In this document: in pieces, positions 1 through 64,000 of the stretch
How the letters are laid out: the number at the start of each line of letters is the position of its first letter
Numbering within the stretch: position 1 is the stretch's first letter
Assembly (NCBI GenBank): GCA_048270185.1
Contig: JBLWTJ010000002.1
Coordinates: forward strand, 192,001 to 256,000
Source of the DNA: Bacteriovoracaceae bacterium
Lineage (GTDB): Bacteria > Bdellovibrionota > Bacteriovoracia > Bacteriovoracales > Bacteriovoracaceae
Direction: 5' to 3'
Length of the DNA: 64,000 bases
Translations under genes and position numbers: made by a program
The notes under the pieces: generated by a model
Databases searched by the model: none
What the model was told of the DNA's origin: nothing
The model's input: the letters and a program-made list of their open reading frames with translations, nothing else

Positions 1-456
1 CTCTATGCCACTTTTGGAAGTAAGGAAGAGATATTTGAGAAAGTCGTTAATCTCTATCGTGAACGCTTTAAGAATGAAGTCGCTCTAAAGTCCTTAAATA
101 AAGAAAGCTTTAAGGAATCAGTAGAGAGCTTCTTTAAACAGGCCATTATATTTGCGACAAAGAACAAGGAGGCCAAAGGTTGTTTGGCCATTCATGGTGC
201 CCTTAAGACAAAGCACGATGACAAGGCCAGTTCACTACTACTACAAGTTAGACTTGATTTAGAAGAAGTTCTTTTAAAAAGAATTAAAAAGGCTGTTAAA
301 GATAATGACTATCAATGTGAAATGAAGCCTAAAGCGCTAGCGAAGTATCTTGCCACAGTTCATGCGGGTTTAAATATACAAGTTTTAAATAATGCATCAA
401 CAAGTGAGCTAAAGGAAGTCGTAAGTATCGCATTAAAAAACATTATCAACTCTTAA
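1..456 (+). CDS. TetR/AcrR family transcriptional regulator (5' end truncated by window)
   Basis: Frame 1 is open from base 1 (LYATFGSKEEIFEKVVNLYR, the end of a TetR HTH) and in frame with ORF 184..456. Confidence 0.85.
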   Translation, partial: LYATFGSKEEIFEKVVNLYRERFKNEVALKSLNKESFKESVESFFKQAIIFATKNKEAKGCLAIHGALKTKHDDKASSLLLQVRLDLEEVLLKRIKKAVKDNDYQCEMKPKALAKYLATVHAGLNIQVLNNASTSELKEVVSIALKNIINS

Positions 457-480
457 TCTTAGCTAATAAAATATTTTCTC

Positions 481-1158
481 TTACTTCCAAAAGAAATCTA
501 AGTCCACAACATGTATATACTTTATTAGATACTGAGATTGAGCAGACTTAATACTCGCTCCACCAAGGGTTTCAAAGCCCTTTGTTTCGATATCAGTTAA
601 TTTATAGTCAAAAGAAAGTCCGTTCTTTTGGCTCCAGAAAAACATTAAGCCTGCTTCATAATACGTATTTGAATAGCCTGCACTTTCAACTTCTTCGTAT
701 CCAGAGATATTTCCTTTGCGACTAAGGTACTCTTCTTGGTTATACTGAAGGGATATTGAACCATACATCATACCGGCACCAGCATATAATTTAATGATTG
801 AAGAATTTAAAAGATAGAATCGCATTCCAACGCTTCCATAAAGACTTGTCATAACAGCATCATAATCTTCTACAGTATATTGAGTAGCAAAGATGTCAGT
901 GTAATTATATTGAACAGTTGCCGAGCCGAGGGCTCCTCCAATATTACCAATGAGTGAAAAATTCAAAAAAGTTCCTGTCTCAAAACCAATATCGACATTC
1001 ATTCCGACAGCAGAACCAAAAAGAGTTTTTGAGTTAAAGCTCTTATCAGGCTGCTCTGAATCGGCTAAGGTTATAATTCCCCCTCCAGGATAAATCCTCA
1101 TGGCAAAAGTATTCAATGAAAGAAGAAATGATAAAGTAACAACTAAGAACTTAAACAC
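481..1158 (-). CDS. Outer-membrane beta-barrel protein, secreted
   Basis: Signal peptide (TFA), alternating Gly/aromatic beta-strands (LYAGAGMMYG, YYEAGLMFF). Confidence 0.6.
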   Translation of the reverse strand: MFKFLVVTLSFLLSLNTFAMRIYPGGGIITLADSEQPDKSFNSKTLFGSAVGMNVDIGFETGTFLNFSLIGNIGGALGSATVQYNYTDIFATQYTVEDYDAVMTSLYGSVGMRFYLLNSSIIKLYAGAGMMYGSISLQYNQEEYLSRKGNISGYEEVESAGYSNTYYEAGLMFFWSQKNGLSFDYKLTDIETKGFETLGGASIKSAQSQYLIKYIHVVDLDFFWK

Positions 1159-1164
1159 GAAACC

Positions 1165-2994
1165 TCACACGCTAAAGATTAAATTTGTCAGAAATGAATA
1201 ATGATTATTATCTTCTTCATTTGAATGATTAATAAATTGGCCATATTCAATACTAATGTCAAAGTTCTCAACAATATCATAAATACGAAGATATGAGTTA
1301 AAGTTGAAATACTCTTGCCCACTTCGATATAAATCCCACATGGACTTCGCTTTAAAATGAAGCTTGAATTTTTCATCAGCAATATAACCTACACCTAACT
1401 CAAAACCAGTTAAGATAAAATCACGACTTATATCTTTAGGCGAATAAATATCTAAAGCACTATATAAGTGAATATATAAATTATTTGTCAGATAGATTTC
1501 TTTTCCAAAAACTGACGAAAGTTCAAACCTTTGACAATCAAAACATGGACTATCAATATCCCTTGATATGCTTAGACGAGACCCCCAAGACCACATGGGA
1601 TCGATTGCTGTTGTCGGAACGTTATTCATAATATTAAAAAGATTAAACTTATGTAGTGAAACCCCATTCTCTTGTGCCTTTATATAAAGCTCTAAAAATG
1701 AAAAAGAACTATTCTCTAAAAATCCTGAACCCTTATCCATAAAGTTATGAATACCAGGTCTAAAACCAAGCAAGAGATACTCTCTTTCAAGCTTTAATTG
1801 ACCTGCCTCGAAGTGATACTCTCCATGACTATTGGCGGGGTTACTTAACTGAACAATTGGTGCTTCACTTGAACTAAGAGTAGAGCGAGCAACGAGAACC
1901 TTCTGATTTAGACGATTATCATCTGGAGAGAGAACTCCCATATTATTATGTCTTTTAAGAGAAAAGTAATCGAGAACAGTATCAGCAGTCTCTGCGTCTA
2001 AACTCTTAATCTCATTTGTTTTAATAATACCTAGAACTGTTGCCTTCTGCTTACTTGATAAATTCTTAAATCTTGCACGTAGCATTTTTCTAATAGAAGG
2101 ACGGCCTTGACTTGATTCAATTAACTCATTCTTTTCTAATAACTTGATTGTTTCATGAGGCACAACGTAGAGGTTAAGGTCAGCGATTAATTTCTTATCA
2201 GGAAAGATTGCCTGTAGGATAGCAATGGACATATAAGAACAGTTCTCATCCATAAAGAAATAGTTCTGTTCTATATTATATACACTCTCCCATAGAAGGT
2301 AAGCGAACTTCAAGCGCTGTTCCTGATTGAGCTTTAACTTGTACTCCCAGATATCACGTTTTTCAATTTGGCTGTATTCATGTACTTTTTCATAAAATGG
2401 ACCTTGAGAAAAAACCCCCGTAAAGCCTCCCATAAGTCCTTTATGGATATAATCAAGCATACCCACATCTTCATCCATTTCAGCGGCATAACCAATGTAG
2501 AAGTTTAAGAAATTAACACTTCGGCTATTAACAACTTTTATAAAAGTATGACCCATAACAGAAGCAGGATTAGAAATAAATTGAGATGCATGGACAAGAT
2601 GAATCTCGTCGAAGCCTAACTCAGCTATCCATTCATTTAATCCGTTACATCTAATTTCCTCTACATCACTTAATAGGCCAAGGGATTTAAGATAGTGAAA
2701 CCGAGCAGGAAATAAACACTGAGGATGTCCTCTTTGTTTTATTCCTTCGGAACTCGGATTCATAAAAGTATCTACTGTTTTAACTAATTCAGAATATGGG
2801 TTTTTGTATCCATCTTTTGCAAGAAAGAATGGTGCATCTTTTTCAACTGTGCTCTTGTGCGCATCTTTTTTGAAATGAAGCATATAGCGCCAATAATCAC
2901 TTGTTGAGACATTTTCTAAATCCACAGCAAAGATAGAAAAAGAAGAAAGTGCAAAAATGATCACACAGGGCAAAGTTTGAAAATATTTTAACAT
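1165..2994 (-). CDS. DUF4105 / Lnb-like N-terminal domain protein with C-terminal beta-barrel
   Basis: Motifs CLFPARF, SVMGHTF, YFFMDENCSY; signal peptide. Confidence 0.8.
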   Translation of the reverse strand: MLKYFQTLPCVIIFALSSFSIFAVDLENVSTSDYWRYMLHFKKDAHKSTVEKDAPFFLAKDGYKNPYSELVKTVDTFMNPSSEGIKQRGHPQCLFPARFHYLKSLGLLSDVEEIRCNGLNEWIAELGFDEIHLVHASQFISNPASVMGHTFIKVVNSRSVNFLNFYIGYAAEMDEDVGMLDYIHKGLMGGFTGVFSQGPFYEKVHEYSQIEKRDIWEYKLKLNQEQRLKFAYLLWESVYNIEQNYFFMDENCSYMSIAILQAIFPDKKLIADLNLYVVPHETIKLLEKNELIESSQGRPSIRKMLRARFKNLSSKQKATVLGIIKTNEIKSLDAETADTVLDYFSLKRHNNMGVLSPDDNRLNQKVLVARSTLSSSEAPIVQLSNPANSHGEYHFEAGQLKLEREYLLLGFRPGIHNFMDKGSGFLENSSFSFLELYIKAQENGVSLHKFNLFNIMNNVPTTAIDPMWSWGSRLSISRDIDSPCFDCQRFELSSVFGKEIYLTNNLYIHLYSALDIYSPKDISRDFILTGFELGVGYIADEKFKLHFKAKSMWDLYRSGQEYFNFNSYLRIYDIVENFDISIEYGQFINHSNEEDNNHYSFLTNLIFSV

Positions 2995-3045
2995 TCAATT
3001 ATTATTTACTAAATAAATACGGTTTTCAACAAGGAAAGTAATTCA

Positions 3046-3609
3046 ATGAATAAAGTTATCATCTTAGCTTCAATTCTAACAACGCAAGTTTATGCCATCA
3101 ATCAACAGGCATGTTCTAAAATGTTAAATAATGGACTCTACAAAACTTACAAGTATGGTGGGATTGACCAACCTCTGACAAAGGCAACAAAGGATCATGG
3201 AATATCAAAAGCATCATTTGTTACTTCAACAGAAGGTACAACTGCTCTACTTGATCCAAAGTATTGGTCAAATGTGACTACTTCTGAAACGCAATCAACA
3301 AGTTCCTCAGGAGCATGTAGTGCTATCGGATTTAATAAGCTTAAAGAGAATCGTAATAAGTATATTGCTCAAAATTACAATGAAATATTGAAAGAAGCAT
3401 CAAGAGGAGCAGGAGAACACCTCCAAGCGCTAGCAGCCTTTTCTCTCTGTGATCATGAAGCTTTCTCTAGGTTCTTCAAGCACTCTAAAGAGAATGTTTC
3501 AAACTTTATTGATAAAACAGGGCCTGAAATTGGAACGATTATTGATCAAACTATCAAAGCTGATAATTCATTAGAAGGTAAATGCTTCTCTTACGCTGAT
3601 ATAATTTAA
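3046..3609 (+). CDS. DUF3015 family secreted protein
   Basis: Signal peptide; ASRGAGEHLQALA motif; adjacent to DUF4105 gene as is usual for this family. Confidence 0.7.
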   Translation: MNKVIILASILTTQVYAINQQACSKMLNNGLYKTYKYGGIDQPLTKATKDHGISKASFVTSTEGTTALLDPKYWSNVTTSETQSTSSSGACSAIGFNKLKENRNKYIAQNYNEILKEASRGAGEHLQALAAFSLCDHEAFSRFFKHSKENVSNFIDKTGPEIGTIIDQTIKADNSLEGKCFSYADII

Positions 3610-3615
3610 TAAAAA

Positions 3616-3636
3616 AAGCCTCTAATCTAGAGGCTT
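3616..3636. terminator. Intrinsic terminator between convergent genes
   Basis: AAGCCTCTA-atc-TAGAGGCTT inverted repeat with flanking A/T tracts. Confidence 0.75.
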
Positions 3637-3665
3637 AATTATATTTTAAAATTTTAGAATAAATA

Positions 3666-4409
3666 CTAGCGATCAGAATCGAGACAAGCTTTAATGGCAT
3701 TTACCAATGCACTATGCTTTGCGAGAACCGTACCCTGGTTGGCACCACCACGACTTGTACATCCAGCATGTGAGTGAATTCCAATAATCTCCTGTGTTTT
3801 TTCAAGAATAATACTTGAACCTGAGTTTCCACCAGTAGTATCAGCAGTGTGCTTTAAGTGCGTTGGACTAAAAAGCGTACCAGTACTTGTTAATTTTCCA
3901 GTATGTGTTTGTTGAGCAAAGTTTCCTGTCATATCAGTGCGGTCAACACCGTAGCCTGTAATTCTGATTTCCTGTCCCCTTCTTGGAGTCTTGAAGGAAA
4001 CATTATAGTAACCTTGTACTTCACCAGGAAGTTTATTAGTAATTTCATTACGCTTGAACTTAAAAACGGCCCAATCTCTTCCCGGTCCTGCATTTTGAGC
4101 TTCAATTGAGCTTCTATCAATTAAATAAATATCTTCCATCTCTGATGCTTGTGGAATACCGTTAATTGACTCAGGAGTATTAAATTCAGCTTTGACAAGT
4201 ACAGACTGACAGTGGCCTGCTGTTACTGCACACGAGTTACTAATTAGAGTTGCAGTACATCCTTTATTATCGTTCATTGTCGATAAACGCCCTACCCTTG
4301 GCTCAAATGATAAAACTCGATCATCATTACTACCACAGATAGACTCTTTATTTGCATGTGAATTAATTGAAACTAAGAAAACGAGAAACGTTAATATCGT
4401 TTTAGACAT
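3666..4409 (-). CDS. Secreted trypsin-like serine protease (V8/glutamyl endopeptidase-like)
   Basis: TAGHC, DWA, TTGGNSGS catalytic triad motifs; signal peptide. Confidence 0.9.
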   Translation of the reverse strand: MSKTILTFLVFLVSINSHANKESICGSNDDRVLSFEPRVGRLSTMNDNKGCTATLISNSCAVTAGHCQSVLVKAEFNTPESINGIPQASEMEDIYLIDRSSIEAQNAGPGRDWAVFKFKRNEITNKLPGEVQGYYNVSFKTPRRGQEIRITGYGVDRTDMTGNFAQQTHTGKLTSTGTLFSPTHLKHTADTTGGNSGSSIILEKTQEIIGIHSHAGCTSRGGANQGTVLAKHSALVNAIKACLDSDR

Positions 4410-4554
4410 ATACCCTCCTTGATATATAAAATTTGTCTAAATATATTAATATCATCTCAATGCAATCGAAAAGTTTTTATACCTTTAAGATATTAATTGT
4501 AAGATTATCGAATAATAATTGTTCCTAAGTAAGAAAACATATTAACTCCTTTAA

Positions 4555-5298
4555 TTATTGGTTAAACATATAGTCACTGGCCCTAAAGTCAGTAGCAACA
4601 TAAGACATGAATGTAATGTCTTGAAGATTCTCTTTACCATAAAGCAGCTCTTCTCTTTTTGAGCGCTTTGCAAATTCTTCTTGTACTTCGGCTAAGGCCT
4701 TCAAGTATTCTTTTACTGATTCCTTTTTTAGGTGCATATCACCACGGGAACCTTGGCAAGTTCTCTTAGCTAACTTGAACTCCTTCTGGGCATATTCAAA
4801 GAAAGCATGATCAATTCCAAAGCTTACAACTTCCCCAAGCTTTGAAGAGATCGTGAAGTCATTACCCTTATAGACAAGCTTTACAGCTTCTTTGGCACCA
4901 AGCTCAATGAGATTGACTTTATCAAGTGCCGTCAGTGCAGAAAGACATTCTTTGCGCTCTAAGCGGTGTTTTTTCATGACCTTCTTCCAATCCCCCTCAT
5001 TACTCGTAAGCTCTGAAAAGAAGTGATAGTAGCGTGGATGCTTTAAAAATAGCTTCTCCTGCTTCTCATTGAAAATGAGGCCTTCATCTTTCTTTTCTTT
5101 TGCGATAGCTAGAAGATCTGCGAGATCTATATTCAAGACATCACAGATTTGGTCAAGCTTGCTCATCGAGCAATCTTGTGAGGCCATTAATTTTTTTAAA
5201 CCTGATTCAGACATTTCAATCTTTTTCGCCAATTCACTATAATTAAGCTTTCGGCCCTTCATAACTTCTTTTAGTGCATTAAAAACTTCATTTCTCAT
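4555..5298 (-). CDS. XRE-family HTH transcriptional regulator
   Basis: N-terminal HTH (LNYSELAKKIEMSESGLKKLM); ATG at 5298 preceded by GAGG, so the ORF-track start 5358 is likely too long. Confidence 0.8.
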   Translation of the reverse strand: MRNEVFNALKEVMKGRKLNYSELAKKIEMSESGLKKLMASQDCSMSKLDQICDVLNIDLADLLAIAKEKKDEGLIFNEKQEKLFLKHPRYYHFFSELTSNEGDWKKVMKKHRLERKECLSALTALDKVNLIELGAKEAVKLVYKGNDFTISSKLGEVVSFGIDHAFFEYAQKEFKLAKRTCQGSRGDMHLKKESVKEYLKALAEVQEEFAKRSKREELLYGKENLQDITFMSYVATDFRASDYMFNQ

Positions 5299-5369
5299 TT
5301 TGCTTTCCTCATCAGTTATTTGATGAAATAAATATAACTGAATACGAACCCACTTCAAACAAAAACAAC

Positions 5370-5394
5370 AAAAGTACCATAATCAGGTACTTTT
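5370..5394. promoter_or_regulatory. Palindromic operator candidate upstream of XRE regulator
   Basis: AAAAGTACC-N7-GGTACTTTT perfect inverted repeat. Confidence 0.5.
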
Positions 5395-5424
5395 ATTCAG
5401 TATTAGAGTAGTTTTTTCAGGAAT

Positions 5425-6327
5425 TTAGAAGAAGAATCGATAATAGAGAGATCCAGATGCCCTTGTTTGAGAGTAAGTGTTGTAATCCGATGTATTAGAA
5501 AGCCTCTTGCTATTGATCATGACCCCAAGAAGTGAGCGTTCGAACTCATAGCCAAAATCGCCTCCAACACCAATGGCCGTACCAATCGTTGTCCCATTTT
5601 TTAAATTAGAGTCCCTAAATTTAATCTCTGAGATATTTAATCCTGCTGTCCCTTTAAGTAAGAGATAATACTTATCGAATTGGAATTGTCTCGTATAACC
5701 AAAAGAAGCTGCGTATTGGATTGCATCGACTCTTTTGATATCACCAAAGCTACTAAACTTCGCCTGTAACTCACTTGGTATTAGATTCTCATCGCTCTTA
5801 AAATTTACTTCAGAGATATTCACTTCAATAATTGAAGAGCCTTGTGGAGAGCGACCTTTTTCAGTGTGACCAAATAAAGTCGAAGGACGAAATGATTTAT
5901 TAAAGAAATAGACGGCCGTTACACCATAGTTTTGACTTGAGATATTGGACCTTATTCCGTCATCAGAGCCAACAATCTCATATCCTTCATAATCCTGGTA
6001 GAAGAGTTCATAGTAGATTCTTCCCCACGTTGAAGATAATTGAATATCAGTTGCATTCGATGCACCTTTTGATTTTGTGTTATCATCTTCACTGATTGGG
6101 TTTTGTAAACTAACACCTAGAGTGAAGTCCTTGTGAGATAATCGAATTGAAGAGTATGAAATCCCAGATGGTTTATATTCAATGATATCATCACTAACCT
6201 CTAAAGTATGTCCTAGAGAAGCGAAGTCGAGAGAGTATTCAACACTTTCGATAAACTCCTTAGGGGAATGAAGCTGATCTCCCCATATTGCCGTAAAAAT
6301 GGCCAATGCAAAAACAATACCTACCAA
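5425..6327 (-). CDS. Outer-membrane beta-barrel protein (DUF4421-like)
   Basis: YQDYEGY motif, beta-strand pattern, C-terminal YYRFFF. Confidence 0.6.
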   Translation of the reverse strand: MVGIVFALAIFTAIWGDQLHSPKEFIESVEYSLDFASLGHTLEVSDDIIEYKPSGISYSSIRLSHKDFTLGVSLQNPISEDDNTKSKGASNATDIQLSSTWGRIYYELFYQDYEGYEIVGSDDGIRSNISSQNYGVTAVYFFNKSFRPSTLFGHTEKGRSPQGSSIIEVNISEVNFKSDENLIPSELQAKFSSFGDIKRVDAIQYAASFGYTRQFQFDKYYLLLKGTAGLNISEIKFRDSNLKNGTTIGTAIGVGGDFGYEFERSLLGVMINSKRLSNTSDYNTYSQTRASGSLYYRFFF

Positions 6328-6425
6328 TTAATATTCCCCTACTTAGGGATTGATATACTTACATCCCCTGACTTTAATCTCATATTATTTTACAAACCTT
6401 ATGGCCAATTAGTAAAACTATTCTA

Positions 6426-7337
6426 TTGGGGGCAATTTTGAATCTATTAATTATCGCGTATTTATTCTTTAATACTTCATCGCTTAATTATGATTACGAG
6501 CTTATTAACTTTAATAAGTCCAAAATCTACACGGAAGAAAAGCTTTTAGCTTCAGTTGGCAAGACTAAGGAAGATCTTGAGCAGTTTAAGTGTGATAACG
6601 AGGAGCGCTTTAGCCTATTCACACAGAACAAAAACCCCAATTTAAGTTACGATTCTTTAAGGGTTAAATCAGCTGATGGAAAGATCCTCATCTACAAAGA
6701 TCAAAACCTTTATAAAGACGGCGAAATCTATTCGATCAAGAAAACAGACAAATTCCTAAGAACTTTCATGGATGCCATGGCTACGATAGAGGCAACTACG
6801 GTAGGAGAAGTTCTCGTTAAAAGCCTTCAGTCATACAAAGATATCTTTCTCGTAAAAAAAGGATGGTCACACTTTGAACCAAACTCTGAAAATGAAAGAA
6901 GTATGTGGCATATTAACGAAGCAGGTTTTGGCTTCATTATGGATGAGAAGATGCCTATGTTTGGAGATAAGACACCTCTCGAAAAGATAGGAGCTTCAGG
7001 TCTAATTTATTGGGACCCTAATCTAAAAGCTAAATTCGTTGAAAGTGATTATGTGAAGAGATCAATTAGGCCAGAGCTAGTTTTAGCTCATGAGATGTTT
7101 CACGCTTATGATTCTTCAAGAGGATTTCTAGATCGTAGATTTGTTAAATCAGATGAGCTCGAATTTACAGAATTATCAGAGTACCGCGCAGTTTATCTTG
7201 AAAATATGCTAAGAGAAGAATTTGGCCTTAAGTATCGCAGATACTATGGGGACGTTGATGACTTCTCACAAGCTGATCTTTTGAATGAAGATGGCTCACC
7301 AATTCTGATGCCTTCTCCATGTATTAAGTGGTTATGA
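6426..7337 (+). CDS. Secreted zinc metallopeptidase (M91/NleD-like)
   Basis: LAHEMFHAYD HExxH followed by E..AVYLENMLREE..RRYY. Confidence 0.7.
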   Translation: MGAILNLLIIAYLFFNTSSLNYDYELINFNKSKIYTEEKLLASVGKTKEDLEQFKCDNEERFSLFTQNKNPNLSYDSLRVKSADGKILIYKDQNLYKDGEIYSIKKTDKFLRTFMDAMATIEATTVGEVLVKSLQSYKDIFLVKKGWSHFEPNSENERSMWHINEAGFGFIMDEKMPMFGDKTPLEKIGASGLIYWDPNLKAKFVESDYVKRSIRPELVLAHEMFHAYDSSRGFLDRRFVKSDELEFTELSEYRAVYLENMLREEFGLKYRRYYGDVDDFSQADLLNEDGSPILMPSPCIKWL

Positions 7338-8366
7338 TTCAACAAAAGCTTCCAAAATTTCAAATTTCACATCGTATTCATTTTGAGCAGTAAGTCTTAC
7401 TTTCACGCGCTCAGCAATAGTGTGCATTGGAATGGTATGGGAGCAATCAAACTCTGAGACAATTGGGTAATCTCTATTACCTACGACTTCCATTAAGAGT
7501 TCATTGAGATCAAATGGAGCACCTTCAGGATTTGGCATTTCAGCTTTTCCCATAATAAGTCCTGAGATTTTATCAAAGACACCAATGAGTTTTAACTGAG
7601 TCAAGCTTCTCTCCTCTTTTGACCAAGGGGCGGCCATCTCTTCAATTAGTAAGATTTTTCCTTCGACATCTGGAAAGTAAGGAGTTCCTGCACTACTCAT
7701 GAGAGTATTAAGATTTGTCACAACAATCTCAGCTTCTATAGTGCCTGAATTTAAGACTTTCCAGCCGTCATTCTGATTCCATTCACGAGGGATATTCTTC
7801 CAATCGCCATTTGACCAATCTCTAAAGTGATTACTCCAACGACTAAATGGTTTTAACTCACGTGGTGTATTATCCGTTATGGTGGCCGCATTTAGGAAGG
7901 ATTCAATACTTTCTTCGATTCCATTTGGATACTCTCCAAACCAAGTCATAATCGCTGGCCCATAGAAAGTACTAAGACCGGAGTATTTTAGAATCGAAAG
8001 ATGAAGAGAGCTTACATCACTATAGCCACAAATAATCTTTCTCTTTTCTCTAATGAGATCAAAATCAAGATAAGGGATCATACTATTTGAGTTCATCCCA
8101 CCAATAGTTGATATGAGACATTTTACTTCGTCGTCTCTTATTAAATCCATGAACTCTTGGGCACGATCTTTTGGAGTACCAGAGCGGTAACCTTGAGATG
8201 CTCTCTTTGCCGTTAAGTTTCCAAGCTTTACTTTAAAACCTAGGGCCTCAATACTCTTAACACCATTTAGAAAGAGCTCTTCATTGGCCTTGTATGCAGG
8301 CGAAGAAGGAGTAAAGATACCAATTGTATCTCCCTTATTAAGCTTGTATGGTTTGAGTATTTCCAT
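7332..8366 (-). CDS. S66 family LD-carboxypeptidase / MccF-like peptidase
   Basis: GYSDVSSL nucleophile motif, ILLIEE, FDCSHTIP. Confidence 0.9.
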   Translation of the reverse strand: MEILKPYKLNKGDTIGIFTPSSPAYKANEELFLNGVKSIEALGFKVKLGNLTAKRASQGYRSGTPKDRAQEFMDLIRDDEVKCLISTIGGMNSNSMIPYLDFDLIREKRKIICGYSDVSSLHLSILKYSGLSTFYGPAIMTWFGEYPNGIEESIESFLNAATITDNTPRELKPFSRWSNHFRDWSNGDWKNIPREWNQNDGWKVLNSGTIEAEIVVTNLNTLMSSAGTPYFPDVEGKILLIEEMAAPWSKEERSLTQLKLIGVFDKISGLIMGKAEMPNPEGAPFDLNELLMEVVGNRDYPIVSEFDCSHTIPMHTIAERVKVRLTAQNEYDVKFEILEAFVES

Positions 8367-8367
8367 C

Positions 8368-8832
8368 CTAGATCCAACGTCTTACTTGTTTTGTGTATTC
8401 AATATATTCTTGTCCAAATATATCTTTTAGAATTTCTTCTTCAGGCTTTATTTGAAAGTAAGTCATGTAAAGAACAAAGAAAATACAAAAAATTAAAGAA
8501 TAGAAACTTCCAAAAAAGCTACAAATGGCAAGTAGCCACAAAAACATTCCCACATACATCGGGTTTCTAGTATAGGCATAAATACCTGAACGAACGAGGT
8601 GATCCGACTTCTTTGGGTCACGAGGATCGACTGTTGTATTGGCCGAGCGAAAGTTAAGAACACCGATAATTGCAAATAGTGATCCGAAAACAAAGATTGA
8701 AATAGAGATCAATAAACTTAAACTCTTATCTAGTTGATAATTTGGTGTATTTTGAGCTGTGAAGTAAATCGCAACACTAAGTATAATCACTTGAAGAACC
8801 GGTGGTATTTTTAACTTTAAAAAATCTAACAT
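8368..8832 (-). CDS. Isoprenylcysteine carboxylmethyltransferase (STE14/PEMT) family membrane protein
   Basis: GIYAYTRNPMYVG, IKPEE..L..FG.EY..Y...VRRWI. Confidence 0.9.
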   Translation of the reverse strand: MLDFLKLKIPPVLQVIILSVAIYFTAQNTPNYQLDKSLSLLISISIFVFGSLFAIIGVLNFRSANTTVDPRDPKKSDHLVRSGIYAYTRNPMYVGMFLWLLAICSFFGSFYSLIFCIFFVLYMTYFQIKPEEEILKDIFGQEYIEYTKQVRRWI

Positions 8833-8835
8833 GGC

Positions 8836-9234
8836 TTACTCTCCTGACTGTCTATCATAATTTCTAAGACAAACACCTTGGGCCTTCATCATCCCAAGCT
8901 TTTCATAATACGGTATGAGGTCTTCATCACAGAGAAGATCAATCATATATAAATGTGAGAGCTCTACTTTTAGCTTCTCAACTAATTTATTTCCAATACC
9001 CTTACCTTGATATTCAGGAAGAACCTCAAGAAGTGGAATATATGCAGATAAGACTCCATCCGAGATACTGTTAATAAAGCCAATGAGCCTACCATTATCG
9101 TAGGCCAAGACAACTTTATAGCTCCCGTAAAGTAGCTTTTTAAATACTTCAATTGAAGGCGGATTTGGCCAATTAACAAAGAAGCCATCAAGATTTAACT
9201 CATTTAATATACTTAAATCGGTAGTAAAATTCAT
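8836..9234 (-). CDS. GNAT family N-acetyltransferase
   Basis: LEVLPEYQGKGIG motif A; YYEKLG; start set to ATG 9234. Confidence 0.9.
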   Translation of the reverse strand: MNFTTDLSILNELNLDGFFVNWPNPPSIEVFKKLLYGSYKVVLAYDNGRLIGFINSISDGVLSAYIPLLEVLPEYQGKGIGNKLVEKLKVELSHLYMIDLLCDEDLIPYYEKLGMMKAQGVCLRNYDRQSGE

Positions 9235-9533
9235 AAAGATCCATTCCAACAGTAATGTTATTTATTTATAGAGTATCATATTGAAGCTTAAAGCTCACCG
9301 TATTTTTCAAACTAAATTCCTTTAATTACAATAATTTTAAATGATAGAAAGTTAATGATTCAGTAAACAAATACTATATCCAAAATTCACCACTTGGCGC
9401 TCTACCACTAGCCAAAGAGGATTTAAACAAAAAACCAAGGAGAAATAAACGACAAATTAATAATCAAGGATTGTGCTAAAGCTCACGATATAAGTAAGGC
9501 TAAAATTAGAGTATAAATAAAAAGGTATTTGTT

Positions 9534-11645
9534 ATGGATTTGAAAAATCTTTCTTAAAAAAAGAAACTCATTATCGGATTTTTGTCAGCAGGGTTAATTC
9601 CATCATTGGTAATTACCGCCGTCGTCATCGGACAAGTAACAAGTGCACTGCAAACTGAAGCCGAAGAAAAACTTCTAGCGGTAAGAGAAGCTAAAGGATT
9701 TCAATTAGAAGAGTTATATGCAACGATGTCTGGTCAAGTATCTTCACTTGCACAAAATAATTCGACATTAGAAGCTTCTAAAAGTTTCATATCGGCTTTC
9801 ACTTCATATGAGTATGAGAGTAAAAAGGATATTAATCTAGCAAAATCCACTCTTACGAGTTTTTATGAAAATGGATTCGGAAAAAAGTTTAATGAAGAAA
9901 ATATTGGACAAAGATTTGATCGTGCAAGTGATCTTGTAAGCTCACTTAATAAGAATAAACTACTGCTTCAAGATGCTTTTATTAGTAGTAATTCAAAACC
10001 ACTAGGAGCAAAAGATCAACTCTACGGCCTAGATGATCAATCAACATATTCAAATGTACACAAAAAGTATCATCCCTCTTTTCAAACTTACCTAAATAAA
10101 TTTGGCTATTATGATATTTTTATAGCCGATGCAAAGTCAGGAGATATTATCTACTCAGTTTTTAAAGAAATTGATTTTGCTACAAATTTGAGAAATGGAA
10201 TGTTTGCAGGATCTGGAATTGGGGAAGTATATAAAAGAGCAATTAACGCAAAATCAAAAGATGACTTCTTTGGCATTATGACAAAGCTAGGAGTCAGGAC
10301 AGAACAAATAAACTACATGAAGTCCAAGAAAACATCGGCCCTTGCTGTAGAAATTAATTCAAAAGGAGCAAATGCCACAATTCAAGGTAAAACAGGGTTT
10401 GATATTTTTCCAGATTATCGTGATGTCACTGTTCTAAGTGCTTATCGTCCACTTAAGATTGAGGGCCGAGATTGGTATATTCTTAGTGAAATGGATGAAA
10501 GCGAGGCACTGTCATCTCTCTATACGGTTGAAAAATTAATCTTCACTCTAATTGTAATTTCTAGTATTGCTATTTTCGCTCTTGCTCTAGTATTTGCAAG
10601 GAGAATTGCATCAACTCTCGTTAGACTTGCAGATAACTTAATGGATGGATCAAAGAATGTTCTAGAATCAGCTAATGCACTCTCTCATAGTTCGACGAGC
10701 TTATCTGCGGCCACAGAAGAACAAGCGGCCAGTTTACAAGAAACCTCAGCATCTATCACTGAGATTTCTGCCATGATTGAGAAGAATTCACAAAACTCAG
10801 ACTCAACGAAGTCTCTTTCAGAAGAAAGTAAGGCCAAAGCTGAAGAAGGTAAACGATACGTTAGTAGCGTGAAGTCTAAAATCGAAAATATTCATAAAAA
10901 TAATGATGACCTCGTTAAGAATGTTGAAGAAAGTAACACTGAGATTGAAAACGTGACGAAGATTATCGAAGAGATCTCGGAGAAGACTAGAGTTATTAAC
11001 GATATTGTCTTCCAAACTAAACTACTCTCTTTTAATGCATCAGTAGAAGCTGCACGAGCAGGAGAACATGGAAAAGGTTTTGCCGTTGTAGCAGAGGAGA
11101 TCGGAGGTCTTGCATCAATGAGTGGTAAAGCAGCTCAAGAGATTACAGATATTCTTGGTCAAAGTATTTCACAAGTTCATGCTACGGTAGAAAACTCTAA
11201 GTCAAAAATGGCAAATTCGATTGAAGTGGGTAAGAAATCTGTTGAAGAGAGTTTGAATGAAATAAAAGTTTGTGATCAAGTTCTGTCTGAAATATTAGAG
11301 AGTTTTACAAAAGTTGACCAATCAGTTGAAGAAATTGCGGCTTCATCCTCAGAGCAATCTGCAGGAGTCAATGAGATTACAACGGCCATCCAGCAGCTTG
11401 ATACTGTAACTCAGCAGAACACAACTATCGCCCATACATCATCATCAAAAGCAAATGAACTAAAGACACAATCAAATATGCTTTCACAAATTGAAGAGGA
11501 TATTCAAATGATCGTATTTGGGCAAAAGCAATCAGTAAGTCCAAGAACTAAGTCTCAAGCGCAAGCACCACTGAAGCAAAAGCTCGCGCTAGTAAATGAT
11601 GATAGTATTCATCCTGAAGACTCACGTTTTAAAGAGGTGATCTAG
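9534..11645 (+). pseudogene. Methyl-accepting chemotaxis protein with premature stop near the N-terminus
   Basis: ATG 9534 in frame with ORF 9582..11645 but TAA at 9555-9557; MCP signalling motif [29 protein letters not shown]. Confidence 0.7.
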
Positions 11646-12076
11646 CTAGATAAATAATTAATTGTATTTGTTAAATCTGTCTTTTGCATGACACCACTTT
11701 GAGAATTTATTAGTTGATTATTTTTAAAGAATAAAGTGGTTGGAATACCGCGAATACCAAATTTAACAGAAATCATTGGGTGCTTTTCAGTATCAATCTT
11801 ATAGAATTCGGCCTTCTGCCATAACTCTTGGGCCACTTCACTAAAAAGTGGTCCATACATTTTACATGGGCCACACCAGTCAGCATATGCATCAACAACA
11901 ACGGGTAGCTGAGCATGAGAAATTATCTTTTCTAGCTTATCAAAACTAATACTTTGAACTTTTGCACTAGTATCTAAATCAATTGAGCACTTACCACAGA
12001 CAACGGCCTTATCTGAAAGTTTAGATACCTCGACTCGATTGATAGCACCACATGTACAGAGAATAATCTTTTTCAC
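11642..12076 (-). CDS. trxC: Thioredoxin 2-like (N-terminal zinc-finger-type Cys)
   Basis: [12 protein letters not shown] plus WCGPC, GIRGIPT. Confidence 0.8.
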
Positions 12077-12444
12077 TTTGACTCCTTCTTCAGTAAACTA
12101 GCAACAGTTCCAATACCTCCACCATTGATTATATTCTTATAACCTAGTCTTAATAAATGTAATCTGGCCATGGCAGATCGAGAACCGGAAGCGCAGTAAA
12201 CAATAATCGATCTTTTCTTATCAATTAAGGGTAAACCTGCAACTAACTTACCTACTGGTATATTGATGGATTCTGGAATTGAATAATTTTCAAACTCAGC
12301 TTCACTCCTCACATCAACAAGTTGGTAACTCGTTGTTGCTAGAGCTTTTCTTAATAACTTCCTTCCACTTATAAAGCGAATTACACGCCAAATAATGAAG
12401 GTAGCAAGAATTATAAATGGTATATTATTCTTTATAATTTCCAT
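12073..12444 (-). CDS. Rhodanese-like domain protein, membrane-anchored
   Basis: LVDVRSEAEF, VYCASGSRS. Confidence 0.9.
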   Translation of the reverse strand: MEIIKNNIPFIILATFIIWRVIRFISGRKLLRKALATTSYQLVDVRSEAEFENYSIPESINIPVGKLVAGLPLIDKKRSIIVYCASGSRSAMARLHLLRLGYKNIINGGGIGTVASLLKKESK

Positions 12445-12535
12445 ACCCTATTACTTTAGTGACATATTTTATATAAATCTTTGATGGGGATCAAACTTTA
12501 GTAAATATATTTATATAAAAAAGAGCCAAACAGAA

Positions 12536-13507
12536 TCAAAGAGAGTTAGTTAAGTCTTTGTTTTCAAAGTACTCTAAAAGATTTAATACCGTCGTCTCTC
12601 CAATCGAGTTTAAAGCCTCTCGAGTAAAGAAACCTTGATGGGAAGTAATCAAGACATTTGGGAAACTTAGAAGCCTGGCAAGATCATCATCTTGCATAAT
12701 AAAGTCAGAGTGATCCTCAAAGAAATAAAACTCCTCCTCTTCATAGACATCTAATCCTGCCGCACCAATCTTACCTGATTTTAGGCCATTAATTAGGGCC
12801 TTTGAATCCACAAGTCCACCGCGACTTGTATTTATTAAGAAGACTCCTTCTTTCATTTTAGAAATGGCCTTCTCATCAATGATATGATGTGTTTCCTTAT
12901 TAAGTGGTATATGAAGAGAAATAATATCGCTATCTTTTAGAATTTTATCGAGAGAAACGTAGTTAATGTCCTCATTTTCAATTTTGTCATAAGCAATAAC
13001 CTTACAGCCAAAACCATTCATGATATTTACAAATTTTTGACCAATCTTACCAGTTCCAATAACACCGACAGTCTTTCCATATAAATCAAACCCCATTAGG
13101 CCATCGAGGCGAAAATTCCCTTCCCTAACACGATTGTGGGCGCGGTGTATTTTTCGATTTAAAGTTTGAAGAAGTGCAACAGAGTGTTCAGCAATGGCAT
13201 AAGGAGAATACTCAGGAACACGTACGACACTAATACCAAGCTCTTTTGCCGCTTTTATGTCCACATTATTAAACCCAGCACACCTAAGCGCAACAATTCC
13301 GATACCATATTCTTTTATTGTTTCTAAAACTTCACGACAAACTTTATCATTAGTAAAAACACAGATTGCATCATGCCCATAGGCCAGACCTATTGTTTTT
13401 ACACTAAGTCTTGTTTCAAAGAAACTAAAGTTCAAATTGTTCTTTGAACCTAATTGAGTAAATAGCTTTTTTTCAAATTCGTGGGCATCGAAGAATGCAA
13501 TTTTCAT
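12536..13507 (-). CDS. ldhA: D-lactate dehydrogenase (2-hydroxyacid dehydrogenase)
   Basis: LRCAGFNNVD, RVPEYSPYAIAEH, GTGKIG, INTSRG, ITSHQGF. Confidence 0.9.
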   Translation of the reverse strand: MKIAFFDAHEFEKKLFTQLGSKNNLNFSFFETRLSVKTIGLAYGHDAICVFTNDKVCREVLETIKEYGIGIVALRCAGFNNVDIKAAKELGISVVRVPEYSPYAIAEHSVALLQTLNRKIHRAHNRVREGNFRLDGLMGFDLYGKTVGVIGTGKIGQKFVNIMNGFGCKVIAYDKIENEDINYVSLDKILKDSDIISLHIPLNKETHHIIDEKAISKMKEGVFLINTSRGGLVDSKALINGLKSGKIGAAGLDVYEEEEFYFFEDHSDFIMQDDDLARLLSFPNVLITSHQGFFTREALNSIGETTVLNLLEYFENKDLTNSL

Positions 13508-13524
13508 TAGTCATTTCCTATTAA

Positions 13525-14787
13525 TTAATGAAAGACGATATAAAGACAAGCAACAAAAGAGAGCAAGCACTCTGTGATACTTAAATCTTTAATCCTTCCA
13601 GATAAAATATATAAAGTTGTATGAACAAGTAATCCCCACATTATTCCTGAAGTTATTGAGAAAGTTAGTGGAATTAAGATAATACACATAAATGCGGGGA
13701 TCATCTCTTCAAATTTTTCAAAGTTAATCAATGTAATATTTTTAAACATTAATATACCCACAAAAATTAAAACAGGAGCAGTTGCATAGCCAGGGATTGA
13801 TTGTGCAAATGGAGATAAGAATAGAAATGGCAAGAAGCATAAAGCTGTTACAACTGAAGTAAGCCCAGTTCTTCCTCCGACACTGACTCCAGCAGAACTC
13901 TCAACGAATGTTGTCGTTGTTGAGGTTCCCAAAAAAGCTGAGAACAAAGTTGCAAATGCATCAACAGTTAAGGCCTGTTTCATATTCTTTATCTCACCTT
14001 TTTCATTCTTTAAGTTTGCTGTTTCTGCTACTCCGATAAAAGTTGAAAGAGAATCAAATAAGTCAGTCATCATAAGGGTGAGGATACTTGGTATATAAGC
14101 GATTTTTAAGGCACCGATGATATCTGCTTGCATGATATAACTAAAATCTGGGCTTGAAAAAAAACTGGTTGGCATTGAGGACTTGCCAAAAAAGGCTCCA
14201 AAAATCCACGTAAAAAAGATTCCAATCAATAAGCTTCCGGGAATGTTTTTGTTAAAGAGAATAACTGTTAATAAGAGTCCCACAAGTACAGCTACGCCTT
14301 CGATAGATAAAGGTGCTGATTGAACCAAAGTAACCGGATGATCGATAATTATTCCAGTATTCTTTAAGCCGATAAAAGCGAGAAATAAACCAATCCCTAC
14401 GGCCATGGCCATACGTAGATTCTTAGGAATCGATTTTACTAATTTTTCTCTAAAAGGAGTCACGGATAATAAAACAAAGACCACACCAGACCAAAATACT
14501 AAACCGAGGGCCTGTTGCCATGGTATTTTCTGATCTAAAATTAAGGTGTATGTAAAAAAAGCATTAAGTCCCATTCCTGGAGCTAAGGCAAATGGAAGTT
14601 TAGCGACAAGCCCCATTAAGAGTGTTGCAAGAAAACTTGCAAGTATCGTTCCTGTCATAACGCCCGAAAAAGACATTCCTGTACCGTCAGATGAAAGAAT
14701 GAGTGGATTAACAAAGATAATATAACTCATTGTCAGGAAGGTCGTAATACCGGCCAGTACTTCAGTGCGTGTACTTGTTCTTTCCAT
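13525..14787 (-). CDS. NCS2/AzgA-family purine permease
   Basis: TTFLTMSYIIFVNP, LAPGMGLNAFF, ESSAGV..GGRTGL; GGAG before ATG 14787. Confidence 0.9.
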   Translation of the reverse strand: MERTSTRTEVLAGITTFLTMSYIIFVNPLILSSDGTGMSFSGVMTGTILASFLATLLMGLVAKLPFALAPGMGLNAFFTYTLILDQKIPWQQALGLVFWSGVVFVLLSVTPFREKLVKSIPKNLRMAMAVGIGLFLAFIGLKNTGIIIDHPVTLVQSAPLSIEGVAVLVGLLLTVILFNKNIPGSLLIGIFFTWIFGAFFGKSSMPTSFFSSPDFSYIMQADIIGALKIAYIPSILTLMMTDLFDSLSTFIGVAETANLKNEKGEIKNMKQALTVDAFATLFSAFLGTSTTTTFVESSAGVSVGGRTGLTSVVTALCFLPFLFLSPFAQSIPGYATAPVLIFVGILMFKNITLINFEKFEEMIPAFMCIILIPLTFSITSGIMWGLLVHTTLYILSGRIKDLSITECLLSFVACLYIVFH

Positions 14788-15063
14788 CAAAATCTCCAAG
14801 AAGGTAATTCTGGATTATTTTATCATTCTAAACAAAAAACTACCATGCTCTATTAGAGATACAGTAACATAGTAAAATAAGTGAAAGTCGACTCACGGCC
14901 CACGGTCCTCCATCTTACTTTGAATTTCGAAGGTTATAACAGGTTCATCCTGCAATAAAAAATATATTAATAAAATGATAATAATCTAATTATTTAAGAA
15001 AAGTTTAACCTTTTACATTATGAATTACGTTACAATAAAAGCGTTAACAAACTGGAGTTAATC

Positions 15064-15258
15064 ATGAGTCAAAACGAAGGCGGCCTTGATCGCACCCTTA
15101 GAATCATCCTCGGAATTGGTCTCTTAATGCTGGCCTTTATTGGTCCAAAGACGGCCTGGGGCTATATTGGAATAATTCCTATTATCACAGGCCTCATGGG
15201 TTGGTGTCCACTCTACTCTATTCTTGGAATGAACACCTGCTCGACAAAGAAGCTTTAA
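15064..15258 (+). CDS. DUF2892 (YgaP-like) small membrane protein
   Basis: N.G.LDR.LR, GWCPLYSILG.NTC. Confidence 0.9.
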   Translation: MSQNEGGLDRTLRIILGIGLLMLAFIGPKTAWGYIGIIPIITGLMGWCPLYSILGMNTCSTKKL

Positions 15259-15261
15259 GAA

Positions 15262-15786
15262 TTAAGACTCAAAGTTGATATTAACTTCAACCTTTGTTCC
15301 GTCTTTGCTTTCAAGATGAATGTAGACCTCATCTTCCCCCACTTTCTTACCTTCAACTTTTAATTTTTTATCTTCTTTTTTCTTAAGAGCTGAAACCAGT
15401 GAGATAATTTTTGAATCAAAATTATTTTCAATAACAACGTGATCTTCGTTTACTTCAAGGACAAGGTCTTTTTTGACTTTAATAAGATTGGCCTTGCCAT
15501 CAACAAGGATCTTTCCATTATCAACATTGACCATTTCAGAATCGCCATCAACTTTAACGATATCGCCAACCTTAACCGAGTTATTCTTTCCATCAACCGC
15601 AACAAGATCACCTAGGATATTAACTTTCTGATCTTTTTCGTTGATTTTAATTGCACCCCAAAAAAGAGAAAGGTTTGTTTTCCCATTCTCATCTTTGTCA
15701 TAGCTAAACGATGTATATGTAACAACACCAAGTAGAACAATTACAACTAATGCAATAATACCAACAGTACTTAGAAAGCTTCCCAT
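15262..15786 (-). CDS. Membrane-anchored hypothetical protein with beta-hairpin repeats
   Basis: N-terminal TM; repeated V.VDG...V.V units. Confidence 0.6.
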   Translation of the reverse strand: MGSFLSTVGIIALVVIVLLGVVTYTSFSYDKDENGKTNLSLFWGAIKINEKDQKVNILGDLVAVDGKNNSVKVGDIVKVDGDSEMVNVDNGKILVDGKANLIKVKKDLVLEVNEDHVVIENNFDSKIISLVSALKKKEDKKLKVEGKKVGEDEVYIHLESKDGTKVEVNINFES

Positions 15787-15894
15787 AACCTATCCTTATA
15801 AATGATTAAATTACCGATTTTTAACAATAAAAGGACTCAATTAAAATAGTTTTGAATGGAGGTTGTATTAATTACTTATAGTAAGGCCACTTCA

Positions 15895-16626
15895 CTACAG
15901 AAGTGGCTTAAGTTTTACTTGTTCAAGAACTTCATCAATCACTTTCTGGATGCCATCCTGATTGACACTACCATAACGGCTATAATCTTTTGGCGTTAGG
16001 ACGTGATTGAAACTAAGCTTTGTATCCTTAGTCTTTGTCTCAATACTTTCAAATGACATTTTCTTAACCGCGAAATTAAATGTCACATCCATATCTTCTT
16101 CAACCATTTTAAACTGAAGACTCATCTTTTGAATACTAGTCCAATCTTTTGATGATGGTGGAACGACGGCCGCTTCAATGAAGCCTTTCTTATTTTTAAA
16201 GTTCTTAAGCTTAAAGCGATAGAATTGCTCAAAGACTTCCACAAAGTCAGTAATGACTTTCTTTGGTAAAATATTTAGCTGCATCAAACCACCACCAAAT
16301 GGATCACTTGCATCACCACAGATAATGTAGAGACTTCCCGTTGATTCTGTAATTTGGCAGTCTTGTGCTAATTTGAAATCAAAATCAACTTGATCACCAC
16401 TTGCGTAATCGACACTTTCAAGAACAGTGATCCCCGACTCATCCTTGACCTTTACTTTCTTGGCAGCACAGAAACATAGTTGAACTTTGATATTGGATAG
16501 ATCAACTGAATCACCGCTGTGATTGACAATATTTAATTGGCCCTTCACATGATCACCTTGTGACCAAGTTTCGCCGTCAATATTTAAATTAAATTCTAGT
16601 GGTTTAAAAAAAAATGTAGCTTTCAT
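15895..16626 (-). CDS. Hypothetical protein, Spo0M/arrestin-like
   Basis: N-terminal W.QGD.V.G.L.I pattern; no other motif. Confidence 0.4.
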   Translation of the reverse strand: MKATFFFKPLEFNLNIDGETWSQGDHVKGQLNIVNHSGDSVDLSNIKVQLCFCAAKKVKVKDESGITVLESVDYASGDQVDFDFKLAQDCQITESTGSLYIICGDASDPFGGGLMQLNILPKKVITDFVEVFEQFYRFKLKNFKNKKGFIEAAVVPPSSKDWTSIQKMSLQFKMVEEDMDVTFNFAVKKMSFESIETKTKDTKLSFNHVLTPKDYSRYGSVNQDGIQKVIDEVLEQVKLKPLL

Positions 16627-16664
16627 GCCCTACACTTTAATTGATTTTTAAAGATGTGGAAAGC

Positions 16665-17513
16665 TTAGTAACCGTACTCTTTTAATAAATTCTTAATGAA
16701 GCCAGTCTTAAGGGCAAACTCAAGAGGGTGTTTCTCATCAAGCGACAGTGATCGCCCACAACCTTCATTAGCATAATCAGGAAAATTCTTCGTTCCACCA
16801 AGTAGGATTCCTTCTAACTCTCCATCATTATTAACAATAGCACTCCCCTTTGTTTCACCTGAAATATCACTTGAGACAAGAAAGTGACGATCACTAAAAT
16901 TTTCAGCGAAAGCATTTGGTGCAATCTTCATAGGCATCCCACGCTGATGGCCGATGGCCGTAAGCTCAGGACCTACGAGGTTTGAGTTATCACTAATCTC
17001 AATAGGCTCTCTATCTTTAACCACCTTATTAAGACGAATAAGCATATAACTTAAAGACTCAGATGGATCGTGGACATGCTTTAAAATCTCTTTACACTTA
17101 TAGTAACCACGAGAGCGCCACTTTTCATTAATTACACCAGGTGTATCCACATGGTAATCAAACATCCAATAGTAGAGGTCATTATTACAATAGTGTTGAG
17201 TTAAGCAGCTTCCCATTGTGAGAAGAATATCTGGAGCGACGAGAACTCCGGAACAATTACTTCGAGTTGTTGGCTGATCAGAGAATCTTTCATCAGAGCA
17301 AACACCTCTTTCTCCAAGAGGATAGTTGAGCATTTTCCAAAAGCGTGCAAAAGTAATTCCTCGAAGCCAAGGTCTATCGACCTGGTAAGCAACAGCACTT
17401 GCAGCTTGCTTTACTTTTTCATTTTGAATTTGATGGTATTCGATACGATCATCACTTCCGTAATGAGCTAGAGTTGATAAAGAAATCAGAAGTAGTGCCG
17501 TTAATTTTATCAT
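16665..17513 (-). CDS. Secreted trypsin-like protein with degenerate catalytic triad
   Basis: YGSDDR, CSGVLVAPDILLTMGSC, SYMLIRL, GETKGSAI. Confidence 0.75.
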   Translation of the reverse strand: MIKLTALLLISLSTLAHYGSDDRIEYHQIQNEKVKQAASAVAYQVDRPWLRGITFARFWKMLNYPLGERGVCSDERFSDQPTTRSNCSGVLVAPDILLTMGSCLTQHYCNNDLYYWMFDYHVDTPGVINEKWRSRGYYKCKEILKHVHDPSESLSYMLIRLNKVVKDREPIEISDNSNLVGPELTAIGHQRGMPMKIAPNAFAENFSDRHFLVSSDISGETKGSAIVNNDGELEGILLGGTKNFPDYANEGCGRSLSLDEKHPLEFALKTGFIKNLLKEYGY

Positions 17514-17661
17514 TTTTAAATGTTAGCGAACTAAATATGGGTTGTGTAGTAATAATCAGCGCATGCGCGCAGCGCCAATTTTGACACTTTTCAAGACTCC
17601 CCTTTAACTTACATTCCTACGTGCTACAATCAGCTATTGGTGTATAAATTAGGGAGTATAC

Positions 17662-19146
17662 ATGAGTATTCGAGTACCTTTTCCGGAACAAGGAAAAGAT
17701 CCACAAGTTATTTTAAATAGTTTAAATGATCTAAAAAGAGAAGATTTCAAATGGAACTTAGGAAAAGTCTTTTGCCTTACCTACCCAGTTGATGACTCTC
17801 ACCATGACTTTTTAAAAGAGTCTTATGGAAGCTTCATTAGTGAAAACTTTTTAAATCCAATGGCCTTTGAATCTTTGAAGAAAATGGAAAGAGATGTTGT
17901 TCGTATGACAATTGATCTTCTAAATGGAGATGACAAGTGCGTTGGAACAATGACTAGTGGTGGAACGGAAAGTATTCTCATGGCCGTTAAGGCCGCAAGA
18001 GAGATGGCACGAAAGAAGAGGCCATGGATAAGAACTCCAAATATTGTTTGCGCAAAGTCTGCTCACGTCGCATTCGAAAAAGCCTGTAAGTACTTCGATG
18101 TAAAGTACGTGGCCGTTGATGTTGAAGATGACTTTAAAATGAATTTAAAGAAAATGAAGAAGGCCGTTAATCGCAATACGATTCTTATCGTTGGTTCGGC
18201 CCCTCAATATCCTCAAGGTGTGATTGATCCAATTGAAGAGATGGGACAATTCGCCCTTAAGAAGAAAATCCCATTTCATGTTGATGCTTGTGTTGGTGGT
18301 TTTATGCTGCCATGGCTTGAAAAACTTGGACATGATATTCCTGCGTTTGATTTTAGAGTACCTGGTGTAACTTCGATTTCTGCCGATGTTCACAAGTATG
18401 GTTTTGCGGCAAAGGGTGCATCTGTTGTTATGTATAAGAGTATGGACTATATGAAGCATCAATTCTTCATTAGTACAGACTGGACGGGAGGAGTATATGC
18501 CTCACCTAATATGCCAGGAACAAGGCCAGGTGGAGCGATTGCAGCAGCTTGGGCAACACTTAATAAATTCGGAAAAGAAGGATACTTAAGAGAGTTTGAA
18601 CGCACTATGAATGTCGTGGCCAAATTTATCGAAGGAATCTCAGCAATTGATGGACTTGAAATTTGTGGTAATCCAAAGTCGGCCATTGTTTCATTTCAAA
18701 GTACTGATGAAAATTTAAGCTGTTATGCTATTGCCGATCAAATGATTGAGCGTGGTTGGTTCTTTGATAAAATGCAAGAACCTCAGGCCATTCACTTAAC
18801 AATTATGCCAATTCATGACCTTACTGTTGATGATTTTATTTCAGACTTACAAGAATGTGTTGAAGTTGTTCGCGCTAATCCTGAACTTGCAAAGCAAGGA
18901 GATGCGGCCATGTATGGAATGATGGCCAAGGTTCCAATGAGAGGTCTAGTGAAAAAGACAGTTGGAACAGTGATGGAGGCCATGTGGGGACCAGAAGGAA
19001 AACTTCCAGACCTTGCCAATACTGGTAAGGGTGAAGATGCCTCACCTCTTATGAAGCTTGTGGATAAGTATGGTGATACGGCCATGGATGCCCTTGAGAA
19101 AGCAGAAAAGTTTAAAAAGAATTTAAAGAGTGTCTTTACGAAATGA
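17662..19146 (+). CDS. PLP-dependent decarboxylase/lyase, sphingosine-1-phosphate lyase-like
   Basis: TSGGTESI, AHVAFEKA, HVDACVGGF, SISADVHKYGFAAKG, W.GG.YASP...GTRPG. Confidence 0.85.
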   Translation: MSIRVPFPEQGKDPQVILNSLNDLKREDFKWNLGKVFCLTYPVDDSHHDFLKESYGSFISENFLNPMAFESLKKMERDVVRMTIDLLNGDDKCVGTMTSGGTESILMAVKAAREMARKKRPWIRTPNIVCAKSAHVAFEKACKYFDVKYVAVDVEDDFKMNLKKMKKAVNRNTILIVGSAPQYPQGVIDPIEEMGQFALKKKIPFHVDACVGGFMLPWLEKLGHDIPAFDFRVPGVTSISADVHKYGFAAKGASVVMYKSMDYMKHQFFISTDWTGGVYASPNMPGTRPGGAIAAAWATLNKFGKEGYLREFERTMNVVAKFIEGISAIDGLEICGNPKSAIVSFQSTDENLSCYAIADQMIERGWFFDKMQEPQAIHLTIMPIHDLTVDDFISDLQECVEVVRANPELAKQGDAAMYGMMAKVPMRGLVKKTVGTVMEAMWGPEGKLPDLANTGKGEDASPLMKLVDKYGDTAMDALEKAEKFKKNLKSVFTK

Positions 19147-20261
19147 CACCATTAACAGTCGCACTTCTTATTCTCTTTCCGGCTTTTGCTCTTTTCTTAG
19201 AAAAGCGTTTTGAGCTATGTAAGAAAATTGGGGCGATTGTTATCTGCTATGCCGTTGGAATATTTCTTGGAAATAGTGGTATTCCTCTAGGATCAAAAGC
19301 TGCTATCGAAGAAATTGTTAACGTCGTTATTCCAATAGCTATTCCTCTTTTTATTTTTCGCACAGACTTCATTGGGTGGCTTAAACAATCTCGCTCTACA
19401 GTTATTAGCTACACTGTTTGTATCACGATGGTTTCTGCAATCTGTATGTTTAGTGGTGTCTTCTTTTCAAGGTGGATTCCAGAAGCTTGGCAAGTTGCAG
19501 GAATGCTTGCTGGAGTCTACACAGGTGGAACCCCAAATCTAACGGCCATTGCACAAAGCCTTTCAACGCCAAGTGAGATTATCATTCTCACAAACTCAAT
19601 TGATATGGTTACTGGCTCTGTCTTTCTCTTCATTCTTTTGGCATTAGGACGTGAATTCCTAAAAAACTTTCTTCATGTTCTTCCAATTGAAGAAGAAAGC
19701 AATGAGAGTGTTGAAGAAAATCAATCATCAATTTTGAAAGGAGGAAGCTTAGGCCTTCTTCTTTCAATCGTAATTCTTGGTATTGCATTCGGACTAAGTC
19801 ATTTAATCTTTGGAACAGTGAGTGTTGGCTTTATTATTTTTATGATTTCTCTACTTAGTATTGGTCTAAGTTTCAAAGATAAAATTAGAAATCTTTCTGG
19901 CCCATACGAGTTTGGTCAATATCTTCTGATGATTTTCTGCTTTGGAATTGGTCTGATGTCAAATATGAATAACTTTTTAAAGCATAGCTCGGCACTGCTA
20001 GTAATGATAACGACAGTTATCACTCTTTCGATCATTCTTCATTTTATTTTAGCTAAACTCTTTAAAATTGATCGCGATACGGCCGTCATCACTTGCGTGG
20101 CCAGTATCTTTGGCCCGCCATTTGTACCTCTTATAGCTGATCGTTTTAAGAACCAGCAAATGATCATTCCGGGAATCACAACAGGGCTCGTTGGCTTTGC
20201 TATAGGTAATTTTCTAGGGCTATTAATCGCATACTCTGTTAAGTATCTTCAAAATCTATAA
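19143..20261 (+). CDS. DUF819 family membrane protein
   Basis: Multi-TM; GVYTGGTPNL and ASIFGPPFVP motifs; overlaps upstream stop. Confidence 0.8.
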   Translation: MTPLTVALLILFPAFALFLEKRFELCKKIGAIVICYAVGIFLGNSGIPLGSKAAIEEIVNVVIPIAIPLFIFRTDFIGWLKQSRSTVISYTVCITMVSAICMFSGVFFSRWIPEAWQVAGMLAGVYTGGTPNLTAIAQSLSTPSEIIILTNSIDMVTGSVFLFILLALGREFLKNFLHVLPIEEESNESVEENQSSILKGGSLGLLLSIVILGIAFGLSHLIFGTVSVGFIIFMISLLSIGLSFKDKIRNLSGPYEFGQYLLMIFCFGIGLMSNMNNFLKHSSALLVMITTVITLSIILHFILAKLFKIDRDTAVITCVASIFGPPFVPLIADRFKNQQMIIPGITTGLVGFAIGNFLGLLIAYSVKYLQNL

Positions 20262-20358
20262 TAAATTCAACTAGTTAAAACATTGATTAAGAAATGAGCA
20301 CTACTGTAATCTTTGCTCTTAAACTCCTTATTTTCTCGTAATTTGTTAAAGTGGGTTC

Positions 20359-20931
20359 ATGAAGTATTTAAGAAAATCATCCCTATTCACACTTGTTCTT
20401 CTTATGGGCCTTATTGGCTGTAAGGGACTTGGTTCGAGTGCAGACAGCAAAGTAGTTTCGGGAACAGATGGACTTGAAACAATTGGGACTTGTACTCAAC
20501 AAGAAAAAGATGATTACTTTGTCGCTTTTGAAGGATGTGATTATAATCAACTGACATTCTATGTTGTGGATCAAGAGGTCGTTGACTGCTCTGAGGCCAT
20601 CGATACTTTTGTGGCCACTTACGGACAATATAATTGTACGACCACAGATGATGACCACAATACCATTAATATTGGAATTACAAGTTTAAACCAATTACAA
20701 GCAATCAATACTGAAAGAAATGGATACTTAAATGAAGATTCATCTGGAGCAGATTGTTCACAGAACTTAGCTGACTTCATTGCTGATATCGAAGCTAGAA
20801 GTTATGAAATTTCACAAGAAGAACTTGATGAGCTAATCTCACGTCGTGACTATATCGATTGTTCAGTAGGAACAACTTCTTACGATACTGCTGCCATTCA
20901 AGCAATTATTGATCAAGTTACAGTAATTTAA
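20359..20931 (+). CDS. Acidic Cys-rich lipoprotein (paralog A)
   Basis: Lipobox LIGC; six conserved Cys shared with next gene. Confidence 0.7.
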   Translation: MKYLRKSSLFTLVLLMGLIGCKGLGSSADSKVVSGTDGLETIGTCTQQEKDDYFVAFEGCDYNQLTFYVVDQEVVDCSEAIDTFVATYGQYNCTTTDDDHNTINIGITSLNQLQAINTERNGYLNEDSSGADCSQNLADFIADIEARSYEISQEELDELISRRDYIDCSVGTTSYDTAAIQAIIDQVTVI

Positions 20932-20949
20932 TTTAAAGAGATATATAAA

Positions 20950-21519
20950 ATGAAAGGAATTAATTTAGCAGTATTACTACTTTGCCTTACTACGCTTGTA
21001 AGTTGCGATGGAATAATAGAAGCTGGCCCTCGTGTTGAAATATTAAACGCTCTTACGATTACTAATAAATGTACAGATACTGAATATCAAGATTATGCAT
21101 CGACATTTTCTAAATGCTACAATTTAGCTTCTCAACCTTATTTCACAGATGAACAACTCTTGGCCTGTCAGGATGCCCTTGAGCTCTTTACTGAAACTCA
21201 TGGTGAAAAGAATTGTAATGTATTAAATGATCAAGGAAATGGAATAATTGAAGTTGGTCATACTTATCTTTCACAATGGCGTGATAGTGCAGTTAGCATG
21301 AATGAGAATTATCATCAGGATGCATCTGGAGAAGAATGTTCAGATGATCTTGAAACAACAATTAATTTTATCATTGAAAATGATTATGAAGCCTATAGTT
21401 TTCAAAAAGAAAACCTAATCAACCGCGCTATTGTGGTTAATTGCTATATCGATAATGAGTACAACGATGCAAGTACAATCAAAGAAATCGTCGATAAAAT
21501 CGAAGCTAAGGCTTTATAG
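20950..21519 (+). CDS. Acidic Cys-rich lipoprotein (paralog B)
   Basis: Lipobox LVSC; Cys pattern aligns with 20359..20931. Confidence 0.7.
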   Translation: MKGINLAVLLLCLTTLVSCDGIIEAGPRVEILNALTITNKCTDTEYQDYASTFSKCYNLASQPYFTDEQLLACQDALELFTETHGEKNCNVLNDQGNGIIEVGHTYLSQWRDSAVSMNENYHQDASGEECSDDLETTINFIIENDYEAYSFQKENLINRAIVVNCYIDNEYNDASTIKEIVDKIEAKAL

Positions 21520-22990
21520 AAGTGTAAACCTTCTGCTTGCTAATTTCATAAGAGCGCTCCCACAGTTGAATGAACTTCTCAGCAGAATGTTCAATCCCAT
21601 GAGTATCAACACCTAAATGATTTAGATCCGTCATAAGATCAGAAAGCTGATCAATACGACCAAGGCCTGTCGTATCAAAATTTGTTCCAAGTCTTGGAAT
21701 TTTTTGACCTTTGCAATAATCTTCGTCATGATCAGAAAAGCGCGGTCTTGTTTGCGGAATAAAGCCATTAAAGTCGGAACCAAATGCAATATTCACCCCC
21801 ATACTTTGTCCAAATTTTAAAACCTGAGCAAGTGAAAGAGAGCTTCCATCGCAATTATTTTGAATACTCTTATCCACTTGATGAGCAGGATAAGTAATTG
21901 TTCGAATACCAAAGACACCATCAGCTTCTTTAAGTTCTTTAAGTAATTCCCTTGAAGTCGACTTTTCAAAGTGTCCAAGCCCATCCCTTTGAGCATCTCT
22001 AAAGTGTCCATGGGAAAAGTAAAATGGATAATTCTTAGGCTTGATGATTTTAATAACATCATTCATTGTCTGCTCAGACATATGGGCAAAGTCAATTGGC
22101 ATTCCGAGACTTACCATGTGTTCGATAACTTCTTTTCCTTTTTCGGAAAGGCCCTTAGTATTTCTTTCAACTTCCCTGACACCAAAATCAGTTTTGTACT
22201 CAATCGTCTCCGTATCAAAGCCTTGAAACTTTCCATAGCGAAGCCAATTTCTAATATACTGAGCAAATTTAAGAGGTCCTTTATGAAGAGCTGCTCCGGC
22301 CATTTCATTATCAAATTGGTGTACAATTTGGAGTGTTCTTGCCCCTGCATCCCAGTATGTTTGAAATTCTTTTTGCCAATTTTCGTTTTCAAAAACATTG
22401 CTCGATTCAACAGAGAAGATAATAGCAAGCTTACCTTCTTTAATAATTCTTCTGGCATCCATTGGCGTTAAGGCCAACTCAACCCAGTCATTTGCTTCTA
22501 TAAAAGCTTTTGCATTCTTAAGTTGGCGAAGGTGGTTATCCATATCTTCACAAGAATCGAAGCGTCGACGTGAATCCGGCAGGATCTTACAAAGAACAAA
22601 TGAGTGGACTGATGACATAACCATGAGACTTAATCCATTTTCATGGGCCTTTTTTAGATCCTGATACCAAACTTGTTGGTGGGCCAGATCATTCCACGCA
22701 GGAAATGATTTCTCAAAAGGGACACAATGATTACGATAAAGAAATGAGCTAATATAGGGATCAACATCTTCTATCACACCCTTAAACCATGGCCAAGTCT
22801 CACCTTCTTTACAGTAGTTAAAAAGATCCTCTCTCTTCTTTGCAGCAGGATCTCCAAGGGACCAAGCACCTGCAAAGGCATCATTGGCATACATGTGTAC
22901 ATGGAGGTCTGCGTAGCCCTTTACGGCCTTATCACTTGCAAATAGATGTGAAGATATAAGTATGAGAATTGAAAAGAATATTTTTTTCAT
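21506..22990 (-). CDS. Secreted amidohydrolase, membrane dipeptidase (M19)-like
   Basis: GYADLHVH, IDFAHMS, FSHG, FGSDFNG; signal peptide. Confidence 0.8.
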   Translation of the reverse strand: MKKIFFSILILISSHLFASDKAVKGYADLHVHMYANDAFAGAWSLGDPAAKKREDLFNYCKEGETWPWFKGVIEDVDPYISSFLYRNHCVPFEKSFPAWNDLAHQQVWYQDLKKAHENGLSLMVMSSVHSFVLCKILPDSRRRFDSCEDMDNHLRQLKNAKAFIEANDWVELALTPMDARRIIKEGKLAIIFSVESSNVFENENWQKEFQTYWDAGARTLQIVHQFDNEMAGAALHKGPLKFAQYIRNWLRYGKFQGFDTETIEYKTDFGVREVERNTKGLSEKGKEVIEHMVSLGMPIDFAHMSEQTMNDVIKIIKPKNYPFYFSHGHFRDAQRDGLGHFEKSTSRELLKELKEADGVFGIRTITYPAHQVDKSIQNNCDGSSLSLAQVLKFGQSMGVNIAFGSDFNGFIPQTRPRFSDHDEDYCKGQKIPRLGTNFDTTGLGRIDQLSDLMTDLNHLGVDTHGIEHSAEKFIQLWERSYEISKQKVYTSIKP

Positions 22991-23039
22991 GACTAAGTAA
23001 ACCCCTAAATTGACTTACTTAATCCTAGCATAAATATTT

Positions 23040-24743
23040 CTAGATTTTAAAGTCCTCACAGGCCTTTAAATCATCTGATTTATCTAATTTCGCCTGACAG
23101 CTAAGAAATGCATATCCTCTGGCATAAGAGAGGATTTTCTTAATATTATCAGCACGTTCGACAGCTTTCGCTCTGTGGCAAGCAATTGTGTTTTCACTAC
23201 AATTGGCATCGACTTTCTTGTAATTACTTTTAAAGAATGAAACCGCATTCTTTTGGGCCTCATTACCACTTTGCTCAACTTTCTTAATACAATTTGAAAT
23301 TGTTGATGAAAGTATATCGTAAGTTGAGCGTGATCGAGCAGACAGTCCATAAGGCTTTCCACTTTTTGAAAGCTCATAAGAAACCTTTCTAAGCTTTCTC
23401 TCACCTCCATAAATCTTATTCTCTCTTTCAAATTGCAGAATATCTGAAACAGCAATCTGCATTCCTTTCGATCGATAGCTTAAGGCACACTTATTAGCCT
23501 TGCGTTCATCTTGATAGATTGTTTTACAAAGAGTTTTGGCAAGATTTTCTGAGCGAGCTGAATCAGCATAGTAACTTCGACTTGAACTATGTGAGCTAGC
23601 AAAACTACAATGAACAGGAGTATTGAGAGCAGGGTCACTCATGATCTTTGACTCTTCAGTAACAAGTGGACCAATCTTATCAAATTCGGCTTCATCATTA
23701 GAAATCAGTTCTTCTAACTTTTGCTTTAGACCTTCTGGTTCAGGAATATTAGCAGGATCAACTTTGGCAATCTTTGCAAGAGTCGCTTTATCAGCTCCTG
23801 AATCAATTTTTAGTTTTGAGACAATTTCTTCAACCGTTTCAATTTCTTTATCTCTTTTTTCTGTTAGAACTCCAATATTGGACTGACATACTGGCCGGAA
23901 TTCTTCGTTTTGATATTTCGAATATTTTGCAAAGTTAACTTGTTTCTCATCGCCACAACCAGAGATTTGATTAGTATCATCATAAATTCGCTGAAGAACG
24001 GTTGCTCCATCTTTATAATCAATATTAACTAATTTTGGTTCTTGATTGATAAGTAAATCAAGGTGTAGATCCGCTAAGCTCTTCCCTTTATTGTCTTTCA
24101 AGTGCGAGAAGGCATTATTTATATATTCACTATGAGCGGAACTAAAGGCACCTGTTGATGTCATGACACAACCAAGCCCTTTAAAGACATCAGTTGAAGC
24201 ACCACTCTTACAAGAGTAGTCCATGATCGCAAGCTTTGGTTTATCACAACCTGAATCTTCACTTCTCTTTTGCTTAAGTAATTTTGCAATTTGGTCGGCG
24301 TAAATTCTTTCTGATTTTTGATCTGCGCCGACACCATTGATTGAGTGACGAGCATAAGATTGCTTAGTCTTTGGATCATAGTAATTTCTAGAACCGTGAG
24401 CAACAAAGTTTAACATGAATTGCTCAGGCCTCTCACTACAAGGCTTATTATAGATAAATTCAATCGATTTTTTTAAGTTATCATATGTGAATGGTCTAGA
24501 GTACGAACCAGAATCAGTTGAGAAATCTTTGGCCGTCTTCTCATTCCCAAATAAACTCTTAACAACGTAGCCCGAATCTTTAAGCATTTTACGTGCATGA
24601 ACATTTTGTTCTTGAACAAACTTCGCCCCACCTTCATGATCAGCACCAACAGTAAGAGCGATCTTCTTTGGCGGATCTTTCTTTGTTTGAGCAAGTACGC
24701 TAATCGAACTAAAGAATATTAGAAATGATAGAATTACTTGCAA
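23040..24743 (-). CDS. Secreted protein with clan CD (caspase/legumain-like) peptidase motifs
   Basis: FMLNFVAHG and IMDYSCKSG; signal peptide. Confidence 0.55.
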   Translation of the reverse strand: MQVILSFLIFFSSISVLAQTKKDPPKKIALTVGADHEGGAKFVQEQNVHARKMLKDSGYVVKSLFGNEKTAKDFSTDSGSYSRPFTYDNLKKSIEFIYNKPCSERPEQFMLNFVAHGSRNYYDPKTKQSYARHSINGVGADQKSERIYADQIAKLLKQKRSEDSGCDKPKLAIMDYSCKSGASTDVFKGLGCVMTSTGAFSSAHSEYINNAFSHLKDNKGKSLADLHLDLLINQEPKLVNIDYKDGATVLQRIYDDTNQISGCGDEKQVNFAKYSKYQNEEFRPVCQSNIGVLTEKRDKEIETVEEIVSKLKIDSGADKATLAKIAKVDPANIPEPEGLKQKLEELISNDEAEFDKIGPLVTEESKIMSDPALNTPVHCSFASSHSSSRSYYADSARSENLAKTLCKTIYQDERKANKCALSYRSKGMQIAVSDILQFERENKIYGGERKLRKVSYELSKSGKPYGLSARSRSTYDILSSTISNCIKKVEQSGNEAQKNAVSFFKSNYKKVDANCSENTIACHRAKAVERADNIKKILSYARGYAFLSCQAKLDKSDDLKACEDFKI

Positions 24744-25081
24744 GACATTTCCTTTTTAAGAGTGAACCCTTCTTTCTTAATCGCCGAGACTTGTTGTATT
24801 GGAGAAGATAGTGCTTTTGCCAATATCTCATCTCTTATGCTTTCAACTTCAATATCCATTTTAATATCACGGCCACTAAAGTAATTAAGACTATATTGGC
24901 CTTCACTTAGTTTTATCTTAAATTTCGATAACTTAGACTCTCCTAGAATAAGCTCGCACCCCTGTGCTCCTTGGCAATTTAACTTTGCAAATACTTGATA
25001 TTGCCCGCATTTATCTATCTTCTGATCAGAATCAAAGGCATGGGCACTAGCTAGAATGAAGAATAAGATGAATTGTTTCAC
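24734..25081 (-). CDS. Small secreted hypothetical protein
   Basis: Signal peptide AHA; 4 Cys; overlaps next gene. Confidence 0.6.
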   Translation of the reverse strand: MKQFILFFILASAHAFDSDQKIDKCGQYQVFAKLNCQGAQGCELILGESKLSKFKIKLSEGQYSLNYFSGRDIKMDIEVESIRDEILAKALSSPIQQVSAIKKEGFTLKKEMSCK

Positions 25082-25181
25082 CTTTAAATTATCGGTAAAT
25101 CATTAAAATTACTTTACTCCGTTTTGACGGCAGTCCACAATATCTTGTAGAATTTTTAAGGACTTACAAAGGGAGTATAAA

Positions 25182-25385
25182 ATGACAAAGGAATTAGCGG
25201 CCCATAATGTTGGTGTTGAAGAGTTTAAAGGAAATAAAATTTTTAAAATCTACAAAGTCGATGATGAAGGTAATGAGCTTGAAAAGTACGGAACAGTAGT
25301 AAGCTTTGGTGTAACGAAAGCACGTTATATTCTAGAAAATATCGATCAGATTAAGAAATTTGTTGAAACATTTGATAATGAATAA
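25182..25385 (+). CDS. Small hypothetical protein
   Basis: GGGAG RBS; 67 aa; followed by terminator. Confidence 0.7.
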   Translation: MTKELAAHNVGVEEFKGNKIFKIYKVDDEGNELEKYGTVVSFGVTKARYILENIDQIKKFVETFDNE

Positions 25386-25388
25386 GAA

Positions 25389-25412
25389 AAGAGGTCATTA
25401 AAATGACCTCTT
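25389..25412. terminator. Intrinsic terminator between convergent genes
   Basis: AAGAGGTCATT-aa-AATGACCTCTT inverted repeat. Confidence 0.75.
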
Positions 25413-25431
25413 CAATGTAATTGCTTATTTC

Positions 25432-25914
25432 TTACTGCTTATTATAGTAATAAATTGGTGATCCACCTGCCTCACGACAAGTTTTGTAATTTGTAAAAGT
25501 ATCTTGAACACTTAACTTTAGTTTTCCATCAGCATATTCATAATCAAAGATTGACCCAGCTGACTCGACACCAAAGTGTTGCTTCTTTAAAATATTCTTC
25601 CATACACCTAGGTTACAATCAACATCAGCAATTTCAAGTCCACCAACATACTGACCTTCACCTACATACTTAAACTCTCCAGCATTAACTTGAGTACAAT
25701 TTAAAATATATGGTGCCCATTTCGCACTTTTTGCAATGGCAGTCATTTCAATTGATTCCTCTGCAATTTCAATAGTGACATTATATCTCATGAATGCACC
25801 ACCAAGTTTTAGAACTTGACCTGTCGTACACTCAATACGATCAAGAAGGTACGAGCCTTGTGGAATTGTTGCAAAAGTTGAAAATGCTAATAGTAGTGAT
25901 ACTAAGTACTTCAT
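25432..25914 (-). CDS. Secreted hypothetical protein (possible lipocalin-like barrel)
   Basis: Signal peptide, QGSY.L start, 4 Cys; downstream of TonB receptor. Confidence 0.55.
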   Translation of the reverse strand: MKYLVSLLLAFSTFATIPQGSYLLDRIECTTGQVLKLGGAFMRYNVTIEIAEESIEMTAIAKSAKWAPYILNCTQVNAGEFKYVGEGQYVGGLEIADVDCNLGVWKNILKKQHFGVESAGSIFDYEYADGKLKLSVQDTFTNYKTCREAGGSPIYYYNKQ

Positions 25915-25926
25915 AATTTCTCCGAT

Positions 25927-27972
25927 TTATAAAAGTTTTATCTTATACTGAATACTAAATTTAAAGTTCTGTCCGACTTCATAGAGATATGAGCCATGTC
26001 TCATATACTCAATATCTGCAAGGTTATCAACACGTCCGTGGATTGTCAGTCCTCTAAGCATTCCTGTTAAGAATTCTTTTGAGGCATAAATATTTTGTAG
26101 CGTATAGCCTTCGGTCGCTATTGTTCTCTGTAGCGTATTTGGGTTAACATGATTTTGATCTTCTGTGATAACCAATTCATATCCGAGCTTTAGGCCATAT
26201 TGATCAAGATAGTAATTAAGACCAAGATTATATGTATCGGCCGGCATGTTCTCTAGCCATAGGCCAGATCCTTTTTGATAACCTTCACTTCTTGCAAAAC
26301 CTGCTTTGAGCTCAACTTGATCATAGAGATATGAAAGTCCTAATTCGTGACCTTCAAGTGAAACACGATCGCGGTTAACAAATTGAGTCGTTCCGTCCTT
26401 TCCATCAAAGATTGCATAATCAATAACTTCTTGCTCAATATAATCTTTGGCATGACTCCAGTACTTTGTTGCACGTAGAGTTAAGAGGTCATAAGAATTA
26501 AAGAGCTGCTTTTTGAAGTTAAAACCTAGCTCAAGAGTTTTTGAATGTTCTGGCCTTAAGTTATAATTAGGAACAAAGTAATTATCAGAGATGAAGAAGC
26601 CATCTCCAGGACGGTGTAATCCCTTTGCATAAACTTCTTGTACATCAGGGGAATTAAATCCTTGCGTATAATTTGTAAAAAAATCAATGCCTTTAAAGTG
26701 ATAATTAAATAAAAGACTTGAAGAAAGCTTATTATCACTAATCTTAGAAATCTCTTCATCATCCACGTTCATTTGGTAATCACTCAGTCGAAGCCCGGCT
26801 GTTACACTAAAATCATTCTTCTTATAATTAAGCTGTGAGTATGCTGCAACTTCTTGGATCTCACCATCAGGGTAATCACTTACACTACCCATATTACTAT
26901 TAGATTTAGTATTATCGTGATTAAAGTCTCCACCAATATCAAGTGTTAGCTGATTCGAATAAAGAGGCAGACGATTCTTTAGACGCGCTCCAAATGTTTC
27001 GATATTTCTTTGCTCAACTCGCCCATCACTATCACGTGTTTGTTCGTTAATCTGCTTTGAAGCATAGATATCTGCTTTTAAATTAAGGTACTTATTCGTA
27101 TTAGATTTATTTGTATAATTAACAACTACTGATTCACGATCAACTTTTGTACTCCCCTGAAGTGTTGTTAGATCACTAGGAGGATCAAGAGTAGCATTAA
27201 GTGGTGAGTTATCTTTTAATTGATACTTCTCAGCAGTTAGCTTTAAGTTCTCTCTTGAATTTAATTTAAAATTAAATTTGGCCATAAAGTCAAAGTTCTC
27301 ATAAGCAGAGTTCTCAAGAGTCGAACCATCACTTAGGGCAATATTCTTAGCATCTTTTAAGTTTGCCCCTAACAAGTAGTCCCCATCATCCATTAGGCCA
27401 TAGGTTTTAATACTTTCAGCATTTAAGCGCGACGCCTCTTCATATGAATACTTTAGGCTTGCACCCATCTTCTCGCCAGGGCGTAGGTAGTCACCTCCAT
27501 CCTTTGTGACAAAAGAGAAACCACCTCCAAGACTTATTCCTTGAGAGTAATCTGTATTTGATTTAAAGACTTCAACCTTCTTAATCGTATCTGGGTCTAT
27601 CGCAAGGTATGAGTAATTGTGATTTGAAAAATAAACACTTTGTTTTACACCATCAACATTGATAAAAATCTTATTAGATTCAAGGCCTCGAATCTGAAGC
27701 GTTTCACCAAGCGCACGCGGTCCACCCTTGGTTGTTGCACCTAAAGTATTTTTAACAATATCATCAAGAGATTGCGCAACTTCACTTGCAATATCTTCTT
27801 CAGAGATCTCTTCTTGAAGACCTAAATCGAGGGCCTGTTGATTAGAAGTGGATTCAATTTCATCGGTAATATAAATCGACTCAAGACGATTAACGTCTTG
27901 TGCAAGAGCGAGTGAATTTGTGAGAAGGCCAACAAAAACAAGTTTGTATAGGCCGTCAAACTTTTTTATCAT
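25927..27972 (-). CDS. TonB-dependent receptor, heme/hemoglobin type
   Basis: Plug motif IRGL...VDGV; FNSP..H..PNYNLRPE resembling FRAP/His/NPNL. Confidence 0.8.
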   Translation of the reverse strand: MIKKFDGLYKLVFVGLLTNSLALAQDVNRLESIYITDEIESTSNQQALDLGLQEEISEEDIASEVAQSLDDIVKNTLGATTKGGPRALGETLQIRGLESNKIFINVDGVKQSVYFSNHNYSYLAIDPDTIKKVEVFKSNTDYSQGISLGGGFSFVTKDGGDYLRPGEKMGASLKYSYEEASRLNAESIKTYGLMDDGDYLLGANLKDAKNIALSDGSTLENSAYENFDFMAKFNFKLNSRENLKLTAEKYQLKDNSPLNATLDPPSDLTTLQGSTKVDRESVVVNYTNKSNTNKYLNLKADIYASKQINEQTRDSDGRVEQRNIETFGARLKNRLPLYSNQLTLDIGGDFNHDNTKSNSNMGSVSDYPDGEIQEVAAYSQLNYKKNDFSVTAGLRLSDYQMNVDDEEISKISDNKLSSSLLFNYHFKGIDFFTNYTQGFNSPDVQEVYAKGLHRPGDGFFISDNYFVPNYNLRPEHSKTLELGFNFKKQLFNSYDLLTLRATKYWSHAKDYIEQEVIDYAIFDGKDGTTQFVNRDRVSLEGHELGLSYLYDQVELKAGFARSEGYQKGSGLWLENMPADTYNLGLNYYLDQYGLKLGYELVITEDQNHVNPNTLQRTIATEGYTLQNIYASKEFLTGMLRGLTIHGRVDNLADIEYMRHGSYLYEVGQNFKFSIQYKIKLL

Positions 27973-28048
27973 GCATTCAAACTATCATAAATGAACCCAT
28001 TTTTGGAATGCTTTTCACAATGATGCTAGAAATTACAAGGTCTTGATT

Positions 28049-28645
28049 TTACAATAATTCATATTTAATCGGGATGGCGATCTTTAAGACTTCTGTCTTT
28101 AGAAACTCAGGCATAACAGGGATATCCTCGAGGGCCTTAACTGTCTCAAGGGCCGATTCATTTAGAATATCGTGTTCACTTCCCTTTTGTATTTTTATAT
28201 TTCCCAATTGTCTTGGATATGAAATCTCAAAATACACATCAACCACACCCTGCTTCTTAAGTCTCTTAGCGAGTCTTGGGTAGCGTTTCATGGCAAGGAT
28301 TTGATCGCGGATTTGACTTAGGTACTGGGCCTTCTTCGATTGTTGGCCACTATTTTCAATAACTTGCTCTACTGAAGAATTTTCTAATTCTGTCTTCTTG
28401 GCCACACTTTGCTGCTTCACAACCTGTTTTGCTCTCTTGGCCTCTACTTTCTTGATCTCTTTTGGCATTTGAGTGGCCTTTTTGAGATTGAGCATTCGTC
28501 TGATCTGAATCTTATCTGAGCTATTCTTTGAATAATGAATCTGGTCTAAATCAAGCTGTGTACTTTGGTGAAAACCAAAGAGAATTAGCCCATGCGCTAG
28601 TAGCGACAATGAAATGGATAAAATCGTACGACGAGATTGCATCAC
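28049..28645 (-). CDS. tonB: Energy transducer TonB
   Basis: SLLAHG TM (SHLS-like), YPRLAKR..QG.V.V.F C-terminal domain. Confidence 0.85.
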   Translation of the reverse strand: MMQSRRTILSISLSLLAHGLILFGFHQSTQLDLDQIHYSKNSSDKIQIRRMLNLKKATQMPKEIKKVEAKRAKQVVKQQSVAKKTELENSSVEQVIENSGQQSKKAQYLSQIRDQILAMKRYPRLAKRLKKQGVVDVYFEISYPRQLGNIKIQKGSEHDILNESALETVKALEDIPVMPEFLKTEVLKIAIPIKYELL

Positions 28646-28703
28646 TTATTATTATCACTAATTAGCGCCAATTTCACAATCGAATTAAGCTCTTGTATTT
28701 TTT

Positions 28704-29494
28704 TCAAGCAGCTCTGTCTTCATGAGTTTCTTCAGGCTTTATATTTTCTTGTGGATAGGCTTCAAGTTTAAAAGTTGGGACAACACTCCTTACACGGGCC
28801 TTGTAATCGAGGTACTTATCTCCCCAGTGCCTAATCAGATCACGTTCTTCAATTGATACACCAGCCACGATGTATGAAGTAAACATCAAGCTAAATGAAA
28901 TATGTTCTATCGTCATCTCAGGAGTAAACCAAATACCAATTAGTGCTCCGGTCATAATGGGATGTCGATCAAAAGCATACATAAAGCTCTCCTTAAATGG
29001 AACGGACTTAGTCTCTTGTCCTCTCATATAATTATATGTTTGCTCAAGACCAAACAACTCAAAGTGATTGATGGCAAAGGTAGCAAGAAAGAGATAGGCC
29101 CACCCTGCTAATGCAATAGCAGTAATTAAGTGGCCACTGTTTCGTTTTCAATATTCCATAAGAGAGTCTCATTACGCGGCCAAAATAAGAGAACTCCATG
29201 TAGAACGATCCCAGTTGTTAAAACAAAGAGAGATCGTTCCGCTTCAACTGGAATATCTTTATAAACAAAACGCTTAAAACTACCGCGGGCCATAACAGTA
29301 TGTTGGATAGCAAAAGTTGAAGTTAAAACGAGACATGAAAGAACAGAAATAAAGATAGAATTAGGAGTAAAGTCGATCACTCCATATTGAAAAGGAATCA
29401 CTCCAAGCATTGTTCCAATCCATGCAACAAGAGAACTAACACCTACGAGGTAACTAAAGACTCCAAAGGCAAAAACACCATAACGCTTTAACAT
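28704..29494 (-). pseudogene. mddA: Methanethiol S-methyltransferase (MddA)-like gene split by a 1-bp frameshift
   Basis: ORF 29126..29494 (FAIQHTVMAR..ERS) and ORF 28704..29057 (RHPIM..EERDL) join into TLITAIALAGWAYLFLATFAINHFELFGLEQ if one base is restored near 29128. Confidence 0.75.
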
Positions 29495-29532
29495 ATTTCC
29501 ATCCTTTTTATAGTTCAGACTATAATTACAAT

Positions 29533-31437
29533 CTATTCTTCTTCACTCGCTAATGTTCTTTCTTTTAGAGTATTTAAGGCGGGATCATTATCCCAATCAT
29601 AAATCATATCGAATTTAGAAAATGCAGTAACAACCTCTTCTTTAGTACCCTTTTCTATTGCGACTTCAGAACTTGCAATAAATTCCTCAACCGTTCCAAG
29701 GTTATTATAAAGCTTTGTAAATGTATCTTTATTCATATGAACTTCGATATCTTTGAGTTTATCAATTTTTTGACGATCACTTTCAAAGTCAACAACTGCA
29801 CCTCTGATATTTAGGCCATACTTCTCACCATAACCAAGGTTAAATGCGATAAAAGTATTTGTATCTTTTGACCTTTCAGGATTTATTCGAATACGATAGG
29901 AATTAACATAATTTTGTGCATTTCCTCTAACTTGCTCAAAAGTTGCTGGAACATTTTTAATGATTGCAGTTTTTCCTTCTGCCTCTAATGCTTGAGTTAA
30001 GGCCCAGCTTCTAGCTGTTGTTGCAAGACTTCGATAACCTATTTGCTTTAAACATTTCGACTTGATTCTCTTATTATCTTTACTCTTATTGATACGTACG
30101 AGATAACTTGCAAGTTGGCACGACCACTGAAAATCACCATTTTCTTGTGCTATATTTGCAAGGGAGCGAACTCGAGATTCTCCTCCCATTGCAAGGACAA
30201 TTCTCTTGGCCTCATCATCGGGATGAAGTTTATAAATAGTTGTCGCATCACGATTGAATTGCCCAAAAATATTATTATAAATTCTTGGAGGCATCGTTGA
30301 TAAAGGGCCATAATTTTCAATAAGCGTTGCTTCTTCTTTTAAATATTTCGGAAATTTTACGAAGTAGCGTAATTCATCTTGATTAAGTCCTAGAGAGATT
30401 CCCTTTAGTGTTTGATCTAGTATGAATGTAAGACCATCTTGGTAGTTCTTTAAACGTTTAGCAATTTTATCTCTACCCTTAAGGCTTGTTGAGTGGGTAC
30501 TCATCAGAACTTCTGGATTTAACTTTTTTATTAATTCGACACTTCTTCTCCACCCTTCAGGGCTTCGATAGCGTCCACCGCGCAGACTATAAATATTAGG
30601 AAGCCAACCCCACATGATATTATTTAGGACGGCCTTCTTTGATGGGATATGAACTAGTACTTGATTTGATGTATCTGTTCCCACATCTTTTGTGTAGAAA
30701 ACCATACTGACGCCTGCAATTGTTAAACGCTGACGATCTGATACTGGAGTGTTTACAGGGACAAAACCTCCTGTACTTGGAATAACAGTATTCTTAAATC
30801 GAGCATCGGCTCCTTCATCAGGTAGGTATAAGTTAAATTGTTCAACAGTTCTGGCCATGAGAACTCCACTTACCTCAGGATAAGCTGCTTCAAGTCCTCC
30901 AGAAGATGACATCACTTGATTCGTATTTGGATGGCCAATGATTTTGATTTGGCGATTACCTCGCTTTCTCTCTTCATCAACCATATGCTTTGCTCCGAGA
31001 GTATAGTGTTCATGAGAATAAATAATTGCTCTTACAGGAAGATTTGTTACCTTTCTCATCGCTTCATAAAATATCTTAGCGTCTTCTCCATTATCCCCAG
31101 TATCGTAGACAATGACTCCACCTCTTCCAATAATAAAGTGTGAATTAACAATGCTTTCACTTCCAATTGTATAAAGTCCGTTTCCTAAATTAATGGTTGT
31201 TAATTTATCGTAAGAGCCACGCTTCTCACTATCTTGGGGAAGATCCCAATAGTCTTTGGTTGGTTGACTAACAAGTGCTCCATTCTCAAGCTTTTGAAGT
31301 TGATCTTTACCTTGATTCATCATTGGATTTTCATGAATCAAAACATTCTCACTAATTGAGCTTCCAAGAAATGATGAGCCACGTCCCATAAAGAATGAGA
31401 TAAAGCAAAGTGCAAAAACAAGAATTCCAACTTTCAT
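29533..31437 (-). CDS. Alkyl/aryl-sulfatase (SdsA1/BDS1-like) metallo-beta-lactamase fold protein
   Basis: IVYDTG, AIIYSHEH, PNIYSLRG.RYR, DQTL..I..G dimerisation region, C-terminal SCP2-like region. Confidence 0.75.
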   Translation of the reverse strand: MKVGILVFALCFISFFMGRGSSFLGSSISENVLIHENPMMNQGKDQLQKLENGALVSQPTKDYWDLPQDSEKRGSYDKLTTINLGNGLYTIGSESIVNSHFIIGRGGVIVYDTGDNGEDAKIFYEAMRKVTNLPVRAIIYSHEHYTLGAKHMVDEERKRGNRQIKIIGHPNTNQVMSSSGGLEAAYPEVSGVLMARTVEQFNLYLPDEGADARFKNTVIPSTGGFVPVNTPVSDRQRLTIAGVSMVFYTKDVGTDTSNQVLVHIPSKKAVLNNIMWGWLPNIYSLRGGRYRSPEGWRRSVELIKKLNPEVLMSTHSTSLKGRDKIAKRLKNYQDGLTFILDQTLKGISLGLNQDELRYFVKFPKYLKEEATLIENYGPLSTMPPRIYNNIFGQFNRDATTIYKLHPDDEAKRIVLAMGGESRVRSLANIAQENGDFQWSCQLASYLVRINKSKDNKRIKSKCLKQIGYRSLATTARSWALTQALEAEGKTAIIKNVPATFEQVRGNAQNYVNSYRIRINPERSKDTNTFIAFNLGYGEKYGLNIRGAVVDFESDRQKIDKLKDIEVHMNKDTFTKLYNNLGTVEEFIASSEVAIEKGTKEEVVTAFSKFDMIYDWDNDPALNTLKERTLASEEE

Positions 31438-31524
31438 AGATACGTCCTTTTTATAATTTCTACTTAGCTGTCATCGGGCCATTGTCGAATAAAAGGAGTT
31501 AAAAAAAGTTAATTAAATACTAAG

Positions 31525-31980
31525 CTAAGAAAAGCCTTTCTTTACAAGAATTTTATTAAGGGAGTTGGTAAAGTCGGCCTTATCTTTAGGGCCAAAGGAG
31601 TCTGGGCCTCCCGTGACAAGTCCACTATCACGAAGATCTTTCATAAAGTCTCTCATTGAGAGTCTTTCACTTATATTGTCTTCATCATAGAGCTCACCTC
31701 GAGGGTTAATCGCAATGGCACCAAGCTGAACAATATCATTGGCCAAGGGTATATCGGCCGTAATGACAACATCATCTTTCGTTGCATTTTGAGCAATATA
31801 GAAGTCGGCGACATCGGCACCACTTTCTACTTTTACAAAGTTAATGCGTGGATCAAAAGGAATATTAAGATATGAATTAGCAACAAGTGTTACTTCAATC
31901 TTAAAGCGTGCGCTGAACTTATAAATGACTTCTTTAATTACCTTTGGACAGGCATCGGCATCAACCCAAATTTTTGTCAT
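31525..31980 (-). CDS. yaiI: YaiI/YqxD family protein (DUF188)
   Basis: IWVDADACP, VITADIPLA, INPRGE. Confidence 0.9.
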   Translation of the reverse strand: MTKIWVDADACPKVIKEVIYKFSARFKIEVTLVANSYLNIPFDPRINFVKVESGADVADFYIAQNATKDDVVITADIPLANDIVQLGAIAINPRGELYDEDNISERLSMRDFMKDLRDSGLVTGGPDSFGPKDKADFTNSLNKILVKKGFS

Positions 31981-33359
31981 GATAGAATCCCAACTCTAAA
32001 GCGTCTCTTTTTTATTTTCCCCTCAGATAAAGAATCACAAATTTGTTGAACTTCACTCGCATCAACAGCAACATAACTTATAACAGGAGTGATTGAAATA
32101 TCACCAATCAAATCAGCACTGACTCCTGCTTCACCAACAATAGCACCAACAATATCACCAGGGCGAAGCTTATCTTTCTTTCCGCCACTAATGTATATTG
32201 TTTTCATTTTTGGTGTAACCTCATATTCTTGATCGATATTAAAATCATCAATTCTCTTAAGTTTAAAATCACTTCCTTGATAATCACAAATTCTTGCAAA
32301 TACTTCATCTTCATTTGGAGTAACAAAGCTTACAGCATGACCAATATTTCCAGCTCGCCCAGTACGCCCGACTCGGTGAACGTAGACTTCTGGATCATTG
32401 GTTAGATCATAATTAATAACGAGATCAATTCCCTTAATATCAATTCCTCTTGCGGCCACATCTGTTGCAACAATTCCACAAAGACTTGAATTAGAAAATT
32501 GAGTAAGTACTTTCGTTCGCTCATTTTGATCAAGGTCACCGTGAATGGCCTTAGCACTAACTTTCATTTGCCTTAGCTTCTTAGCTACATTGTCACAGAT
32601 AATTTTAGTCTTACAAAAGATAATGAACTGACTTGCTTGATAGTGTGCAAGTATCTTCAAAAGTACATCATCTTTGTCTTTGTGACTATCTAATTCGATA
32701 AACTCTTCTTTAATAATACTTTCGTCATGGAAAGTATCAACACTGACTTCAACTGCACCTCTTTGTATTTTACTACCTAGATCAATAATATCTTCAGGGA
32801 AAGTTGCAGAAAATAAGAGAGTCTGTCTTTCATTTGGGATAAAGACTTCGATTTTATGAAGATCCTCACTAAAGCCCATATCAAGCATTCGATCCGCTTC
32901 GTCTAGAACAAAATACTTTACCAAATCAAGATTTAAAATTCTTCTCTTTAAAAGTTTTAAAACTCGTCCGGGAGTCCCAACAATTATATGGGCACCGTGG
33001 TTGAGAGATTTTTCTTGTTGAAACTCACTCTTTCCACCTGTGATCGTTAAAATCTTAACATTTGGAATTGTACGTGCCATTCGGCGCATTTCTTTGGCCA
33101 CTTGATCTGCTAACTCTCTTGTTGGACACAGAATTAAAGATTGTGGTCTAGTCACTTTAACATCAAGGGCATTTATAATCCCTAAGCCAAAGGCCACAGT
33201 CTTACCACTTCCCGTTTTCGCCTGAGCAATCACATCACTTCCTGCGAGTATTAATGGAAGGCTCTTTGCTTGAATCGGCGTCATTGTCTTGAAGTTTAAA
33301 TCACTTAAGTTACTGATTATACGAGGGTCTAGTTCTAGTTTTTCAAAAATATCATTCAT
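31977..33359 (-). CDS. dbpA: ATP-dependent RNA helicase DbpA
   Basis: AKTGSGKT, DEAD, SAT, HRVGRTGR, GGKKDKLRPGDIVGA. Confidence 0.95.
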   Translation of the reverse strand: MNDIFEKLELDPRIISNLSDLNFKTMTPIQAKSLPLILAGSDVIAQAKTGSGKTVAFGLGIINALDVKVTRPQSLILCPTRELADQVAKEMRRMARTIPNVKILTITGGKSEFQQEKSLNHGAHIIVGTPGRVLKLLKRRILNLDLVKYFVLDEADRMLDMGFSEDLHKIEVFIPNERQTLLFSATFPEDIIDLGSKIQRGAVEVSVDTFHDESIIKEEFIELDSHKDKDDVLLKILAHYQASQFIIFCKTKIICDNVAKKLRQMKVSAKAIHGDLDQNERTKVLTQFSNSSLCGIVATDVAARGIDIKGIDLVINYDLTNDPEVYVHRVGRTGRAGNIGHAVSFVTPNEDEVFARICDYQGSDFKLKRIDDFNIDQEYEVTPKMKTIYISGGKKDKLRPGDIVGAIVGEAGVSADLIGDISITPVISYVAVDASEVQQICDSLSEGKIKKRRFRVGILS

Positions 33360-33510
33360 AGATTGAAAGTCCCTTTATTTGCACAACAAGTCAAAGCTAA
33401 TTGTAGAAATACTTACATTCAGCTACACACTTCTCTCCAATGTATCTTTCTTATAATTGGCCATGTTAGAATTTATCGACAAAATTAATTAATAAAGAAC
33501 AAGGAAGTCT

Positions 33511-33885
33511 ATGAAAAAGCTAATTCTACTTTTAATGCTCTCAACTTCAATCTATGCAGGAGAATGCTACAAAGATCTATGTCAAGACGATAAGGTAATG
33601 GATATCTTTGGTTGGTCAGGATGGGTTCATTCATTTGATAAAACAAATGATACTGTCGAAGTTGATCTTGCCCATGGCCCAGGAACTTACCACTTTCCAT
33701 ATAGTGAATTAGGAAAAGCTGTTGAGTGCTTTGATAAGATCTGTGTTAACGATCAAGTCTTAGATAAGTATAATGAAGTTGATATTGTGCTAGAAGTTTA
33801 TACTCACGGAAAAGTTGTGGTCTTCTCGCCTGATCGTGATGGTAAATTTATTATGGAATTAAAAGAAGTAACAAAATATAATTAG
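33511..33885 (+). CDS. Secreted hypothetical protein with two internal repeats
   Basis: ECYKDLCQDDKVMD versus ECFDKICVNDQVLD. Confidence 0.65.
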   Translation: MKKLILLLMLSTSIYAGECYKDLCQDDKVMDIFGWSGWVHSFDKTNDTVEVDLAHGPGTYHFPYSELGKAVECFDKICVNDQVLDKYNEVDIVLEVYTHGKVVVFSPDRDGKFIMELKEVTKYN

Positions 33886-34313
33886 TGTTTAACTTTCTTA
33901 AAGATTGAATCAAGTCGTTCCTTTCTCATAGTGACTTTTTTCTTATAGTCTTTAAGAAAGTTTATTGCTTCTTTATAATTATTGGCCCTACCGACTTGAA
34001 TAACTCCCACCATTCCCATCACATAGTGATACTTACAATCAAAAATATAAATCCCTTCTTTATCAAACTTTACAGTAATTTTCTTTCCATTCTCTGATTG
34101 CCAATGCTTTCCTTCTTTTGGAATAAAGATTGATTGTGGTTGATGACCAAATCCTGATGGAATAAAAGTTACATCATCCCCAGAGTTGATATGAAGAAAG
34201 CTTGGTTCAAAGAACATTTGATGAGTGTCTTTGACATCAATACCATGTACTTCGTATGACTTTGAAAAAGCTGAAATTGAAATGATAAATATAAGTAAGA
34301 TTCTTTTAAACAT
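33882..34313 (-). CDS. Pseudoazurin/plastocyanin-family blue copper protein
   Basis: MFFEP, GH, CKYHYVMGM type-1 copper ligands; signal peptide. Confidence 0.85.
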   Translation of the reverse strand: MFKRILLIFIISISAFSKSYEVHGIDVKDTHQMFFEPSFLHINSGDDVTFIPSGFGHQPQSIFIPKEGKHWQSENGKKITVKFDKEGIYIFDCKYHYVMGMVGVIQVGRANNYKEAINFLKDYKKKVTMRKERLDSIFKKVKH

Positions 34314-34322
34314 AAAAAAAAA

Positions 34323-34345
34323 CTGACCGCTTTAAAGGCGGTCAG
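34323..34345 (-). terminator. Intrinsic terminator after katG
   Basis: CTGACCGC-N7-GCGGTCAG stem followed by a T-run on the minus strand. Confidence 0.7.
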
Positions 34346-34358
34346 GCATATTTGGTAA

Positions 34359-36557
34359 TTAGTATTTTAGATCAAAACGATCAGCTTGCATTACCTTAGT
34401 CCAAGCCTTAACGAAATCATTTAAGAACTTAGTTCTTCCATCGTTAGAAGCGTAAACTTCAGCAACAGCTCTTAGTTCTGCATGAGAACCAAATACTAGA
34501 TCAACTGGAGTTGCAGTATATTTTTGCTTACCAGATTTTCTATCTAGGCCATTGTAAATACCTGGAGTGCTAGACTTAACCCATTTGTTATCCATAGTTA
34601 AAAGATTAACAAAGAAGTCATTAGTTAGTTTTCCTGGACGATTTGTGAAAACACCATTCTTTGATCCATCAGCATTTGCATCAAGAACACGTAGACCACC
34701 GATAAGAACAGTCATCTCAGGAACAGTAAGTCCTAACATATTTGCTTTATCAATAAGTCCATAAATTGGAGTTCTTTCAGAATCTGCTGAGAAGTAGTTA
34801 CGGAATGCATCTGCTTTTGGCTCAAGGAATGCAAATGAAACAACATCAGTTTGGTTTTGAGTTGCGTCTCCTCGTCCTGAAACAAATGGAACCTTAACCT
34901 TATTATTAGAAGCTTTTTCGATAGCAGCTGCACCACCAAGAACGATTGTATCCGCTAGAGATACTCCATATTTCTTAGCAACTCCTTCTAATTTAGAAAC
35001 AACCATTGAGACATTAGAAGCTTTATTAATTGCCCAATCTTTTTGAGGAGCAAGACGGATACGTGCACCATTTGCTCCACCACGCATATCTGTTCCACGA
35101 TAAGTCGAAGCTGAGGCCCATGCAGTTCTAACTAGCTCAGATACTGAAAGCCCTGATCTTAAGATATCTGCTTTGACAGCACTTGCTGTAGCATTTGAGA
35201 ACTTCTTTCCCTTTGGAGTTGGGTCTTGCCACTTGAATGACATTTTAGGAACCTCTTTTCCAATGTAGCGGGCCTTTGGTCCCATATCTCGGTGAGTAAG
35301 TTTGAACCAAGCTTTTGCAAATGCAAACTCAAACTTCTTTGGATCATCTAAGAAACTCTTACCAATCTTGTTGTAAATTGGATCTTCTTTGAGGGCCAGG
35401 TCTGTTGTAAACATAATTGGAGCATGACGCTTTCCTTTAATGTGTGCATCAGGAACCATGTCTGCAGCACCTTCATCTGTTGGAATCCACTGGTGGGCGC
35501 CTGCTGGCGATTTAACCATTTTCCAATCAAATGAGAATAAGTTATCGAGATAACCAGTTGTCCATTGAGTTGGAGTTGCGTTCCAAGCACCTTCAAGCCC
35601 AGAAGTGATTGTATCTTCAGAGTGTCCTTTCCCACACTTATTCTTCCAACCAAAGCCTTGCTCTTCAAGAGGCGCACCAGCTGGGTCTTTTTCGAGACAG
35701 TCATCAGGCTTGTGAGCACCGTGTGCTTTACCGAAAGTATGACCACCAGCAATTAGTGCAAAAGTTTCTTCGTCATCCATTCCCATTCTTCCAAATGTTT
35801 CACGAATATCTTTTGCTGCAAGTAGTGGATCAGGGACACCATTTGGTCCTTCTGGGTTTACATAGATTAGACCCATCTGAACTGCTGCAAGTGGTTTTTC
35901 AAGTTTACGATCACCGTGGTATCTCTTGTCCCCTGCTAGCCACTTTGTTTCTGGTCCCCAGTAAACTAAATCAGCTTCCCAATCGTCTGTACGACCACCG
36001 GCAAAACCAATTGTATTGAATCCCATATCTTCTAGTGAAACGTTACCTGCAAGAACCATTAAATCGGCCCATGAGATTTTATTTCCATATTTTTTCTTAA
36101 TAGGCCAAAGCAGTCTTCTTGCCTTGTCTAGTGAGACGTTATCTGGCCAACTATTAAGCGGCTCAAAACGTTGTTGACCGCCACCGCCGCCACCACGTCC
36201 ATCATGTGACCTGTAAGTTCCAACACTGTGCCATGCCATACGAATAAAGAATGGCCCGTAGTGACCGTAGTCTGCTGGCCACCAATCTTGTGAAGTTGTT
36301 AATGTTTTTCTGATGTCTTTTTTTACTGCCGCAAGATTTAGTTTTTTGAATTCTTTTGCGTAGTTGAATTTCTCACCAAGAGGACTGGATTCGACAGAAT
36401 GTTGTCTCAGTGGTGTTAGGTCAATTCGATTCGGCCACCAAAAACTATTTGGTTTTGCTTCACCTTTTGCATACTGCTTTTGCATATTATCATTTGAGTT
36501 CGATGCACAACTCAAAAGCATAATACCAGCGGCTAGTAATGGAAGAGTTCTCTTCAT
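34359..36557 (-). CDS. katG: Catalase-peroxidase with lipoprotein-type signal peptide
   Basis: [45 protein letters not shown] before ATG 36557; lipobox LLSC. Confidence 0.95.
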
Positions 36558-36625
36558 AATTAGCTCCTTATATGAGTAAATTTTCGATGACATTAGTATC
36601 AAATAAAGTGAGATCTAAAGATAAT

Positions 36626-36659
36626 CTATTTTCTCTATTCTAGGATAGAGAATACCTAT
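36626..36659 (-). promoter_or_regulatory. OxyR-like binding site upstream of katG
   Basis: ATAG-N7-CTAT at 36645-36659 plus further ATAG tetramers on the minus strand. Confidence 0.5.
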
Positions 36660-36711
36660 AGGAGCTAAAAGTTAATTTTTCTTATTTAACGCGAAAGGAC
36701 ATTCACTTGAT

Positions 36712-36876
36712 CTAAAGACTCTGCCAAAGCTCTTTTAGCCTATCAATACTGGCTTCTCCATCTTCTAAGAGCTCTTCTTTGGAAAAAGGAAGCTCGTCAT
36801 CACTAGAGAGAAAAACGATGATTTGTTTCAAACGCTCTGCTTCATTTATGAGGTCATGTCTTAATTTACTATCCAT
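36712..36876 (-). CDS. Small 54-aa protein with HisKA-like H-box
   Basis: ATG 36876 begins 7 nt after the regulator stop; LRHDLIN followed by two predicted helices. Confidence 0.55.
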   Translation of the reverse strand: MDSKLRHDLINEAERLKQIIVFLSSDDELPFSKEELLEDGEASIDRLKELWQSL

Positions 36877-36883
36877 TTTTGAC

Positions 36884-38245
36884 TCACTGTAAGAAACTTG
36901 AGCTTTTTGCATCAGATTGAATTCGATAAAGTAGTGACTTTGATAATTGTAGCTCACGGGCCACTTTATTTATCTTGCCATCACATTCATTAAGAGTTGA
37001 TTCATAGACTTTTGTTTCGATTAATTTGATCAGACTTTGCAGGCCATTATTTCGCGCAAACTCAATCATCTCTTCAGTAACAAAGTTTAAATTATTATCA
37101 ATTTTCGACTCATTATTCTCATTGTTTAAGATATAACGAGGTAAATCAGATAGAGTAATTAAACCTTTCTTTCCAGCACTAATAGTTAGGACAAGATTCT
37201 CTAGCTCACGAATATTTCCTGGCCAGTCGTATTTATTTAAAATCTCTTCGACTTCATCATCAAGAATAATTTTCTTTGATGAGTTCGATAGGAAGTGATC
37301 AAACAATAAAGTTATATCTTCTCTTCTCTCTTTTAGGGATTTAATCTTTAATTCAAAACCATTTATTCTAAAGAAAAAGTCTAAGCGAAATTTTTCTTCT
37401 TTAATAAGTTTTTGAAGATCATCACATGTAGCTGTGATTAAACGAAAGTCACTTGTTTCAACTTCAGTTGAACCAACTTTACTGAATGACTTCTCTTCAA
37501 TGGCCTTAAGAAGCTTCTTTTGGATATGGACAGGTATCGTTCCAATTTCATCTAAGAATAAAGTTCCACCATTAGCACGAGAGAGAAGTCCCTCTTTATC
37601 ACTTGAGGCTCCTGTAAAGGCACCTTTGACGTGACCGAATAATTCACTTTCAATTAGGTTCTCTGATAGTTCAGATAAATTAACGTGGACAAAATTTCCA
37701 GCGTCACTCGATAACTCATGTAATGCTTTAGCGATTTTTGTCTTACCAACACCAGTTGGCCCAGTAATTAAAATTTTATGCTCGCGAGGTCTTGGAAGAT
37801 CTCGAAGGTAAGAGATTTTAGAAATAAGCTCTTCATCGTTAGTAATATACTTAGTTGCAAAGAATGAGCGAAACTCATCTTCATCCATCGAGTTAAGAAT
37901 ACCACCAACGTGCTCTTTTAAGTTCTCTAAGAAGTCCTGCTTTACAAAATAATGATCACATCCTGCTTTATAAGCAGCTTTGATAATATCTTTAGAATCA
38001 TTACCTGAGAGTGCGATAGATGTAATATTCTTTTCATTGGCCTTTTTGATAACTTCAATCCCTTCAAGCCTTTCATTTTCAGATAAATCAAGATCAGAAA
38101 ATACGAAGGAAATATTTTGAGTCTTCAACATATGTAAGGCCACTTGAAGGTTTTGGGCCTCAACAATTTGCCCATATTCTTGTAATTGGCTTACAAGATT
38201 AAATCTAAAATACTTATCATCTTCGACTACTAATATCTTCTTCAT
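36884..38245 (-). CDS. Sigma-54-dependent response regulator (NtrC family enhancer-binding protein)
   Basis: REC (VVEDD, FSDL), GPTGVGKT, ESELFGHVKGAFTGA, LFLDEIG, WPGNIREL, Fis-type HTH. Confidence 0.95.
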   Translation of the reverse strand: MKKILVVEDDKYFRFNLVSQLQEYGQIVEAQNLQVALHMLKTQNISFVFSDLDLSENERLEGIEVIKKANEKNITSIALSGNDSKDIIKAAYKAGCDHYFVKQDFLENLKEHVGGILNSMDEDEFRSFFATKYITNDEELISKISYLRDLPRPREHKILITGPTGVGKTKIAKALHELSSDAGNFVHVNLSELSENLIESELFGHVKGAFTGASSDKEGLLSRANGGTLFLDEIGTIPVHIQKKLLKAIEEKSFSKVGSTEVETSDFRLITATCDDLQKLIKEEKFRLDFFFRINGFELKIKSLKERREDITLLFDHFLSNSSKKIILDDEVEEILNKYDWPGNIRELENLVLTISAGKKGLITLSDLPRYILNNENNESKIDNNLNFVTEEMIEFARNNGLQSLIKLIETKVYESTLNECDGKINKVARELQLSKSLLYRIQSDAKSSSFLQ

Positions 38246-38268
38246 AATGGTCCTCTTTAGACCATTAT
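38244..38268. promoter_or_regulatory. Perfect inverted repeat covering RBS and start of the NtrC-like gene
   Basis: ATAATGGTC-CTCTTTA-GACCATTAT. Confidence 0.55.
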
Positions 38269-38330
38269 TATCTAATTAATACATAAAATTAAAGGCTTAT
38301 GTAAAAAGTATCGGTATTTTATTTAATAGA

Positions 38331-38347
38331 CAGTCGAAAAAAGACTG
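38331..38347. promoter_or_regulatory. GTC-N7-GAC palindrome upstream of NtrC-like gene
   Basis: CAGTC-GAAAAAA-GACTG. Confidence 0.45.
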
Positions 38348-38367
38348 CTTAAATACCCTAAATTACA

Positions 38368-38742
38368 CTAAATACTGAGTTTTCTACACTTAAGCTTTAA
38401 GAGGGCCTTTTCAAATTCAATCTGAGTCGCAAAAATTTTAAAGTAGTCATGGCCAAAGGTATTGTGAAGGGCCTCTCTTATCGACTCATCTGAATTCGTT
38501 AATACTTTTTGAGTAATCATACCCTTTTTGAAGTCATCAAAGGTTGCATCCTGATTCTCAACTTCTTTTTGAATCTCTTCAAATAACTCTTGTACGCCTT
38601 TAGTATATTTTTTAGTTTTACAAGTATTTGTCTGTGTATCATTTCCTGTCGCGATGGTATCCGATGAGCCACTTGTGCTTGTTCCACCACCACATGATAT
38701 AAGAGTAGAAAATAAAATTATTATTGCTAAAATATTCCTCAT
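38368..38742 (-). CDS. Hypothetical lipoprotein
   Basis: Lipobox LISC, G/S/T linker. Confidence 0.7.
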   Translation of the reverse strand: MRNILAIIILFSTLISCGGGTSTSGSSDTIATGNDTQTNTCKTKKYTKGVQELFEEIQKEVENQDATFDDFKKGMITQKVLTNSDESIREALHNTFGHDYFKIFATQIEFEKALLKLKCRKLSI

Positions 38743-38753
38743 AATTCCCTCAA

Positions 38754-39503
38754 TTATTCGAATTTAAAATTCTTTGTTATATTTCTATTCTCTTCCATTA
38801 TATATGTTTGAAACTCATCAAATCCAATATAGTCCATAAGAGTTGGTCGTGTTTCATCACCTATAATTTTAATCTCTTTATTGATATTAAGATATAGAGA
38901 TCGATCTTGATATGTATTTGTTAGATTGACTTCTTTTACTTTTGGAAAGAATTGTAAAAATCTAAAATCGGCAATATCAGTGTCAGAGAGGTCAAGGCTT
39001 CTCTTTCTTTTTATCTTTCGATAAACAGAGTAACATGAAGAGCGATCATAGCTTTTCCCTAGAGCAGCAAGAGCATGCTTTTCAAATTCATTGAGATTAG
39101 ACATTCTACAATAATCAAGAAAATTTGCTTCACGACATTTTAAGTTGGTTGTATCAACAGCTAGATTTTTAACAATAATAACTTGTCCTCGGCGTGTATA
39201 ATTTGCAGTCGATTCTTCAAAGAATGATTTTTCAAAATCTCTCTTTTCCCACTCCCCTGCAATATATGTATCATTGATGACAGTATTAACACTTCCGATA
39301 TCTGTATAAGTTTCGTAATCCTCAAGTTCAGCACTAATCTTGACTCCAGAGCAAACAAGCGCCTTAGCTGTTTTATTTTCTATTGTAAGAATGACCTTAT
39401 TATTTTCTTCTCCTGTTTTCAGGTTGAAGTTCACCCCATCCAAATCAGAAGCATTTGTATTTACGAATAAAATAAATAAAAGAATTGTTACTAAGTTTTT
39501 CAT
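38754..39503 (-). CDS. Secreted protein with short leucine-rich-repeat-like C-terminus
   Basis: Signal peptide from MKNLV; SLDLSDTDIADFRFLQFFPKVKEVNLTNT. Confidence 0.6.
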   Translation of the reverse strand: MKNLVTILLFILFVNTNASDLDGVNFNLKTGEENNKVILTIENKTAKALVCSGVKISAELEDYETYTDIGSVNTVINDTYIAGEWEKRDFEKSFFEESTANYTRRGQVIIVKNLAVDTTNLKCREANFLDYCRMSNLNEFEKHALAALGKSYDRSSCYSVYRKIKRKRSLDLSDTDIADFRFLQFFPKVKEVNLTNTYQDRSLYLNINKEIKIIGDETRPTLMDYIGFDEFQTYIMEENRNITKNFKFE

Positions 39504-39504
39504 A

Positions 39505-39924
39505 TTATCTCTCACACTTAATTGAATTTAACACCTTAAAAGGTTTGCTCATTATTGAGCGATACTCGATTTTTTCAAGAAGGTTATTTGAATCAAAGTT
39601 AATTACCAAACTATCAGTTTTCCTTAAACTCTGTTTTCCAGAAGTCTTCTTGAGAAGTAAATTTGTTACAACTTCATGATCAGCTTGACCAAGAGTCATA
39701 CTTAATCCAGCACTATTTCCTCTAATACGATCAACAATTGTCAACCATACACTATTATTAATATCACCAATATGATCAATATAAATGTCACAATTATAAA
39801 GTTTTATTCTTCCTCTATATTCTGACAAGAAGTGATCAAGGACCTGTTTGTTACCTGAAGAAAAGCTCCATTCACTAGCGTTAGTATTCATCATAACAAA
39901 CAGTAACAACAAAAAAGTTTTCAT
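39505..39924 (-). CDS. Secreted hypothetical protein
   Basis: Signal peptide TNA; ATGA overlap with upstream gene. Confidence 0.7.
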   Translation of the reverse strand: MKTFLLLLFVMMNTNASEWSFSSGNKQVLDHFLSEYRGRIKLYNCDIYIDHIGDINNSVWLTIVDRIRGNSAGLSMTLGQADHEVVTNLLLKKTSGKQSLRKTDSLVINFDSNNLLEKIEYRSIMSKPFKVLNSIKCER

Positions 39925-40565
39925 CGATCATCCCTTTCAAAAATTAATTCCAATTCTGGACGATAAACTTCAATCCCTAAATTAATCATCGAATTCCCAT
40001 GGCATAGGTCTAGGTCTTTTAAGTTCTTAATAGGACAGTTTGAAACAATTAATAATTCAAGTCTATCCTGCATACATAGTTGCCAGTTTGAAATCAGACT
40101 TAGAACTCTTCCTTCTTCAACAATTAGCGGTCTAACATTTTCTAGTGCAAGATTAATTTCATCACCAATTTTAAGGGCATAAAAGCTATTCTTATCAATT
40201 GATTCAACCGGAAGCTCAATCAGAATATTTTTTTCTAATACACCACGATATGAAAGTTCCACTTGCTCTTTCAAATAAAGACTCAAGTACTGGTCATAAG
40301 CGATTGAAAAATCATCTATCCCACCTAGATTATTTGCATATGTAAACTCTTTAACTTGTGAAACAATTCTCTTAGCTTGTTTTTGTCTATGAGATATTGC
40401 TTCGCAAGAAATAAACTTATCAGCAGATATAACATGACCAACATTATTGCTAATACTTCTTCTTGCATGCTTTAAGACATAGAGAAGGTTTTCATCAACA
40501 ATATTGGCCATACCAGATGTCATGCTAAATATAGTAAATAAAGAAATTACAATCGCTTTCAACAT
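39921..40565 (-). CDS. Secreted hypothetical protein
   Basis: Signal peptide GMA; GAGG RBS; 4 Cys. Confidence 0.7.
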   Translation of the reverse strand: MLKAIVISLFTIFSMTSGMANIVDENLLYVLKHARRSISNNVGHVISADKFISCEAISHRQKQAKRIVSQVKEFTYANNLGGIDDFSIAYDQYLSLYLKEQVELSYRGVLEKNILIELPVESIDKNSFYALKIGDEINLALENVRPLIVEEGRVLSLISNWQLCMQDRLELLIVSNCPIKNLKDLDLCHGNSMINLGIEVYRPELELIFERDDR

Positions 40566-40570
40566 GACCT

Positions 40571-42151
40571 CTATTCTTCAATAACAAAAGTTGCAGTACC
40601 GTAATGAGAGTATGCTCTCGTCTCTTTTACTTCTTCAGTACTTTTATAATTAAACTTTCTTAGAAACTCACTTGTTTGTGTTGCACTTCCAAATAATGAA
40701 TTCGAAAGATCAAGCGCCATTGCAGCATACTTACAGTAAACAGATGGACAGTCTTTACTCTTAAGCATATCTGAGCCTACAGACGCCCCGTTTCTTCTTG
40801 CTTCAGGAAGAGTGATTGCAGGGTTAGAACGAACATATCCTGTAGAGATTTCTTCAATAGTCTTAGCAACAAAGTCATTCATTATTTTACTCTTTTCTTC
40901 TTTCGAAAAATTATCTCTTGGGTCTTCTGAGTAGAAATGTACTTCTAAATTACCAGCAATATTTGTCGTCTCTGATATTGAGTTAATTGACTTTGTCTTA
41001 AATAAGCCACCTTTTGTCGTATGCTTCTTTACTTTCTTATAAATCTCACTCTTGTTATAAATAAGTCTGTAGTTATTATTAACAGCAAGGTTATACTTAT
41101 ACATTGAGTTAACATTGAAAACAGCAGTTAAATCTTTGTTAGCTTTTTCACCTTTTAGTAGCATGCAAGATGATAGTGCTGAAATATTAACACTACCACT
41201 TAAAGACTCACCGAAAACAATACTTCTAAATCCTGGCGTAACCTCATTGTCTTGATCCATAATTCCTGGAATACTAATATCTTTTTCAATTTCAGAAACT
41301 AGACCACCGATATCGTTAACAGCAAACTGAATCGAGTTATCAACAGGCATTCTCTGAAGATTAATTCCTCTATTATAACGCTTGAATTCATTAAGAAGTT
41401 CATAATGTTTATTTTCAAGTATAACTTTTACTGTCCCACCATTACGTGATCTCATATCAGCGAGGTCAGCATTCATTTTTTTAAGTAATACTGAAATTAC
41501 ATCAAGAGTATTTGATTCACGTGTCGTTAGTTCTTCAACTTGCATTTTAGTTGCGACTAATTGCTCATTTAAGCTTGTTTCCGCTTCAAAGAGACCTTCA
41601 AGTTTTGCATTAACCTGTGCCATCGAACTTTCAATTTTCACAAGTGTATTTTCTAATTGCATTATATTGTAACGATTTAGATCCTCATTCTTTTTCAAAG
41701 CTACAATTTGAGTTTCAACTAGAACTTTCTTACCCTGAAGATCTATTTTCTTCTCTAGCAACTTAATACGAGACACAGTGTATTTCTGTAGACTTGTATT
41801 CGTACGAACAAGAGTTTGCATTAAAAGCTTTAATTGTCTTTTCTCATAAACAGAAAGCTCTGCACTATCTTGAATTTGATCAATCTCTTTACTGTATTGA
41901 TCTAACAATAAGTAAACACCTTCACACTCTGCTTCCGTTACGAGAGAATTGAATGCATCCACTCTCACAGTATTTGTTTTTGGGGGAAGAACATAGGCAG
42001 TCTTACAAGACTGATCCCAAAAATACCCCGTCGATCCTTTTGGTTCACGTATCTTTTGTGAATCACACTTCGTATACTTATTTGGAATATTGGCCAATAC
42101 TGGAGCAGATATTAAAAATGCTGCCACTGCCATCTTTTTACTAAAATTCAT
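40571..42151 (-). CDS. Secreted hypothetical protein with long coiled coil (paralog of 43187..44617)
   Basis: Signal peptide; DQSCKTAYVLPP; heptad-rich middle; GESLSG; KGGLFKTKS. Confidence 0.8.
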   Translation of the reverse strand: MNFSKKMAVAAFLISAPVLANIPNKYTKCDSQKIREPKGSTGYFWDQSCKTAYVLPPKTNTVRVDAFNSLVTEAECEGVYLLLDQYSKEIDQIQDSAELSVYEKRQLKLLMQTLVRTNTSLQKYTVSRIKLLEKKIDLQGKKVLVETQIVALKKNEDLNRYNIMQLENTLVKIESSMAQVNAKLEGLFEAETSLNEQLVATKMQVEELTTRESNTLDVISVLLKKMNADLADMRSRNGGTVKVILENKHYELLNEFKRYNRGINLQRMPVDNSIQFAVNDIGGLVSEIEKDISIPGIMDQDNEVTPGFRSIVFGESLSGSVNISALSSCMLLKGEKANKDLTAVFNVNSMYKYNLAVNNNYRLIYNKSEIYKKVKKHTTKGGLFKTKSINSISETTNIAGNLEVHFYSEDPRDNFSKEEKSKIMNDFVAKTIEEISTGYVRSNPAITLPEARRNGASVGSDMLKSKDCPSVYCKYAAMALDLSNSLFGSATQTSEFLRKFNYKSTEEVKETRAYSHYGTATFVIEE

Positions 42152-43187
42152 AACTCACCTCTCCTATTTCAACTTTATTTATAATTGTTTTAAATTTGAT
42201 TCCCATTCCAGGAGTAACTTTTTTATCTGAGTACTTTCTAACTACTGATTCGATAAAACTTGGAGTTAAATCATTGAATCCAAATTTTCCATTCTGCTCA
42301 AAAAAGCTCCTATAGAAATCGAGTCTTCCTTTCTCTCCAAAACGATTAAGTATATCTCCTTTGAATAGAGCTCTTTCGCCTTTCATCATTTCAGCAGTTT
42401 TAAAGCCTGCCTCAAACATATTTTTTGGAGATGTTAGTTCATTTAGTTTCTTAAGTTTATTTCCATAAGACTCAACATCTTCAGACTTAATCCAATCTGT
42501 AACAACTGTTTGACTAAAGTGCTTCCCGCTAACATTGAATGCTAACTCAACATCTTTTTCAGCAATGTCACAGGCTAATTCAAAAAGAGAAGTATCAAAT
42601 TGAACTTTTCCTATTTTTAAATCATCAGCAGTTCTTGCATAAAAGTAATCTTCATCAAATCTCTTAAGATATACATTTAAGTAACTCTCAGGAAATAATT
42701 TCAGAATCGCACTATTCTTCACTTCAACATCAAAGAAAGATTCATTAAAACTAACCTGATTATTAATCCTCGAAAGAACAGATTCCGGATTAACGTTTAC
42801 ACTTAAAGCAAGTCTCTTCAAGAACCCGACAGAAGCGAAGCGTTCTCCATATGGATAAATAACCACTTTATTCTTTCCTAGTTCATAAGAGTTTGTTTCT
42901 CCAGAAAGAGTAAAAGGTTCTAAAATCTCACGACGAATTTGTGCAAATTCTTTCGCATCCATTTTAGATACATCTCTAAATCTTAGCTCCTTCTTATAAA
43001 GACCTTTAATTTTTCGACATAACTTCTTTTCTAGTGTAATGCTATCAACTACAATTTTCGATTCATACTCATTAGCAAACTCTAGATTTAAATTATTATT
43101 ATGATCTTTTTTAAATTCATAACCATCGACACTGATCACATTGGCAATTGCCGCTAGGTTCAGAAGAGTTAATAAAAGTGCTCTCAT
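42141..43187 (-). CDS. Secreted hypothetical protein
   Basis: Signal peptide AIA; overlaps both neighbours. Confidence 0.75.
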   Translation of the reverse strand: MRALLLTLLNLAAIANVISVDGYEFKKDHNNNLNLEFANEYESKIVVDSITLEKKLCRKIKGLYKKELRFRDVSKMDAKEFAQIRREILEPFTLSGETNSYELGKNKVVIYPYGERFASVGFLKRLALSVNVNPESVLSRINNQVSFNESFFDVEVKNSAILKLFPESYLNVYLKRFDEDYFYARTADDLKIGKVQFDTSLFELACDIAEKDVELAFNVSGKHFSQTVVTDWIKSEDVESYGNKLKKLNELTSPKNMFEAGFKTAEMMKGERALFKGDILNRFGEKGRLDFYRSFFEQNGKFGFNDLTPSFIESVVRKYSDKKVTPGMGIKFKTIINKVEIGEVSYEF

Positions 43188-44617
43188 TATTTACTCTCCT
43201 TTACAAATCCCATCGTTGTAATTCTAAGAACAGTTTTAATAAGCTCTGATTTCTCATTATATGAGTAAGCAAAATTCTTCGCACTTGTTTGAATTAACTC
43301 CCCTCTACCTTCGACTGCAACTTTCACAGTATAGCTTTGGTCCCAACACTTACGACTTTTTCTAAAAAAACTTCTCTTTGTACGACAAATTCTCTGAGTT
43401 CTCGTTTGCTTAATATGTGGATCATTTGGAATATCAAGATCTTTAATAATAAGCTTACTATCTGTTGGTGTGGCAATTGTTGAGATTAGCTTTAAAACGA
43501 TATCATCTAGAATTAAGCCTTTTAAATCTTGAATCTCTTCGTATAGTTCACCCGACGTTCCTGCTGAATCTTCATCCTGGATCGTAATATCAATTGACTG
43601 ATCTAAATTTGAACTTTCAAAAAGATCAACAACTTCTGAAACCTTAAATGTATTCTTTGTTTTAGTTAGTTTATTTAATTCATTTATTACTTTATCGACT
43701 TTTACTTTTACCGAGTACTTCTTACTCAACTCTACTGGATACCATATTGTTGAGTTAGCAACCAAGTAAGTTGATAAATTTGAATTAAGCGCCTCTCTCT
43801 TAGCGCTATCTAATGTAAACGCTTCACCATTTTTCTTCTTTAGAATATTTACGATAGGACACACACCAGACATATTAAGTTGAATAAATCCTGTTAAACT
43901 CTCTCCCATTGCAAAAGTGTTCTCACTTTCAGCTGCAGCATAACCAATTCTTTCAGAAATATTTTCAAGACTTGAAAGCTTTACTCCTGGTACATTAAAA
44001 GAATGAAGAGCACCTGTACTACTAAGTCCAATTAAGTCATCTTCTGACTTTAGTCTCACACTTAGAGCATTTGCAACAAGAGGCATCTTCTTAATTGTAA
44101 GCCCTCGGCCAGTGTTTGCTTCACGGTATGCATTTACTAGTTCAGTCCACTCGTGTTCAAAGTGTGCCTTACCTTCAAAGATAACCATCTTAGAAAATTG
44201 ATCCTTCTCCATCTTTGCTTGAGGCAAGGCCTTATTTATATAAGTAAGAATATTCATTTCAGAATCAGTTAGAGTTGCAATACGAGATTCTAAATCACGT
44301 TGTGTTTCAACAAGATTCTTCACGCGATTAAGTGATGTCGTATAAGAAGAACATAAGTTACTTTCTGCAAGAATATTATATGAGTCAAAACGAGCAATCC
44401 CATTTCTTGGAGGTAAGACAAATACTGTCTTACATGACTTATCTGTTAAGTAATCAGAAGAGTGAGATGCCACTGCTCCACCTGCACCAGGTTTTACAAT
44501 TGCCAGATTACATTCTTCAGTATTTCCCTCATAAGGAAAGTTTGCAAAACCAAATTGCCCAATAACTAAAGAACTTAGAAGCAGGCCTTTCTTTAAAAAT
44601 TCATAATAAGTATTCAT
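43187..44617 (-). CDS. Secreted hypothetical protein (paralog of 40571..42151)
   Basis: Signal peptide GFA; DKSCKTVFVLPP; GESLTG; GGGAG RBS. Confidence 0.8.
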   Translation of the reverse strand: MNTYYEFLKKGLLLSSLVIGQFGFANFPYEGNTEECNLAIVKPGAGGAVASHSSDYLTDKSCKTVFVLPPRNGIARFDSYNILAESNLCSSYTTSLNRVKNLVETQRDLESRIATLTDSEMNILTYINKALPQAKMEKDQFSKMVIFEGKAHFEHEWTELVNAYREANTGRGLTIKKMPLVANALSVRLKSEDDLIGLSSTGALHSFNVPGVKLSSLENISERIGYAAAESENTFAMGESLTGFIQLNMSGVCPIVNILKKKNGEAFTLDSAKREALNSNLSTYLVANSTIWYPVELSKKYSVKVKVDKVINELNKLTKTKNTFKVSEVVDLFESSNLDQSIDITIQDEDSAGTSGELYEEIQDLKGLILDDIVLKLISTIATPTDSKLIIKDLDIPNDPHIKQTRTQRICRTKRSFFRKSRKCWDQSYTVKVAVEGRGELIQTSAKNFAYSYNEKSELIKTVLRITTMGFVKESK

Positions 44618-44668
44618 ATTTATCTCCCTAGCAATTATTTGCTCTCATTTATTTAGTGACTTGTTAAA

Positions 44669-44685
44669 AGCAGGGAGTGTGCCAA
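44669..44685 (-). promoter_or_regulatory. Sigma-54 (-24/-12) promoter for leftward operon
   Basis: Minus strand TTGGCAC-ACTCC-CTGCT: GG-N10-GC spacing exact, ~50 nt above ATG 44617. Confidence 0.75.
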
Positions 44686-44734
44686 TTTTTTAATTAGTTA
44701 AATGATTGAAACTATGTAAGTTTGAATCTCAAGC

Positions 44735-44786
44735 CAGTCCTTTTCAGACCAAATAAGTCCAAAATAATCTAGTCGACCAAGACTGA
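44735..44786. promoter_or_regulatory. Candidate enhancer (UAS) palindromes between divergent promoters
   Basis: CAGTC-N7-GACC at 44735-44750 and AGTC-N6-GACT at 44772-44785. Confidence 0.45.
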
Positions 44787-44820
44787 TTATGTAATTTTAA
44801 TAGTTTAGAACATTTCTTTC

Positions 44821-44837
44821 TTGGCACTCAGATTGAA
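44821..44837 (+). promoter_or_regulatory. Sigma-54 (-24/-12) promoter variant for rightward operon
   Basis: TTGGCAC-TCAGA-TTGAA: perfect -24, TTGA instead of TTGC at -12; ~40 nt above ATG 44879. Confidence 0.6.
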
Positions 44838-44878
44838 TAGATAAGCTTACTAATTATGATTAATTCGAGGAGAAAGAT

Positions 44879-45757
44879 ATGAAGACTAAATTTATGAGTA
44901 TATTATTGGCCACAAGTTGCCTCTTAGTACTAGGCCAAGTTCATGCTATAACTTTCACAAAAACTGAGGCTAGAAAAGTTTGTAAAGAGATAAGAGATAG
45001 CCAGATCAGTCAGACATCACAGTGTAATTCTGATGTAAATACTAACTACAATATCATTGAAGAACTTACTAAAAGCTACCTTCATGGCCTTGACCTTTTA
45101 GATGAACGACAAAAAGAGGCCCTCCAATACCTAGAGTATAACTCACAGGCCCAAGGTGAATATCTTGAATTATCAAAGTCGAAAATTGAACTAACGGATC
45201 AGTTAAAAGGCCTTGAGGAAAATATTCAATCAACTTTTGAGTACTATAACAAGTTGATTGAAGGTATTTCACCAAACTTCTCTAATCGCTATGCCACAGA
45301 ACTTCTACAACAATATTCAAAAGAGAAGAAAACAAGAGTAAGCCGCCTAGAGAGCGAAAGAGAATCTCTAAGTTCTCGCCTTACTTCAATTAGAGAAAGG
45401 CTTGCACAACTTAATATTGAACTTGCTCCATATCGTGAAATTATCAATCAATACAACTTACAGATAAGTGAAATAAAGTCACAAACTCAGCAAATTCTAA
45501 AAAGACTTGAAGAAAATAAACAAACAAATAGGAGTCATGATACGACAGGATTCATTGGAAGATCCCTATTTGACTTTGGCCATGGAGATGACTTTGATAT
45601 GCAAGCATGTATAAGTTTGCATATGTCTCTTAACAAGTTACCTGAGTTTGATTTACCACGTCTGCCTAATATACCAAGAGGCCCTTGGGGAACAGATGGA
45701 CCTGGCATCAATAACCCTTATGTGAAATCTTTACAAAAAGAATCATATTCTAGGTAG
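44879..45757 (+). CDS. Secreted coiled-coil protein with Pro/Gly-rich tail
   Basis: GAGGAG RBS; signal peptide VHA; long heptad region; Cys at both ends. Confidence 0.75.
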   Translation: MKTKFMSILLATSCLLVLGQVHAITFTKTEARKVCKEIRDSQISQTSQCNSDVNTNYNIIEELTKSYLHGLDLLDERQKEALQYLEYNSQAQGEYLELSKSKIELTDQLKGLEENIQSTFEYYNKLIEGISPNFSNRYATELLQQYSKEKKTRVSRLESERESLSSRLTSIRERLAQLNIELAPYREIINQYNLQISEIKSQTQQILKRLEENKQTNRSHDTTGFIGRSLFDFGHGDDFDMQACISLHMSLNKLPEFDLPRLPNIPRGPWGTDGPGINNPYVKSLQKESYSR

Positions 45758-45836
45758 TTAGAGATGACGTGAGAAAAAAGAAATTCAAACGATTATTAAT
45801 TTATGATAACAATAATTAAAATTTAATGAGGGATAT

Positions 45837-46247
45837 ATGAAAGATAAAACAATTATCGGACTAGCAATTCTAACAGCAACTTTTGGAGCTCATGCGCAAG
45901 ATGCTGATACACAGAATAAAGATGATAAGTCTAAAGACTTAAAACAAATCTATACCCAACAAGAAGACTTAACAGTTGATGAAGAAGTCGAAATTAAAAT
46001 TCTCGAGCACCTTGAAGAGCAAGGTATCTTAATTGAAGACCTTACAATCCAAGAGATTGAAGAACTTCAGATCCTAATGAAGAAAATTGTACTTAGAGAT
46101 CGCTTGCTAATAAATTCAAGTATTCGTTGTATGATAAGCCCAGATGCTGCAAGCACTAATATTAGATGTCTTAGTGCAGAAAGAAAACTCGAAGAGAAAT
46201 TAAAAGAGCAGCTAAATCAAATCAATCAAAGCTTTAACCGCCGCTAA
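45837..46247 (+). CDS. Putative RiPP precursor with Sec signal peptide, acidic leader and two IRC repeats
   Basis: GAGG RBS; AHA signal cleavage; EDLTIQEIEEL; NSSIRCMIS and STNIRCLS; immediately upstream of YcaO. Confidence 0.65.
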   Translation: MKDKTIIGLAILTATFGAHAQDADTQNKDDKSKDLKQIYTQQEDLTVDEEVEIKILEHLEEQGILIEDLTIQEIEELQILMKKIVLRDRLLINSSIRCMISPDAASTNIRCLSAERKLEEKLKEQLNQINQSFNRR

Positions 46248-46256
46248 TTAGTATTA

Positions 46257-47426
46257 ATGAAAATATTAAATCAAAGAGAGTCTCTTGATGGCCTTGTCGA
46301 CAGATTTGCAATCCAAGGCCAGGCTCTTTCTGATGATACAATTCTCAATATAAAAGAATTCCTAAATAACAATACCGATAGACTTACAATTGAAAGAGTT
46401 ATTTCGGATTTAATACCTCACGACTACTATCTGACACGAACATCATGTTACTATCATGGTACACAAATAAATGGTTTTTCACTCTCACATAAAGAAGAGC
46501 CTCACAAATCACTGCTTGAAGCCTATGAGAGGTACTTATTTTTAAACTTAGCTCTACTTGCAGATATTAATAATGAATCAAACAATGCATCTTCATACCT
46601 AAAATTGCTTAATGTTGAATCGATGGATCTCTCAAAGACGAATGTCATCAATTTAAACTCGCTAGAGGAAGTTAGTCTTGAACGCTATTTACTTGGTCTT
46701 CAATCAAATTTCTCATCCTTTACTTCAAATGGATGTGCAGTACATACATCAGTACTAAACTCAACCAAGGCATCGATCTTCGAATTATTAGAAAACCATA
46801 TCATTCAAGAGCATATCATGCTTGATATAGCACCAGTTGAAGTCCATGTAGACGAGCTTATCCCCACTTCAATTTCAGCGAAACTTAATGAGCATGGATT
46901 TGAGATAAAGACCCTTTGCTTTACAAATGGCCAATGGCCTACTTTTTTAACGTTCATTCTTAATAAAGACTTAACAGGTCCCTATCTATTCTACGGCATT
47001 GGCTGCCATGAAGATTTAGATCAAGGTTTACAAAAATCAATTAGAGAAGCTTTCATGTGTTGGTGTATCGAGCTTCCTCAGATTAGCGCATTAGATGAAG
47101 TCGACTTAGGACACGATATCTCTAAGTCATCAAAATTCTATCATTATCAAAATAGTGAAGTCATGCAAAAGGCATGGTTTGGTATGCCTATTAAAAGTAT
47201 TGAAGAGATTAAACTTCAATACCCAACCCAAAAGTTAGCGGCCGTTATTAAAGAAATGGACTTTTTAATTCTGCCAATTCTGGCCCAAGGAGAAAAAGGA
47301 CAAACCATTGTTTTTACAAAGGTTTTTTCTTGTAAAAATCACCCAAAATCCTACTCAACTCCCCCCTATCTACGAATTCATGATACATTAAATAATATTG
47401 ATAAATTAAAAAATTACCCTTTCTAA
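46257..47426 (+). CDS. YcaO-family cyclodehydratase (standalone, divergent)
   Basis: LEAYERY, FTSNGCAVH...SIFELLENH, YGIGCH.....QKSIREA; C-terminal YPF. Confidence 0.8.
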   Translation: MKILNQRESLDGLVDRFAIQGQALSDDTILNIKEFLNNNTDRLTIERVISDLIPHDYYLTRTSCYYHGTQINGFSLSHKEEPHKSLLEAYERYLFLNLALLADINNESNNASSYLKLLNVESMDLSKTNVINLNSLEEVSLERYLLGLQSNFSSFTSNGCAVHTSVLNSTKASIFELLENHIIQEHIMLDIAPVEVHVDELIPTSISAKLNEHGFEIKTLCFTNGQWPTFLTFILNKDLTGPYLFYGIGCHEDLDQGLQKSIREAFMCWCIELPQISALDEVDLGHDISKSSKFYHYQNSEVMQKAWFGMPIKSIEEIKLQYPTQKLAAVIKEMDFLILPILAQGEKGQTIVFTKVFSCKNHPKSYSTPPYLRIHDTLNNIDKLKNYPF

Positions 47427-48272
47427 GTGAGAGATATGAAAGTTGGAAGTATATTAAAGTATAGCAACACAGAGCTATCCTTAGTTGAAAAATTACCTTC
47501 TGGTTTAAATAAGCTAGTATGGTCTAAGGACACTCAGCTACTGATCTTTGACCAAGAAGACAATTATCTTCTACTGAATCCAAGAGAAGTTTCTGGTATG
47601 AGACTTTTTATTGAAGGTCAAAAAACGACACTAATTAAACTATTAAAAGACCAAACTCTTTGCTATCTCATTCAAGGTATTGCTAAAAGCTTCCAATGTC
47701 GATTTATACAAATCCAATCAGAGCAGCTTGATTTAAAAGATCACCTTGATAATGGCTTCTACTTTTCAAATATTATATTAAAAAAAGATTTATCTAAACC
47801 AATCGAAGAAATCAGTTCATCACTAATTGAGAGAAAACTCGATAAAAAATATCAAAATGAGTATGCTTTAAATGAATTTATGACGAGAGTGTCAATTCCA
47901 GGTGGAACACATTACAAGGATGATTTCTACACACTGATTAAGGCAGAGTATAAGGAACTAATCGAACTCGATATCGATGGACTAGACTTTATTGAGTATT
48001 CTTTAAAGGAATATGGCCATGATACATATTATATATGGATGATTAACCACCATACCAAAACTGCTCTACGATGTTTTTCATGGGTGGCACCAAAACTTAG
48101 AGGACAAAGTATATCGAGTCGTGCAAATGAAGAAATCAATAAGAGCTTATATGCTAAAGGCGTTAAGCAATGTCTATCATTTACATCTTTCACAAATATA
48201 GCACAGGTAAGAAGTAGTTTAAAAGCTGGCTACAAGTTAGACCGAATTGTTATTTTAAAAGAGGTTAACTAA
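47427..48272 (+). CDS. GNAT-domain acyltransferase
   Basis: C-terminal WVAPKLRGQSIS (motif A) and NIAQVRSSLKAGY (motif B). Confidence 0.7.
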   Translation: MRDMKVGSILKYSNTELSLVEKLPSGLNKLVWSKDTQLLIFDQEDNYLLLNPREVSGMRLFIEGQKTTLIKLLKDQTLCYLIQGIAKSFQCRFIQIQSEQLDLKDHLDNGFYFSNIILKKDLSKPIEEISSSLIERKLDKKYQNEYALNEFMTRVSIPGGTHYKDDFYTLIKAEYKELIELDIDGLDFIEYSLKEYGHDTYYIWMINHHTKTALRCFSWVAPKLRGQSISSRANEEINKSLYAKGVKQCLSFTSFTNIAQVRSSLKAGYKLDRIVILKEVN

Positions 48273-49660
48273 TGAGTCGTTTAATTCTATCAACTTTACT
48301 CATTCTTATTTCAATTAATACTCTTTCTAAAGATATCTACTTAAAAAGTGATATTAAAATTACCGGATTTGACCCAGCAACCCTAAAGTATGCAGAGGAA
48401 TGGGAGTTATCCCCAACTGTATATGAGACACTAATTAAACCAATTGCCTCAGAAGGTTTCCTTAGGCCTTCTCTTGCTGAAAGTTGGAAATACAAGAGCG
48501 GAACACTAAAGTTCAACCTTAGAAAAGAAACAAGATTTTCTAACGGTGACCCAATCAATGCCAAGGCAGTTAAAGAGTCATTCCTACGTTACTTACTACT
48601 TGATAAGAACAAGGAATCTATTCTTTACAATTGTTTAAAAGAGGCAAAGAATATTAAATCAATCACTGAATCTCATCCTTCTATTACGATTCAATCGGAA
48701 TATAATATTTCTTTTAAAATTAAAGAAGACTGTAAGGATACTTTTCTAAAAGAGATCGCTCAACCGATATACGGTATTGTCTACACAAAGAACTTAAAAA
48801 AGGACCTTTCATTAACTACTCCTTCGATTGTATCAGGAGCTTTTAACTATAAATTAAATAACGATGATCTTATCCTGTATCGTAACAGCAATAACTGGGC
48901 ATGGTTTGAGAATAAATCCAAATTACAAAAGATTATTGTCTCAAAGAATAGAAGTAAGAATACGAATGTTTTAAGAACAGGCTCTATTGAAGTATTCAAT
49001 GAACTGCAAGAGTCAAATCAAGATTTCATTCTTAGTCTTCCAAATATCACTTGGTATCTAACATACGAATGTAAGAACGATTGTGACCTAAAGAAATCAA
49101 TAATAGATGAACTAAAATATAATCTACCAAAAATCATTAAAGAAAAGAGCTATTCAAATGTTTTCAATACACCAGCAGATTCTTTCTTTCCAGCAAGTTT
49201 TAACTGCCCATCAAAAGAGGTTAAAAAGGTTGCTATAAAGAAAAAGGGAATATGTCTTAAACTTGACTACGGATCGAGAAGAACAAATGAAGCTGTCATG
49301 GGATTCACTGATAAAGCATTAAATGATCTCGGTTATAAAACTAATAACTGTGAGAATCCAAAGGTTTTCAAAATATACCCACAATTTCTCCATGATGAGA
49401 TTATACCAACATTAGATTTCTTGGCCAATACAGTCATGTCAATCAACAATATTGTAGAGATCAACAAGTATCTTCCAAATCAAAACAATAAAGTTACCTA
49501 CAATCGAGGAAGGCTATGCACAGAGTTCAGTAAGTTAAACTTTACTCCACTCTATCACTCACGCATTGCTTTTTTCTATTCAGATAAACCACTAAAGAAA
49601 ATATTCTTTAAAAGCGGTGGATATATTAGTTTAATTGATCTGCCATTTGTTGAGTTTTAA
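48272..49660 (+). CDS. Orphan family-5 (OppA/DppA-like) solute-binding protein
   Basis: Signal peptide; DPA, VYETLI, PSLAESW, FNLRK..FSNGDPINAKAVKESF. Confidence 0.8.
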   Translation: MSRLILSTLLILISINTLSKDIYLKSDIKITGFDPATLKYAEEWELSPTVYETLIKPIASEGFLRPSLAESWKYKSGTLKFNLRKETRFSNGDPINAKAVKESFLRYLLLDKNKESILYNCLKEAKNIKSITESHPSITIQSEYNISFKIKEDCKDTFLKEIAQPIYGIVYTKNLKKDLSLTTPSIVSGAFNYKLNNDDLILYRNSNNWAWFENKSKLQKIIVSKNRSKNTNVLRTGSIEVFNELQESNQDFILSLPNITWYLTYECKNDCDLKKSIIDELKYNLPKIIKEKSYSNVFNTPADSFFPASFNCPSKEVKKVAIKKKGICLKLDYGSRRTNEAVMGFTDKALNDLGYKTNNCENPKVFKIYPQFLHDEIIPTLDFLANTVMSINNIVEINKYLPNQNNKVTYNRGRLCTEFSKLNFTPLYHSRIAFFYSDKPLKKIFFKSGGYISLIDLPFVEF

Positions 49661-49661
49661 T

Positions 49662-50684
49662 ATGAAGATTACCGAGAATGATTATTTTTTAGCAAAGAAG
49701 TATAAGAAGCAAGATAGCTTCTATATAAGCCTATCTCGTAAACGCCCTACTTTAGCTGGTGCATTTATTGAAATGCTAGAAGTTCTTTCACAGAACTTAA
49801 TTAATAAAGAGTGTGATTTTCTACTAATCGACAACGACGATCAGATTCTTTTAAAGGATTTACAAAATATTGGATTCAACACTTATGGTTACTTAGCAGA
49901 TGATAAATTAATCTCACTAAGTGACATTAACCTTATTGCACATACAAAAAAGATACAGAATATTGTTCTAGTTGTCGGAAGTAAGATTAAGCATCCTTCA
50001 ATTGAGAACTCAAAAGAGTTTATTTCATTTATTAGAAACAGAGAGCGTTATTTAACAAATCTTACAGAATTAAATCCAAATATTTATAAGGATACAGAGA
50101 ATTTAAAATCTTTTAACCTACAAGATAATGATAAATTAAGAGTTGATAATAGCTTCTCATCTCTATCAATGAAAAGAACCTCGGCAAATGGATTTAACTC
50201 GCCACTAGAAAGTAGTGAAATCATCCAGCTTCTTAACGACAGTCTTTCATATACTCAAAGTAATTCCATAAAAAGACCAATTGCTTGTGCAGGAGGACTT
50301 GGAAATTTCAAGGCCTATATAACAAATGGTGATAATAATGTCGAAATCTACACTCCAGAAGACTTAAACATCAAGCAAACGAATATCGAATGGAATAATC
50401 TTTTAATGGACCAGATAGCAAGTAATCTTGAGACCTTTAATGGATGTAAAACTTGGCTAATTCTAAGTGTGGACCTAGTTCAATTAAGGAGTAAATATGG
50501 AGCAAGAGCTTATCGATTTGCTCTAATGGAAACAGGCGGACTTCTCCATCAACTACATCTATCGGCTACTTCATATGGATTTGACTTTCGTATTCTAGGC
50601 GGTTTTGACGACAAGGTAGTAGAAACTTTACTACACATAGGTAATGAAGAAGTTGTCACAGCAATATGTGGACTAGGAAAGTAA
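49662..50684 (+). CDS. SagB/McbC-type FMN-dependent azoline dehydrogenase (nitroreductase fold)
   Basis: RPIACAGGL; SKYGARAYRFALMETG...LSATSYG...ILGGFDD; ATG 49662 one base after upstream stop. Confidence 0.85.
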   Translation: MKITENDYFLAKKYKKQDSFYISLSRKRPTLAGAFIEMLEVLSQNLINKECDFLLIDNDDQILLKDLQNIGFNTYGYLADDKLISLSDINLIAHTKKIQNIVLVVGSKIKHPSIENSKEFISFIRNRERYLTNLTELNPNIYKDTENLKSFNLQDNDKLRVDNSFSSLSMKRTSANGFNSPLESSEIIQLLNDSLSYTQSNSIKRPIACAGGLGNFKAYITNGDNNVEIYTPEDLNIKQTNIEWNNLLMDQIASNLETFNGCKTWLILSVDLVQLRSKYGARAYRFALMETGGLLHQLHLSATSYGFDFRILGGFDDKVVETLLHIGNEEVVTAICGLGK

Positions 50685-50690
50685 CAACTA

Positions 50691-52799
50691 ATGAAAAGAA
50701 TTGATAAGATCTTCATCATTCTCTTTTGCTTTATTATCGTAGTGTTAGGATTCTACTCAAATTATGCCTATAGCTTAATTCAAGAAGAAGCAAAGCAAGT
50801 TGCCATCAAACAAATGATTGCTAATTCTAATGTTATAACTTCATCTATCCAAAATGATGTATTTTCAAGTAACTATATTAACGCCTGGTACTCAGCATCA
50901 CGTTCAATCAAAAACATAGATGGTGCTTACTTCATTCTAGCGGATATCGACGGTAACGACCTAGTCGATGATTTAGGCTCTCAACTCAAGTATAAGAAGC
51001 TTACAGAAAATAATAAATTTAAAAAAAAGGAAATTAACAAGTCTTCTTATTATTTAGTTTCAAATGACTTTAAAAACCTCATTGTAAAAGATCACTTTAT
51101 TAGTAACCTCGACGGGAAAAGTAATTATTCTATTTCATATGTCTATCCGCTCTCTTTCTTAGAAGCGAGTATATCAAAAATCTCATATATAAATTTAGCT
51201 TTAGCTGCAATATTAATTGGAATCATTGCTCTGTATTTTATAATTATTCGTAAGCTCTTTAATAATAGCTTCACTGCTCTTGGTAATGGAGTTGACCATA
51301 TTATTAAGGGGGAAGAAATCACTAATGCTGAAATCAACGAAGTACTTGAAGATCATTTCGAGGCGCGCACACTCCTTGATAATTTCAAGAAAGATTATGA
51401 TTTAACTAAGAGGAAGTTACAGGAAGAAGCAAAACTATCGGCCCTTTCTAAAATTGCAACACAAGTTGCCCATGATATTCGTTCCCCTCTATCTGTATTA
51501 GAAATGTCTATTTTTGAAGAGGAACAAGTTAGTAATAAGAATATAATCCAAAGTGCGATTCAAAGAATTAATGATATTGCCAATAATTTATTAAGTGAGA
51601 ACAGGACTAATACTAAAGGTCAGGAAGAGATCTATCTTCCATATGTTATTGATTCGATTATTACCGAAAAACGCTACCAATATTCAAAATATCATCAACT
51701 AGAAATTAGATTTGTTAACAATTGTGACAATCTTAACCTGTTTACAAGGTTTAACGATATCGAGCTAAAGCGAATTCTTTCAAACCTTATTAATAACTCG
51801 GTCGAGAGCTTCGCAAACAGACAAGGTATTATTGAAATTATCCTCACTGACTCTCAGAATGATATCTTCTTAGAGATTAAGGACAATGGTCACGGTATTG
51901 AAGAAGACATCCTAGATCAACTACGCAAGAATCCATTTAGTCACAAGAAAGAAGGTGGAAATGGAATAGGCCTTTCTCATGCGATGCAAACAGCTCAGAA
52001 GTATCAAGCCAGTTTAGCACTAGACTCGCAAGTAGGACATGGAACAACAATTCGCCTAACACTTAAGAGAACTTCAGCACCAAGGTGGTTTAGCTCTTCA
52101 ATTAACCTTTCCAAATTTGATAATATAATTGTCTTAGATGACGACTACTCGATTCATGAGCTTTGGAATAAACGTTTATCAGGCCTTAAGAGAGATTATC
52201 ATATTATCAATTTAAATGACCCATTAGAGCTATCAGCAACTCTTTCTAAACTTGATATTAGTAAGACTTTCATTATATGTGATTACGAATTTGTACATGA
52301 GTCGCTAGACGGTATTGATACCATTATTGAAAATGATATCTCTAAGAACTCTATTCTTATTACAAGTCACTTCAATGAAGACGACCTTCAAGAAAGATGT
52401 CTTAAGAACTCAATAAAGATGGCACCTAAAAATTTAGCGAGATTAATTGAGCTACATGAATTTGGTAATATGAGTAAGGGAAAACAGGTCGTCTATCTTG
52501 ATGATGATCGCCTTTTAACTCATGCCTGGAAAACGAAAGCAACTAAGAATGGTGTGGATTTACTCACTTTCAATAATGTGAATGACCTACTTCAATCAGC
52601 AAGTGAGATCGATCAACAGGCGACCTTCTATATTGACTATAGTCTAGGTGAGAATGAATTAAGTGGAGATAAAGTAATTGAGAAGTTACAATCTCTAGGC
52701 TTTACTAAATTTTATTTGGCATCTGGTTACACTAGGGACTACTTTGACGAACTTGGAATTAATATCGAAGTCGTAGGTAAAGAAGCCCCTTGGGTATAA
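50691..52799 (+). CDS. Hybrid sensor histidine kinase with periplasmic domain and two C-terminal receiver-like domains
   Basis: Two TMs; QVAHDIRSPL; NLINNS, DNGHG, GNGIGL; IVLDDD and VYLDDD modules. Confidence 0.9.
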   Translation: MKRIDKIFIILFCFIIVVLGFYSNYAYSLIQEEAKQVAIKQMIANSNVITSSIQNDVFSSNYINAWYSASRSIKNIDGAYFILADIDGNDLVDDLGSQLKYKKLTENNKFKKKEINKSSYYLVSNDFKNLIVKDHFISNLDGKSNYSISYVYPLSFLEASISKISYINLALAAILIGIIALYFIIIRKLFNNSFTALGNGVDHIIKGEEITNAEINEVLEDHFEARTLLDNFKKDYDLTKRKLQEEAKLSALSKIATQVAHDIRSPLSVLEMSIFEEEQVSNKNIIQSAIQRINDIANNLLSENRTNTKGQEEIYLPYVIDSIITEKRYQYSKYHQLEIRFVNNCDNLNLFTRFNDIELKRILSNLINNSVESFANRQGIIEIILTDSQNDIFLEIKDNGHGIEEDILDQLRKNPFSHKKEGGNGIGLSHAMQTAQKYQASLALDSQVGHGTTIRLTLKRTSAPRWFSSSINLSKFDNIIVLDDDYSIHELWNKRLSGLKRDYHIINLNDPLELSATLSKLDISKTFIICDYEFVHESLDGIDTIIENDISKNSILITSHFNEDDLQERCLKNSIKMAPKNLARLIELHEFGNMSKGKQVVYLDDDRLLTHAWKTKATKNGVDLLTFNNVNDLLQSASEIDQQATFYIDYSLGENELSGDKVIEKLQSLGFTKFYLASGYTRDYFDELGINIEVVGKEAPWV

Positions 52800-52801
52800 A
52801 T

Positions 52802-53317
52802 TTACTTCTTAATTAAACTCTTTAATTTATCAGCAACTTTATTTGCATCAAGCATTGGATCAACATCGCGATCTAGTGCTGCAATTTTTAAATTTGGATC
52901 AATGATAAAAGTCCATCTCTTAGAAACGTTAAAGACTGCCATCTTCGCTCCAAACTCTTTTGTTACCTTTCCATCTTCATCTGATAAAAGATCAAAAGTT
53001 AAGGCATGCTCTTTGTGGAACTCGGCCTGATCTTTTACTGAGTCAGTACTAATCCCGTACACTTCTGCACCAAGGTTTCGAATAACTTTAATACTATCGC
53101 GAAATGCACAAGCTTGTTTTGTACATCCAGGAGTTCCGGCTTTTGGATAAAAATAAAGTACTGTCCACTTCCCTTTGCGTGTTTCTATATTAAAATCTAC
53201 ACCTTTGTGATTCTTAACGATAAATCTAGGAACTTCTTGTCCTGTTTCAACATCTTTTGCATATGCATTTACGAGTAAGAGACTCATTGCAACAAAAAAC
53301 CATTTTACCACTTTCAT
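52802..53317 (-). CDS. bcp: Peroxiredoxin BCP/PrxQ, exported
   Basis: YFYPKAGTPGCTKQACAFRD; signal peptide AYA. Confidence 0.9.
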   Translation of the reverse strand: MKVVKWFFVAMSLLLVNAYAKDVETGQEVPRFIVKNHKGVDFNIETRKGKWTVLYFYPKAGTPGCTKQACAFRDSIKVIRNLGAEVYGISTDSVKDQAEFHKEHALTFDLLSDEDGKVTKEFGAKMAVFNVSKRWTFIIDPNLKIAALDRDVDPMLDANKVADKLKSLIKK

Positions 53318-53495
53318 TATTCCTCCAAATCAGTGAAATTTAATCAATCTTATCTCTAGTTCTTATATATACGCAAATATCATCTCATCGGATCATTCTA
53401 AAAATTAAGAATAATGAATTTACATTTAGTTAGGAGCTTCAACTAACTCAACGACTTAAGTTCTCTTAATAAGATGAAACTGCTATAATCAGAAT

Positions 53496-53978
53496 ATGGA
53501 AGAAAGACAAATTAGCTTTAACTCAAAATTTGGAACGATTTATATCTGTGCCAATGTTAATGGAATCTCATACCTAGGATGGGAGGACCAAAATCGACCA
53601 GCTCCAACCCCTAGTTGTGATCTTAGAGTTAAGTCCTATCTTGCTAGTGCTCAAGATGAACTCATTGAATACTTTGCCGGTAGTCGCAAAGAATTCTCTC
53701 TTCCAATCAGTCTTGAGCGCGGAACAGATTTCCAAAAGAAGGTCTGGGCAGAATTATTAAAAATCCCATATGGCCAAGTTTCAAACTACAGTGATATTGC
53801 TCAGAAAGTAGGTTCACCAAAAGCCGTTCAGGCCGTAGGAAGCGCTAATGGGAAGAATCCAATCTGTCTGATTGTTCCTTGTCACCGCGTCATTGCAAAG
53901 TCGGGAGAACTTTCAGGATACGTTGCTGGGGCCAATATCAAAGAGGCCCTTCTCAATCTCGAAGGTGCTCTTATTTAG
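53496..53978 (+). CDS. ogt: Methylated-DNA-protein-cysteine methyltransferase
   Basis: GTDFQKKVW, IPYG, IVPCHRV. Confidence 0.95.
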   Translation: MEERQISFNSKFGTIYICANVNGISYLGWEDQNRPAPTPSCDLRVKSYLASAQDELIEYFAGSRKEFSLPISLERGTDFQKKVWAELLKIPYGQVSNYSDIAQKVGSPKAVQAVGSANGKNPICLIVPCHRVIAKSGELSGYVAGANIKEALLNLEGALI

Positions 53979-54024
53979 TTGCTTTGTATAGACGAAAACG
54001 CAGGGCAATGCTAAATTATTACCC

Positions 54025-55965
54025 ATGAATGATAATAAACAAAACAAGAAAGACATGCGTCCAAAACAGGACATTCCAACAATCCTATCTCGCCTAGAGC
54101 GTCCAAAGAAAGCAGTGATCACAGCAGGTATGCCTTATGCCAATGGCCCAGTTCACATTGGTCACCTGGCAGGAGCTCACGTTCCAGCAGATATCTACTC
54201 TCGTTGGATGAGACTTCTTATTGGAAATGACAATGTTCTCTTTGTTTGTGGAACCGATGACCACGGATCGACAAGTGAAGTTGCGGCCAAGAAACTAGGA
54301 AAGACAACTCAAGAATTTATTGAAGAAGTCCATACGAAACAACATAGTACAATGAAGCGCTATTCAATTGGACTTGATACATATACAGGAACTTCAAGAG
54401 AAGAAAATTTTGAAGCACACAAAGAACTATGCCAAGATTTTCTTAGAAAGATGCATGCAAATGGAATGCTTGATAAGAGAACGAGTCAGCAGTGGTTTGA
54501 TCCAAAGCTATCAATGTTCCTACCTGACCGCTATGTTCAAGGTGATTGCCCAAATCCAGATTGCTCAAATACTAAAGCTTATAGTGATGAGTGCGATGTT
54601 TGTGGTAAGAACTACGATCCAAGTGAATTAAAGAATCCAGTATCGGCCGTAAGTGATGCAACGCCAGAGCTTAAGGACACTGATCACTGGTATCTCAATA
54701 TGTGGAAAGTGACTGACCAATTAATTGAGTGGCTAAATACAAAACAAAAGACTTGGAGAAAGCCGATTCTTCAAGAAGCATTTGGGACAGTTTATCCATG
54801 TGTGACTTTCACAAATAAATCTGAACCTGCGTATAAAGAAATTAAAGAATCTCTTCCAAAACATAAGAGCCGTTACGCTCCGGGTAGAAAGGTTCTCGTT
54901 CAATTTGAAAATCTTGCAGACCTTGCAACTGGAAAGAAAATTCTTGAAGATGCAAAAATTGAATGTGAACTCAATGATGGTTGGGCACACCGTGCGATTA
55001 CTCGTGATGTTTCATGGGGAATCCCTGTTCCAACAGATATTGAGCCAGGGATGGAAGGTAAGACTTTATATGTTTGGCCAGAGTCACTTATCGCTCCAAT
55101 CTCATTTACAAAAGTTGCTCTAAAGAAGAAAGGATTAGACCCGCAAACTTATAAAGAATTTTGGACTGACCCAGAAGCGAAGGTTTTTCAATTCCTTGGT
55201 ACTGATAACGTCTTCTTCTATGTCCTTATGCAGGGATCAATGTGGTTTGGTGTTCAAGAAGACCCTATGAGACAGGCACTTCCAGGTGAGTTCCAACAAA
55301 CAGATGTCTTCTCTAATTTCCACCTACAAATTAATGGTGAAAAGATGAGTAAGTCTAAAGGTAACTTCTATACGGGAGATCAGCTAATTGACGAGATGGG
55401 ATACACAGCAGACCAAGTTCGCTACTTCCTTTCGACTCTAAGCTTATCAGAGAAAGCTTCTAACTTTGACTTTGAAGTTTTCAAGGCCAAGAATGCATTT
55501 CTTGCAGGGCCAATGAACGCTTCATTTGAGAAGCCAATCTCTGCTTGTCACAAGCAATTTGGTGGCGTGGTACCTAAGGGTGAGCTTATTGGAAAGACTG
55601 AAAAAGAAACGTTAAAAATTGTTCAGCAATATACGAAATTCATGGAAAAGGGAGAATACCCAAAAGCACTTGGTGCTCTTGAAAATTACGCTCGTATTAT
55701 TAACGGACTATTCAATACGCACAAGCCTCACGATGACCGCTTTGATGAGAAGGAAAGAACTGATGCTCTTTATTCTTGTTTCTACATTCTAAGAAATATC
55801 TTAGTAATGCTACAACCTTTTGCTCCAGAGACAATGGAGAAACTTCGTGTATCACTAAATCTTCCAGAAAGTGTTTACTCGATTGATGAGCTAACAAAAG
55901 AATTCCCTGAGAATCACAAGATTGGGGAACAAGCAGAATACTTCCCAGCAGTTGATGCTGAGTAA
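54025..55965 (+). CDS. metG: Methionine--tRNA ligase (no C-terminal OB domain)
   Basis: PYANGPVHIGH, zinc knuckle, KMSKS. Confidence 0.95.
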   Translation: MNDNKQNKKDMRPKQDIPTILSRLERPKKAVITAGMPYANGPVHIGHLAGAHVPADIYSRWMRLLIGNDNVLFVCGTDDHGSTSEVAAKKLGKTTQEFIEEVHTKQHSTMKRYSIGLDTYTGTSREENFEAHKELCQDFLRKMHANGMLDKRTSQQWFDPKLSMFLPDRYVQGDCPNPDCSNTKAYSDECDVCGKNYDPSELKNPVSAVSDATPELKDTDHWYLNMWKVTDQLIEWLNTKQKTWRKPILQEAFGTVYPCVTFTNKSEPAYKEIKESLPKHKSRYAPGRKVLVQFENLADLATGKKILEDAKIECELNDGWAHRAITRDVSWGIPVPTDIEPGMEGKTLYVWPESLIAPISFTKVALKKKGLDPQTYKEFWTDPEAKVFQFLGTDNVFFYVLMQGSMWFGVQEDPMRQALPGEFQQTDVFSNFHLQINGEKMSKSKGNFYTGDQLIDEMGYTADQVRYFLSTLSLSEKASNFDFEVFKAKNAFLAGPMNASFEKPISACHKQFGGVVPKGELIGKTEKETLKIVQQYTKFMEKGEYPKALGALENYARIINGLFNTHKPHDDRFDEKERTDALYSCFYILRNILVMLQPFAPETMEKLRVSLNLPESVYSIDELTKEFPENHKIGEQAEYFPAVDAE

Positions 55966-55967
55966 AT

Positions 55968-55997
55968 AAAAAGGCCTCTATTAAAGAGGCCTTTTTT
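55968..55997. terminator. Bidirectional intrinsic terminator
   Basis: AAAAAGGCCTCT-attaa-AGAGGCCTTTTT. Confidence 0.85.
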
Positions 55998-56650
55998 TAT
56001 GATAAATCTTCAAGCTGGCTTTTTATTTTATCTTTTAATTGTTCAAAATTAATATCTTCAATTTCAACAATCATTCCTTCATCAATTTGTCTTGCTTCCA
56101 CATCATCAAGATCACCTTCATCAGCAACACCAATAACTTGCTCGAGTGCAATTGACATATCTCTGTGAACAAAAGGATCTAGCTCATCAAGACCTGCAGC
56201 TAAAGTTGTTCCAAGAGCTGTTCCAGAAGGAGCTCCAAACAGAAACCCACCAACAGCGGCAACACCACCATCAAGACTAACTCCAGTACCAATATAGTAA
56301 GCGGCCGTAGCCTTTGCTCCAATAATTAATCCAAGGTAAGCAGAGACTGCTAAGATTGCAACATCTGCCCCAGCAGCGTATAGAGCATGACGCCCATTCA
56401 TATCGGCCATCTTCTTAATATCACTTCTTGCAAATGTACGATAATCTGAAAAGAGATTACGACATTTAAGTTCGCGACTATTACCAACACACTCTTCAAA
56501 GAGGTAGCGATCGTTTACGATCTCTGTGGCCTTAATATACTTATAAGGTGTCTCTTCAGCTTGAATAAATGTCGAAGCGTGATTAAGTTGGGCAAGGAGA
56601 AGAACTCCCGTAAAAAGAATTTTCTTTAGTTTTGGTGTTAGATTTTTCAT
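55997..56650 (-). CDS. Secreted hypothetical protein with Gly/Ala-rich hydrophobic hairpin
   Basis: Signal peptide NHA; long AGADVAILAV...GTTLAAG segment. Confidence 0.65.
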   Translation of the reverse strand: MKNLTPKLKKILFTGVLLLAQLNHASTFIQAEETPYKYIKATEIVNDRYLFEECVGNSRELKCRNLFSDYRTFARSDIKKMADMNGRHALYAAGADVAILAVSAYLGLIIGAKATAAYYIGTGVSLDGGVAAVGGFLFGAPSGTALGTTLAAGLDELDPFVHRDMSIALEQVIGVADEGDLDDVEARQIDEGMIVEIEDINFEQLKDKIKSQLEDLS

Positions 56651-56729
56651 GACCTAATAATAGCTATTTTCTTGAACAAATCAGCTCAATTGAAATTATT
56701 CTAGGCCATGAAAAAATATTAGACACTTC

Positions 56730-57506
56730 TTACTTCATGAAATTCTGGGACCTTAGGTAAGCTAATAAGTTCTCACTATACTTAATATGGGACTCTTCAG
56801 TGTACTTTGCCTGAGTGTAGACCTGGGCCAAGTTCAGTGCCCCACTTTCTTCAATCATCGCCCTCAATCTTTCATTATCTCGGTAACGCTTCATTCCCTC
56901 ACTCTCTCTTTCCTTGTAGGTTTCAAGAATTTCCTCATCGCTATAGTGGTGGTACTTTTCCCTGTGGACAAGAGATTTAAGTGGTAAGCGCTTACGCATA
57001 TGTGGCCTTTCATCAGGATGGCCAAGAGCAAAGCCCACAACCGGAACAACATTATCAGGAAGATTAAGAATATCCCCTATTTCAGAAGCACTGGCCAACG
57101 TTGTTCCCATATAGCATATTCCCAGCCCTAAACTCTCTGCGGCCAAGGCAGCGTTCTGACTAGCAAGAATGGCATCAATCGAGCCAATCATAAAACTCAT
57201 ATAATTATCAAAATTATTGGCGGCTTCACTAACTTTAAGCCATCTCCTCATACGATTAAAGTCTGCACAGAAAGTTAAGAAGATCGGGGCATCCATGAGC
57301 ATGGACTGCTCAAAATGTGCCTTGAACATCTTCTCCTTCATACTCTTATCTTTTGTTACAATGATCGAGTAAGCCTGCATATTCCCTGAACTTGAGGCCA
57401 TGACAGCTGCATTTAGAATTTCATCTAAAATAGCATCATCAACTTCTTGATTCTTAAACTCACGAATTGAACGATGAGAATGTAGTTGCTTAATAAAATC
57501 ATTCAT
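56730..57506 (-). CDS. NfsA/Frp-like nitroreductase
   Basis: HRSIREF, ASSSGNMQAYS, ESLGLGICYMG, RKRLP; GAGG before ATG 57506. Confidence 0.9.
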   Translation of the reverse strand: MNDFIKQLHSHRSIREFKNQEVDDAILDEILNAAVMASSSGNMQAYSIIVTKDKSMKEKMFKAHFEQSMLMDAPIFLTFCADFNRMRRWLKVSEAANNFDNYMSFMIGSIDAILASQNAALAAESLGLGICYMGTTLASASEIGDILNLPDNVVPVVGFALGHPDERPHMRKRLPLKSLVHREKYHHYSDEEILETYKERESEGMKRYRDNERLRAMIEESGALNLAQVYTQAKYTEESHIKYSENLLAYLRSQNFMK

Positions 57507-57873
57507 TACAACCTCTTTTTTGACCGACAAAATGGGCAAAGACGACTCCGTCTTGTAGGAGTTTTCCTGTAATTTTACAGTTTAACTTCAGTTTCCCTTT
57601 TAAATCGACTCTAAACTCTCGACCTCTTTCTTTGGCCAAAAAGCTAAGCATAATTACTTTTTGAAAAGCTCTTCCACTGACAGGAACTTTAAAAACTTTT
57701 GGTACTTCAAATGAACCTGTAATATGACCGTTGCTATCAATAGTTGTTATAGTTAAAATATCTCTGTAGGCATTCCCCGAGATATTAACATCGAGATCGT
57801 ATATACCGATGGAGCTTTCTCCAACGGCCACTACATGCAGGAGTGCAAATAGCATCAATATATACTTCTTCAT
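57499..57873 (-). CDS. Secreted hypothetical protein
   Basis: GGAG RBS, signal peptide, beta-rich. Confidence 0.65.
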   Translation of the reverse strand: MKKYILMLFALLHVVAVGESSIGIYDLDVNISGNAYRDILTITTIDSNGHITGSFEVPKVFKVPVSGRAFQKVIMLSFLAKERGREFRVDLKGKLKLNCKITGKLLQDGVVFAHFVGQKRGCNE

Positions 57874-58175
57874 GGATACTCCATAATTAAAATAGATTAA
57901 TAAATTTAAATTAGATTTGATTAAAAAATGTGATTAGGCGCAGTGGCGCCACCAAAGAATTGAAACTGAAATTGCGTAACGTTGAAGTCGAAAAATCATA
58001 GAAGCAAAGTATGATTTCTAAGCTTAGAAGTAAATAAGCTAGTTTCTAACAAATCATAACAGTAATGGTACAAGATCTATTACCTGTTCATAAAAACTAA
58101 ATAAGAAATAGCGAGAAACTTTATCATACTTTAGTAAACAACGCATGGCACGAGGTCTATTCTTAAATAAGGTAA

Positions 58176-58820
58176 ATGCTAAAATCTATAAAAAGAGTGA
58201 GGTATTTTATGCTATATAATGCGATAATTTTACTAATATTACTAAGTTGCTCCCACAAGGACATTAAGACTGAATTACCAGAGGAAAGATTAGTGAAGAA
58301 GGAAAAGAAAGTAATTGGTTGGAGAGAATGGGTAGAATTACCAGAGCTTGGTATCAAGAATATTAAGGCAAAAGTCGATACAGGTGCTCGCTCTTCTTCT
58401 CTTCATGCATTTGACGTTAAGATTTTTAAAAGAAGAGGTAAAGATTACGTAAGCTTTACTGTTCACCCAGAACAAAGAGATATAAAGAAAACAATTACTT
58501 GTGAAGAACCGGTACTTGAGTTTCGAAATGTTAGAAGTTCAAATGGTCATGTTGAAAAGAGACCAGTTATTGAAACAAATGTAAGGTTACTTGGAGAAGA
58601 GTGGCCAATTGAAATCACCCTCACGAATCGTGACGAGATGGGATTTCGAATGTTATTAGGACGCCAAAGTTTTAGAAATAAGTTTCTCGTTGATGCAGGA
58701 AAGTCTTTTAACGGTGAAAAGCTAAAAAAGAAAACGGCCAAGAAAAAAGTAAGTAAGAAGTCGACTAAGAAAGCGACTAAGAAAAAAGCTAAAAGTGTTA
58801 AGAGGAGCTCAACGAAATGA
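58176..58820 (+). CDS. RimB-like retropepsin-fold protease (annotated ATP-dependent Zn protease family); start uncertain
   Basis: IGWREW, AKVDTGARSSSLHA, RDEMGFRMLLGR; Lys-rich tail; alternative starts 58209 and GTG 58293. Confidence 0.85.
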   Translation: MLKSIKRVRYFMLYNAIILLILLSCSHKDIKTELPEERLVKKEKKVIGWREWVELPELGIKNIKAKVDTGARSSSLHAFDVKIFKRRGKDYVSFTVHPEQRDIKKTITCEEPVLEFRNVRSSNGHVEKRPVIETNVRLLGEEWPIEITLTNRDEMGFRMLLGRQSFRNKFLVDAGKSFNGEKLKKKTAKKKVSKKSTKKATKKKAKSVKRSSTK

Positions 58821-60031
58821 AATTAGCAATTCTTTCTAAAGAACCAAAGAACTACAGTACACGTCGTCTCGTTGAAGCCTGTAATCAACGAGGACATAAG
58901 GTCAAGGTTCTAAATACTCTAAAATTTGCCATTGACCTGGAAACAGAAGAGCCTGAGCTCTATTATCTCCAGAAGCAATTAGGTCATTACGATGCAGTTC
59001 TACCGAGGATTGGAGCGTCTATTACATATTATGGAACGGCCGTTGTTCGTCAATTTCAACAAATGGATATCTTCTCAGCTAACTCTGCAGATGGAATTCT
59101 AAACTCAAGAGATAAGCTTAGAAGTTTTCAAATTCTTAGTAAGCATAATATTGGAATTCCTGCCACAACATTTGTAAAGAATAAGAAAGATGTACTACCT
59201 GCAATTGAAAGAGTTGGTGGTGCACCTGTTGTTATAAAGTTACTTGAGGGAACTCAAGGTGTCGGTGTTTTACTGGCCCATACAATTGAGATGGCCACAT
59301 CAATCATCGAATTACTACAAAGTCAGAAGCAAAACGTACTTATTCAAAAATTTGTTGCAGAAAGTAAGGGAAAGGATATCCGTGCCATCGTTGTAGGAGA
59401 TGAAGTTGTTGCGGCCATGAGACGAGTTGCTCAGGGACAGGAATTCAGAAGTAATGTTCACCGCGGTGGTAAGACTGAGATGGTTGAACTCGATGATATC
59501 TATAAAGAAACAGCAATTCGCGCAACTAAGCTTATGGGACTTGGTATTGCCGGTGTTGATATGCTCGAAGGCAAAGATGGCCCACAGATTATGGAAGTTA
59601 ACTCTTCTCCGGGTCTTGAAGGAATTGAAACATGCACAGGAATTGATGTGGCAGGTTCAATTATTGACTATATTGCTTCACGTGTTGATTACCCAGAAAT
59701 CGACTATCGTCAAAAGCTAACAGTAAGTAAAGGTTACGGAGTAACTGAAATATATATTCCAGAAGGCTCACAATATATTGGCCAGACAATTAAAGAGTCA
59801 GGACTTCGTGAACGCGATATCAACGCACTCTCTCTACATAGAGCAGGGAAAGTTGTTCCTAACCCTAAATCAGATCGAGTACTAGAAGCTGAAGATCGCC
59901 TGACTTGCTTTGGAAAGCTTGAAGCAATGAAAGATCTTATTCCAGAAAAGACGAAAAGACGTCGTCGTACAAAAGTTAAGAAGATCAAAGACTCTGAAGT
60001 ACTAGACGAAGTAAAAGGACATCACGAATAA
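58817..60031 (+). CDS. rimK: RimK-family alpha-L-glutamate ligase with C-terminal TrkA-C domain
   Basis: YSTRRL, PRIGASIT.YG, EFRSNVHRGG, EVNSSPGLEGIE; C-terminal GQTIKE..LR..LEAEDRL. Confidence 0.9.
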   Translation: MKLAILSKEPKNYSTRRLVEACNQRGHKVKVLNTLKFAIDLETEEPELYYLQKQLGHYDAVLPRIGASITYYGTAVVRQFQQMDIFSANSADGILNSRDKLRSFQILSKHNIGIPATTFVKNKKDVLPAIERVGGAPVVIKLLEGTQGVGVLLAHTIEMATSIIELLQSQKQNVLIQKFVAESKGKDIRAIVVGDEVVAAMRRVAQGQEFRSNVHRGGKTEMVELDDIYKETAIRATKLMGLGIAGVDMLEGKDGPQIMEVNSSPGLEGIETCTGIDVAGSIIDYIASRVDYPEIDYRQKLTVSKGYGVTEIYIPEGSQYIGQTIKESGLRERDINALSLHRAGKVVPNPKSDRVLEAEDRLTCFGKLEAMKDLIPEKTKRRRRTKVKKIKDSEVLDEVKGHHE

Positions 60032-61056
60032 TGGCAGACTCGAATATTTTAGTAATTGGTGAAGAAAGCTTTGCCCCAGGGGAAAGAAAAAGAACCCAGC
60101 TTGAAGTGGCTTCTTTATTTGACTATACAAAGCTACACATTCCAATTGAAGTCATTCGAGGAAAAGAAGATGGACCAACTCTATTTATTAGTGCGGCCAT
60201 TCACGGTGATGAAATCAACGGTGTTGAAATCATCAAGAGAATACTAAAGCGAAAAGACCTAAGAAAGCTCAAAGGAACGCTTATTGCAATTCCTATCGTC
60301 AATGTCTTTGGTTTTAATAATAAATCTCGTTATTTACCTGACCGCAGAGATCTTAATCGTTGCTTCCCTGGAAGCTCTAAAGGATCTCTTGGAGCTAGAT
60401 TAGCTCGTATTTTTATGAACGAAGTTGTTAGTAAATCAACACATGGAATTGATCTCCACACTGGAGCGATCAACCGAACTAACCTTCCTCAAATTAGAGC
60501 ATGTCTTGATGACGAAGAAACTCAGAACCTAGCAAAGAGTTTTGGAGTTCCTGTTACAATTAACTCTAAGATTCGCGATGGCTCACTTAGAGAAGCTGCG
60601 CGAGAGATTAATGTAAAAACGTTACTCTTTGAAGGTGGTGAAGCATTACGATTTGATGAGTCTGTTATTACTGCAGGGGTTCGAGGATGTTTCAATGTTA
60701 TGCAAAATATTGGTATGCTTCCAAAGCCAGTAAGAACAGAAAAGAAAACTCAAGGGCGTCCAAAGAAGAAAGTATTTGAAGCCAGTCATAGTTACTGGGT
60801 GCGAGCTGCACATAGTGGCTCTTTTAGGCTCCACAAGCACCTCGGTGATTATGTTGAAGAAGGCGAAAAGCTTGCGACAATTTCTAGCCCATTTGGAGAT
60901 GACCCACACTATATTCGAGCAACAGAAGCCGGTATTATCATCGGATTAAGTACTATTCCCCTAGTGAATAAGGGAGATGGAATGATTCACATTGCCTCTT
61001 TTAGTAACTCAAAAAAAGTTGAAGAAGCGATTGAGAATTACGAAGACCAGTATTAA
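60031..61056 (+). CDS. Succinylglutamate desuccinylase/aspartoacylase (M14) family protein
   Basis: AIHGDEING, RDLNRCFPG, IDLHTG, FEGGE. Confidence 0.9.
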   Translation: MADSNILVIGEESFAPGERKRTQLEVASLFDYTKLHIPIEVIRGKEDGPTLFISAAIHGDEINGVEIIKRILKRKDLRKLKGTLIAIPIVNVFGFNNKSRYLPDRRDLNRCFPGSSKGSLGARLARIFMNEVVSKSTHGIDLHTGAINRTNLPQIRACLDDEETQNLAKSFGVPVTINSKIRDGSLREAAREINVKTLLFEGGEALRFDESVITAGVRGCFNVMQNIGMLPKPVRTEKKTQGRPKKKVFEASHSYWVRAAHSGSFRLHKHLGDYVEEGEKLATISSPFGDDPHYIRATEAGIIIGLSTIPLVNKGDGMIHIASFSNSKKVEEAIENYEDQY

Positions 61057-61505
61057 TAACCTAATCTTTTAACGGCCAAGGCAACTTTCTTGGCCTCATT
61101 TTTTTCCCAACCCCAATAACCACAAGCATAGCCAACAAGAGTAAGACCATTATTCTCTAACTTCTTTACAGCGAAAATATAATCACGATCTTTTAAGAAA
61201 GAAGTGCTCCTAGGGAAGCGCTGGCAAGCATAAGGATACTCTAGTTGAAATGGGCCATTTGTAAAAGTGTGGCCCTTAATCGACTCTTTTAACATGACCG
61301 TATATTTGAGATCGATTGTCCCCTTCTTAGTCTTCATACAGAGATTATCAAGCTTCTTCACATCTAGATTATGATTTGCTTCTGTAATAGTACCAATAAA
61401 GATAAGAGAGGATTTCTCAATCATTTTCTTATCATCTTTTTTCATGCACTTTGCTTGAGCAATTGAAATTATTAAGCTTAGTAGAATAATCGATAGTAGC
61501 TTCAT
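61053..61505 (-). CDS. Secreted hypothetical protein (possible TIMP/NTR-like fold)
   Basis: Signal peptide then C, SSLIFIGTI, 4 Cys. Confidence 0.5.
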   Translation of the reverse strand: MKLLSIILLSLIISIAQAKCMKKDDKKMIEKSSLIFIGTITEANHNLDVKKLDNLCMKTKKGTIDLKYTVMLKESIKGHTFTNGPFQLEYPYACQRFPRSTSFLKDRDYIFAVKKLENNGLTLVGYACGYWGWEKNEAKKVALAVKRLGY

Positions 61506-61518
61506 TTAAAAAAACCTT

Positions 61519-62142
61519 TTAGTAATCTTTATTTGTTCCGGCCTTTCGTTCAAAATAAATTAGATCGATATAAACGGATGTGGCCAAGATTACTTTTCGT
61601 TGTTCTTCAGTAATAAGTTTGGAATTATATTCAACTAAGAAGTTGTCTTTGTCCGTAAACATCTCATTTAAAATACCAGAAAACTTCTTAAGTATAAGTG
61701 CAATTTCACGCCCAGTATTTGTATATAAAGGATAGGTCCACGGCTTCCAAATAGGAGAACGCATCGACATAACGGTATTCCCCTGTGCATCTTTTAGATC
61801 AAATTTCTTTGTGAATATAGAAAAACGCTTTTCTAAACTTCCCAAAACTCTTCCATTCATATCTTTCACTTCAAGATAGCGAAAGTAAAAACGAAATGGA
61901 TGATGGGCGACCATAAATTCCTTACGATCATTATCGTAGAAATGAATATCAAATTTACGCCAATGACCGAGGGCCTGCCTCATTAAGAAGCCAAATATTC
62001 CTTTTTGTTGTTCAGCTGCATAACCGAGACGACTTCCATCTTCATCTAAGATCTCATATTTATTTCTCGTCTCGTATCCAAGTAGTTCCCAAGCTTCAAA
62101 AACTTGGTGGACAAGTAATTTCTTTCTTAAGCCAATCTCCAT
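61519..62142 (-). CDS. Phospholipid scramblase/LURP-one-like protein
   Basis: ETRNKYEI, HPFRFYF, EMFTDKDNF, IDLIYFE. Confidence 0.75.
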   Translation of the reverse strand: MEIGLRKKLLVHQVFEAWELLGYETRNKYEILDEDGSRLGYAAEQQKGIFGFLMRQALGHWRKFDIHFYDNDRKEFMVAHHPFRFYFRYLEVKDMNGRVLGSLEKRFSIFTKKFDLKDAQGNTVMSMRSPIWKPWTYPLYTNTGREIALILKKFSGILNEMFTDKDNFLVEYNSKLITEEQRKVILATSVYIDLIYFERKAGTNKDY

Positions 62143-62236
62143 CTACCTATAATAACATAGAACTTAACCAAAAATAACTAGATGACTTTGCCATTTACAC
62201 ATATTTACAGCTATTATTGTAGCAGAGGAATAATAA

Positions 62237-63571
62237 ATGATAGACAGTAAACATCTCTCTCGTAAGATGCGAAAGCCGACTGAAAGTATCAAGAAGATCT
62301 TAAAGATCATGGATATTTCCTTTGGCTCGTTTACAGTGCTCTTTATCCTTATTATCGGTTTTCATTTCCTAAAAACAGGAAGTGGGTTAAATGGTTTCCT
62401 CTCTCTTCTTGGCTTCCTCGTATTTAACCTTCTTTTGTCTCAAGTCAGTATCAGAACAAAAGACCCCTATCCCCTCGAGGTCTTTCGTCAAATAACAGGT
62501 ATGGCCGTTTTAAGTCCTATTATCCTCTACTATGTTCAAGATCCTTTCTCTCCTTTTTGGTACACATTTCTAATTATGACCATATCGAGTAGTAATATCC
62601 TCTATGAAATTACAGGAAAGACAATTTATGGTTTTGGCTTTACTGTTTTTGGTACTATCAGCTATATTTTATCGAGCTACTTTCTCTTAAATAATCCAAA
62701 TTGGTATCTCATCTCACTTCACTGTGTGACAATTATGATGCTTGGTGTTTTACTCTTCAATCTCTTCCATCTTATTCACGAAACATTTATGAGTGAAGTT
62801 CAAAAGTCACAACAACTATCAGAAACGATGAAAGAACTAAAGAACACCCAAGATTCTCTCGTATATACATCTCGCATGAGCGCTATCGGAGAAATGGCAG
62901 GAGGAATTGCTCACGAAATTAATAACCCACTTGCAATTATTTCAGGAAGTATCTTTCAAATAAAAAAGGGACTTCGAGACACTCACATCAACCCAGAAAC
63001 ACTACTCAATATTACAAATCGTATTAGCGATACCATCGAAAGAATCACTCAAATTATTATGAGCCTAAAAATTGTTTCAAGAGATTCAGAAGTGACAAAG
63101 GCAAGAGATATTAATCTACGTGACATACTTATTGATGCCACATCAATTTGTAATGAACGATTTAAAGCTCACGGCATTGATTTCCACTTTGATCCCTATA
63201 ATCAAATCTACAATACAATGGTTTACGTTGACCGTGTTCAACTATCACAAGTCTTTATTAATTTACTAAGTAATTCATACGATGCAGTCGAAGGCACAAG
63301 AGATGCTTGGATTAAAATTGAAGTTGAAGATGTAAAAAATTTCGCCAGAGTTAAAGTGATTGATTCAGGTCATGGAATTGCAAAAGAAATTGTTGGAAGA
63401 ATCTTTGACCCATTTTTTACCTCAAAAGATGTTGGCCATGGAACTGGACTAGGGTTATCAATTTCAAAAGGCATTATGGAGAAGAATGGAGGGAGCCTCC
63501 AATTAGATAACGAATCTCAAAATACTTGCTTTATCGCTGAATTACCAAAGTCCAATCCTATAGAGTCTTAG
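62237..63571 (+). CDS. Multi-TM sensor histidine kinase
   Basis: GEMAGGIAHEINNPL, QVFINLLSN, DSGHG, PFFTSK..GTGLGL. Confidence 0.9.
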   Translation: MIDSKHLSRKMRKPTESIKKILKIMDISFGSFTVLFILIIGFHFLKTGSGLNGFLSLLGFLVFNLLLSQVSIRTKDPYPLEVFRQITGMAVLSPIILYYVQDPFSPFWYTFLIMTISSSNILYEITGKTIYGFGFTVFGTISYILSSYFLLNNPNWYLISLHCVTIMMLGVLLFNLFHLIHETFMSEVQKSQQLSETMKELKNTQDSLVYTSRMSAIGEMAGGIAHEINNPLAIISGSIFQIKKGLRDTHINPETLLNITNRISDTIERITQIIMSLKIVSRDSEVTKARDINLRDILIDATSICNERFKAHGIDFHFDPYNQIYNTMVYVDRVQLSQVFINLLSNSYDAVEGTRDAWIKIEVEDVKNFARVKVIDSGHGIAKEIVGRIFDPFFTSKDVGHGTGLGLSISKGIMEKNGGSLQLDNESQNTCFIAELPKSNPIES

Positions 63572-63939
63572 AAACAAGAGATAAAAGAATCCCCAATACT
63601 TCCAAGAACTTTTCTACCTTTTTCATCAAGAATATTTCCATATGAGTTTCCACCGTCACAGTGGTCCTCAACAGTCATTATAATTGTATAGATTTCACCT
63701 GTTTGTGTTGCTTGAACTTTCATTTCAGCTAGTGCGTTGTGGCAGTATTCATATTCAAAGTCAGAAAATACCGGGTACTTTAAGAAGTCTTCTTTTGTAA
63801 GTGAAGGAAGCTTACGGTAACCAATTTCAGAATATTCATCTTTATCATAGCTTGAAGCAAGATCAACATTATTTAACTCAGGGCATGCTGATGCAGCAAA
63901 AGTAAGAAATGAGAACAACATGACAACGATATATTTCAC
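63568..63939 (-). CDS. Small secreted hypothetical protein
   Basis: GGAGG RBS before GTG 63939; signal peptide ASA; CDGGNSYG. Confidence 0.65.
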   Translation of the reverse strand: MKYIVVMLFSFLTFAASACPELNNVDLASSYDKDEYSEIGYRKLPSLTKEDFLKYPVFSDFEYEYCHNALAEMKVQATQTGEIYTIIMTVEDHCDGGNSYGNILDEKGRKVLGSIGDSFISCF

Positions 63940-64000
63940 AGGGAACCTCCACAACAAATCTTTAAAACTAAAGCTTTTTTACCTAGCGGGAGGCCAAGAG

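Follow-up and report, generated by a model that had tools for sequence, protein, structure and literature searches.

The window, the whole 64,000-nucleotide stretch of DNA analysed here, carries a 16.1 kb island (36685..52822) between katG and a peroxiredoxin gene that may constitute a self-contained peptide-signal circuit. According to this reading, to which we give a probability of roughly 50%, a Sec-exported peptide modified by a YcaO enzyme is sensed by a family-5 solute-binding protein (SBP5) together with a hybrid histidine kinase, and the signal is relayed to a sigma-54 activator that drives two operons. What was observed directly is which genes and domains the island holds, the catalytic residues of its YcaO, its promoter motifs and its borders, together with a gene order that recurs across genera and families.

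The island is a clean, acquired insertion that is missing from the same-genus genomes compared. Between the katG and peroxiredoxin flanks, the same-genus genomes L005 and L006 have only 136-155 bp and L004, also of the genus, has 642 bp, with the island not there. GC content is 32-34% inside the island vs 35-40% in the flanks, and contigs from run X3, a separate study, span both junctions (records 10 and 14). Among RNA runs, none was found to contain the stretch. Each element of the gene set claimed by the first-pass annotation was located at or near its proposed position through Pfam and NCBIfam matches and ORF translations. The plus-strand operon contains the following genes:

44879..45757, plus strand: uncharacterised exported coiled-coil protein, 292 aa, with a signal-peptide-like N-terminus
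45837..46247, plus strand: 136-aa ORF with a Sec-type signal peptide, candidate YcaO substrate or signal precursor
46257..47426, plus strand: stand-alone YcaO, 389 aa (Pfam PF02624, 39.0 bits, cutoff 25.7)
47427..48272, plus strand: 281-aa protein with a probable C-terminal GNAT fold (ESM features, L071 homologue, two-sequence profile)
48272..49660, plus strand: orphan periplasmic SBP5 (Pfam SBP_bac_5, 68.4 bits)
49635..50684, plus strand: SagB/McbC-type FMN dehydrogenase-like protein (Pfam Nitroreductase, 42.4 bits)
50691..52799, plus strand: hybrid sensor histidine kinase (HisKA and HATPase_c, two transmembrane segments)

These genes abut or overlap (46247/46257, 47426/47427, 48272/48272, 49635-49660, 50684/50691). 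As had been claimed, neither a permease nor an ABC ATPase was found among the island genes with Pfam and NCBIfam, and the 40 YcaO neighbourhoods examined held none either. The same libraries detected no E1-like, Ocin-ThiF, or RRE partner in the island, and no exporter, immunity gene, or leader protease. The 292-aa protein has no counterpart in the other loci examined.

The 136-aa ORF combines an acidic helical region with two I-R-C motifs and aligns with small signal-peptide ORFs from 10 other loci, where they lie 5' of SBP5 or YcaO. Across the 11 aligned ORFs (A9), C111 is the sole invariant residue after Met1. In 14 of 38 sampled loci, a small ORF that begins like a signal peptide ends at most 60 bp from the SBP or YcaO start, and 10 of these 14 ORFs carry a Cys among their last 12 residues. 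Signal-peptide ORFs at the same position in L074, L082, L100, and L109 lack a C-terminal Cys, as does a 75-aa signal-peptide ORF in L032. With crude ORF and signal-peptide rules, no clear signal-peptide ORF was found in 24/38 loci. At 54-171 aa the putative precursors are long, and they are not rich in Cys, Ser, or Thr. The precursor-like peptide of the first-pass annotation is nonetheless borne out as a conserved small ORF with signal peptide and Cys 5' of SBP or YcaO in at least 10 loci. Because the candidate precursor has a Sec-type signal peptide, it would reach the periplasm by itself. Judged from sequence, such a precursor would fit periplasmic or confined-space sensing equally well as cell-to-cell autoinduction. 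An exported peptide of this size would need further processing to leave a diderm cell, which weakens the version in which it acts as an autoinducer between cells.

The island YcaO is divergent, with its ATP/Mg site intact. Among 41 YcaOs, residues E88, R92, G159, E176, E179, and E264 are conserved in all, E91 in 39, and P388, part of a C-terminal HP(I/L/F/V) tail, in 30. Foldseek searches with its structural model (pLDDT 71.5) returned 41 matches at E<=0.001; those listed are YcaO entries, with McbD as the best (TM 0.58-0.62). The 281-aa protein has no sequence match of its own in Pfam, NCBIfam, or PDB, and its single-sequence structure model reaches a pLDDT of 43.7. ESM features (0.96; 10/10 of the best family-bearing matches are GNATs), an Acetyltransf_1 match of its L071 homologue (28% identical; E 0.0096, under cutoff), and a profile built with that homologue, which retrieved only GNATs from PDB (4/4 matches, E 0.03-0.28), speak for the GNAT that had been claimed. 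On sequence grounds the assignment is weakly supported. The SagB-like protein scores 52.8 bits on TIGR03605, under the cutoff of 78.4, and matches 3eo7 (E 3.4e-11) and McbC (E 7.8e-4) in PDB. The common form of the module lacks both SagB and GNAT; an oxidised ring (azole) and acetylation are therefore accessory, and the azole or acetylated peptide proposed as core chemistry is not supported. What is left as core chemistry would be no more than a single YcaO step acting on the one conserved Cys.

The binding protein had been called OppA-like. It does belong to family 5, but its best named matches are NikA-type (NCBIfam NikA 50.7 and CntA 33.2 bits, both far under cutoffs), with NikA also the nearest named relative in PDB, so the label is loose. 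The ligands of these relatives are nickel or metallophores rather than plain peptides. In the kinase, two hydrophobic segments surround a periplasmic domain of ~140 residues, and two receiver-like domains form the C-terminus. The latter recur in 17 kinase ORFs from 16 sampled loci; the L042 kinase, aligned with kinases of other loci, matches Pfam Response_reg at its C-terminus.

The minus-strand genes and the two promoter motifs are as follows:

36712..36876, minus strand: small acidic ORF, 54 aa from the ATG at 36876, directly 3' of the activator gene
36884..38245, minus strand: REC-sigma54 enhancer-binding protein (REC, AAA+ with GAFTGA, C-terminal HTH-like tail)
38368..38742, minus strand: uncharacterised lipoprotein-like exported protein, 124 aa (LISC lipobox)
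38754..39515, minus strand: uncharacterised exported protein, 253 aa, probably leucine-rich-repeat-like (phmmer links to L053 and L028 ORFs)
39505..39924, minus strand: uncharacterised exported protein, 139 aa (translation)
39921..40565, minus strand: uncharacterised exported protein, 214 aa (translation)
40571..42151, minus strand: exported protein, 526 aa, marker of a phylum-wide cassette and distant paralogue of the 476-aa protein
42141..43187, minus strand: uncharacterised exported protein, 348 aa (translation)
43187..44617, minus strand: exported protein, 476 aa, first cassette gene (translation, homologues)
44669..44684, minus strand: canonical -24/-12 sigma-54 motif, TGGCACactccCTGCT, 52 bp 5' of the exported-protein cassette
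44822..44837, plus strand: near-consensus -24/-12 motif GG-N10-GA, TGGCACtcagaTTGAA, 42 bp 5' of the plus-strand operon

All seven cassette ORFs, from 38368 to 44617, begin with a signal-peptide-like or lipobox N-terminus, as judged by eye, and the GAFTGA activator stands at the end, in agreement with the divergent operon described earlier. The activator gene is set off from the cassette by a 122-bp gap with a weak hairpin. Its product matches Sigma54_activat (182.4 bits) and Response_reg (50.1 bits) in Pfam, contains GAFTGA in its translation, and scores 210.6 bits on the LuxO model, far under the cutoff of 800. The 54-aa ORF has no Pfam match; alignment with positional homologues reveals an invariant K..H-D motif, which makes it a candidate phosphotransfer or regulatory protein. 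An activator followed by a small H-D ORF also occurs in L032, L045, L047 (alignment A5), and L097.

Both operons had been placed behind -24/-12 promoters. The minus-strand motif is canonical and sustains this claim, whereas the plus-strand motif has GA, not GC, at -12 and, as an imperfect, near-consensus match, represents a candidate promoter. The same TTGAA variant also stands between genes at C1:185797 and is present in L080. A relaxed sigma-54 pattern yields 58 matches on both strands of the 3.35 Mb genome, 17 of them intergenic and correctly oriented, and arithmetic from the genome-wide match count puts the chance of two facing matches in one 261-bp spacer at ~5e-6. The genome contains rpoN. 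Sigma-54 motifs also precede the signalling operons of L106 and L087 (activator-precursor-SBP-YcaO-kinase), the former from the island's own genus.

Of 400 other genomes in the phylum, 120 have matches to a profile (A4) built from the island YcaO and its relatives, with up to 5 matches per genome. The best 40 distinct neighbourhoods were taken, 38 of which contained a YcaO ORF; Pfam YcaO matched all 38 at E<=0.01 and 34 above the curated cutoff. SBPs, kinases, and activators were called with small home-made HMMs and, for a subset, checked against Pfam. An SBP5 gene lies directly 5' of YcaO and a kinase gene directly 3' of it, all on the same strand, in 20/38 sampled loci, a share that may overstate the one among all matches because neighbourhoods were picked from the best-scoring. 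Another 3/38 have an unrecognised ORF of about 490-499 aa at the SBP position, and a full-length REC-sigma54 activator is present in 7/38. L071 repeats the full five-gene order of the island: a YcaO of 404 aa, a 281-aa-like ORF of 302 aa, an SBP of 493 aa, a SagB of 387 aa, and a 738-aa kinase. In a control, the SBP5-YcaO-kinase triad was found in 0/12 YcaO loci of another phylum. The first-pass annotation had named a failure of these genes to co-occur in other genomes as an argument against the circuit; since they do co-occur elsewhere, this objection does not hold.

The proposed circuit would begin with the 136-aa ORF as precursor, in which the partner-less YcaO would activate, in the cytoplasm, the backbone amide before the conserved Cys, most likely giving a thiazoline. 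In this island, the SagB-type dehydrogenase could oxidise the ring to a thiazole, and the GNAT-like protein might add a further modification. The precursor's own Sec signal peptide would carry it to the periplasm, where the orphan SBP5 would bind either the modified precursor or a trimmed C-terminal fragment. Loaded SBP5 would then switch the periplasmic domain of the kinase, and the kinase's receiver-like domains would hand phosphate on to the activator's REC domain, perhaps with the small H-D protein as an intermediate. The activator would open both facing promoters: the minus promoter for the seven-gene cassette, and the plus promoter for the precursor, enzyme, and sensor operon, creating positive feedback. 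Two of the proposed steps have precedents. In bottromycin synthesis, according to bioRxiv 10.1101/2020.05.04.076059, a partner-less YcaO makes a single thiazoline from a Cys near the core end, although that actinobacterial antibiotic pathway has many other tailoring enzymes and no sensor genes; in bufferins, precursors with a Sec signal are modified before they are exported (PMC11626156). All of the biochemistry, the identity of the ligand, the way regulation runs, and the range of the signal (from cell to cell, inside a single periplasm, or in a confined space) are what we infer.

The NikA-like matches of SBP5 also suit a different, though unlikely, role for the peptide as a periplasmic metallophore or protective agent. 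The modified, Sec-exported product would bind a metal or another stressor, SBP5 would act as an MbnE-like carrier, and the kinase would report its loaded or unloaded state, so that the circuit would sense the environment and not its own signal. Thiazolines can ligate metals. According to PMC11626156, bufferins are RiPPs with Sec-signal precursors whose Cys residues become heterocycles before export and whose product accumulates in the periplasm; they are, however, matured not by a YcaO but by an MNIO enzyme that has a DUF2063 partner, they serve to buffer copper, and an ECF sigma factor controls them. MbnE, according to PMC7558416, is an OppA/AppA-like periplasmic binding protein whose gene accompanies that of a modified ribosomal peptide and for which neither a cognate permease nor an onward import route is known, but it has no kinase partner and cooperates with a TonB-dependent importer in copper uptake. 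The island peptides have one conserved Cys, compared with four to six in bufferin precursors; no TonB receptor, metal pump, or metal regulator is annotated in the island or sampled loci; and genomes with several paralogous triads are easier to reconcile with many specific signals than with a single metal. It is also doubtful that SBP5 and the kinase sense an outside ligand, such as prey-derived or cell-wall peptides, with the YcaO and small ORF modulating or counteracting the sensor, or with the YcaO acting on the SBP or some other protein, rather than taking part in ligand synthesis. LuxPQ, TorTS, and AioXSR are binding-protein-dependent kinases with external ligands, McrA thioamidation exemplifies protein-modifying YcaOs, and the CBP of Vibrio cholerae belongs to family 5. 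According to PMC12704726, CBP allosterically controls the hybrid kinase ChiS in response to an external ligand. CBP has a second role with a transporter and is encoded away from chiS; ChiS itself binds DNA, and the ligand is a chitin oligosaccharide. SBP5-kinase pairs without YcaO do occur in L033, L067, L086, and L105, but the ordered SBP-YcaO-kinase arrangement (20/38) with a conserved-Cys ORF upstream is most simply an enzyme with its substrate, and the YcaO catalytic residues are fully conserved.

The pairing of a YcaO with a SagB/McbC-like protein recalls microcin B17 synthetase, with the island YcaO model nearest McbD and the dehydrogenase matching McbC. A linear azole peptide used as a weapon against prey or competitors, with the SBP for immunity or re-uptake and the two-component system regulating production, is nevertheless improbable. 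Family-5 YejA binds the azole peptide phazolicin during uptake, as stated in PMC10128002. In the island, however, Pfam and NCBIfam detected no McbB/E1-like scaffold and no exporter, immunity, or leader protease genes, its precursor has a Sec signal peptide and a core with one or two Cys, which differs from known azole antibiotics, and the cluster sits inside a two-component operon. Moreover, the dehydrogenase is missing from the common form of the module, and the module occurs in multiple copies per genome and is tightly joined to a kinase. Very improbable is a lack of any functional link, with accidental neighbours brought together by island assembly and chance promoter motifs. The island is foreign DNA and the plus-strand motif is imperfect; yet the gene order recurs across other families and genera, two facing motifs fall within 261 bp vs 58 genome-wide, and the plus-operon genes are tightly packed.

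The peptide-signal circuit had been likened to agr/Com logic, but an architecture of binding protein, kinase, and sigma-54 activator is nearer to LuxPQ-LuxU-LuxO or AioXSR. In agr, ComX/ComP, and nisin NisRK, a modified, exported ribosomal peptide acts through a membrane kinase to switch on its own operon. These monoderm systems use dedicated exporters, kinases that bind the peptide directly, OmpR/LytTR-type regulators, and sigma-70 promoters, with no binding protein, whereas the island has a binding protein and a sigma-54 activator. In the Vibrio AI-2 system LuxP-LuxQ-LuxU-LuxO, as proposed for the island, an orphan periplasmic binding protein works with a hybrid kinase, phosphate is relayed on to a REC-sigma54 activator, and the cell encodes the signal synthase. 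The island differs in its family-5, not LuxP-type, binding protein; in a presumed YcaO-modified ribosomal peptide in place of furanosyl borate; in having a small H-D ORF of no known family and no detected HPt-family protein; and in an output of exported proteins instead of the small RNAs of LuxO. AioX-AioS-AioR-type three-component systems likewise co-encode a transporter-less binding protein, kinase, and sigma-54 regulator that drives a neighbouring sigma-54 promoter, and they sense an external solute; the island has a YcaO and a conserved exported small ORF built into the unit. No published description of this architecture was found in the literature searched, and the YcaO-SBP5-kinase-sigma-54 gene set is apparently undescribed so far.

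The exported-protein cassette extends well beyond the island. Of the 400 other genomes of the phylum, 42 have homologues of its 526-aa protein, which aligns with the 476-aa protein at BLASTP E 1e-8. Other cassettes carry a lipoprotein of 113-155 aa in the position of the 124-aa protein and an ORF of about 330-350 aa in that of the 348-aa protein; the cassette-end proteins of L030 and L028 match Pfam LRR_4, and the 139-aa and 214-aa proteins have no Pfam or NCBIfam match. Sigma-54 motifs precede the cassette in 8/42 loci. In 40/42 cassette loci no YcaO lies in the vicinity, so the cassette can do without this sensor. The two units meet in L032, which holds the cassette, activator, small H-D ORF, 75-aa signal-peptide ORF, SBP5, YcaO, and kinase together, and in L033, where three SBP5s, three kinases, and a YcaO-like ORF surround the cassette. 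The cassette is an independent operon found widely across the phylum, often with a sigma-54 motif in front, and related bacteria commonly carry simpler versions of the island gene set.

Positions 36712-52799 of the window hold two divergent, close-packed gene sets. A cassette of exported proteins, whose members are named here by length, occupies the minus strand together with a sigma-54 activator gene, and the genes of the plus-strand operon overlap or abut their neighbours:

36712-36876, minus strand: small acidic ORF, after the activator gene
36884-38245, minus strand: REC/Sigma54_activat/AAA-lid protein with GAFTGA, separated from the cassette end by a 122-bp gap
43187-44617 down to 38368-38742, minus strand: cassette of seven ORFs, each N-terminus signal-peptide-like or with a lipobox, as judged by eye
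first gene of the plus operon, plus strand: 292-aa coiled-coil protein with a signal peptide
45837-46247, plus strand: 136-aa ORF with a signal peptide, second gene of the operon
46257-47426, plus strand: YcaO (Pfam PF02624, 39.0 bits)
directly 3' of YcaO, plus strand: 281-aa ORF (p281), with no Pfam match
after p281, plus strand: SBP_bac_5 family-5 solute-binding protein (SBP5), 68.4 bits
after SBP5, plus strand: nitroreductase/SagB-like protein (Pfam Nitroreductase, 42.4 bits)
last gene of the plus operon, plus strand: histidine kinase with two hydrophobic segments around some 140 residues and two receiver-like C-terminal domains

Several elements of the first-pass annotation are recovered in this layout. 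The seven exported proteins and the GAFTGA response regulator that ends their gene set run on the minus strand from 44617 to 36884. The binding protein likewise stands without a transporter, as neither permease nor ABC ATPase genes occur in the island. The kinase bears out its description as a periplasmic-sensing hybrid, with its hydrophobic segments flanking the intervening domain and the receiver-like domains present.

The whole region is an insertion. In two same-genus genomes (L005 and L006), the gap between katG and the peroxiredoxin gene measures 136-155 bp, and in a third (L004) 642 bp, versus 16,138 bp in the window (36685-52822). GC content is 32-34% inside the island and 35-40% outside. 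The junction sequences at its borders showed neither an integrase nor a tRNA nor a target duplication, and the island's proteins without assigned function have no paralogues elsewhere in the genome. The arrangement is not an assembly artefact, because contigs of sequencing run X3, which comes from a study other than that of runs X1 and X2, continue across either junction and through the divergent promoter region (records 10, 13 and 14). In the same run, the activator end of the island (36239-39682, record 10) differs at 139 letters in 3444, and a 7.6 kb stretch (43739-51330) differs at only 8 letters. Such uneven divergence suggests recombination or strain mosaicism inside the island.

The two gene sets face each other across a 261-bp spacer that contains two sigma-54-type motifs:

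52 bp from the first cassette gene, minus strand: canonical -24/-12 motif TGGCACactccCTGCT
42 bp from the 292-aa ORF, plus strand: -24/-12 motif TGGCACtcagaTTGAA, with GA instead of GC at -12

The proposal that both operons start at -24/-12 promoters agrees with the minus-strand motif, which is canonical, and, with the reservation of the altered -12 element, with the plus-strand motif. A relaxed -24/-12 pattern matches only 58 times genome-wide (both strands, 3.35 Mb), and 17 of these matches are intergenic and correctly oriented. Hence, two facing matches within one spacer are very unlikely to arise by chance (approximately 5e-6 by our arithmetic). The genome carries rpoN (212 bits), so that the -24/-12 elements at the right distance, the GAFTGA activator and the sigma factor are all present, and the promoters are predicted from sequence on this basis. 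The sole further match in the window, a TTGAA variant at 30116-30131 on the plus strand, lies inside a 634-aa ORF of the opposite strand and was taken as chance. Scans for sigma-70 promoters and terminators returned nothing informative, and no convincing activator site emerged from repeats within the intergenic spacer. Elsewhere in the phylum, sigma-54 motifs precede the activator-precursor-SBP-YcaO-kinase operons of two loci, L106 and L087, a placement that fits a putative autoregulation.

The protein encoded at 46257-47426 has a YcaO domain fold, in agreement with the first-pass annotation. Its Pfam score exceeds the cutoff of 25.7 bits, and an AlphaFold model built from seven sequences (pLDDT 71.5) matches solved YcaOs over its full length. 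In Foldseek, the microcin B17 synthetase subunit McbD ranked top (TM 0.58-0.62); there were 41 matches at E<=0.001, those listed being YcaO entries. E88, E91, R92, E176 and E179 are invariant across 7 relatives. Among 41 YcaOs of the phylum, E88, R92, G159, E176, E179 and E264 are conserved in all 41 and E91 in 39. These residues form ExxER and ExxE(R) motifs (E88/E91/R92 and E176/E179), which we take to be the acidic ATP/Mg2+-binding residues of YcaO enzymes. The window protein has N at position 180, where 40 of the 41 have R, and the C-termini mostly read HP(I/L/F/V)x, with P388 in 30 of 41.

At the level of primary sequence, the island YcaO is strongly divergent. Among 1.84 billion representatives searched exhaustively with HMMER, 13 matched, six of them convincingly, and a word-index protein search with YcaO or p281 returned the self-match only. 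Pattern scans of genomic and metagenomic contigs with alignment A2 confirmed nothing, and the more distant alignment A3 found only fused YcaOs of Saccharibacteria. No E1-like, Ocin-ThiF or RRE partner domain was detected in any island protein with Pfam or NCBIfam; the N-terminal half of p281 has no domain assignment. The genome's second YcaO (L020, G000:C1:1004841-1005836) is an ordinary one that has no relation to the island; its frame spans 731 aa and scores 228.7 bits with Pfam.

Evidence for the other presumed modifying enzymes is uneven. The dehydrogenase passes the Pfam Nitroreductase cutoff and scores 52.8 bits against TIGR03605 (SagB), below that model's cutoff of 78.4; against the PDB it matches SagB-like 3eo7 (E 3.4e-11) and McbC (E 7.8e-4). 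For p281, Pfam gave no match even at E 10. ESM features gave 0.96 to GNAT clusters, with all 10 of its 10 best family-bearing matches being GNATs, and a two-sequence profile produced four weak PDB matches, all GNATs (E 0.03-0.28). Its sole homologue, in locus L071, is 28% identical and reaches 16.6 bits for Acetyltransf_1, below the cutoff of 20.7. The single-sequence model (pLDDT 43.7) was too poor for a fold search. The C-terminal third of p281 is thus probably GNAT-like, though the evidence is weak. SagB-like ORFs occur in 3 of 40 sampled loci, namely L071, L077 (beside the triad defined below) and L103 (where the set contains no YcaO ORF). The SagB-like and GNAT-like genes named in the first-pass annotation have counterparts in L071; present in few loci, they look like accessory tailoring genes.

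The distribution of the system across the phylum became apparent through its neighbours. A query with YcaO alone over 60 relatives found one other genome at E 9.4e-4, which is not convincing. Synteny was instead reached via the 526-aa cassette protein and then with a profile, A4, that includes mini-YcaOs. This profile matches in 120 of the 400 other phylum genomes and, counting the window's own, in 82 of 204 genera. Multiple matches in one genome are frequent, and a few of all matches are long YcaOs of the housekeeping type. Neighbourhoods were analysed for the 40 best distinct A4 loci, a sample biased to good matches, 38 of which have a YcaO ORF. Pfam recognizes YcaO at E<=0.01 in all 38 and above its cutoff in 34. 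In 20 of these best 38 loci, SBP5, YcaO and kinase follow in this order on one strand (the triad), such that YcaO alone separates the binding protein from the kinase. Three further loci have an unassigned ORF of ~490-499 aa at the SBP position, and seven of the 38 contain a full-length sigma-54 activator. One triad locus, L106, comes from the window's own genus. The synteny that the first-pass annotation had put forward, of YcaO, SagB, binding protein, kinase and activator, thus extends to other genomes chiefly as the triad. L071, from another family, reproduces the window's order with a 101-aa ORF, a 404-aa YcaO, a p281-like ORF of 302 aa, a 493-aa SBP, a 387-aa SagB and a 738-aa kinase.

Two further features recur. 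A scan of the 40 loci for ABC ATPases and permeases was negative, and receiver-like C-terminal domains were detected in 17 kinase ORFs from 16 loci. Among 12 control loci of another phylum, which encode the fused Saccharibacteria YcaOs, the triad occurs in none. A second mini-YcaO context, without SBP5, comprises approximately seven loci (L078, L079, L081, L093, L096, L101 and L108). These have an ORF of ~180-250 aa upstream and, except for L079, a kinase and/or receiver-type regulator nearby, encoded divergently on the opposite strand in several of them.

A candidate substrate for YcaO lies next to the binding protein or YcaO in part of these loci. In 14 of the 38, a small ORF that begins with a Sec-type signal peptide is found just upstream of SBP5 (or of YcaO in the five-gene form), ending 5-10 bp, at most 60 bp, before the next gene. 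A Cys falls within the last 12 residues in 10 of these 14, with all such counts depending on crude signal-peptide and ORF rules; some small ORFs at the same position lack this Cys. When 11 of the ORFs are aligned, including the 136-aa ORF of the window, C111 is the sole invariant residue after Met1. It sits in the context G-(S/T)-(I/R)-C, preceded by a helical L..L.E.G.L.E motif. Such ORFs would look like the expected substrate of a YcaO with one target site. The island's candidate is the 136-aa ORF, which has a signal peptide and two Cys (Cys98 and Cys111). The precursor-like peptide proposed earlier is therefore matched by a signal-peptide ORF with a conserved Cys, and not by a classical precursor, since the island holds no small intergenic ORF with a short Cys/Ser/Thr-rich core. 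A 35-aa antisense ORF with five Cys (44462-44569, plus strand) was set aside as probably spurious, given its position within the 476-aa gene and 5' of the plus promoter.

Precedents exist for both unusual aspects of this putative chemistry. In bottromycin (bioRxiv 10.1101/2020.05.04.076059), a YcaO that is partner-less, as is the island's, forms a single thiazoline, a precedent for modification at one site. Bufferin precursors, which share a Sec signal with the island's candidate, are modified ahead of export (PMC11626156), and thereby offer a precedent for modification before export.

The exported-protein cassette has a distribution of its own. Homologues of the 526-aa protein occur in 42 of 400 other phylum genomes and, counting the window's own, in 30 of 204 genera, and all 42 loci (L028-L069) were examined. 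The operon order runs from a 476-like gene through a ~340-aa and sometimes a ~320-aa gene to a 526-like gene, followed by three or four smaller exported proteins that include a lipoprotein and an LRR protein; the two large proteins are paralogues. The cassette proteins match nothing in Pfam, the 526-aa protein has no usable match in the ESM Atlas, and PHROGs gave nothing meaningful for the island's unassigned proteins. A strict sigma-54 motif directly precedes the first cassette gene in 8 of 42 loci, out of 19 such motifs across 747 kb. A motif is also probable at L034, and the one at L032 deviates by a single mismatch. Beside the cassette, a full-length REC-sigma54 activator is found in six of the 42 loci, SBP5 in three and a YcaO-like ORF in two. 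L032 belongs to the same family but to a different genus and combines cassette, activator, small acidic ORF, a 75-aa signal-peptide ORF, SBP5, a 313-aa YcaO (Pfam 32.3 bits) and hybrid kinase. At L033 (G112:C5), the cassette is flanked by three SBP5 genes, three kinase genes and a YcaO-like ORF, so that sensor genes are packed unusually densely there.

The small acidic ORF after the activator gene also recurs, with homologues in other genomes of the phylum:

L032:12866-13060
L045:536-730
L047:16048-16251
probably L097, ~5067-5210

These ORFs of 47-67 aa follow or overlap the end of the activator gene, share an invariant K..H-D and belong to no known family. In run X3, the indels within the island's copy compensate each other pairwise (36710/36714 and 36753/36756). 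Since the kinase is of the hybrid type, we propose, by inference only, that this small protein supplies the histidine phosphotransfer that is otherwise missing; its role may be in phosphotransfer or as an anti-activator.

In the best-supported reading, to which we assign a probability of about 0.5, a small peptide would be modified by YcaO, exported through Sec and read by the orphan SBP5 and hybrid kinase. The signal would then be relayed to the sigma-54 activator, which in the island would drive the signalling operon as well as the exported-protein cassette. A binding protein without a transporter is encoded here with a periplasmic-domain kinase, as in the class formed by LuxPQ, TorTS, CBP-ChiS and AioXSR. 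The agr/Com-like logic suggested at first survives in one respect, in that nisin and agr are the closest systems for a self-made modified peptide signal; the sensor part is closest to LuxPQ-LuxU-LuxO and AioXSR. By Sec export alone, the peptide would reach the periplasm only. What the system reports could thus be confinement or self-crowding, and not classical population density; for a predator, the signal could perhaps report enclosure inside prey. The first-pass assumption of a predatory member of Bdellovibrionota is compatible with the genome size, the GC content and the marine origin of the sequencing runs.

Other readings of the same genes were weighed. YcaO could make a periplasmic metallophore that has its own sensor, which we regard as unlikely. 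An equally unlikely alternative is a sensor of an external cue to which YcaO is an accessory; it would share the transporter-less binding protein and kinase of the LuxPQ class, and it has to be set beside the 20 of 38 loci in which YcaO alone stands between the two sensor genes. An antibiotic cluster is the least probable of these three.

Beyond the island, the peptide-signal reading can be extended to a wider one, which, judged as a whole, is tentative. The phylum would have a large undescribed family of YcaO-modified peptide signals, in which a minimal YcaO acting without a partner modifies a Cys near the C-terminus of a small protein exported through Sec. Every signal would have its own orphan SBP5 and hybrid kinase, often with a sigma-54 activator, and several parallel channels could exist within one genome. 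The island would then be an elaborated, horizontally moved channel with a captured exported-protein operon as its output.

YcaO enzymes serve in the making of antibiotics and cofactors and in protein thioamidation; to our knowledge, YcaO is not known as a built-in component of two-component sensors. A search of NCBIfam and of the literature, with few subscription journals covered, found no description of YcaO built into a binding-protein/kinase unit, consistent with the initial view that the architecture is undescribed. If the peptide-signal reading holds, it would add a chemically new kind of bacterial peptide signal together with a new type of receptor, made of SBP5, hybrid kinase and sigma-54 activator, and it would show that Sec-exported RiPPs can act as signals. 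It also gives a way into a conserved operon whose seven or eight exported proteins have no known function. As roughly one in three sampled genomes of the phylum has the module, frequently in multiple copies, it would constitute a major unexplored regulatory layer in these bacteria.

Follow-up and report, generated by a model that had tools for sequence, protein, structure and literature searches.

What is the product of a small open frame that lies directly before a YcaO gene, begins with a predicted Sec signal peptide and carries its only two Cys in near-identical contexts? The question arises from a 64,000-nucleotide stretch of a Bacteriovoracaceae genome (hereafter the window), in which the product of positions 45837..46247 of the plus strand, a 136-aa candidate YcaO substrate with predicted export (P0001), had been proposed to be an unusual RiPP precursor. 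According to the part of the bufferin report covered here, Sec-exported RiPP precursors are rare (PMC11626156), and the Sec-exported examples found in the portion of the literature that was covered are MNIO-modified, not YcaO-modified.

The candidate substrate and its sequence features

P0001 is encoded by a single open frame of 136 codons, which starts at the first ATG past an in-frame stop and is preceded, a few bases 5', by a Shine-Dalgarno-like GAGGG run. Its residues 1-20 (45837..45896, plus strand) form a predicted Sec-type signal peptide, in which hand analysis of the n, h and c regions distinguishes an MKDK n-region, an h-region of 13 uncharged residues (TIIGLAILTATFG) and a c-region ending in AHA, with predicted cleavage before Q at 20/21. 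This c-region is similar to that of a small protein from a related cassette described below (L076), which reads ...YGAHA before EN. Residues 21-75 contain 18 D/E vs 5 K/R and include EDLTIQEIEEL. The first Cys context, NSSIRCMI (Cys98; 46113..46136, plus strand), and the second, STNIRCLS (Cys111; 46152..46175, plus strand), are spaced by 13 residues, and seven of residues 93-112 are S, T or C. The Ile-Arg-Cys codons are ATT CGT TGT in the former and ATT AGA TGT in the latter. From the composition of P0001, the post hoc chance of two Cys with the same two preceding residues is ~0.0075, or ~7e-4 when a hydrophobic residue at +1 is added. Translation, residue counts and the hand reading of the signal confirmed all the features on which the original prediction was built, namely the signal peptide ending in AHA, the acidic region, the two Cys contexts, their codon difference and the S/T content.

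The sequence of P0001 is an orphan of biased composition that a protein language model recognises poorly. A word-index search of the 74-238 aa proteins of a 5.8-billion set returned no homologue but P0001 itself, the best ESM Atlas score (0.80) lay under the level at which a match exceeds a mere lead, and no Pfam or NCBIfam family was assigned. A single-sequence AlphaFold2 model, with a low mean pLDDT of 58.3, places helices at residues 32-44, 49-61, 71-100 and 104-134 and a low-confidence break at 95-103. The predicted helical follower is plausible from the helices in the K/E/Q-rich tail, but the pLDDT of the model is low and a long follower is unusual among the cassette peptides. Moreover, the helix-break-helix around the Cys pair, itself modelled with low confidence, would also suit a simple disulfide-bonded hairpin. 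EDLTIQEIEEL, which had been read as a leader element, does not correspond to the motif that recurs in the cassette peptides; what resembles that motif, by a by-eye regex and an HMM, is a helix segment at residues 53-70 (KILEHLEEQGILIEDL; 45993..46046, plus strand).

A tightly packed six-gene operon

P0001 heads an operon that continues with a YcaO enzyme, a tandem-GNAT-like protein, an orphan SBP_bac_5 solute-binding protein (SBP), a SagB/McbC-like dehydrogenase and a hybrid histidine kinase. The gap between the P0001 and YcaO genes is 9 bases, and the operon genes overlap or abut, leaving no space for a further small ORF. The YcaO-domain enzyme (P0002; 46257..47426, plus strand; 389 aa) is divergent: it matches Pfam YcaO PF02624 at 7.9e-10 (39 bits vs a cut-off of 25.7), while TIGR03604, the SagD-type TOMM cyclodehydratase model, covers only its residues 151-271 and gives 43.7 bits, under the cut-off of 219.25. 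In a seven-member family alignment the columns E88, E91, R92, E176, E179 and E264, including ExxER and ExxE, are invariant, and we take these residues to bind ATP/Mg. Profile matches in the PDB include MJ1094 YcaO (3.3e-8), the closest solved YcaO, and McbD (7.2e-5). The full HMMER scan identified 12 other proteins at E <= 1e-3, which come from ENA, Logan and JGI/IMG; a word search with P0002 retrieved the query itself only. With a 4-sequence YcaO alignment as profile query no related loci were found, and a third YcaO alignment retrieved distant generic YcaOs and one further locus only (G286, see below), none of the distant loci holding the six-gene set in phmmer comparisons with the cluster proteins. 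A thioamide route for this YcaO was also considered, and TfuA was not found in the source genome, which is 95.9% complete.

The 281-aa protein that follows (47427..48272, plus strand) probably has a tandem-GNAT acyl or aminoacyl transferase fold. It shares 28% identity with the syntenic G286 protein, itself a weak match to Pfam Acetyltransf_1 (0.0096), and Foldseek ranks tandem GNATs at the top for its AF2 model (7q3a at 1.5e-8, VipF, MshD and FemX), with TM values of 0.35-0.41 and a low model pLDDT of 53.5. The SBP (48272..49660, plus strand; 462 aa; Pfam 8.3e-19) has a hydrophobic N-terminus and is NikA/OppA-like in NCBIfam, below the cut-offs; no permease or ATPase gene was recognised near it by Pfam. 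The 349-aa nitroreductase-fold dehydrogenase (49635..50684, plus strand) starts with TTG at 49635 or, alternatively, with ATG at 49662. It exceeds the cut-off for Pfam Nitroreductase (1.1e-10), reaches 52.8 against TIGR03605 SagB, under the cut-off of 78.4, and matches 3eo7 (3.4e-11) and McbC (7.8e-4) in the PDB. The last gene encodes a 702-aa hybrid sensor histidine kinase (50691..52799, plus strand; Pfam HisKA and HATPase_c) with two hydrophobic segments, near residues 5-27 and 165-190. Hydrophobic N-termini are present in P0001 and the SBP and absent in the YcaO, the GNAT-like protein and the dehydrogenase.

Among the cluster genes, Pfam, NCBIfam and Foldseek revealed no E1-like, Ocin-ThiF-like or RRE partner, the model of the GNAT-like protein being of low confidence, and Pfam recognised no exporter, leader peptidase or immunity gene. 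The previously noted lack of a dedicated exporter or leader peptidase fits these results, although Pfam-less neighbours remain; the proposed export by Sec fits too, with a predicted signal peptide and no dedicated transporter recognised. Upstream of P0001 lies a 292-aa signal-peptide coiled-coil protein (44879..45757, plus strand), delimited by ORF and translation, whose membership of the system is uncertain. Since this protein and seven neighbouring minus-strand proteins have no Pfam family, a novel peptidase among them is possible.

A second copy of the six genes and a simpler cassette

The six genes recur, in unchanged order, in an Oligoflexia MAG from another family of the phylum (G286). 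The SBP and kinase of this MAG match those of the window at 8.5e-42 and 5.2e-99, respectively, and the first of its six genes encodes a 101-aa acidic signal-peptide protein with one Cys motif, at the C-terminus (...SIQPTCL). BLASTP finds no similarity between this protein and P0001, and Pfam and NCBIfam return nothing for it. In both genomes the peptide gene lies directly before the YcaO gene, not the SBP gene. Conservation in G286 starts at the peptide gene, with only 672 bases preceding it on that contig. The reading of P0001 as a precursor is supported by its position before a YcaO and a SagB-like enzyme, and by this Sec-signal, acidic, Cys-containing protein in the same place. The six-gene form was found in these two instances only, and the cluster is absent from 12 of 12 genomes of the same genus.

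A simpler cassette recurs in the phylum, composed of a small Sec-signal protein, an SBP, a minimal YcaO and a kinase, and often following a sigma-54 regulator. The 73 other YcaO-like loci of the phylum include 45 with a homologous kinase, 34 with a labelled SBP and 31 with both; a SagB-like gene lies near the YcaO in one of the 73. A small Sec-signal ORF before the SBP was curated in 40 of these loci, or 37 once three near-duplicates had been dropped. In the cassettes the small gene is always directly before the SBP gene, with the YcaO gene on either side of the SBP (arrangements A and B). The small proteins range from 47 to 205 aa in length and are diverse (31 BLAST groups in a 41-sequence set), and nothing was found in Pfam or NCBIfam for 38 of the 40, L117 and L137 being left out as near-duplicates. 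The cassette YcaOs measure about 295-373 aa, vs 389-404 aa in the six-gene subfamily. The C-terminal part of the operon kinase (471-702) matches the kinases of 22 cassette loci, with E down to 8e-35, whereas the N-terminal part of the kinases of the source genome and G286 has no match in the cassette loci. Within the genus, a single genome has the cassette YcaO, and the cassette SBP was detected in that genome and no other; the cassette behaves as a unit. With the YcaO of a cassette-bearing genome (G009) as query, no second cassette was found in the source genome (G000). We found no description of this cassette in the titles and abstract openings of papers on YcaO enzymes, Bdellovibrio, RiPPs and bufferins.

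The small proteins share a tail logic. A homologue set devoid of the Cys/Ser/Thr motif had been named as evidence against the precursor reading; the opposite was observed, as 27 of the 37 non-redundant proteins have a Cys within a G/S/T-rich stretch of the last 15 residues. Cys frequency is 5.6% in the last 15 residues vs 1.0% elsewhere, for which the naive binomial probability is 3e-14, related genomes not being independent. The Cys is penultimate in 12 of the 27 Cys-tailed peptides, and seven of the 37 have no Cys at all. The contexts SSSGIRCGG, SGMRCGG and AGSRCY resemble SSIRCM and TNIRCL of P0001. The number of motifs is not conserved: a single one is present in the G286 protein and, at the extreme C-terminus, in most cassette peptides, and the second context of P0001 is without counterpart in either.

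Kinship between P0001 and these peptides is only suggestive at the sequence level. BLASTP aligns P0001 end to end with one of them (L103), placing SSIRC on its C-terminal SSGIRC, at E 0.008 as a single comparison and 0.32 for the 41-sequence set; another (L125) gives 4e-4 and 0.018, respectively. The helix regex occurs in 19 of 40 cassette peptides, at 0.73 vs 0.086 per 100 aa in background frames, and was made by eye with P0001 in view. An HMM built from the 19 cassette instances ranks the P0001 frame first of 623 window frames, but at a non-significant E of ~0.5-1.4, and a profile of 13 cassette tails gives P0001 an equally non-significant E of 5.8, six other window frames scoring better than E 2.2. 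The G-to-Cys spacing, counted by hand, is 36 in P0001 vs ~13-17 in the cassette peptides. The Cys of P0001 lie 38 and 25 residues before the C-terminus, not within the last 15, and P0001 is atypical among the cassette peptides in its internal, doubled Cys motif that is followed by 25 more residues.

A sigma-54 regulator and promoter-like sites

The divergent operon of the same island ends with a gene for a 453-aa NtrC-type sigma-54-dependent response regulator (36884..38245, minus strand; Pfam Response_reg 3.5e-13, Sigma54_activat 7.3e-54), and a regulator of this kind precedes two of the cassettes (L076 and L091). A sigma-54-like promoter site (TGGCACTCAGATTGAA; 44822..44837, plus strand) lies ahead of the plus-strand operon and agrees with the consensus at 10 of 11 positions, with GA, not GC, at -12; sites stricter than this one have a background rate of 0.012 per 250 nt. 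Ahead of the divergent operon, a second site (TGGCACACTCCCTGCT; 44669..44684, minus strand) has GG-N10-GC and 9 of 11 positions. Since GG-N10-GC is absent within 250 nt upstream of all 40 cassette small ORFs and 5' of the G286 peptide gene, we do not claim a general positive-feedback (autoinducing) sigma-54 promoter in the cassettes.

Discussion

The operon can be compared with several known systems. It resembles LAP/TOMM clusters such as those of microcin B17 (McbBCD) and streptolysin S (SagBCD) in that a YcaO and an McbC-like nitroreductase-fold dehydrogenase adjoin an ORF with Cys in a Ser/Thr-rich context. In contrast to these, it has no E1-like or RRE partner, its YcaO and SagB-like enzymes score below the NCBIfam TOMM cut-offs, its candidate substrate is a 136-aa protein with a Sec signal and two Cys only, no leader peptidase, ABC exporter or immunity gene is recognised, and its conservation extends to an orphan binding protein and a sensor kinase. 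In the bufferins, as described in the part of the report covered here, BufA is encoded with the MNIO enzyme BufB and the DUF2063 partner BufC; a Cys is converted into a heterocycle in the cytoplasm, and the product is exported by Sec and stays a small periplasmic protein (PMC11626156). The same course of cytoplasmic Cys modification, Sec export and persistence as a small periplasmic protein is what we propose for P0001, but the enzyme class here is a YcaO with a flavoprotein, and Pfam detects neither DUF692 (MNIO) nor DUF2063 in the cluster proteins. In the same part of that report bufferins bind copper under the control of a sigma/anti-sigma pair, whereas P0001 is partnered by an SBP and a kinase, along with a sigma-54 regulator.

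The absence of a fused or adjacent E1-like partner is shared with standalone YcaOs. Standalone YcaO enzymes include those of the bottromycin type and the archaeal MJ1094, and their substrate can be a whole protein. MJ1094, the best PDB match of P0002, is thioamide-forming and makes the thioglycine of methyl-coenzyme M reductase. The present system differs from these in the lack of TfuA in the source genome, in the predicted export of P0001 and in the presence of a dehydrogenase, which argues for azoline chemistry. On the sensing side, LuxP-LuxQ and TorT-TorS are binding-protein-dependent sensor kinases, in which, as here, a transporter-less periplasmic solute-binding protein is encoded beside a membrane sensor kinase; the ligand in our case would be ribosomal, enzyme-modified and encoded in the same operon, and the SBP belongs to peptide/nickel family 5. 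The closest likeness is with the simpler Bdellovibrio-like cassette, which likewise brings together a YcaO and a Cys protein bearing a Sec signal, adds an orphan SBP_bac_5 and a kinase that shares the C-terminal domain of the operon kinase, and has its sigma-54 regulator in the island. The operon departs from it in a separate, longer YcaO subfamily, in the added dehydrogenase and tandem-GNAT-like protein, in its gene order and in the internal, doubled Cys motif with its 25 trailing residues. We conclude that a peptide-plus-sensor cassette is recurrent among predatory Bdellovibrio-like bacteria and that the P0001 locus is a rare and enlarged version of it.

From its position and features, we consider that P0001 has about an even chance of being the substrate protein of the adjacent YcaO enzyme. 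Its orphan status, its weak kinship to the cassette peptides and its atypical Cys positions count against this reading, as do the Cys-free cassette peptides, the enzyme scores under the TOMM cut-offs, the lack of an E1-like or RRE partner among the cluster hits, the thioamide-forming MJ1094 as nearest solved YcaO and the finding of the six-gene form in two instances only. It is rather unlikely, by comparison, that P0001 is instead an unmodified periplasmic ligand, adaptor or regulator of the SBP-kinase pair, with its Cys in a disulfide and the YcaO and dehydrogenase acting on another target, which might be the SBP, the kinase or some small metabolite-like peptide. The invariable place of the cassette small gene before the SBP, with the YcaO on either side, would be in keeping with this, as would the Cys-free cassette peptides, the modelled helix-break-helix around C98 and C111 and the failure to find an RRE or E1-like partner in the cluster. 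A disulfide is nevertheless hard to reconcile with Cys that cluster at the G/S/T-rich C-terminal end and are often the only Cys in the mature protein; in the two six-gene operons it is the YcaO gene and not the SBP gene that follows the peptide gene directly, and it is hard to see what an McbC-like dehydrogenase would do if there were no azoline to oxidise. Could P0001 be an unrelated secreted orphan that happens to lie upstream, the true substrate being elsewhere, for instance the 292-aa secreted protein or an unannotated peptide? P0001 has no homologue and no similarity to its G286 counterpart, the profile tests against the cassette peptides are not significant, and small proteins with signal peptides are numerous in the AT-rich genomes of this group, as the many such candidates found in them show. 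We judge this improbable all the same, for a protein with the same features occupies the same position in G286, 40 cassettes obey the same rule, and the 9-base spacing and tight packing leave no place for another ORF.

Slightly more improbable still is the reading of the locus as an antibacterial cluster of the classical linear azol(in)e peptide type, which would release its toxin through Sec and use the SBP and kinase for regulation or self-protection. The juxtaposition of a YcaO, a SagB/McbC-like dehydrogenase and a Cys/Ser/Thr ORF follows the gene logic of LAP clusters, the host lineage is one of predatory bacteria, and the island is a rare one, missing from 12 of 12 genomes of the genus. 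Against it, neither immunity gene, ABC exporter nor leader peptidase was recognised, the 116-residue mature P0001 is helical and highly charged with just two Cys as candidates for heterocyclisation, and the partners conserved across the 40 cassettes, a binding protein and a kinase, are often joined by a sigma-54 regulator but mostly not by a dehydrogenase. With an orphan SBP, a kinase and a sigma-54 regulator as its conserved company, the locus suggests a sensing system more than the source of a classical linear azole antibiotic. There is, finally, hardly any likelihood that the P0001 frame is not a gene at all, in spite of its orphan sequence, biased composition and low language-model recognition: at ~34% G+C, an estimated ~0.3 frames of 136 codons are expected by chance in the whole window, and P0001 is confirmed as a real gene by the predicted signal peptide, the Shine-Dalgarno-like run, the operon position and the G286 counterpart.

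Returning to P0001 as a YcaO substrate, we consider that, modified and exported, it is more likely to serve the SBP-kinase pair as a ligand than to act as an antibiotic. The gene, the signal-like N-terminus, the Cys contexts, the operon, its second six-gene copy and the simpler cassette are observed, and from them we infer each step of the following route. In the cytoplasm, the ATP-dependent YcaO would activate the amide before Cys98, and perhaps before Cys111 or a nearby Ser/Thr, and close a thiazoline, which the SagB/McbC-like flavoprotein would oxidise to a thiazole. The tandem-GNAT-like protein may then attach an acyl or aminoacyl group. The still unfolded chain would be exported by Sec, an order of events for which the bufferins provide a precedent in the part of the report covered here (PMC11626156), and signal peptidase would cleave past AHA. 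Once in the periplasm or beyond it, the mature helical protein (~13 kDa), whole or as a fragment, would bind the orphan SBP as its ligand, and the SBP would in turn pass the signal via the hybrid kinase to the island's sigma-54 regulator. The proposal of a RiPP precursor with leader, core and follower is thus retained in part. Position and features favour a precursor. Because no peptidase that would remove a leader is apparent, however, the scheme of leader, core and follower may not apply here; these labels, like that of 'twin cores', are interpretive, and the product may stay a ~13-kDa protein.

It can be hypothesised, as a possibility on which we place modest weight, that Bdellovibrio-like bacteria possess a family of peptide-signalling circuits absent from the literature that was covered. 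In these, a minimal, partner-less YcaO would modify the C-terminal Cys/Ser/Thr tail of a ribosomal protein or peptide, which would leave the cell through Sec and be read back by an orphan peptide-binding protein coupled to a kinase and to sigma-54 regulation. The window locus would then be a rare, horizontally acquired upgrade, with an azoline dehydrogenase and a tandem-GNAT transferase that would yield a thiazole-bearing, possibly acylated signal of ~13 kDa with two sites, and the extreme divergence of the peptides beside conserved enzymes would amount to pherotype-like diversification. Even if the chemistry is not borne out, the locus would keep its interest as a signalling module that is conserved and includes a YcaO without an assigned role. 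The 40 cassette peptides with their shared tail logic, together with the two six-gene variants, form a comparative set and ready experimental material, and the operon, if our reading is true, would be a compact test case of six genes, one substrate and two Cys. To our knowledge, very little is known about peptide-based sensing in Gram-negative predatory bacteria. If true, the proposal would extend YcaO chemistry to exported proteins and reveal a peptide-based sensing system in these predators, and the peptide-plus-sensor cassette may represent a new kind of peptide signalling circuit.

The exported protein and its operon

The open frame at 45837-46247 (+), of 136 codons, encodes P0001, the candidate YcaO substrate; its start codon is the first ATG past an in-frame stop and is preceded by a GAGGG run. 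The sequence features described in the original prediction are confirmed: a Sec-type signal peptide (by hand reading, n-region MKDK, an uncharged h-region of 13 residues, and AHA followed by Q at 20/21), an acidic region (18 D/E vs 5 K/R in residues 21-75), and two cysteines only, C98 in NSSIRCMI and C111 in STNIRCLS, which differ in their Arg codons and lie in a Ser/Thr-rich stretch (7 S/T/C within residues 93-112), upstream of a K/E/Q-rich tail. Modelled by AlphaFold2 from the single sequence, at low confidence (mean pLDDT 58.3), the protein is predicted to form helices at residues 32-44, 49-61, 71-100 and 104-134, with pLDDT below 50 at residues 95-103. No homologue was returned by a word-index search among proteins of 74-238 aa.

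P0001 is the first gene of a tightly packed plus-strand set, its stop lying 9 bases from the next gene. The set continues with a 389-aa YcaO-domain protein, whose Pfam match (7.9e-10) passes the cut-off and whose TIGR03604 score falls far short of its own, and a family-less 281-aa protein, whose low-confidence model (pLDDT 53.5) matched tandem GNATs in Foldseek (7q3a at 1.5e-8, VipF, MshD, FemX; TM 0.35-0.41). These are followed by an SBP_bac_5 solute-binding protein (SBP) with a hydrophobic N-terminus, near which no transporter genes were recognised with Pfam/NCBIfam, and by a SagB-like protein of nitroreductase fold (TIGR03605 52.8 vs a cut-off of 78.4; PDB 3eo7 3.4e-11, McbC 7.8e-4). The last gene encodes a 702-aa hybrid kinase, in which two hydrophobic segments bracket ~135 residues. 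Residues 471-702 of the kinase (52102-52799) have no Pfam match and hold two receiver-like stretches, starting ...VLDDDYS... and ...YLDDDRL...; this C-terminal third, which kinases at 22 cassette loci share with E-values as low as 8e-35, may be a pair of domains not described so far.

Upstream of P0001, at 44879-45757 (+), lies the gene of a family-less 292-aa coiled-coil protein with a signal peptide and a Gly/Pro-rich C-terminus, and a divergent region of 261 bases separates it from a minus-strand run. This divergent operon encodes seven proteins at 38368-44617 (-) (124, 253, 139, 214, 526, 348 and 476 aa), for which Pfam gave no family at E <= 0.01 except one weak MinC_N match; of these proteins, the one of 476 aa begins with what resembles a signal peptide. 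The last gene of the operon, at 36884-38245 (-), encodes an NtrC-type sigma-54 response regulator. Two sigma-54-like sites are found in the divergent region, against a background rate of 0.012 per 250 nt: one at 44822 (+), preceding the 292-aa protein gene, and one at 44684 (-, TGGCACACTCCCTGCT). The divergent operon may be the regulon of the hybrid kinase.

The G+C content of ~37-53 kb is 0.31-0.35, against 0.38-0.44 in the flanks. The YcaO is missing from all 12 further genomes searched in the genus and from all 236 others in the family (E <= 1e-20). On both counts the locus looks like an acquired island of ~16 kb. The same genome holds a second YcaO-domain gene (C1:1004841-1005836, PF02624 1.1e-67, open frame of 731 aa), which is canonical and unrelated to the island.

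A second copy and the YcaO family

Profile searching of the phylum (401 genomes) gave one strong match (8.3e-46), on contig C233 of an Oligoflexia MAG (G286), where six genes stand in the same order as in the window. They encode a protein of 101 aa whose N-terminus resembles a signal peptide, whose middle is acidic and whose C-terminus reads ...KAGSIQPTCL; a 404-aa YcaO; a homologue (302 aa, 8e-21) of the GNAT-like protein, with a weak Acetyltransf_1 match; an SBP (8.5e-42); a SagB-like protein (2.4e-36); and a hybrid kinase (5.2e-99). The conservation seen starts at the peptide gene, but the contig has only 672 bases before it. BLASTP found no similarity between P0001 and the 101-aa protein; the two have only position and features in common. 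Further six-gene copies were found neither in 75 genomes of the family of G286 nor in 127 of its class; the variant is known from 2 genomes among roughly 900 searched.

A word-index search with the window YcaO returned the query only, and a HMMER scan of 1.84 billion representatives placed it in a small family, with identities of 36-40% (P0003, P0004, P0005) and 24-27% (P0006-P0008). The family alignment keeps E88, E91, R92, G159, H163, E176, E179 and E264, which we take to be ATP/Mg-binding residues. Its members end in YPF, HPF or HPY, presumably resembling the proline-rich C-terminus of azoline-forming YcaOs.

A simpler cassette across the phylum

The profile search of the phylum also yielded 74 weaker matches, ORFs of ~300-370 aa in 64 other genomes. 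Seventy-three were examined, with G379:C239 covered only by the short locus L021; in alignment they retain the YcaO motifs. A kinase homologous to that of the window follows on the same strand in 45 of the 73 loci, an adjacent SBP was labelled by phmmer in 34, and both accompany the YcaO in 31; neither was detected in 25. Two gene orders occur, small protein-SBP-YcaO-kinase and YcaO-small protein-SBP-kinase. By Pfam, L076 and L091, the latter from the genus of the window, show in order a sigma-54 response regulator, a small ORF, SBP_bac_5, YcaO and kinase. In that genus, the one genome bearing the cassette YcaO is also the only one with a cassette SBP.

Immediately upstream of the SBP gene, 40 small ORFs (47-205 aa) with signal-peptide-like N-termini were curated by a crude ad hoc scoring function, six being added and one removed by hand. 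None of the 38 that were compared matched a Pfam or NCBIfam family, and 41 sequences fell into 31 BLAST groups; the accompanying enzymes stay alignable. After removal of three near-duplicates, 27 of 37 peptides have a Cys within the last 15 residues, penultimate in 12. Cys frequency is 5.6% in this tail, 1.0% in the rest and 1.18% in the background (naive binomial P 3e-14, overstated, as related genomes are not independent). Relative to the Cys, G or S predominates at -4 and -3, while T, S, P, A or G stands at -2 and I, T or R at -1 (e.g. GGSICW, GGTICF, SSSGIRCGG, SGMRCGG, AGSRCY, HQPTCITA). The exceptions are seven Cys-less peptides with G/S/T-rich ends and three (four with near-duplicates) with Cys only distant from the C-terminus.

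Other arrangements were also observed. At L104, L136 and L138 the YcaO frame is followed after 0-4 bases by a frame of 481-484 aa, with no SBP or kinase; this conserved ~480-aa neighbour marks a second recurrent context of the minimal YcaO in the phylum. At L098 (G396:C1), also without SBP or kinase, a 485-aa YcaO frame directly precedes a 275-aa SagB-like frame, the only other case among the 73 loci of a SagB-like gene adjoining YcaO; it resembles a more conventional pairing of YcaO and dehydrogenase. Beside the cassette of L079, the opposite strand (10343-13879, -) encodes a further kinase of 692 aa, which matches that of G286 at 3.5e-108, and downstream of it a protein of 484 aa; kinase paralogues thus also exist without YcaO.

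Relation of P0001 to the cassette peptides

The length of P0001 is inside the cassette range, and its Cys contexts agree with the -1 and -2 preferences. In single BLASTP comparisons, residues 4-88 matched the L125 peptide (4e-4) and residues 8-102 nearly the whole L103 peptide (E 0.008; LEHLEEQGILIE over FEVLRERGILNE, SSIRC over SSGIRC, with 15 residues inserted); calculated over the 41-sequence set, E becomes 0.018 (L125) and 0.32 (L103), part of the score coming from signal peptides. A helix motif (hydrophobic-x3-hydrophobic-x3-G-hydrophobic-hydrophobic), drawn up by eye with knowledge of the P0001 sequence, is present in 19 of the 40 cassette peptides and at P0001 residues 53-70, and is absent from the G286 head protein. 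An HMM of the 19 instances ranked P0001 first among 623 window frames, but at E ~0.5-1.4; with a profile of 13 hand-picked tails P0001 scored E 5.8, and other window frames scored better. The Cys of P0001 are internal, and the distance from motif to Cys amounts to 36 residues, or 19 if counted from a possible further copy without the G, which the L125 alignment suggests, against ~13-17 by hand count in the cassette peptides. The comparison is suggestive of P0001 being a divergent, C-terminally extended relative, or an analogue, of the cassette peptides.

Discussion

The proposal that P0001 is a RiPP precursor is partly supported: modification of the small exported protein by the YcaO is the best-supported reading, and kinship with the cassette peptides is suggestive only. 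The mechanism that we infer beyond gene content is as follows. The YcaO, GNAT-like protein and dehydrogenase have no export signal, and P0001 and the SBP have one, so modification must precede Sec export. For bufferins this order has been demonstrated experimentally, with a different enzyme (PMC11626156). In the six-gene form, Cys would be converted to thiazoline and then to thiazole, a route favoured by the McbC-like dehydrogenase, the Cys-focused cassette tails and the lack of TfuA, which was not found in this genome (95.9% complete). Cassettes without dehydrogenase may end at the azoline or use other YcaO chemistry. Since no E1-like or RRE partner was found in the cluster, the YcaO would need to bind its substrate directly, perhaps via the helix motif.

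An orphan SBP of the peptide family, a sigma-54 regulator and a kinase carrying the common C-terminal domain are constant partners, and this suggests a product that is sensed and not used as a weapon. The regulator, both sigma-54-like sites and both operons share one island, a layout in which a feedback loop is possible, but no such site was found in the 250 nt upstream of any of the 40 cassette peptide genes.

The locus, whose enzymes score below the cut-offs of the curated TOMM families and which lacks a C or F partner, does not belong to these families. It is closest to linear azole systems in proposed chemistry and to bufferins in export; it is not a bufferin system, as MNIO is missing from the locus. 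In sensing, we presume LuxPQ-type systems to be the nearest likeness. No published account of YcaO with Sec-signal substrates, SBP and kinase was found in a search outside subscription journals. What is new here is the rare six-gene variant, with its dehydrogenase and tandem-GNAT additions and its doubled internal Cys motif. We assign the locus to YcaO-dependent peptide modification, as a new variant, and there is a substantial chance that the entire cassette family constitutes a new type of signalling circuit.

Follow-up and report, generated by a model that had tools for sequence, protein, structure and literature searches.

What does a YcaO protein make when it is encoded beside an azoline-type oxidase and a GNAT-fold protein, and what is the product for? 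The question is raised by a 64,000-nt stretch of Bacteriovoracaceae DNA (the window), in which a preliminary description had seen a minimal azole-forming machinery with no E1-like partner. The genes of this cassette are real, and that description covered part of the unit. Positions 46257-50684 hold four genes, for a YcaO, a GNAT-fold protein, a solute-binding protein (SBP) and a SagB-type oxidase, with genes for two signal-peptide proteins (p292 and p136) on the 5' side and a hybrid histidine kinase gene on the 3' side. "Minimal" is the wrong word for a segment that also encodes a 462-aa SBP_bac_5 protein with a signal peptide, which had been overlooked. The cassette sits on a strain-specific island of ~16 kb (36685-52822) between a KatG-like peroxidase gene and ahpC. 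Of 12 same-genus genomes, 5 (G009, G011, G004, G002 and G008) carry the flanks of the island, 36001-36684 and 52823-56000, on a single contig with just 133-643 bp between them, and GC content is 0.32-0.34 over 38-52 kb versus 0.35-0.40 in the flanks. The island also contains a sigma-54 response regulator gene, two sigma-54-like promoters and a minus-strand operon of seven secreted-protein genes.

The YcaO gene (46257-47426, plus strand) encodes a single-domain protein of 389 aa that carries ELLENH at aa 176-181 and ends in ...KNYPF, all as first described. It is not unusually short, however, since 389 aa is ordinary for the stand-alone kind (MJ1094, 385 aa; McbD, 396 aa). Pfam YcaO (PF02624) matches aa 131-268 only, with 39 bits against a cut-off of 25.7 (E 7.9e-10), and the TIGR03604 score of 43.7 is far below the curated cut-off of 219. 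With the protein alone, phmmer against PDB chains returned nothing at E up to 10; a profile search found MJ1094 as the best PDB match (2.4e-14), McbD (5.8e-8) and also MusD, TruD and LynD, with the motifs in register. The view that its ATP-binding motifs are divergent holds for the R-D after the second ExxE, now N-H in the four closest sequences only, but not for the conserved glutamates, which are all kept: E88, E91, R92, E176, E179 and E264 are invariant in alignments of 10 and of 9 rows. Judged by the Pfam score, these residues and the profile matches, the enzyme looks competent.

The lack of a partner, as first described, is supported. Pfam and NCBIfam found no fused or adjacent ThiF/E1-like gene in the cassette, and TIGR03882, TIGR03603 and TfuA (PF07812) are without a match in the organism's own genome (95.9% complete), where ThiF-family matches are limited to TcdA and, on another contig (C3), a weak ThiF-like gene of 337 aa. 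This gene has no orthologue in G009 or in G278, a genome from another family of the same phylum that bears the same cassette. The seven products of the minus-strand operon all begin with a signal peptide, and therefore none can be a cytoplasmic partner. These searches support a YcaO without a recognisable E1-like, ocin-ThiF or TfuA partner, nearby or genome-wide. The E1-like fold of AmiB, from the streptamidine pathway, was recognised only by structure prediction (PMC8442711), and a cryptic E1-like fold beyond the reach of sequence methods may yet be encoded here. Partner-less YcaOs nonetheless have precedent, in that the bottromycin YcaOs are described as functioning without a partner (PMC8442711). 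Like bottromycin BotC/BotCD and archaeal MJ1094, the cassette enzyme is a single-domain YcaO of similar length with no E1-like or TfuA partner encoded; unlike them, it stands in a setting of Sec-signal substrate candidates, an SBP and a kinase, and it is very distant from them in sequence.

As in microcin B17 McbBCD and other TOMM systems, a YcaO cyclodehydratase domain is here combined with an FMN oxidase bearing a Lys-Tyr pair. In contrast to those systems, the cassette has no McbB/E1-like C protein, no short Gly/Cys/Ser-rich precursor, no exporter and no immunity genes, and it has an SBP and a kinase embedded in its operon. A YcaO, a SagB and an acetyltransferase together make up a goadsporin-like enzyme set, and this likeness, along with the weak ThiF-like gene on contig C3, is what speaks for a classic antimicrobial linear azol(in)e peptide cluster, whose precursor, E1-like partner, protease and exporter would lie elsewhere or have been overlooked and whose SBP and kinase would serve immunity or regulation. 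We consider such a cluster quite improbable: no short Cys/Ser/Thr-rich ORF stands among those of 20 aa or more near the start of the operon, a protease and an ABC exporter are absent from the island, cassette-bearing G278 has no counterpart of the ThiF-like gene, and both genomes keep the SBP and kinase genes within the operon.

The oxidase gene (49635-50684, plus strand) encodes a SagB-type FMN oxidase of 349 aa (340 aa from the ATG at 49662), which matches Nitroreductase (PF00881) over aa 219-349 and TIGR03605 (SagB) over aa 206-345, the latter with a score below the curated cut-off. A profile search found 3eo7 (2.2e-17), BmdC (4.9e-6) and McbC (7.6e-6). The catalytic KY pair is indeed kept, with K287-Y288 conserved in the G278 orthologue and aligned with the KY of the azoline oxidases McbC and BmdC. 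The N-terminal extension is likewise present, and conserved in G278, but the ~150 aa first assigned to it depends on where the domain border is drawn: about 200 aa precede the Pfam/TIGR match, and about 125-140 aa remain if the nitroreductase fold begins ~70 residues earlier, as in McbC. The predicted structure (pLDDT 35) is unusable, and against Pfam at E up to 10 the extension matched nothing, ThcOx, HTH_57 and PqqD included. The cyanobactin oxidase ThcOx, with its N-terminal RRE-like domains, also has an azoline-oxidase-type domain after a long N-terminal region, and the sole link between the two is a weak Atlas lead from the extension to ThcOx-type oxidases (0.76-0.79). The kept KY pair and the alignment with azoline oxidases also bear on whether the YcaO might perform other backbone chemistry, forming a thioamide or an amidine while the nitroreductase-fold protein plays a different redox role. 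Thioamide-forming MJ1094 is the closest solved profile relative (2.4e-14), the G278 YcaO touches TIGR03266 as well (McrA-glycine thioamidation, 3.9e-8), only YPF is left of the C-terminal proline-rich motif, and the related sister cassettes described below are without an oxidase. Against these points, no TfuA or sulfur-transfer gene was found and Cys is the conserved residue of the candidate substrates, and such chemistry seems to us a slim prospect.

Between the YcaO and SBP genes lies that of a 281-aa protein (47427-48272, plus strand) with no Pfam or NCBIfam match. Its description as a GNAT beside YcaO and SagB with a long extra N-terminal part is borne out by a predicted structure, of low confidence overall (pLDDT 53.5) and in the N-terminal ~105 aa, in which the C-terminal half (aa ~106-281) takes a GNAT fold (against MshD, VIA gives Z 10.4 and an rmsd of 3.3 over 133 residues); the ESM Atlas gives 0.96 to GNAT clusters. 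With the whole model, Foldseek finds the tandem GNATs MAB_4324, MshD, VipF and FemX, matches which hint that the N-terminal part is a second, degenerate half of a tandem GNAT and no RRE. The MRDM start is kept in G278. Motif A is degenerate (RGQSIS), which makes CoA binding uncertain. GodH, the goadsporin N-acetylation enzyme, is also a GNAT-fold protein encoded next to azole-forming enzymes, from which the cassette protein differs in its ~281 aa, its extra N-terminal part and its degenerate motif A. The proposal that the protein acetylates the core N-terminus in the manner of GodH is weakened. It becomes unlikely if the substrate is Sec-signal p136, because the mature N-terminus of p136 would arise only in the periplasm and the GNAT-fold protein, as read from its sequence, has no signal peptide.

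A candidate substrate is encoded directly upstream. The gene for p136 (45837-46247, plus strand) ends 10 nt before the YcaO start, and its product, a candidate precursor, starts with a signal peptide (..FGAHA/QD) and contains LEEQGIL (aa 59-65) within an acidic helical region, as well as two Cys, Cys98 (SIRCMIS) and Cys111 (NIRCLS). Before it, p292 (44879-45757, plus strand) is a secreted coiled-coil protein with three Cys past the signal peptide, one of them in QACISL, for which Pfam and NCBIfam gave nothing beyond coiled-coil noise. In distant G278 the five genes YcaO-GNAT-SBP-oxidase-kinase stand in identical order, with 22-29% identity and tblastn E values that range from 7e-10 (YcaO) to 4e-96 (kinase), which argues that the cassette is a unit; G278 aside, the order is absent from all other congeners and family members searched, and exact-type cassettes with visible context number two (G000 and G278). 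There too a signal-peptide protein, of 101 aa with one Cys and ending in ...SIQPTCL, is encoded 25 nt upstream of the YcaO.

A sister cassette of regulator, secreted protein, SBP, YcaO and kinase is found in 32 of 237 family genomes, contains no GNAT, SagB or any cytoplasmic enzyme besides YcaO, and has a secreted protein ending in ...GT[IV]C[FIMV]. All 20 L033-type loci have the kinase gene next to that of the YcaO, 15 of 20 include a sigma-54 regulator, and 19 of 20 include an SBP5 gene, which in 18 lies immediately upstream of the YcaO. Among the 19 sister loci formed by those 18 and L033, the ORF just before the SBP encodes, in 18, a signal peptide and a Cys among the final 10 residues; this Cys is penultimate in 10. 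Because these cassettes combine a YcaO and a precursor-like protein without GNAT or SagB, the YcaO may read its substrate by itself there, which weakens the first suggestion that leader recognition may reside in an N-terminal extension of the oxidase or the GNAT, and by analogy they support a secreted Cys substrate and a YcaO acting alone; the L033-type YcaO forms a long branch outside the cassette clade in the YcaO tree, so its logic is transferable by analogy only. BLASTP among p136, the G278 101-aa protein and the L033-type precursors gave no significant similarity. A leader-like motif of the sister precursors matches 1 of 352 ORFs, p136 itself, in a test that is post hoc since the pattern was written after p136 had been seen, as well as 35 of 20000 shuffles; it does not match the G278 101-aa protein. 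With an HMM of the sister-precursor family, p136 ranks 7th of 352 (E 1.2), and the G278 protein reaches E 0.022, mostly across its signal peptide. The Cys of p136 lie 33 and 46 residues past the motif, with a tail of 25 aa after them, whereas those of the sister family lie 12-17 residues past it, near the C-terminus.

These upstream proteins weigh on a further possibility, in which the substrate is no protein at all. The GNAT would make an N-acyl-Cys/Ser/Thr or a short acyl-peptide, the YcaO would cyclodehydrate it, SagB would yield a 2-substituted azole carboxylate, and the SBP and kinase would read this diffusible signal, the secreted proteins being unrelated periplasmic components. Among 13 other kinase-linked YcaO loci of the phylum, with short YcaOs and scant intergenic room for a precursor gene, 8 have a Pfam GNAT, 3 a PF14518 heme-oxygenase-like protein and 4 a B12-radical SAM protein. 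Foldseek places glycine N-acyltransferase and FemX-type transferases among the matches of the GNAT model, opines and metallophores are further ligands of family-5 SBPs (NikA, CntA and AgaA matches), and the oxidase also resembles BmdC, whose substrate is a non-ribosomal thiazoline. Nonetheless, no YcaO is known to act on a free small molecule, the upstream signal-peptide Cys protein in the window, G278 and 18 of 19 sister loci would be left unexplained, and sister cassettes are without any GNAT; we regard this route as rather unlikely.

The SBP gene (48272-49660, plus strand) encodes a periplasmic family-5 (peptide/nickel) protein of 462 aa (SBP_bac_5, E 8.3e-19), for which no ABC permease or ATPase gene was found in the island. 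Its profile search returned AapF (1.2e-21), MppA, OppA, PrgZ (9.7e-16) and NikA, and the best PDB matches are mostly peptide binders; the SBP is probably of the peptide-binding kind, with the pheromone binder PrgZ among its profile relatives. The adjoining gene (50691-52799, plus strand) encodes a membrane hybrid histidine kinase of 702 aa with a ~137-aa outer domain between two hydrophobic segments, followed by HisKA, HATPase and a C-terminal receiver-like region. It shares 29% identity over 704 aa with the G278 kinase (3.7e-96) and 26% over 367 aa, C-terminal region included, with the L033 kinase. LuxP-LuxQ is a binding-protein-dependent sensor kinase pair, and the cassette appears to resemble it and OppA/PrgZ in having a periplasmic SBP without its own ABC permease, encoded beside a membrane hybrid kinase; LuxP and the cassette SBP have no sequence relation, and binding and signalling by the latter are putative.

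By NCBIfam, however, the best SBP matches are nickel/metallophore binders (Opp5A/NikA, 9.6e-14; CntA, 2.1e-8), as would suit a metal-stress module in which a bufferin-like heterocyclised Cys protein binds a periplasmic metal and the NikA-like SBP and kinase sense the complex. Bufferins are Sec-routed peptides with Cys-derived heterocycles that bind copper (PMC11626156); their precursors share with the candidates here an unusual length, a Sec signal peptide and Cys residues, dedicated exporters are lacking from both kinds of cluster, and the island does sit between catalase-peroxidase and ahpC genes. Yet two Cys in p136 and one in the G278 protein are few for a chelator, Pfam and NCBIfam found no metal transporter, metal-type regulator or MNIO enzyme, and the PDB matches of the SBP profile favour peptides, which together make a metal-handling role improbable. 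The cassette differs from bufferin clusters in using YcaO and SagB, not MNIO/DUF2063, in its far fewer Cys and in having no sequence relation to them; what bufferins do provide is precedent for RiPP precursors with Sec signals (PMC11626156).

The remainder of the island suggests what the kinase may control. On the minus strand, 36884-38245 encodes an NtrC-type sigma-54-dependent response regulator of 453 aa (Sigma54_activat, 7.3e-54; Response_reg, 3.5e-13), 43% identical over 205 aa to the L033 sister-cassette regulator, and 38368-44617 is a seven-gene operon whose products (124, 253, 139, 214, 526, 348 and 476 aa) all have N-terminal signal peptides, as read from the sequences. Pfam gave no real family for the seven, only a sub-cut-off MinC_N match on the 139-aa protein (E 0.0016), and NCBIfam, run on the 476-, 348-, 526- and 214-aa proteins, gave two far sub-cut-off coiled-coil-type matches, both on the 526-aa protein, which is a paralogue of the 476-aa protein (E 1e-8). 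This operon is a candidate output of the circuit. One sigma-54-like promoter, TGGCACACTCCCTGC (44670-44684, minus strand), faces it ~53 nt before the ATG of the 476-aa gene; the other, TGGCACTCAGATTGA (44822-44836, plus strand), faces the plus-strand operon 43 nt before the ATG at 44879, and its -12 element reads TTGA, not TTGC, without the C of the -12 GC element. Sites with at most one mismatch number three in 64 kb, a total not above chance (2.15 expected), and two of the three fall within the 261-bp divergent intergenic region, each facing one operon. In L033 the layout is the same and both sites are perfect.

Overall, we favour, tentatively and at somewhat less than an even chance, a model in which a partner-less YcaO turns Cys of a Sec-exported precursor into a heterocycle, oxidation by SagB and acylation by the GNAT follow, and the SBP and kinase sense the product. 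The locus is a conserved operon on a mobile island that also carries a sigma-54 response regulator. In the cytoplasm, the YcaO would use ATP to cyclodehydrate Cys98 and/or Cys111 of p136 to thiazoline, with no E1-like partner; the SagB-type flavoprotein would convert thiazoline to thiazole, and the GNAT-fold protein would place an acyl group on a side chain. The modified p136 would then leave by the Sec pathway, which would make a dedicated transporter and leader protease unnecessary. In the periplasm, the orphan OppA/NikA-family SBP would bind the product or a fragment of it and signal through the hybrid kinase to the sigma-54 regulator, which would drive both divergent sigma-54-like promoters, and with them autoinduction of the operon and expression of the seven secreted proteins. 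What the sequences show is the gene content and its kept order, the fold and family assignments, the YcaO glutamates and oxidase KY pair, the lack of known partner families, the signal peptides, the promoter-like sites and the borders of the island; which substrate is used, how it is modified and acylated, what the SBP binds and how the regulation is wired are inferred.

The preliminary interpretation of the cassette is thus supported in part. Taken together, the features that had been overlooked (SBP, kinase, sigma-54 regulator and island setting) move the likely role of the locus from an antibiotic-like product to signalling, and in its make-up this rare cassette seems closer to a circuit that signals through a modified peptide than to a classic antibiotic cluster.

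Seven tightly packed open reading frames run along the plus strand from 44879 to 52799. Two proteins with N-terminal signal peptides lead the run, the 292-aa coiled-coil protein p292 (44879-45757, +) and the 136-aa p136 (45837-46247, +), and they are followed by a 389-aa YcaO (46257-47426, +) above the cut-off of Pfam PF02624; a 281-aa protein (47427-48272, +) whose GTG start directly follows the YcaO stop; a 462-aa SBP_bac_5 solute-binding protein (SBP) with a signal peptide (48272-49660, +; Pfam 8.3e-19); a 349-aa nitroreductase-fold oxidase (49635-50684, +), matched by Pfam in its C-terminal half (1.1e-10); and, last in the run, a histidine kinase of 702 aa (50691-52799, +; ORF and family calls). 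A preliminary description had proposed a minimal azole machinery here, and the sequence details it relied on are present: the YPF end of the YcaO, its ELLENH motif, the KY pair of the oxidase and the long N-terminal regions. The genes it listed are likewise all there; it had passed over the SBP inside its interval and the kinase beyond.

Overall, we are confident that these genes form a conserved cassette in which a YcaO lacking any known partner is combined with a SagB-type oxidase, a protein of GNAT fold, an SBP and a kinase. A distant genome of the phylum, G278, which belongs to another family, carries the cassette in identical gene order on one contig, with a YcaO of 404 aa, a GNAT-like protein of 302 aa (26% identity to the window's, 6.5e-23), an SBP5 of 493 aa (28%, 9e-41), a SagB-like oxidase of 387 aa (29%, 9e-41) and a hybrid kinase of 738 aa (29%, 3.7e-96). 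When the YcaO family profile was run against 401 genomes of the phylum, this genome gave the one strong match outside the window's own (4.4e-50); at E<=1e-25 the cassette YcaO turned up once among 75 genomes from the family of G278, once among 127 from the class of G278 and once among 237 from the family to which the window belongs. It was absent from the 40 relatives searched, 12 of them of the same genus, and genome and metagenome contig collections yielded no further related loci. Transposase-like ORFs further 3' of the G278 cassette are consistent with a mobile context. Just 3' of that cassette (L035, 8059-8984) lies a toxin-antitoxin-like gene pair with a weak RES-domain match (E 0.0019).

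In the window, the cassette occupies part of an island. In five of 12 genomes of the same genus, 133-643 bp separate the segments at 36001-36684 and 52823-56000, so that the roughly 16 kb between them (36685-52822) represent an insertion, with a GC content slightly below that of the flanks. On either side stand a catalase-peroxidase-like gene (34359-36602; Pfam peroxidase 3.1e-67) and ahpC (52802-53317), both oxidative-stress genes and direct neighbours in five congeners. The island also encodes an NtrC-type sigma-54 response regulator (36884-38245) and, on the minus strand, seven consecutive genes (38368-44617) whose products all have a signal peptide and match no real family, two matches below the cut-offs being read as noise. 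One of these products is lipoprotein-like (124 aa), and two others, of 476 and 526 aa, are paralogues with a common N-terminal motif, CxxxxxxxxSCKTxxVLPP. A search for TGGCAC-N5-TTGC with at most one mismatch found three sigma-54-like sites in the window against 2.15 expected, which is chance level. Two of the three fall in the 261-bp divergent intergenic region (44618-44878), where each faces one operon at a distance of 43 or about 53 nt from the start codon, and the plus-strand site has TTGA as its -12 element; given that element and the chance-level count, the layout is consistent with sigma-54 control and is not proof of it. Scans for sigma-70 promoters and terminators gave nothing useful.

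The match of the YcaO to PF02624 covers residues 131-268 only (39 bits against a cut-off of 25.7; E 7.9e-10), while the G278 orthologue reaches 77.8 bits; against TIGR03604, the SagD-type TOMM family, it scores 43.7 bits, below the cut-off of 219.25. Used alone as a phmmer query it matches nothing in the PDB, and in a word-indexed comparison with 5.8 billion proteins it finds only itself. Exhaustive HMMER comparison with 1.84 billion representatives brought up 13 proteins at E<=0.001, six at <=1e-10 and four at <=1e-30, self included, the nearest of which (P0003-P0005) are 36-40% identical. In a tree of 27 rows the window protein falls in a four-row clade (support 100/99) nested within a nine-row clade (99/98) that contains the G278 YcaO. 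Compared with solved YcaOs, the family profile finds MJ1094 (385 aa) as its best PDB match (2.4e-14), followed by McbD (5.8e-8) and also MusD, TruD and LynD; because profile position 4 aligns at residue 20 of MJ1094, the YcaO is a bare domain with no additional N-terminal module.

Residues E88, E91, R92, G159, E176, E179, P193, G247 and E264 are invariant in alignments of ten and nine sequences, and we take E88, E91, R92, E176, E179 and E264 to be those of the ATP/Mg2+ site. In the profile, the acidic motifs (two ExxE and a later Glu) align with their counterparts in MJ1094 and McbD. The divergence of the ATP-binding motifs noted earlier thus needs narrowing: ExxENH does replace ExxERD, but the acidic residues are invariant and the change is confined to the window YcaO and its three nearest relatives (ENF in P0005), ERD being kept in the other aligned sequences. 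The C-terminus is NYPF, with no PxPxP motif, and the YPF, HPF or HPY ends of the clade represent a truncated proline-rich tail. The second YcaO of the genome, a 730-aa OsmC-YcaO fusion (contig C1, 1004841-1005836; TIGR03549, 1192 bits; also YcaO_for_S12) beside a glutathione peroxidase gene, is of the housekeeping type and unrelated to the cassette.

The 281-aa protein has no match in Pfam, the word-indexed search of 5.8 billion proteins returns only itself, the alignment of window and G278 proteins used as a query finds only those two, and phmmer against the PDB gives only fluorescent-protein matches at chance level. Its assignment as a GNAT comes from other directions. ESM Atlas features score GNAT at 0.96, the ten best family-bearing matches all belonging to one clan; the G278 orthologue touches PF00583 below the cut-off (E 0.0096); and hhalign pairs the protein with the GNATs of sibling loci (probability 78%) in the region of acyl-CoA motif A (R/Q-x-x-G-x-G/A), which here reads RGQSIS. 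An AlphaFold model from the two-row alignment has a pLDDT of 53.5 overall and 60-87 in its C-terminal part, and VIA-align superposes its residues 106-280 on the C-terminal GNAT domain of MshD (Z 10.4, rmsd 3.3, 133 residues). With the whole model, Foldseek puts tandem GNATs first (MAB_4324, MshD, VipF, the clavulanate tandem GNAT and FemX), with E to 1.5e-8 and TM of only 0.35-0.41. VIA-align and Foldseek bear out the GNAT fold of the earlier picture, and no Pfam family matches the part that precedes it. From the model, that N-terminal part may possibly be a degenerate GNAT-like half ahead of the GNAT domain, a suggestion we make with low confidence.

The oxidase scores 42.4 bits against Pfam Nitroreductase (cut-off 23.5) and 52.8 bits against the SagB-type family TIGR03605, below its cut-off of 78.4; a ThcOx-type Atlas match is below a meaningful level. 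Its catalytic KY pair, K287-Y288, is invariant with the G278 orthologue and aligns to the KY of McbC, in agreement with the preliminary description. A two-row profile matches 3eo7 (2.2e-17), BmdC (4.9e-6) and McbC (7.6e-6) in the PDB, through columns 211-398 only. Conservation between the two orthologues extends to the N-terminal region, which matches no Pfam family at E<=10.

Most studies of YcaO enzymes concern antibiotic and toxin production, almost always in the company of an E1-like, ocin-ThiF or TfuA helper, and one rival explanation is that the island is a classic antibiotic cluster with parts encoded elsewhere. Family profiles detect no E1-like, ocin-ThiF or C-protein partner, fused or adjacent, in any cassette protein, which upholds the original claim. 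In the whole genome (95.9% complete) TIGR03882 and TIGR03603 have no match, nor does the TfuA family PF07812 at E<=0.01; MJ1094 is TfuA-independent. The genome has two ThiF-family genes, TcdA and a weak homologue of 337 aa on another contig (C3, 987-2000). The latter gene lies at the start of its contig, where upstream sequence is cut off, adjoins genes for an OmpR-type response regulator and a 240-aa unannotated protein, and has a best NCBIfam E of 1.6e-12, far below cut-offs. We rejected it as a dedicated YcaO partner on finding no orthologue in G278 or in G009, a congener with a related locus. The unannotated genes of the island were rejected as cryptic cytoplasmic E1-like partners, all seven carrying signal peptides.

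The streptamidine study (PMC8442711) describes AmiB as having no conserved domain by sequence, its E1-like nature being seen via structure prediction only, a precedent that urges caution about any absence of an E1-like partner judged from sequence here. Within the cassette, just two cytoplasmic segments lack an assignment, the first ~105 residues of the GNAT protein and the first 125-200 residues of the oxidase, and neither is long enough to hold a full E1-like domain like that at TruD 4-315. They had also been suggested as seats of leader recognition; no RRE was matched in the enzyme N-terminal parts by Pfam at E<=10, and the models there are poor (pLDDT 35 for the oxidase).

The SBP profile matches AapF, MppA, OppA, PrgZ and NikA in the PDB, and in the island this orphan periplasmic protein is encoded with a membrane kinase and without an ABC permease or ATPase; the pairing of SBP and kinase recurs in G278. 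The kinases of the window, of G278 and of locus L033, in the congener G009, have an unusual C-terminal region in common.

L033 represents a simpler sister cassette, whose order is a sigma-54 regulator, a 171-aa signal-peptide protein ending in SRGGTICF, an SBP5, a YcaO of 321 aa and a kinase, with two perfect sigma-54 sites in a divergent layout. YcaOs of this type occur in 32 of the 237 genomes of the window's family and are absent from the window's own genome. All 20 such loci that were compared have the kinase adjacent; 19 have an SBP5, which immediately precedes the YcaO in 18 of them, and 15 have a sigma-54 regulator. For those 18 loci and L033 we looked at the ORF that immediately precedes the SBP: in 18 of these 19 it encodes a signal-peptide protein with a Cys among its last ten residues, the exception, L057, having none. 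The Cys is penultimate in ten, typically as G-T-[IV]-C-[FIMV], and 12-17 residues before it stands a family block, LNxSIxxxLExRG[IV][IVL]. Several of these genomes are closely related, and the counts therefore overstate independence. The sister operons contain no other cytoplasmic enzyme, which provides the best available argument that YcaOs of this wider group act alone on a secreted Cys protein. For the cassette of the window, a rival account is that its YcaO carries out chemistry of a non-azoline kind.

As the counterpart of the sister proteins in the window, p136 is the leading candidate for the precursor, a role that its sequence suggests and does not establish. It ends 10 nt before the YcaO start. 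Its signal peptide carries a cleavage-type site, AHA/Q; the middle of the protein is acidic and helical, with the motif LEEQGIL; and Cys98 and Cys111 stand in I-R-C-[ML] contexts. A pattern taken from the sister-precursor column block, which 14 of 15 sister precursors match by construction and which was written after p136 had been seen, picks out p136 alone among 352 ORFs of the window and the G278 contig and occurs in 35 of 20000 shuffled versions of mature p136. The sister-family HMM gives p136 an E of 1.2 (rank 7) and a 101-aa protein of G278 an E of 0.022, owed mainly to the signal peptide, neither being significant; BLASTP finds no match between those two proteins, and the Cys spacing of p136 differs from that of the sister family. 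A Cys in a similar context (QACISL) is found in p292 too. The candidate precursors are p136, the 101-aa protein and the secreted sister proteins; a metal-binding periplasmic peptide is a rival to a modified signal. In the bufferin work (PMC11626156), Sec-signal RiPP precursors are reported to exist, and recognition need not lie in the signal peptide.

At E<=0.001 the YcaO profile finds matches in 131 of the 401 phylum genomes, including weak ones to the ~730-aa housekeeping type. We sampled 13 other short-YcaO loci (L022-L034), namely 11 of the 12 best after G278 together with those of G185 and G009; G304, on a contig of ~3.4 kb, was omitted. The YcaOs are 310-373 aa long, with a histidine kinase beside them in 13 of 13 and an OmpR-type regulator in 12. 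A Pfam GNAT is present in eight loci and a B12-radical SAM enzyme in four; directly upstream of the YcaO is a PF14518 heme-oxygenase-like protein in three and a similar-sized unannotated protein in five more. In L024 (7535-8219) the OmpR-type regulator is split into a receiver ORF of 147 aa and a DNA-binding ORF of 96 aa, possibly by a frameshift or sequencing error. The 13 loci leave little space for a precursor gene, so their chemistry may differ, possibly serving small-molecule signalling, and a small-molecule acyl-amino-acid route is the remaining rival for the cassette itself. In every locus examined the YcaO is tied to a kinase; in the SBP-type cassettes it is tied to a secreted Cys-ending protein as well.

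Our preferred model for the window is one in which a Sec-routed peptide or small protein would be modified by the YcaO and SagB-type oxidase and possibly acylated, the orphan peptide-family SBP and hybrid kinase would sense the modified product, and the sigma-54 regulator would pass the signal to the operon itself and the seven secreted proteins. As a whole chain we consider this plausible, at slightly short of an even chance. More speculatively, and with appreciably less assurance, the cassettes could represent a hitherto undescribed class of peptide signals in Gram-negative bacteria: Sec-exported, heterocyclised at a C-terminal Cys by a partner-less YcaO (here also oxidised and acylated), and read by an OppA-like SBP, a kinase and a sigma-54 regulator. 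The window island would then be a rare elaborated version of the simpler system found in 32 of 237 family genomes, and short YcaOs linked to kinases would be spread over roughly a third of the phylum as sampled.

The enzymes belong to known superfamilies; the architecture and its implied role are new. In full-text literature, with subscription journals mostly outside reach, we found no paper that connects a YcaO with an SBP, with a kinase, with a GNAT or with a Sec-signal substrate in this way. Each step of the mechanism is testable by ordinary co-expression and mass spectrometry. What the loci offer already is a YcaO clade tied to kinases and without a detectable helper. If the model holds, it would provide a compact system for studying substrate recognition by a bare YcaO domain, and a second enzyme family that modifies Sec-routed precursors, after the MNIO enzymes of the bufferins. 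The phylum, for which the searchable literature describes none, would also gain a candidate chemistry for cell-cell or autocrine signalling.
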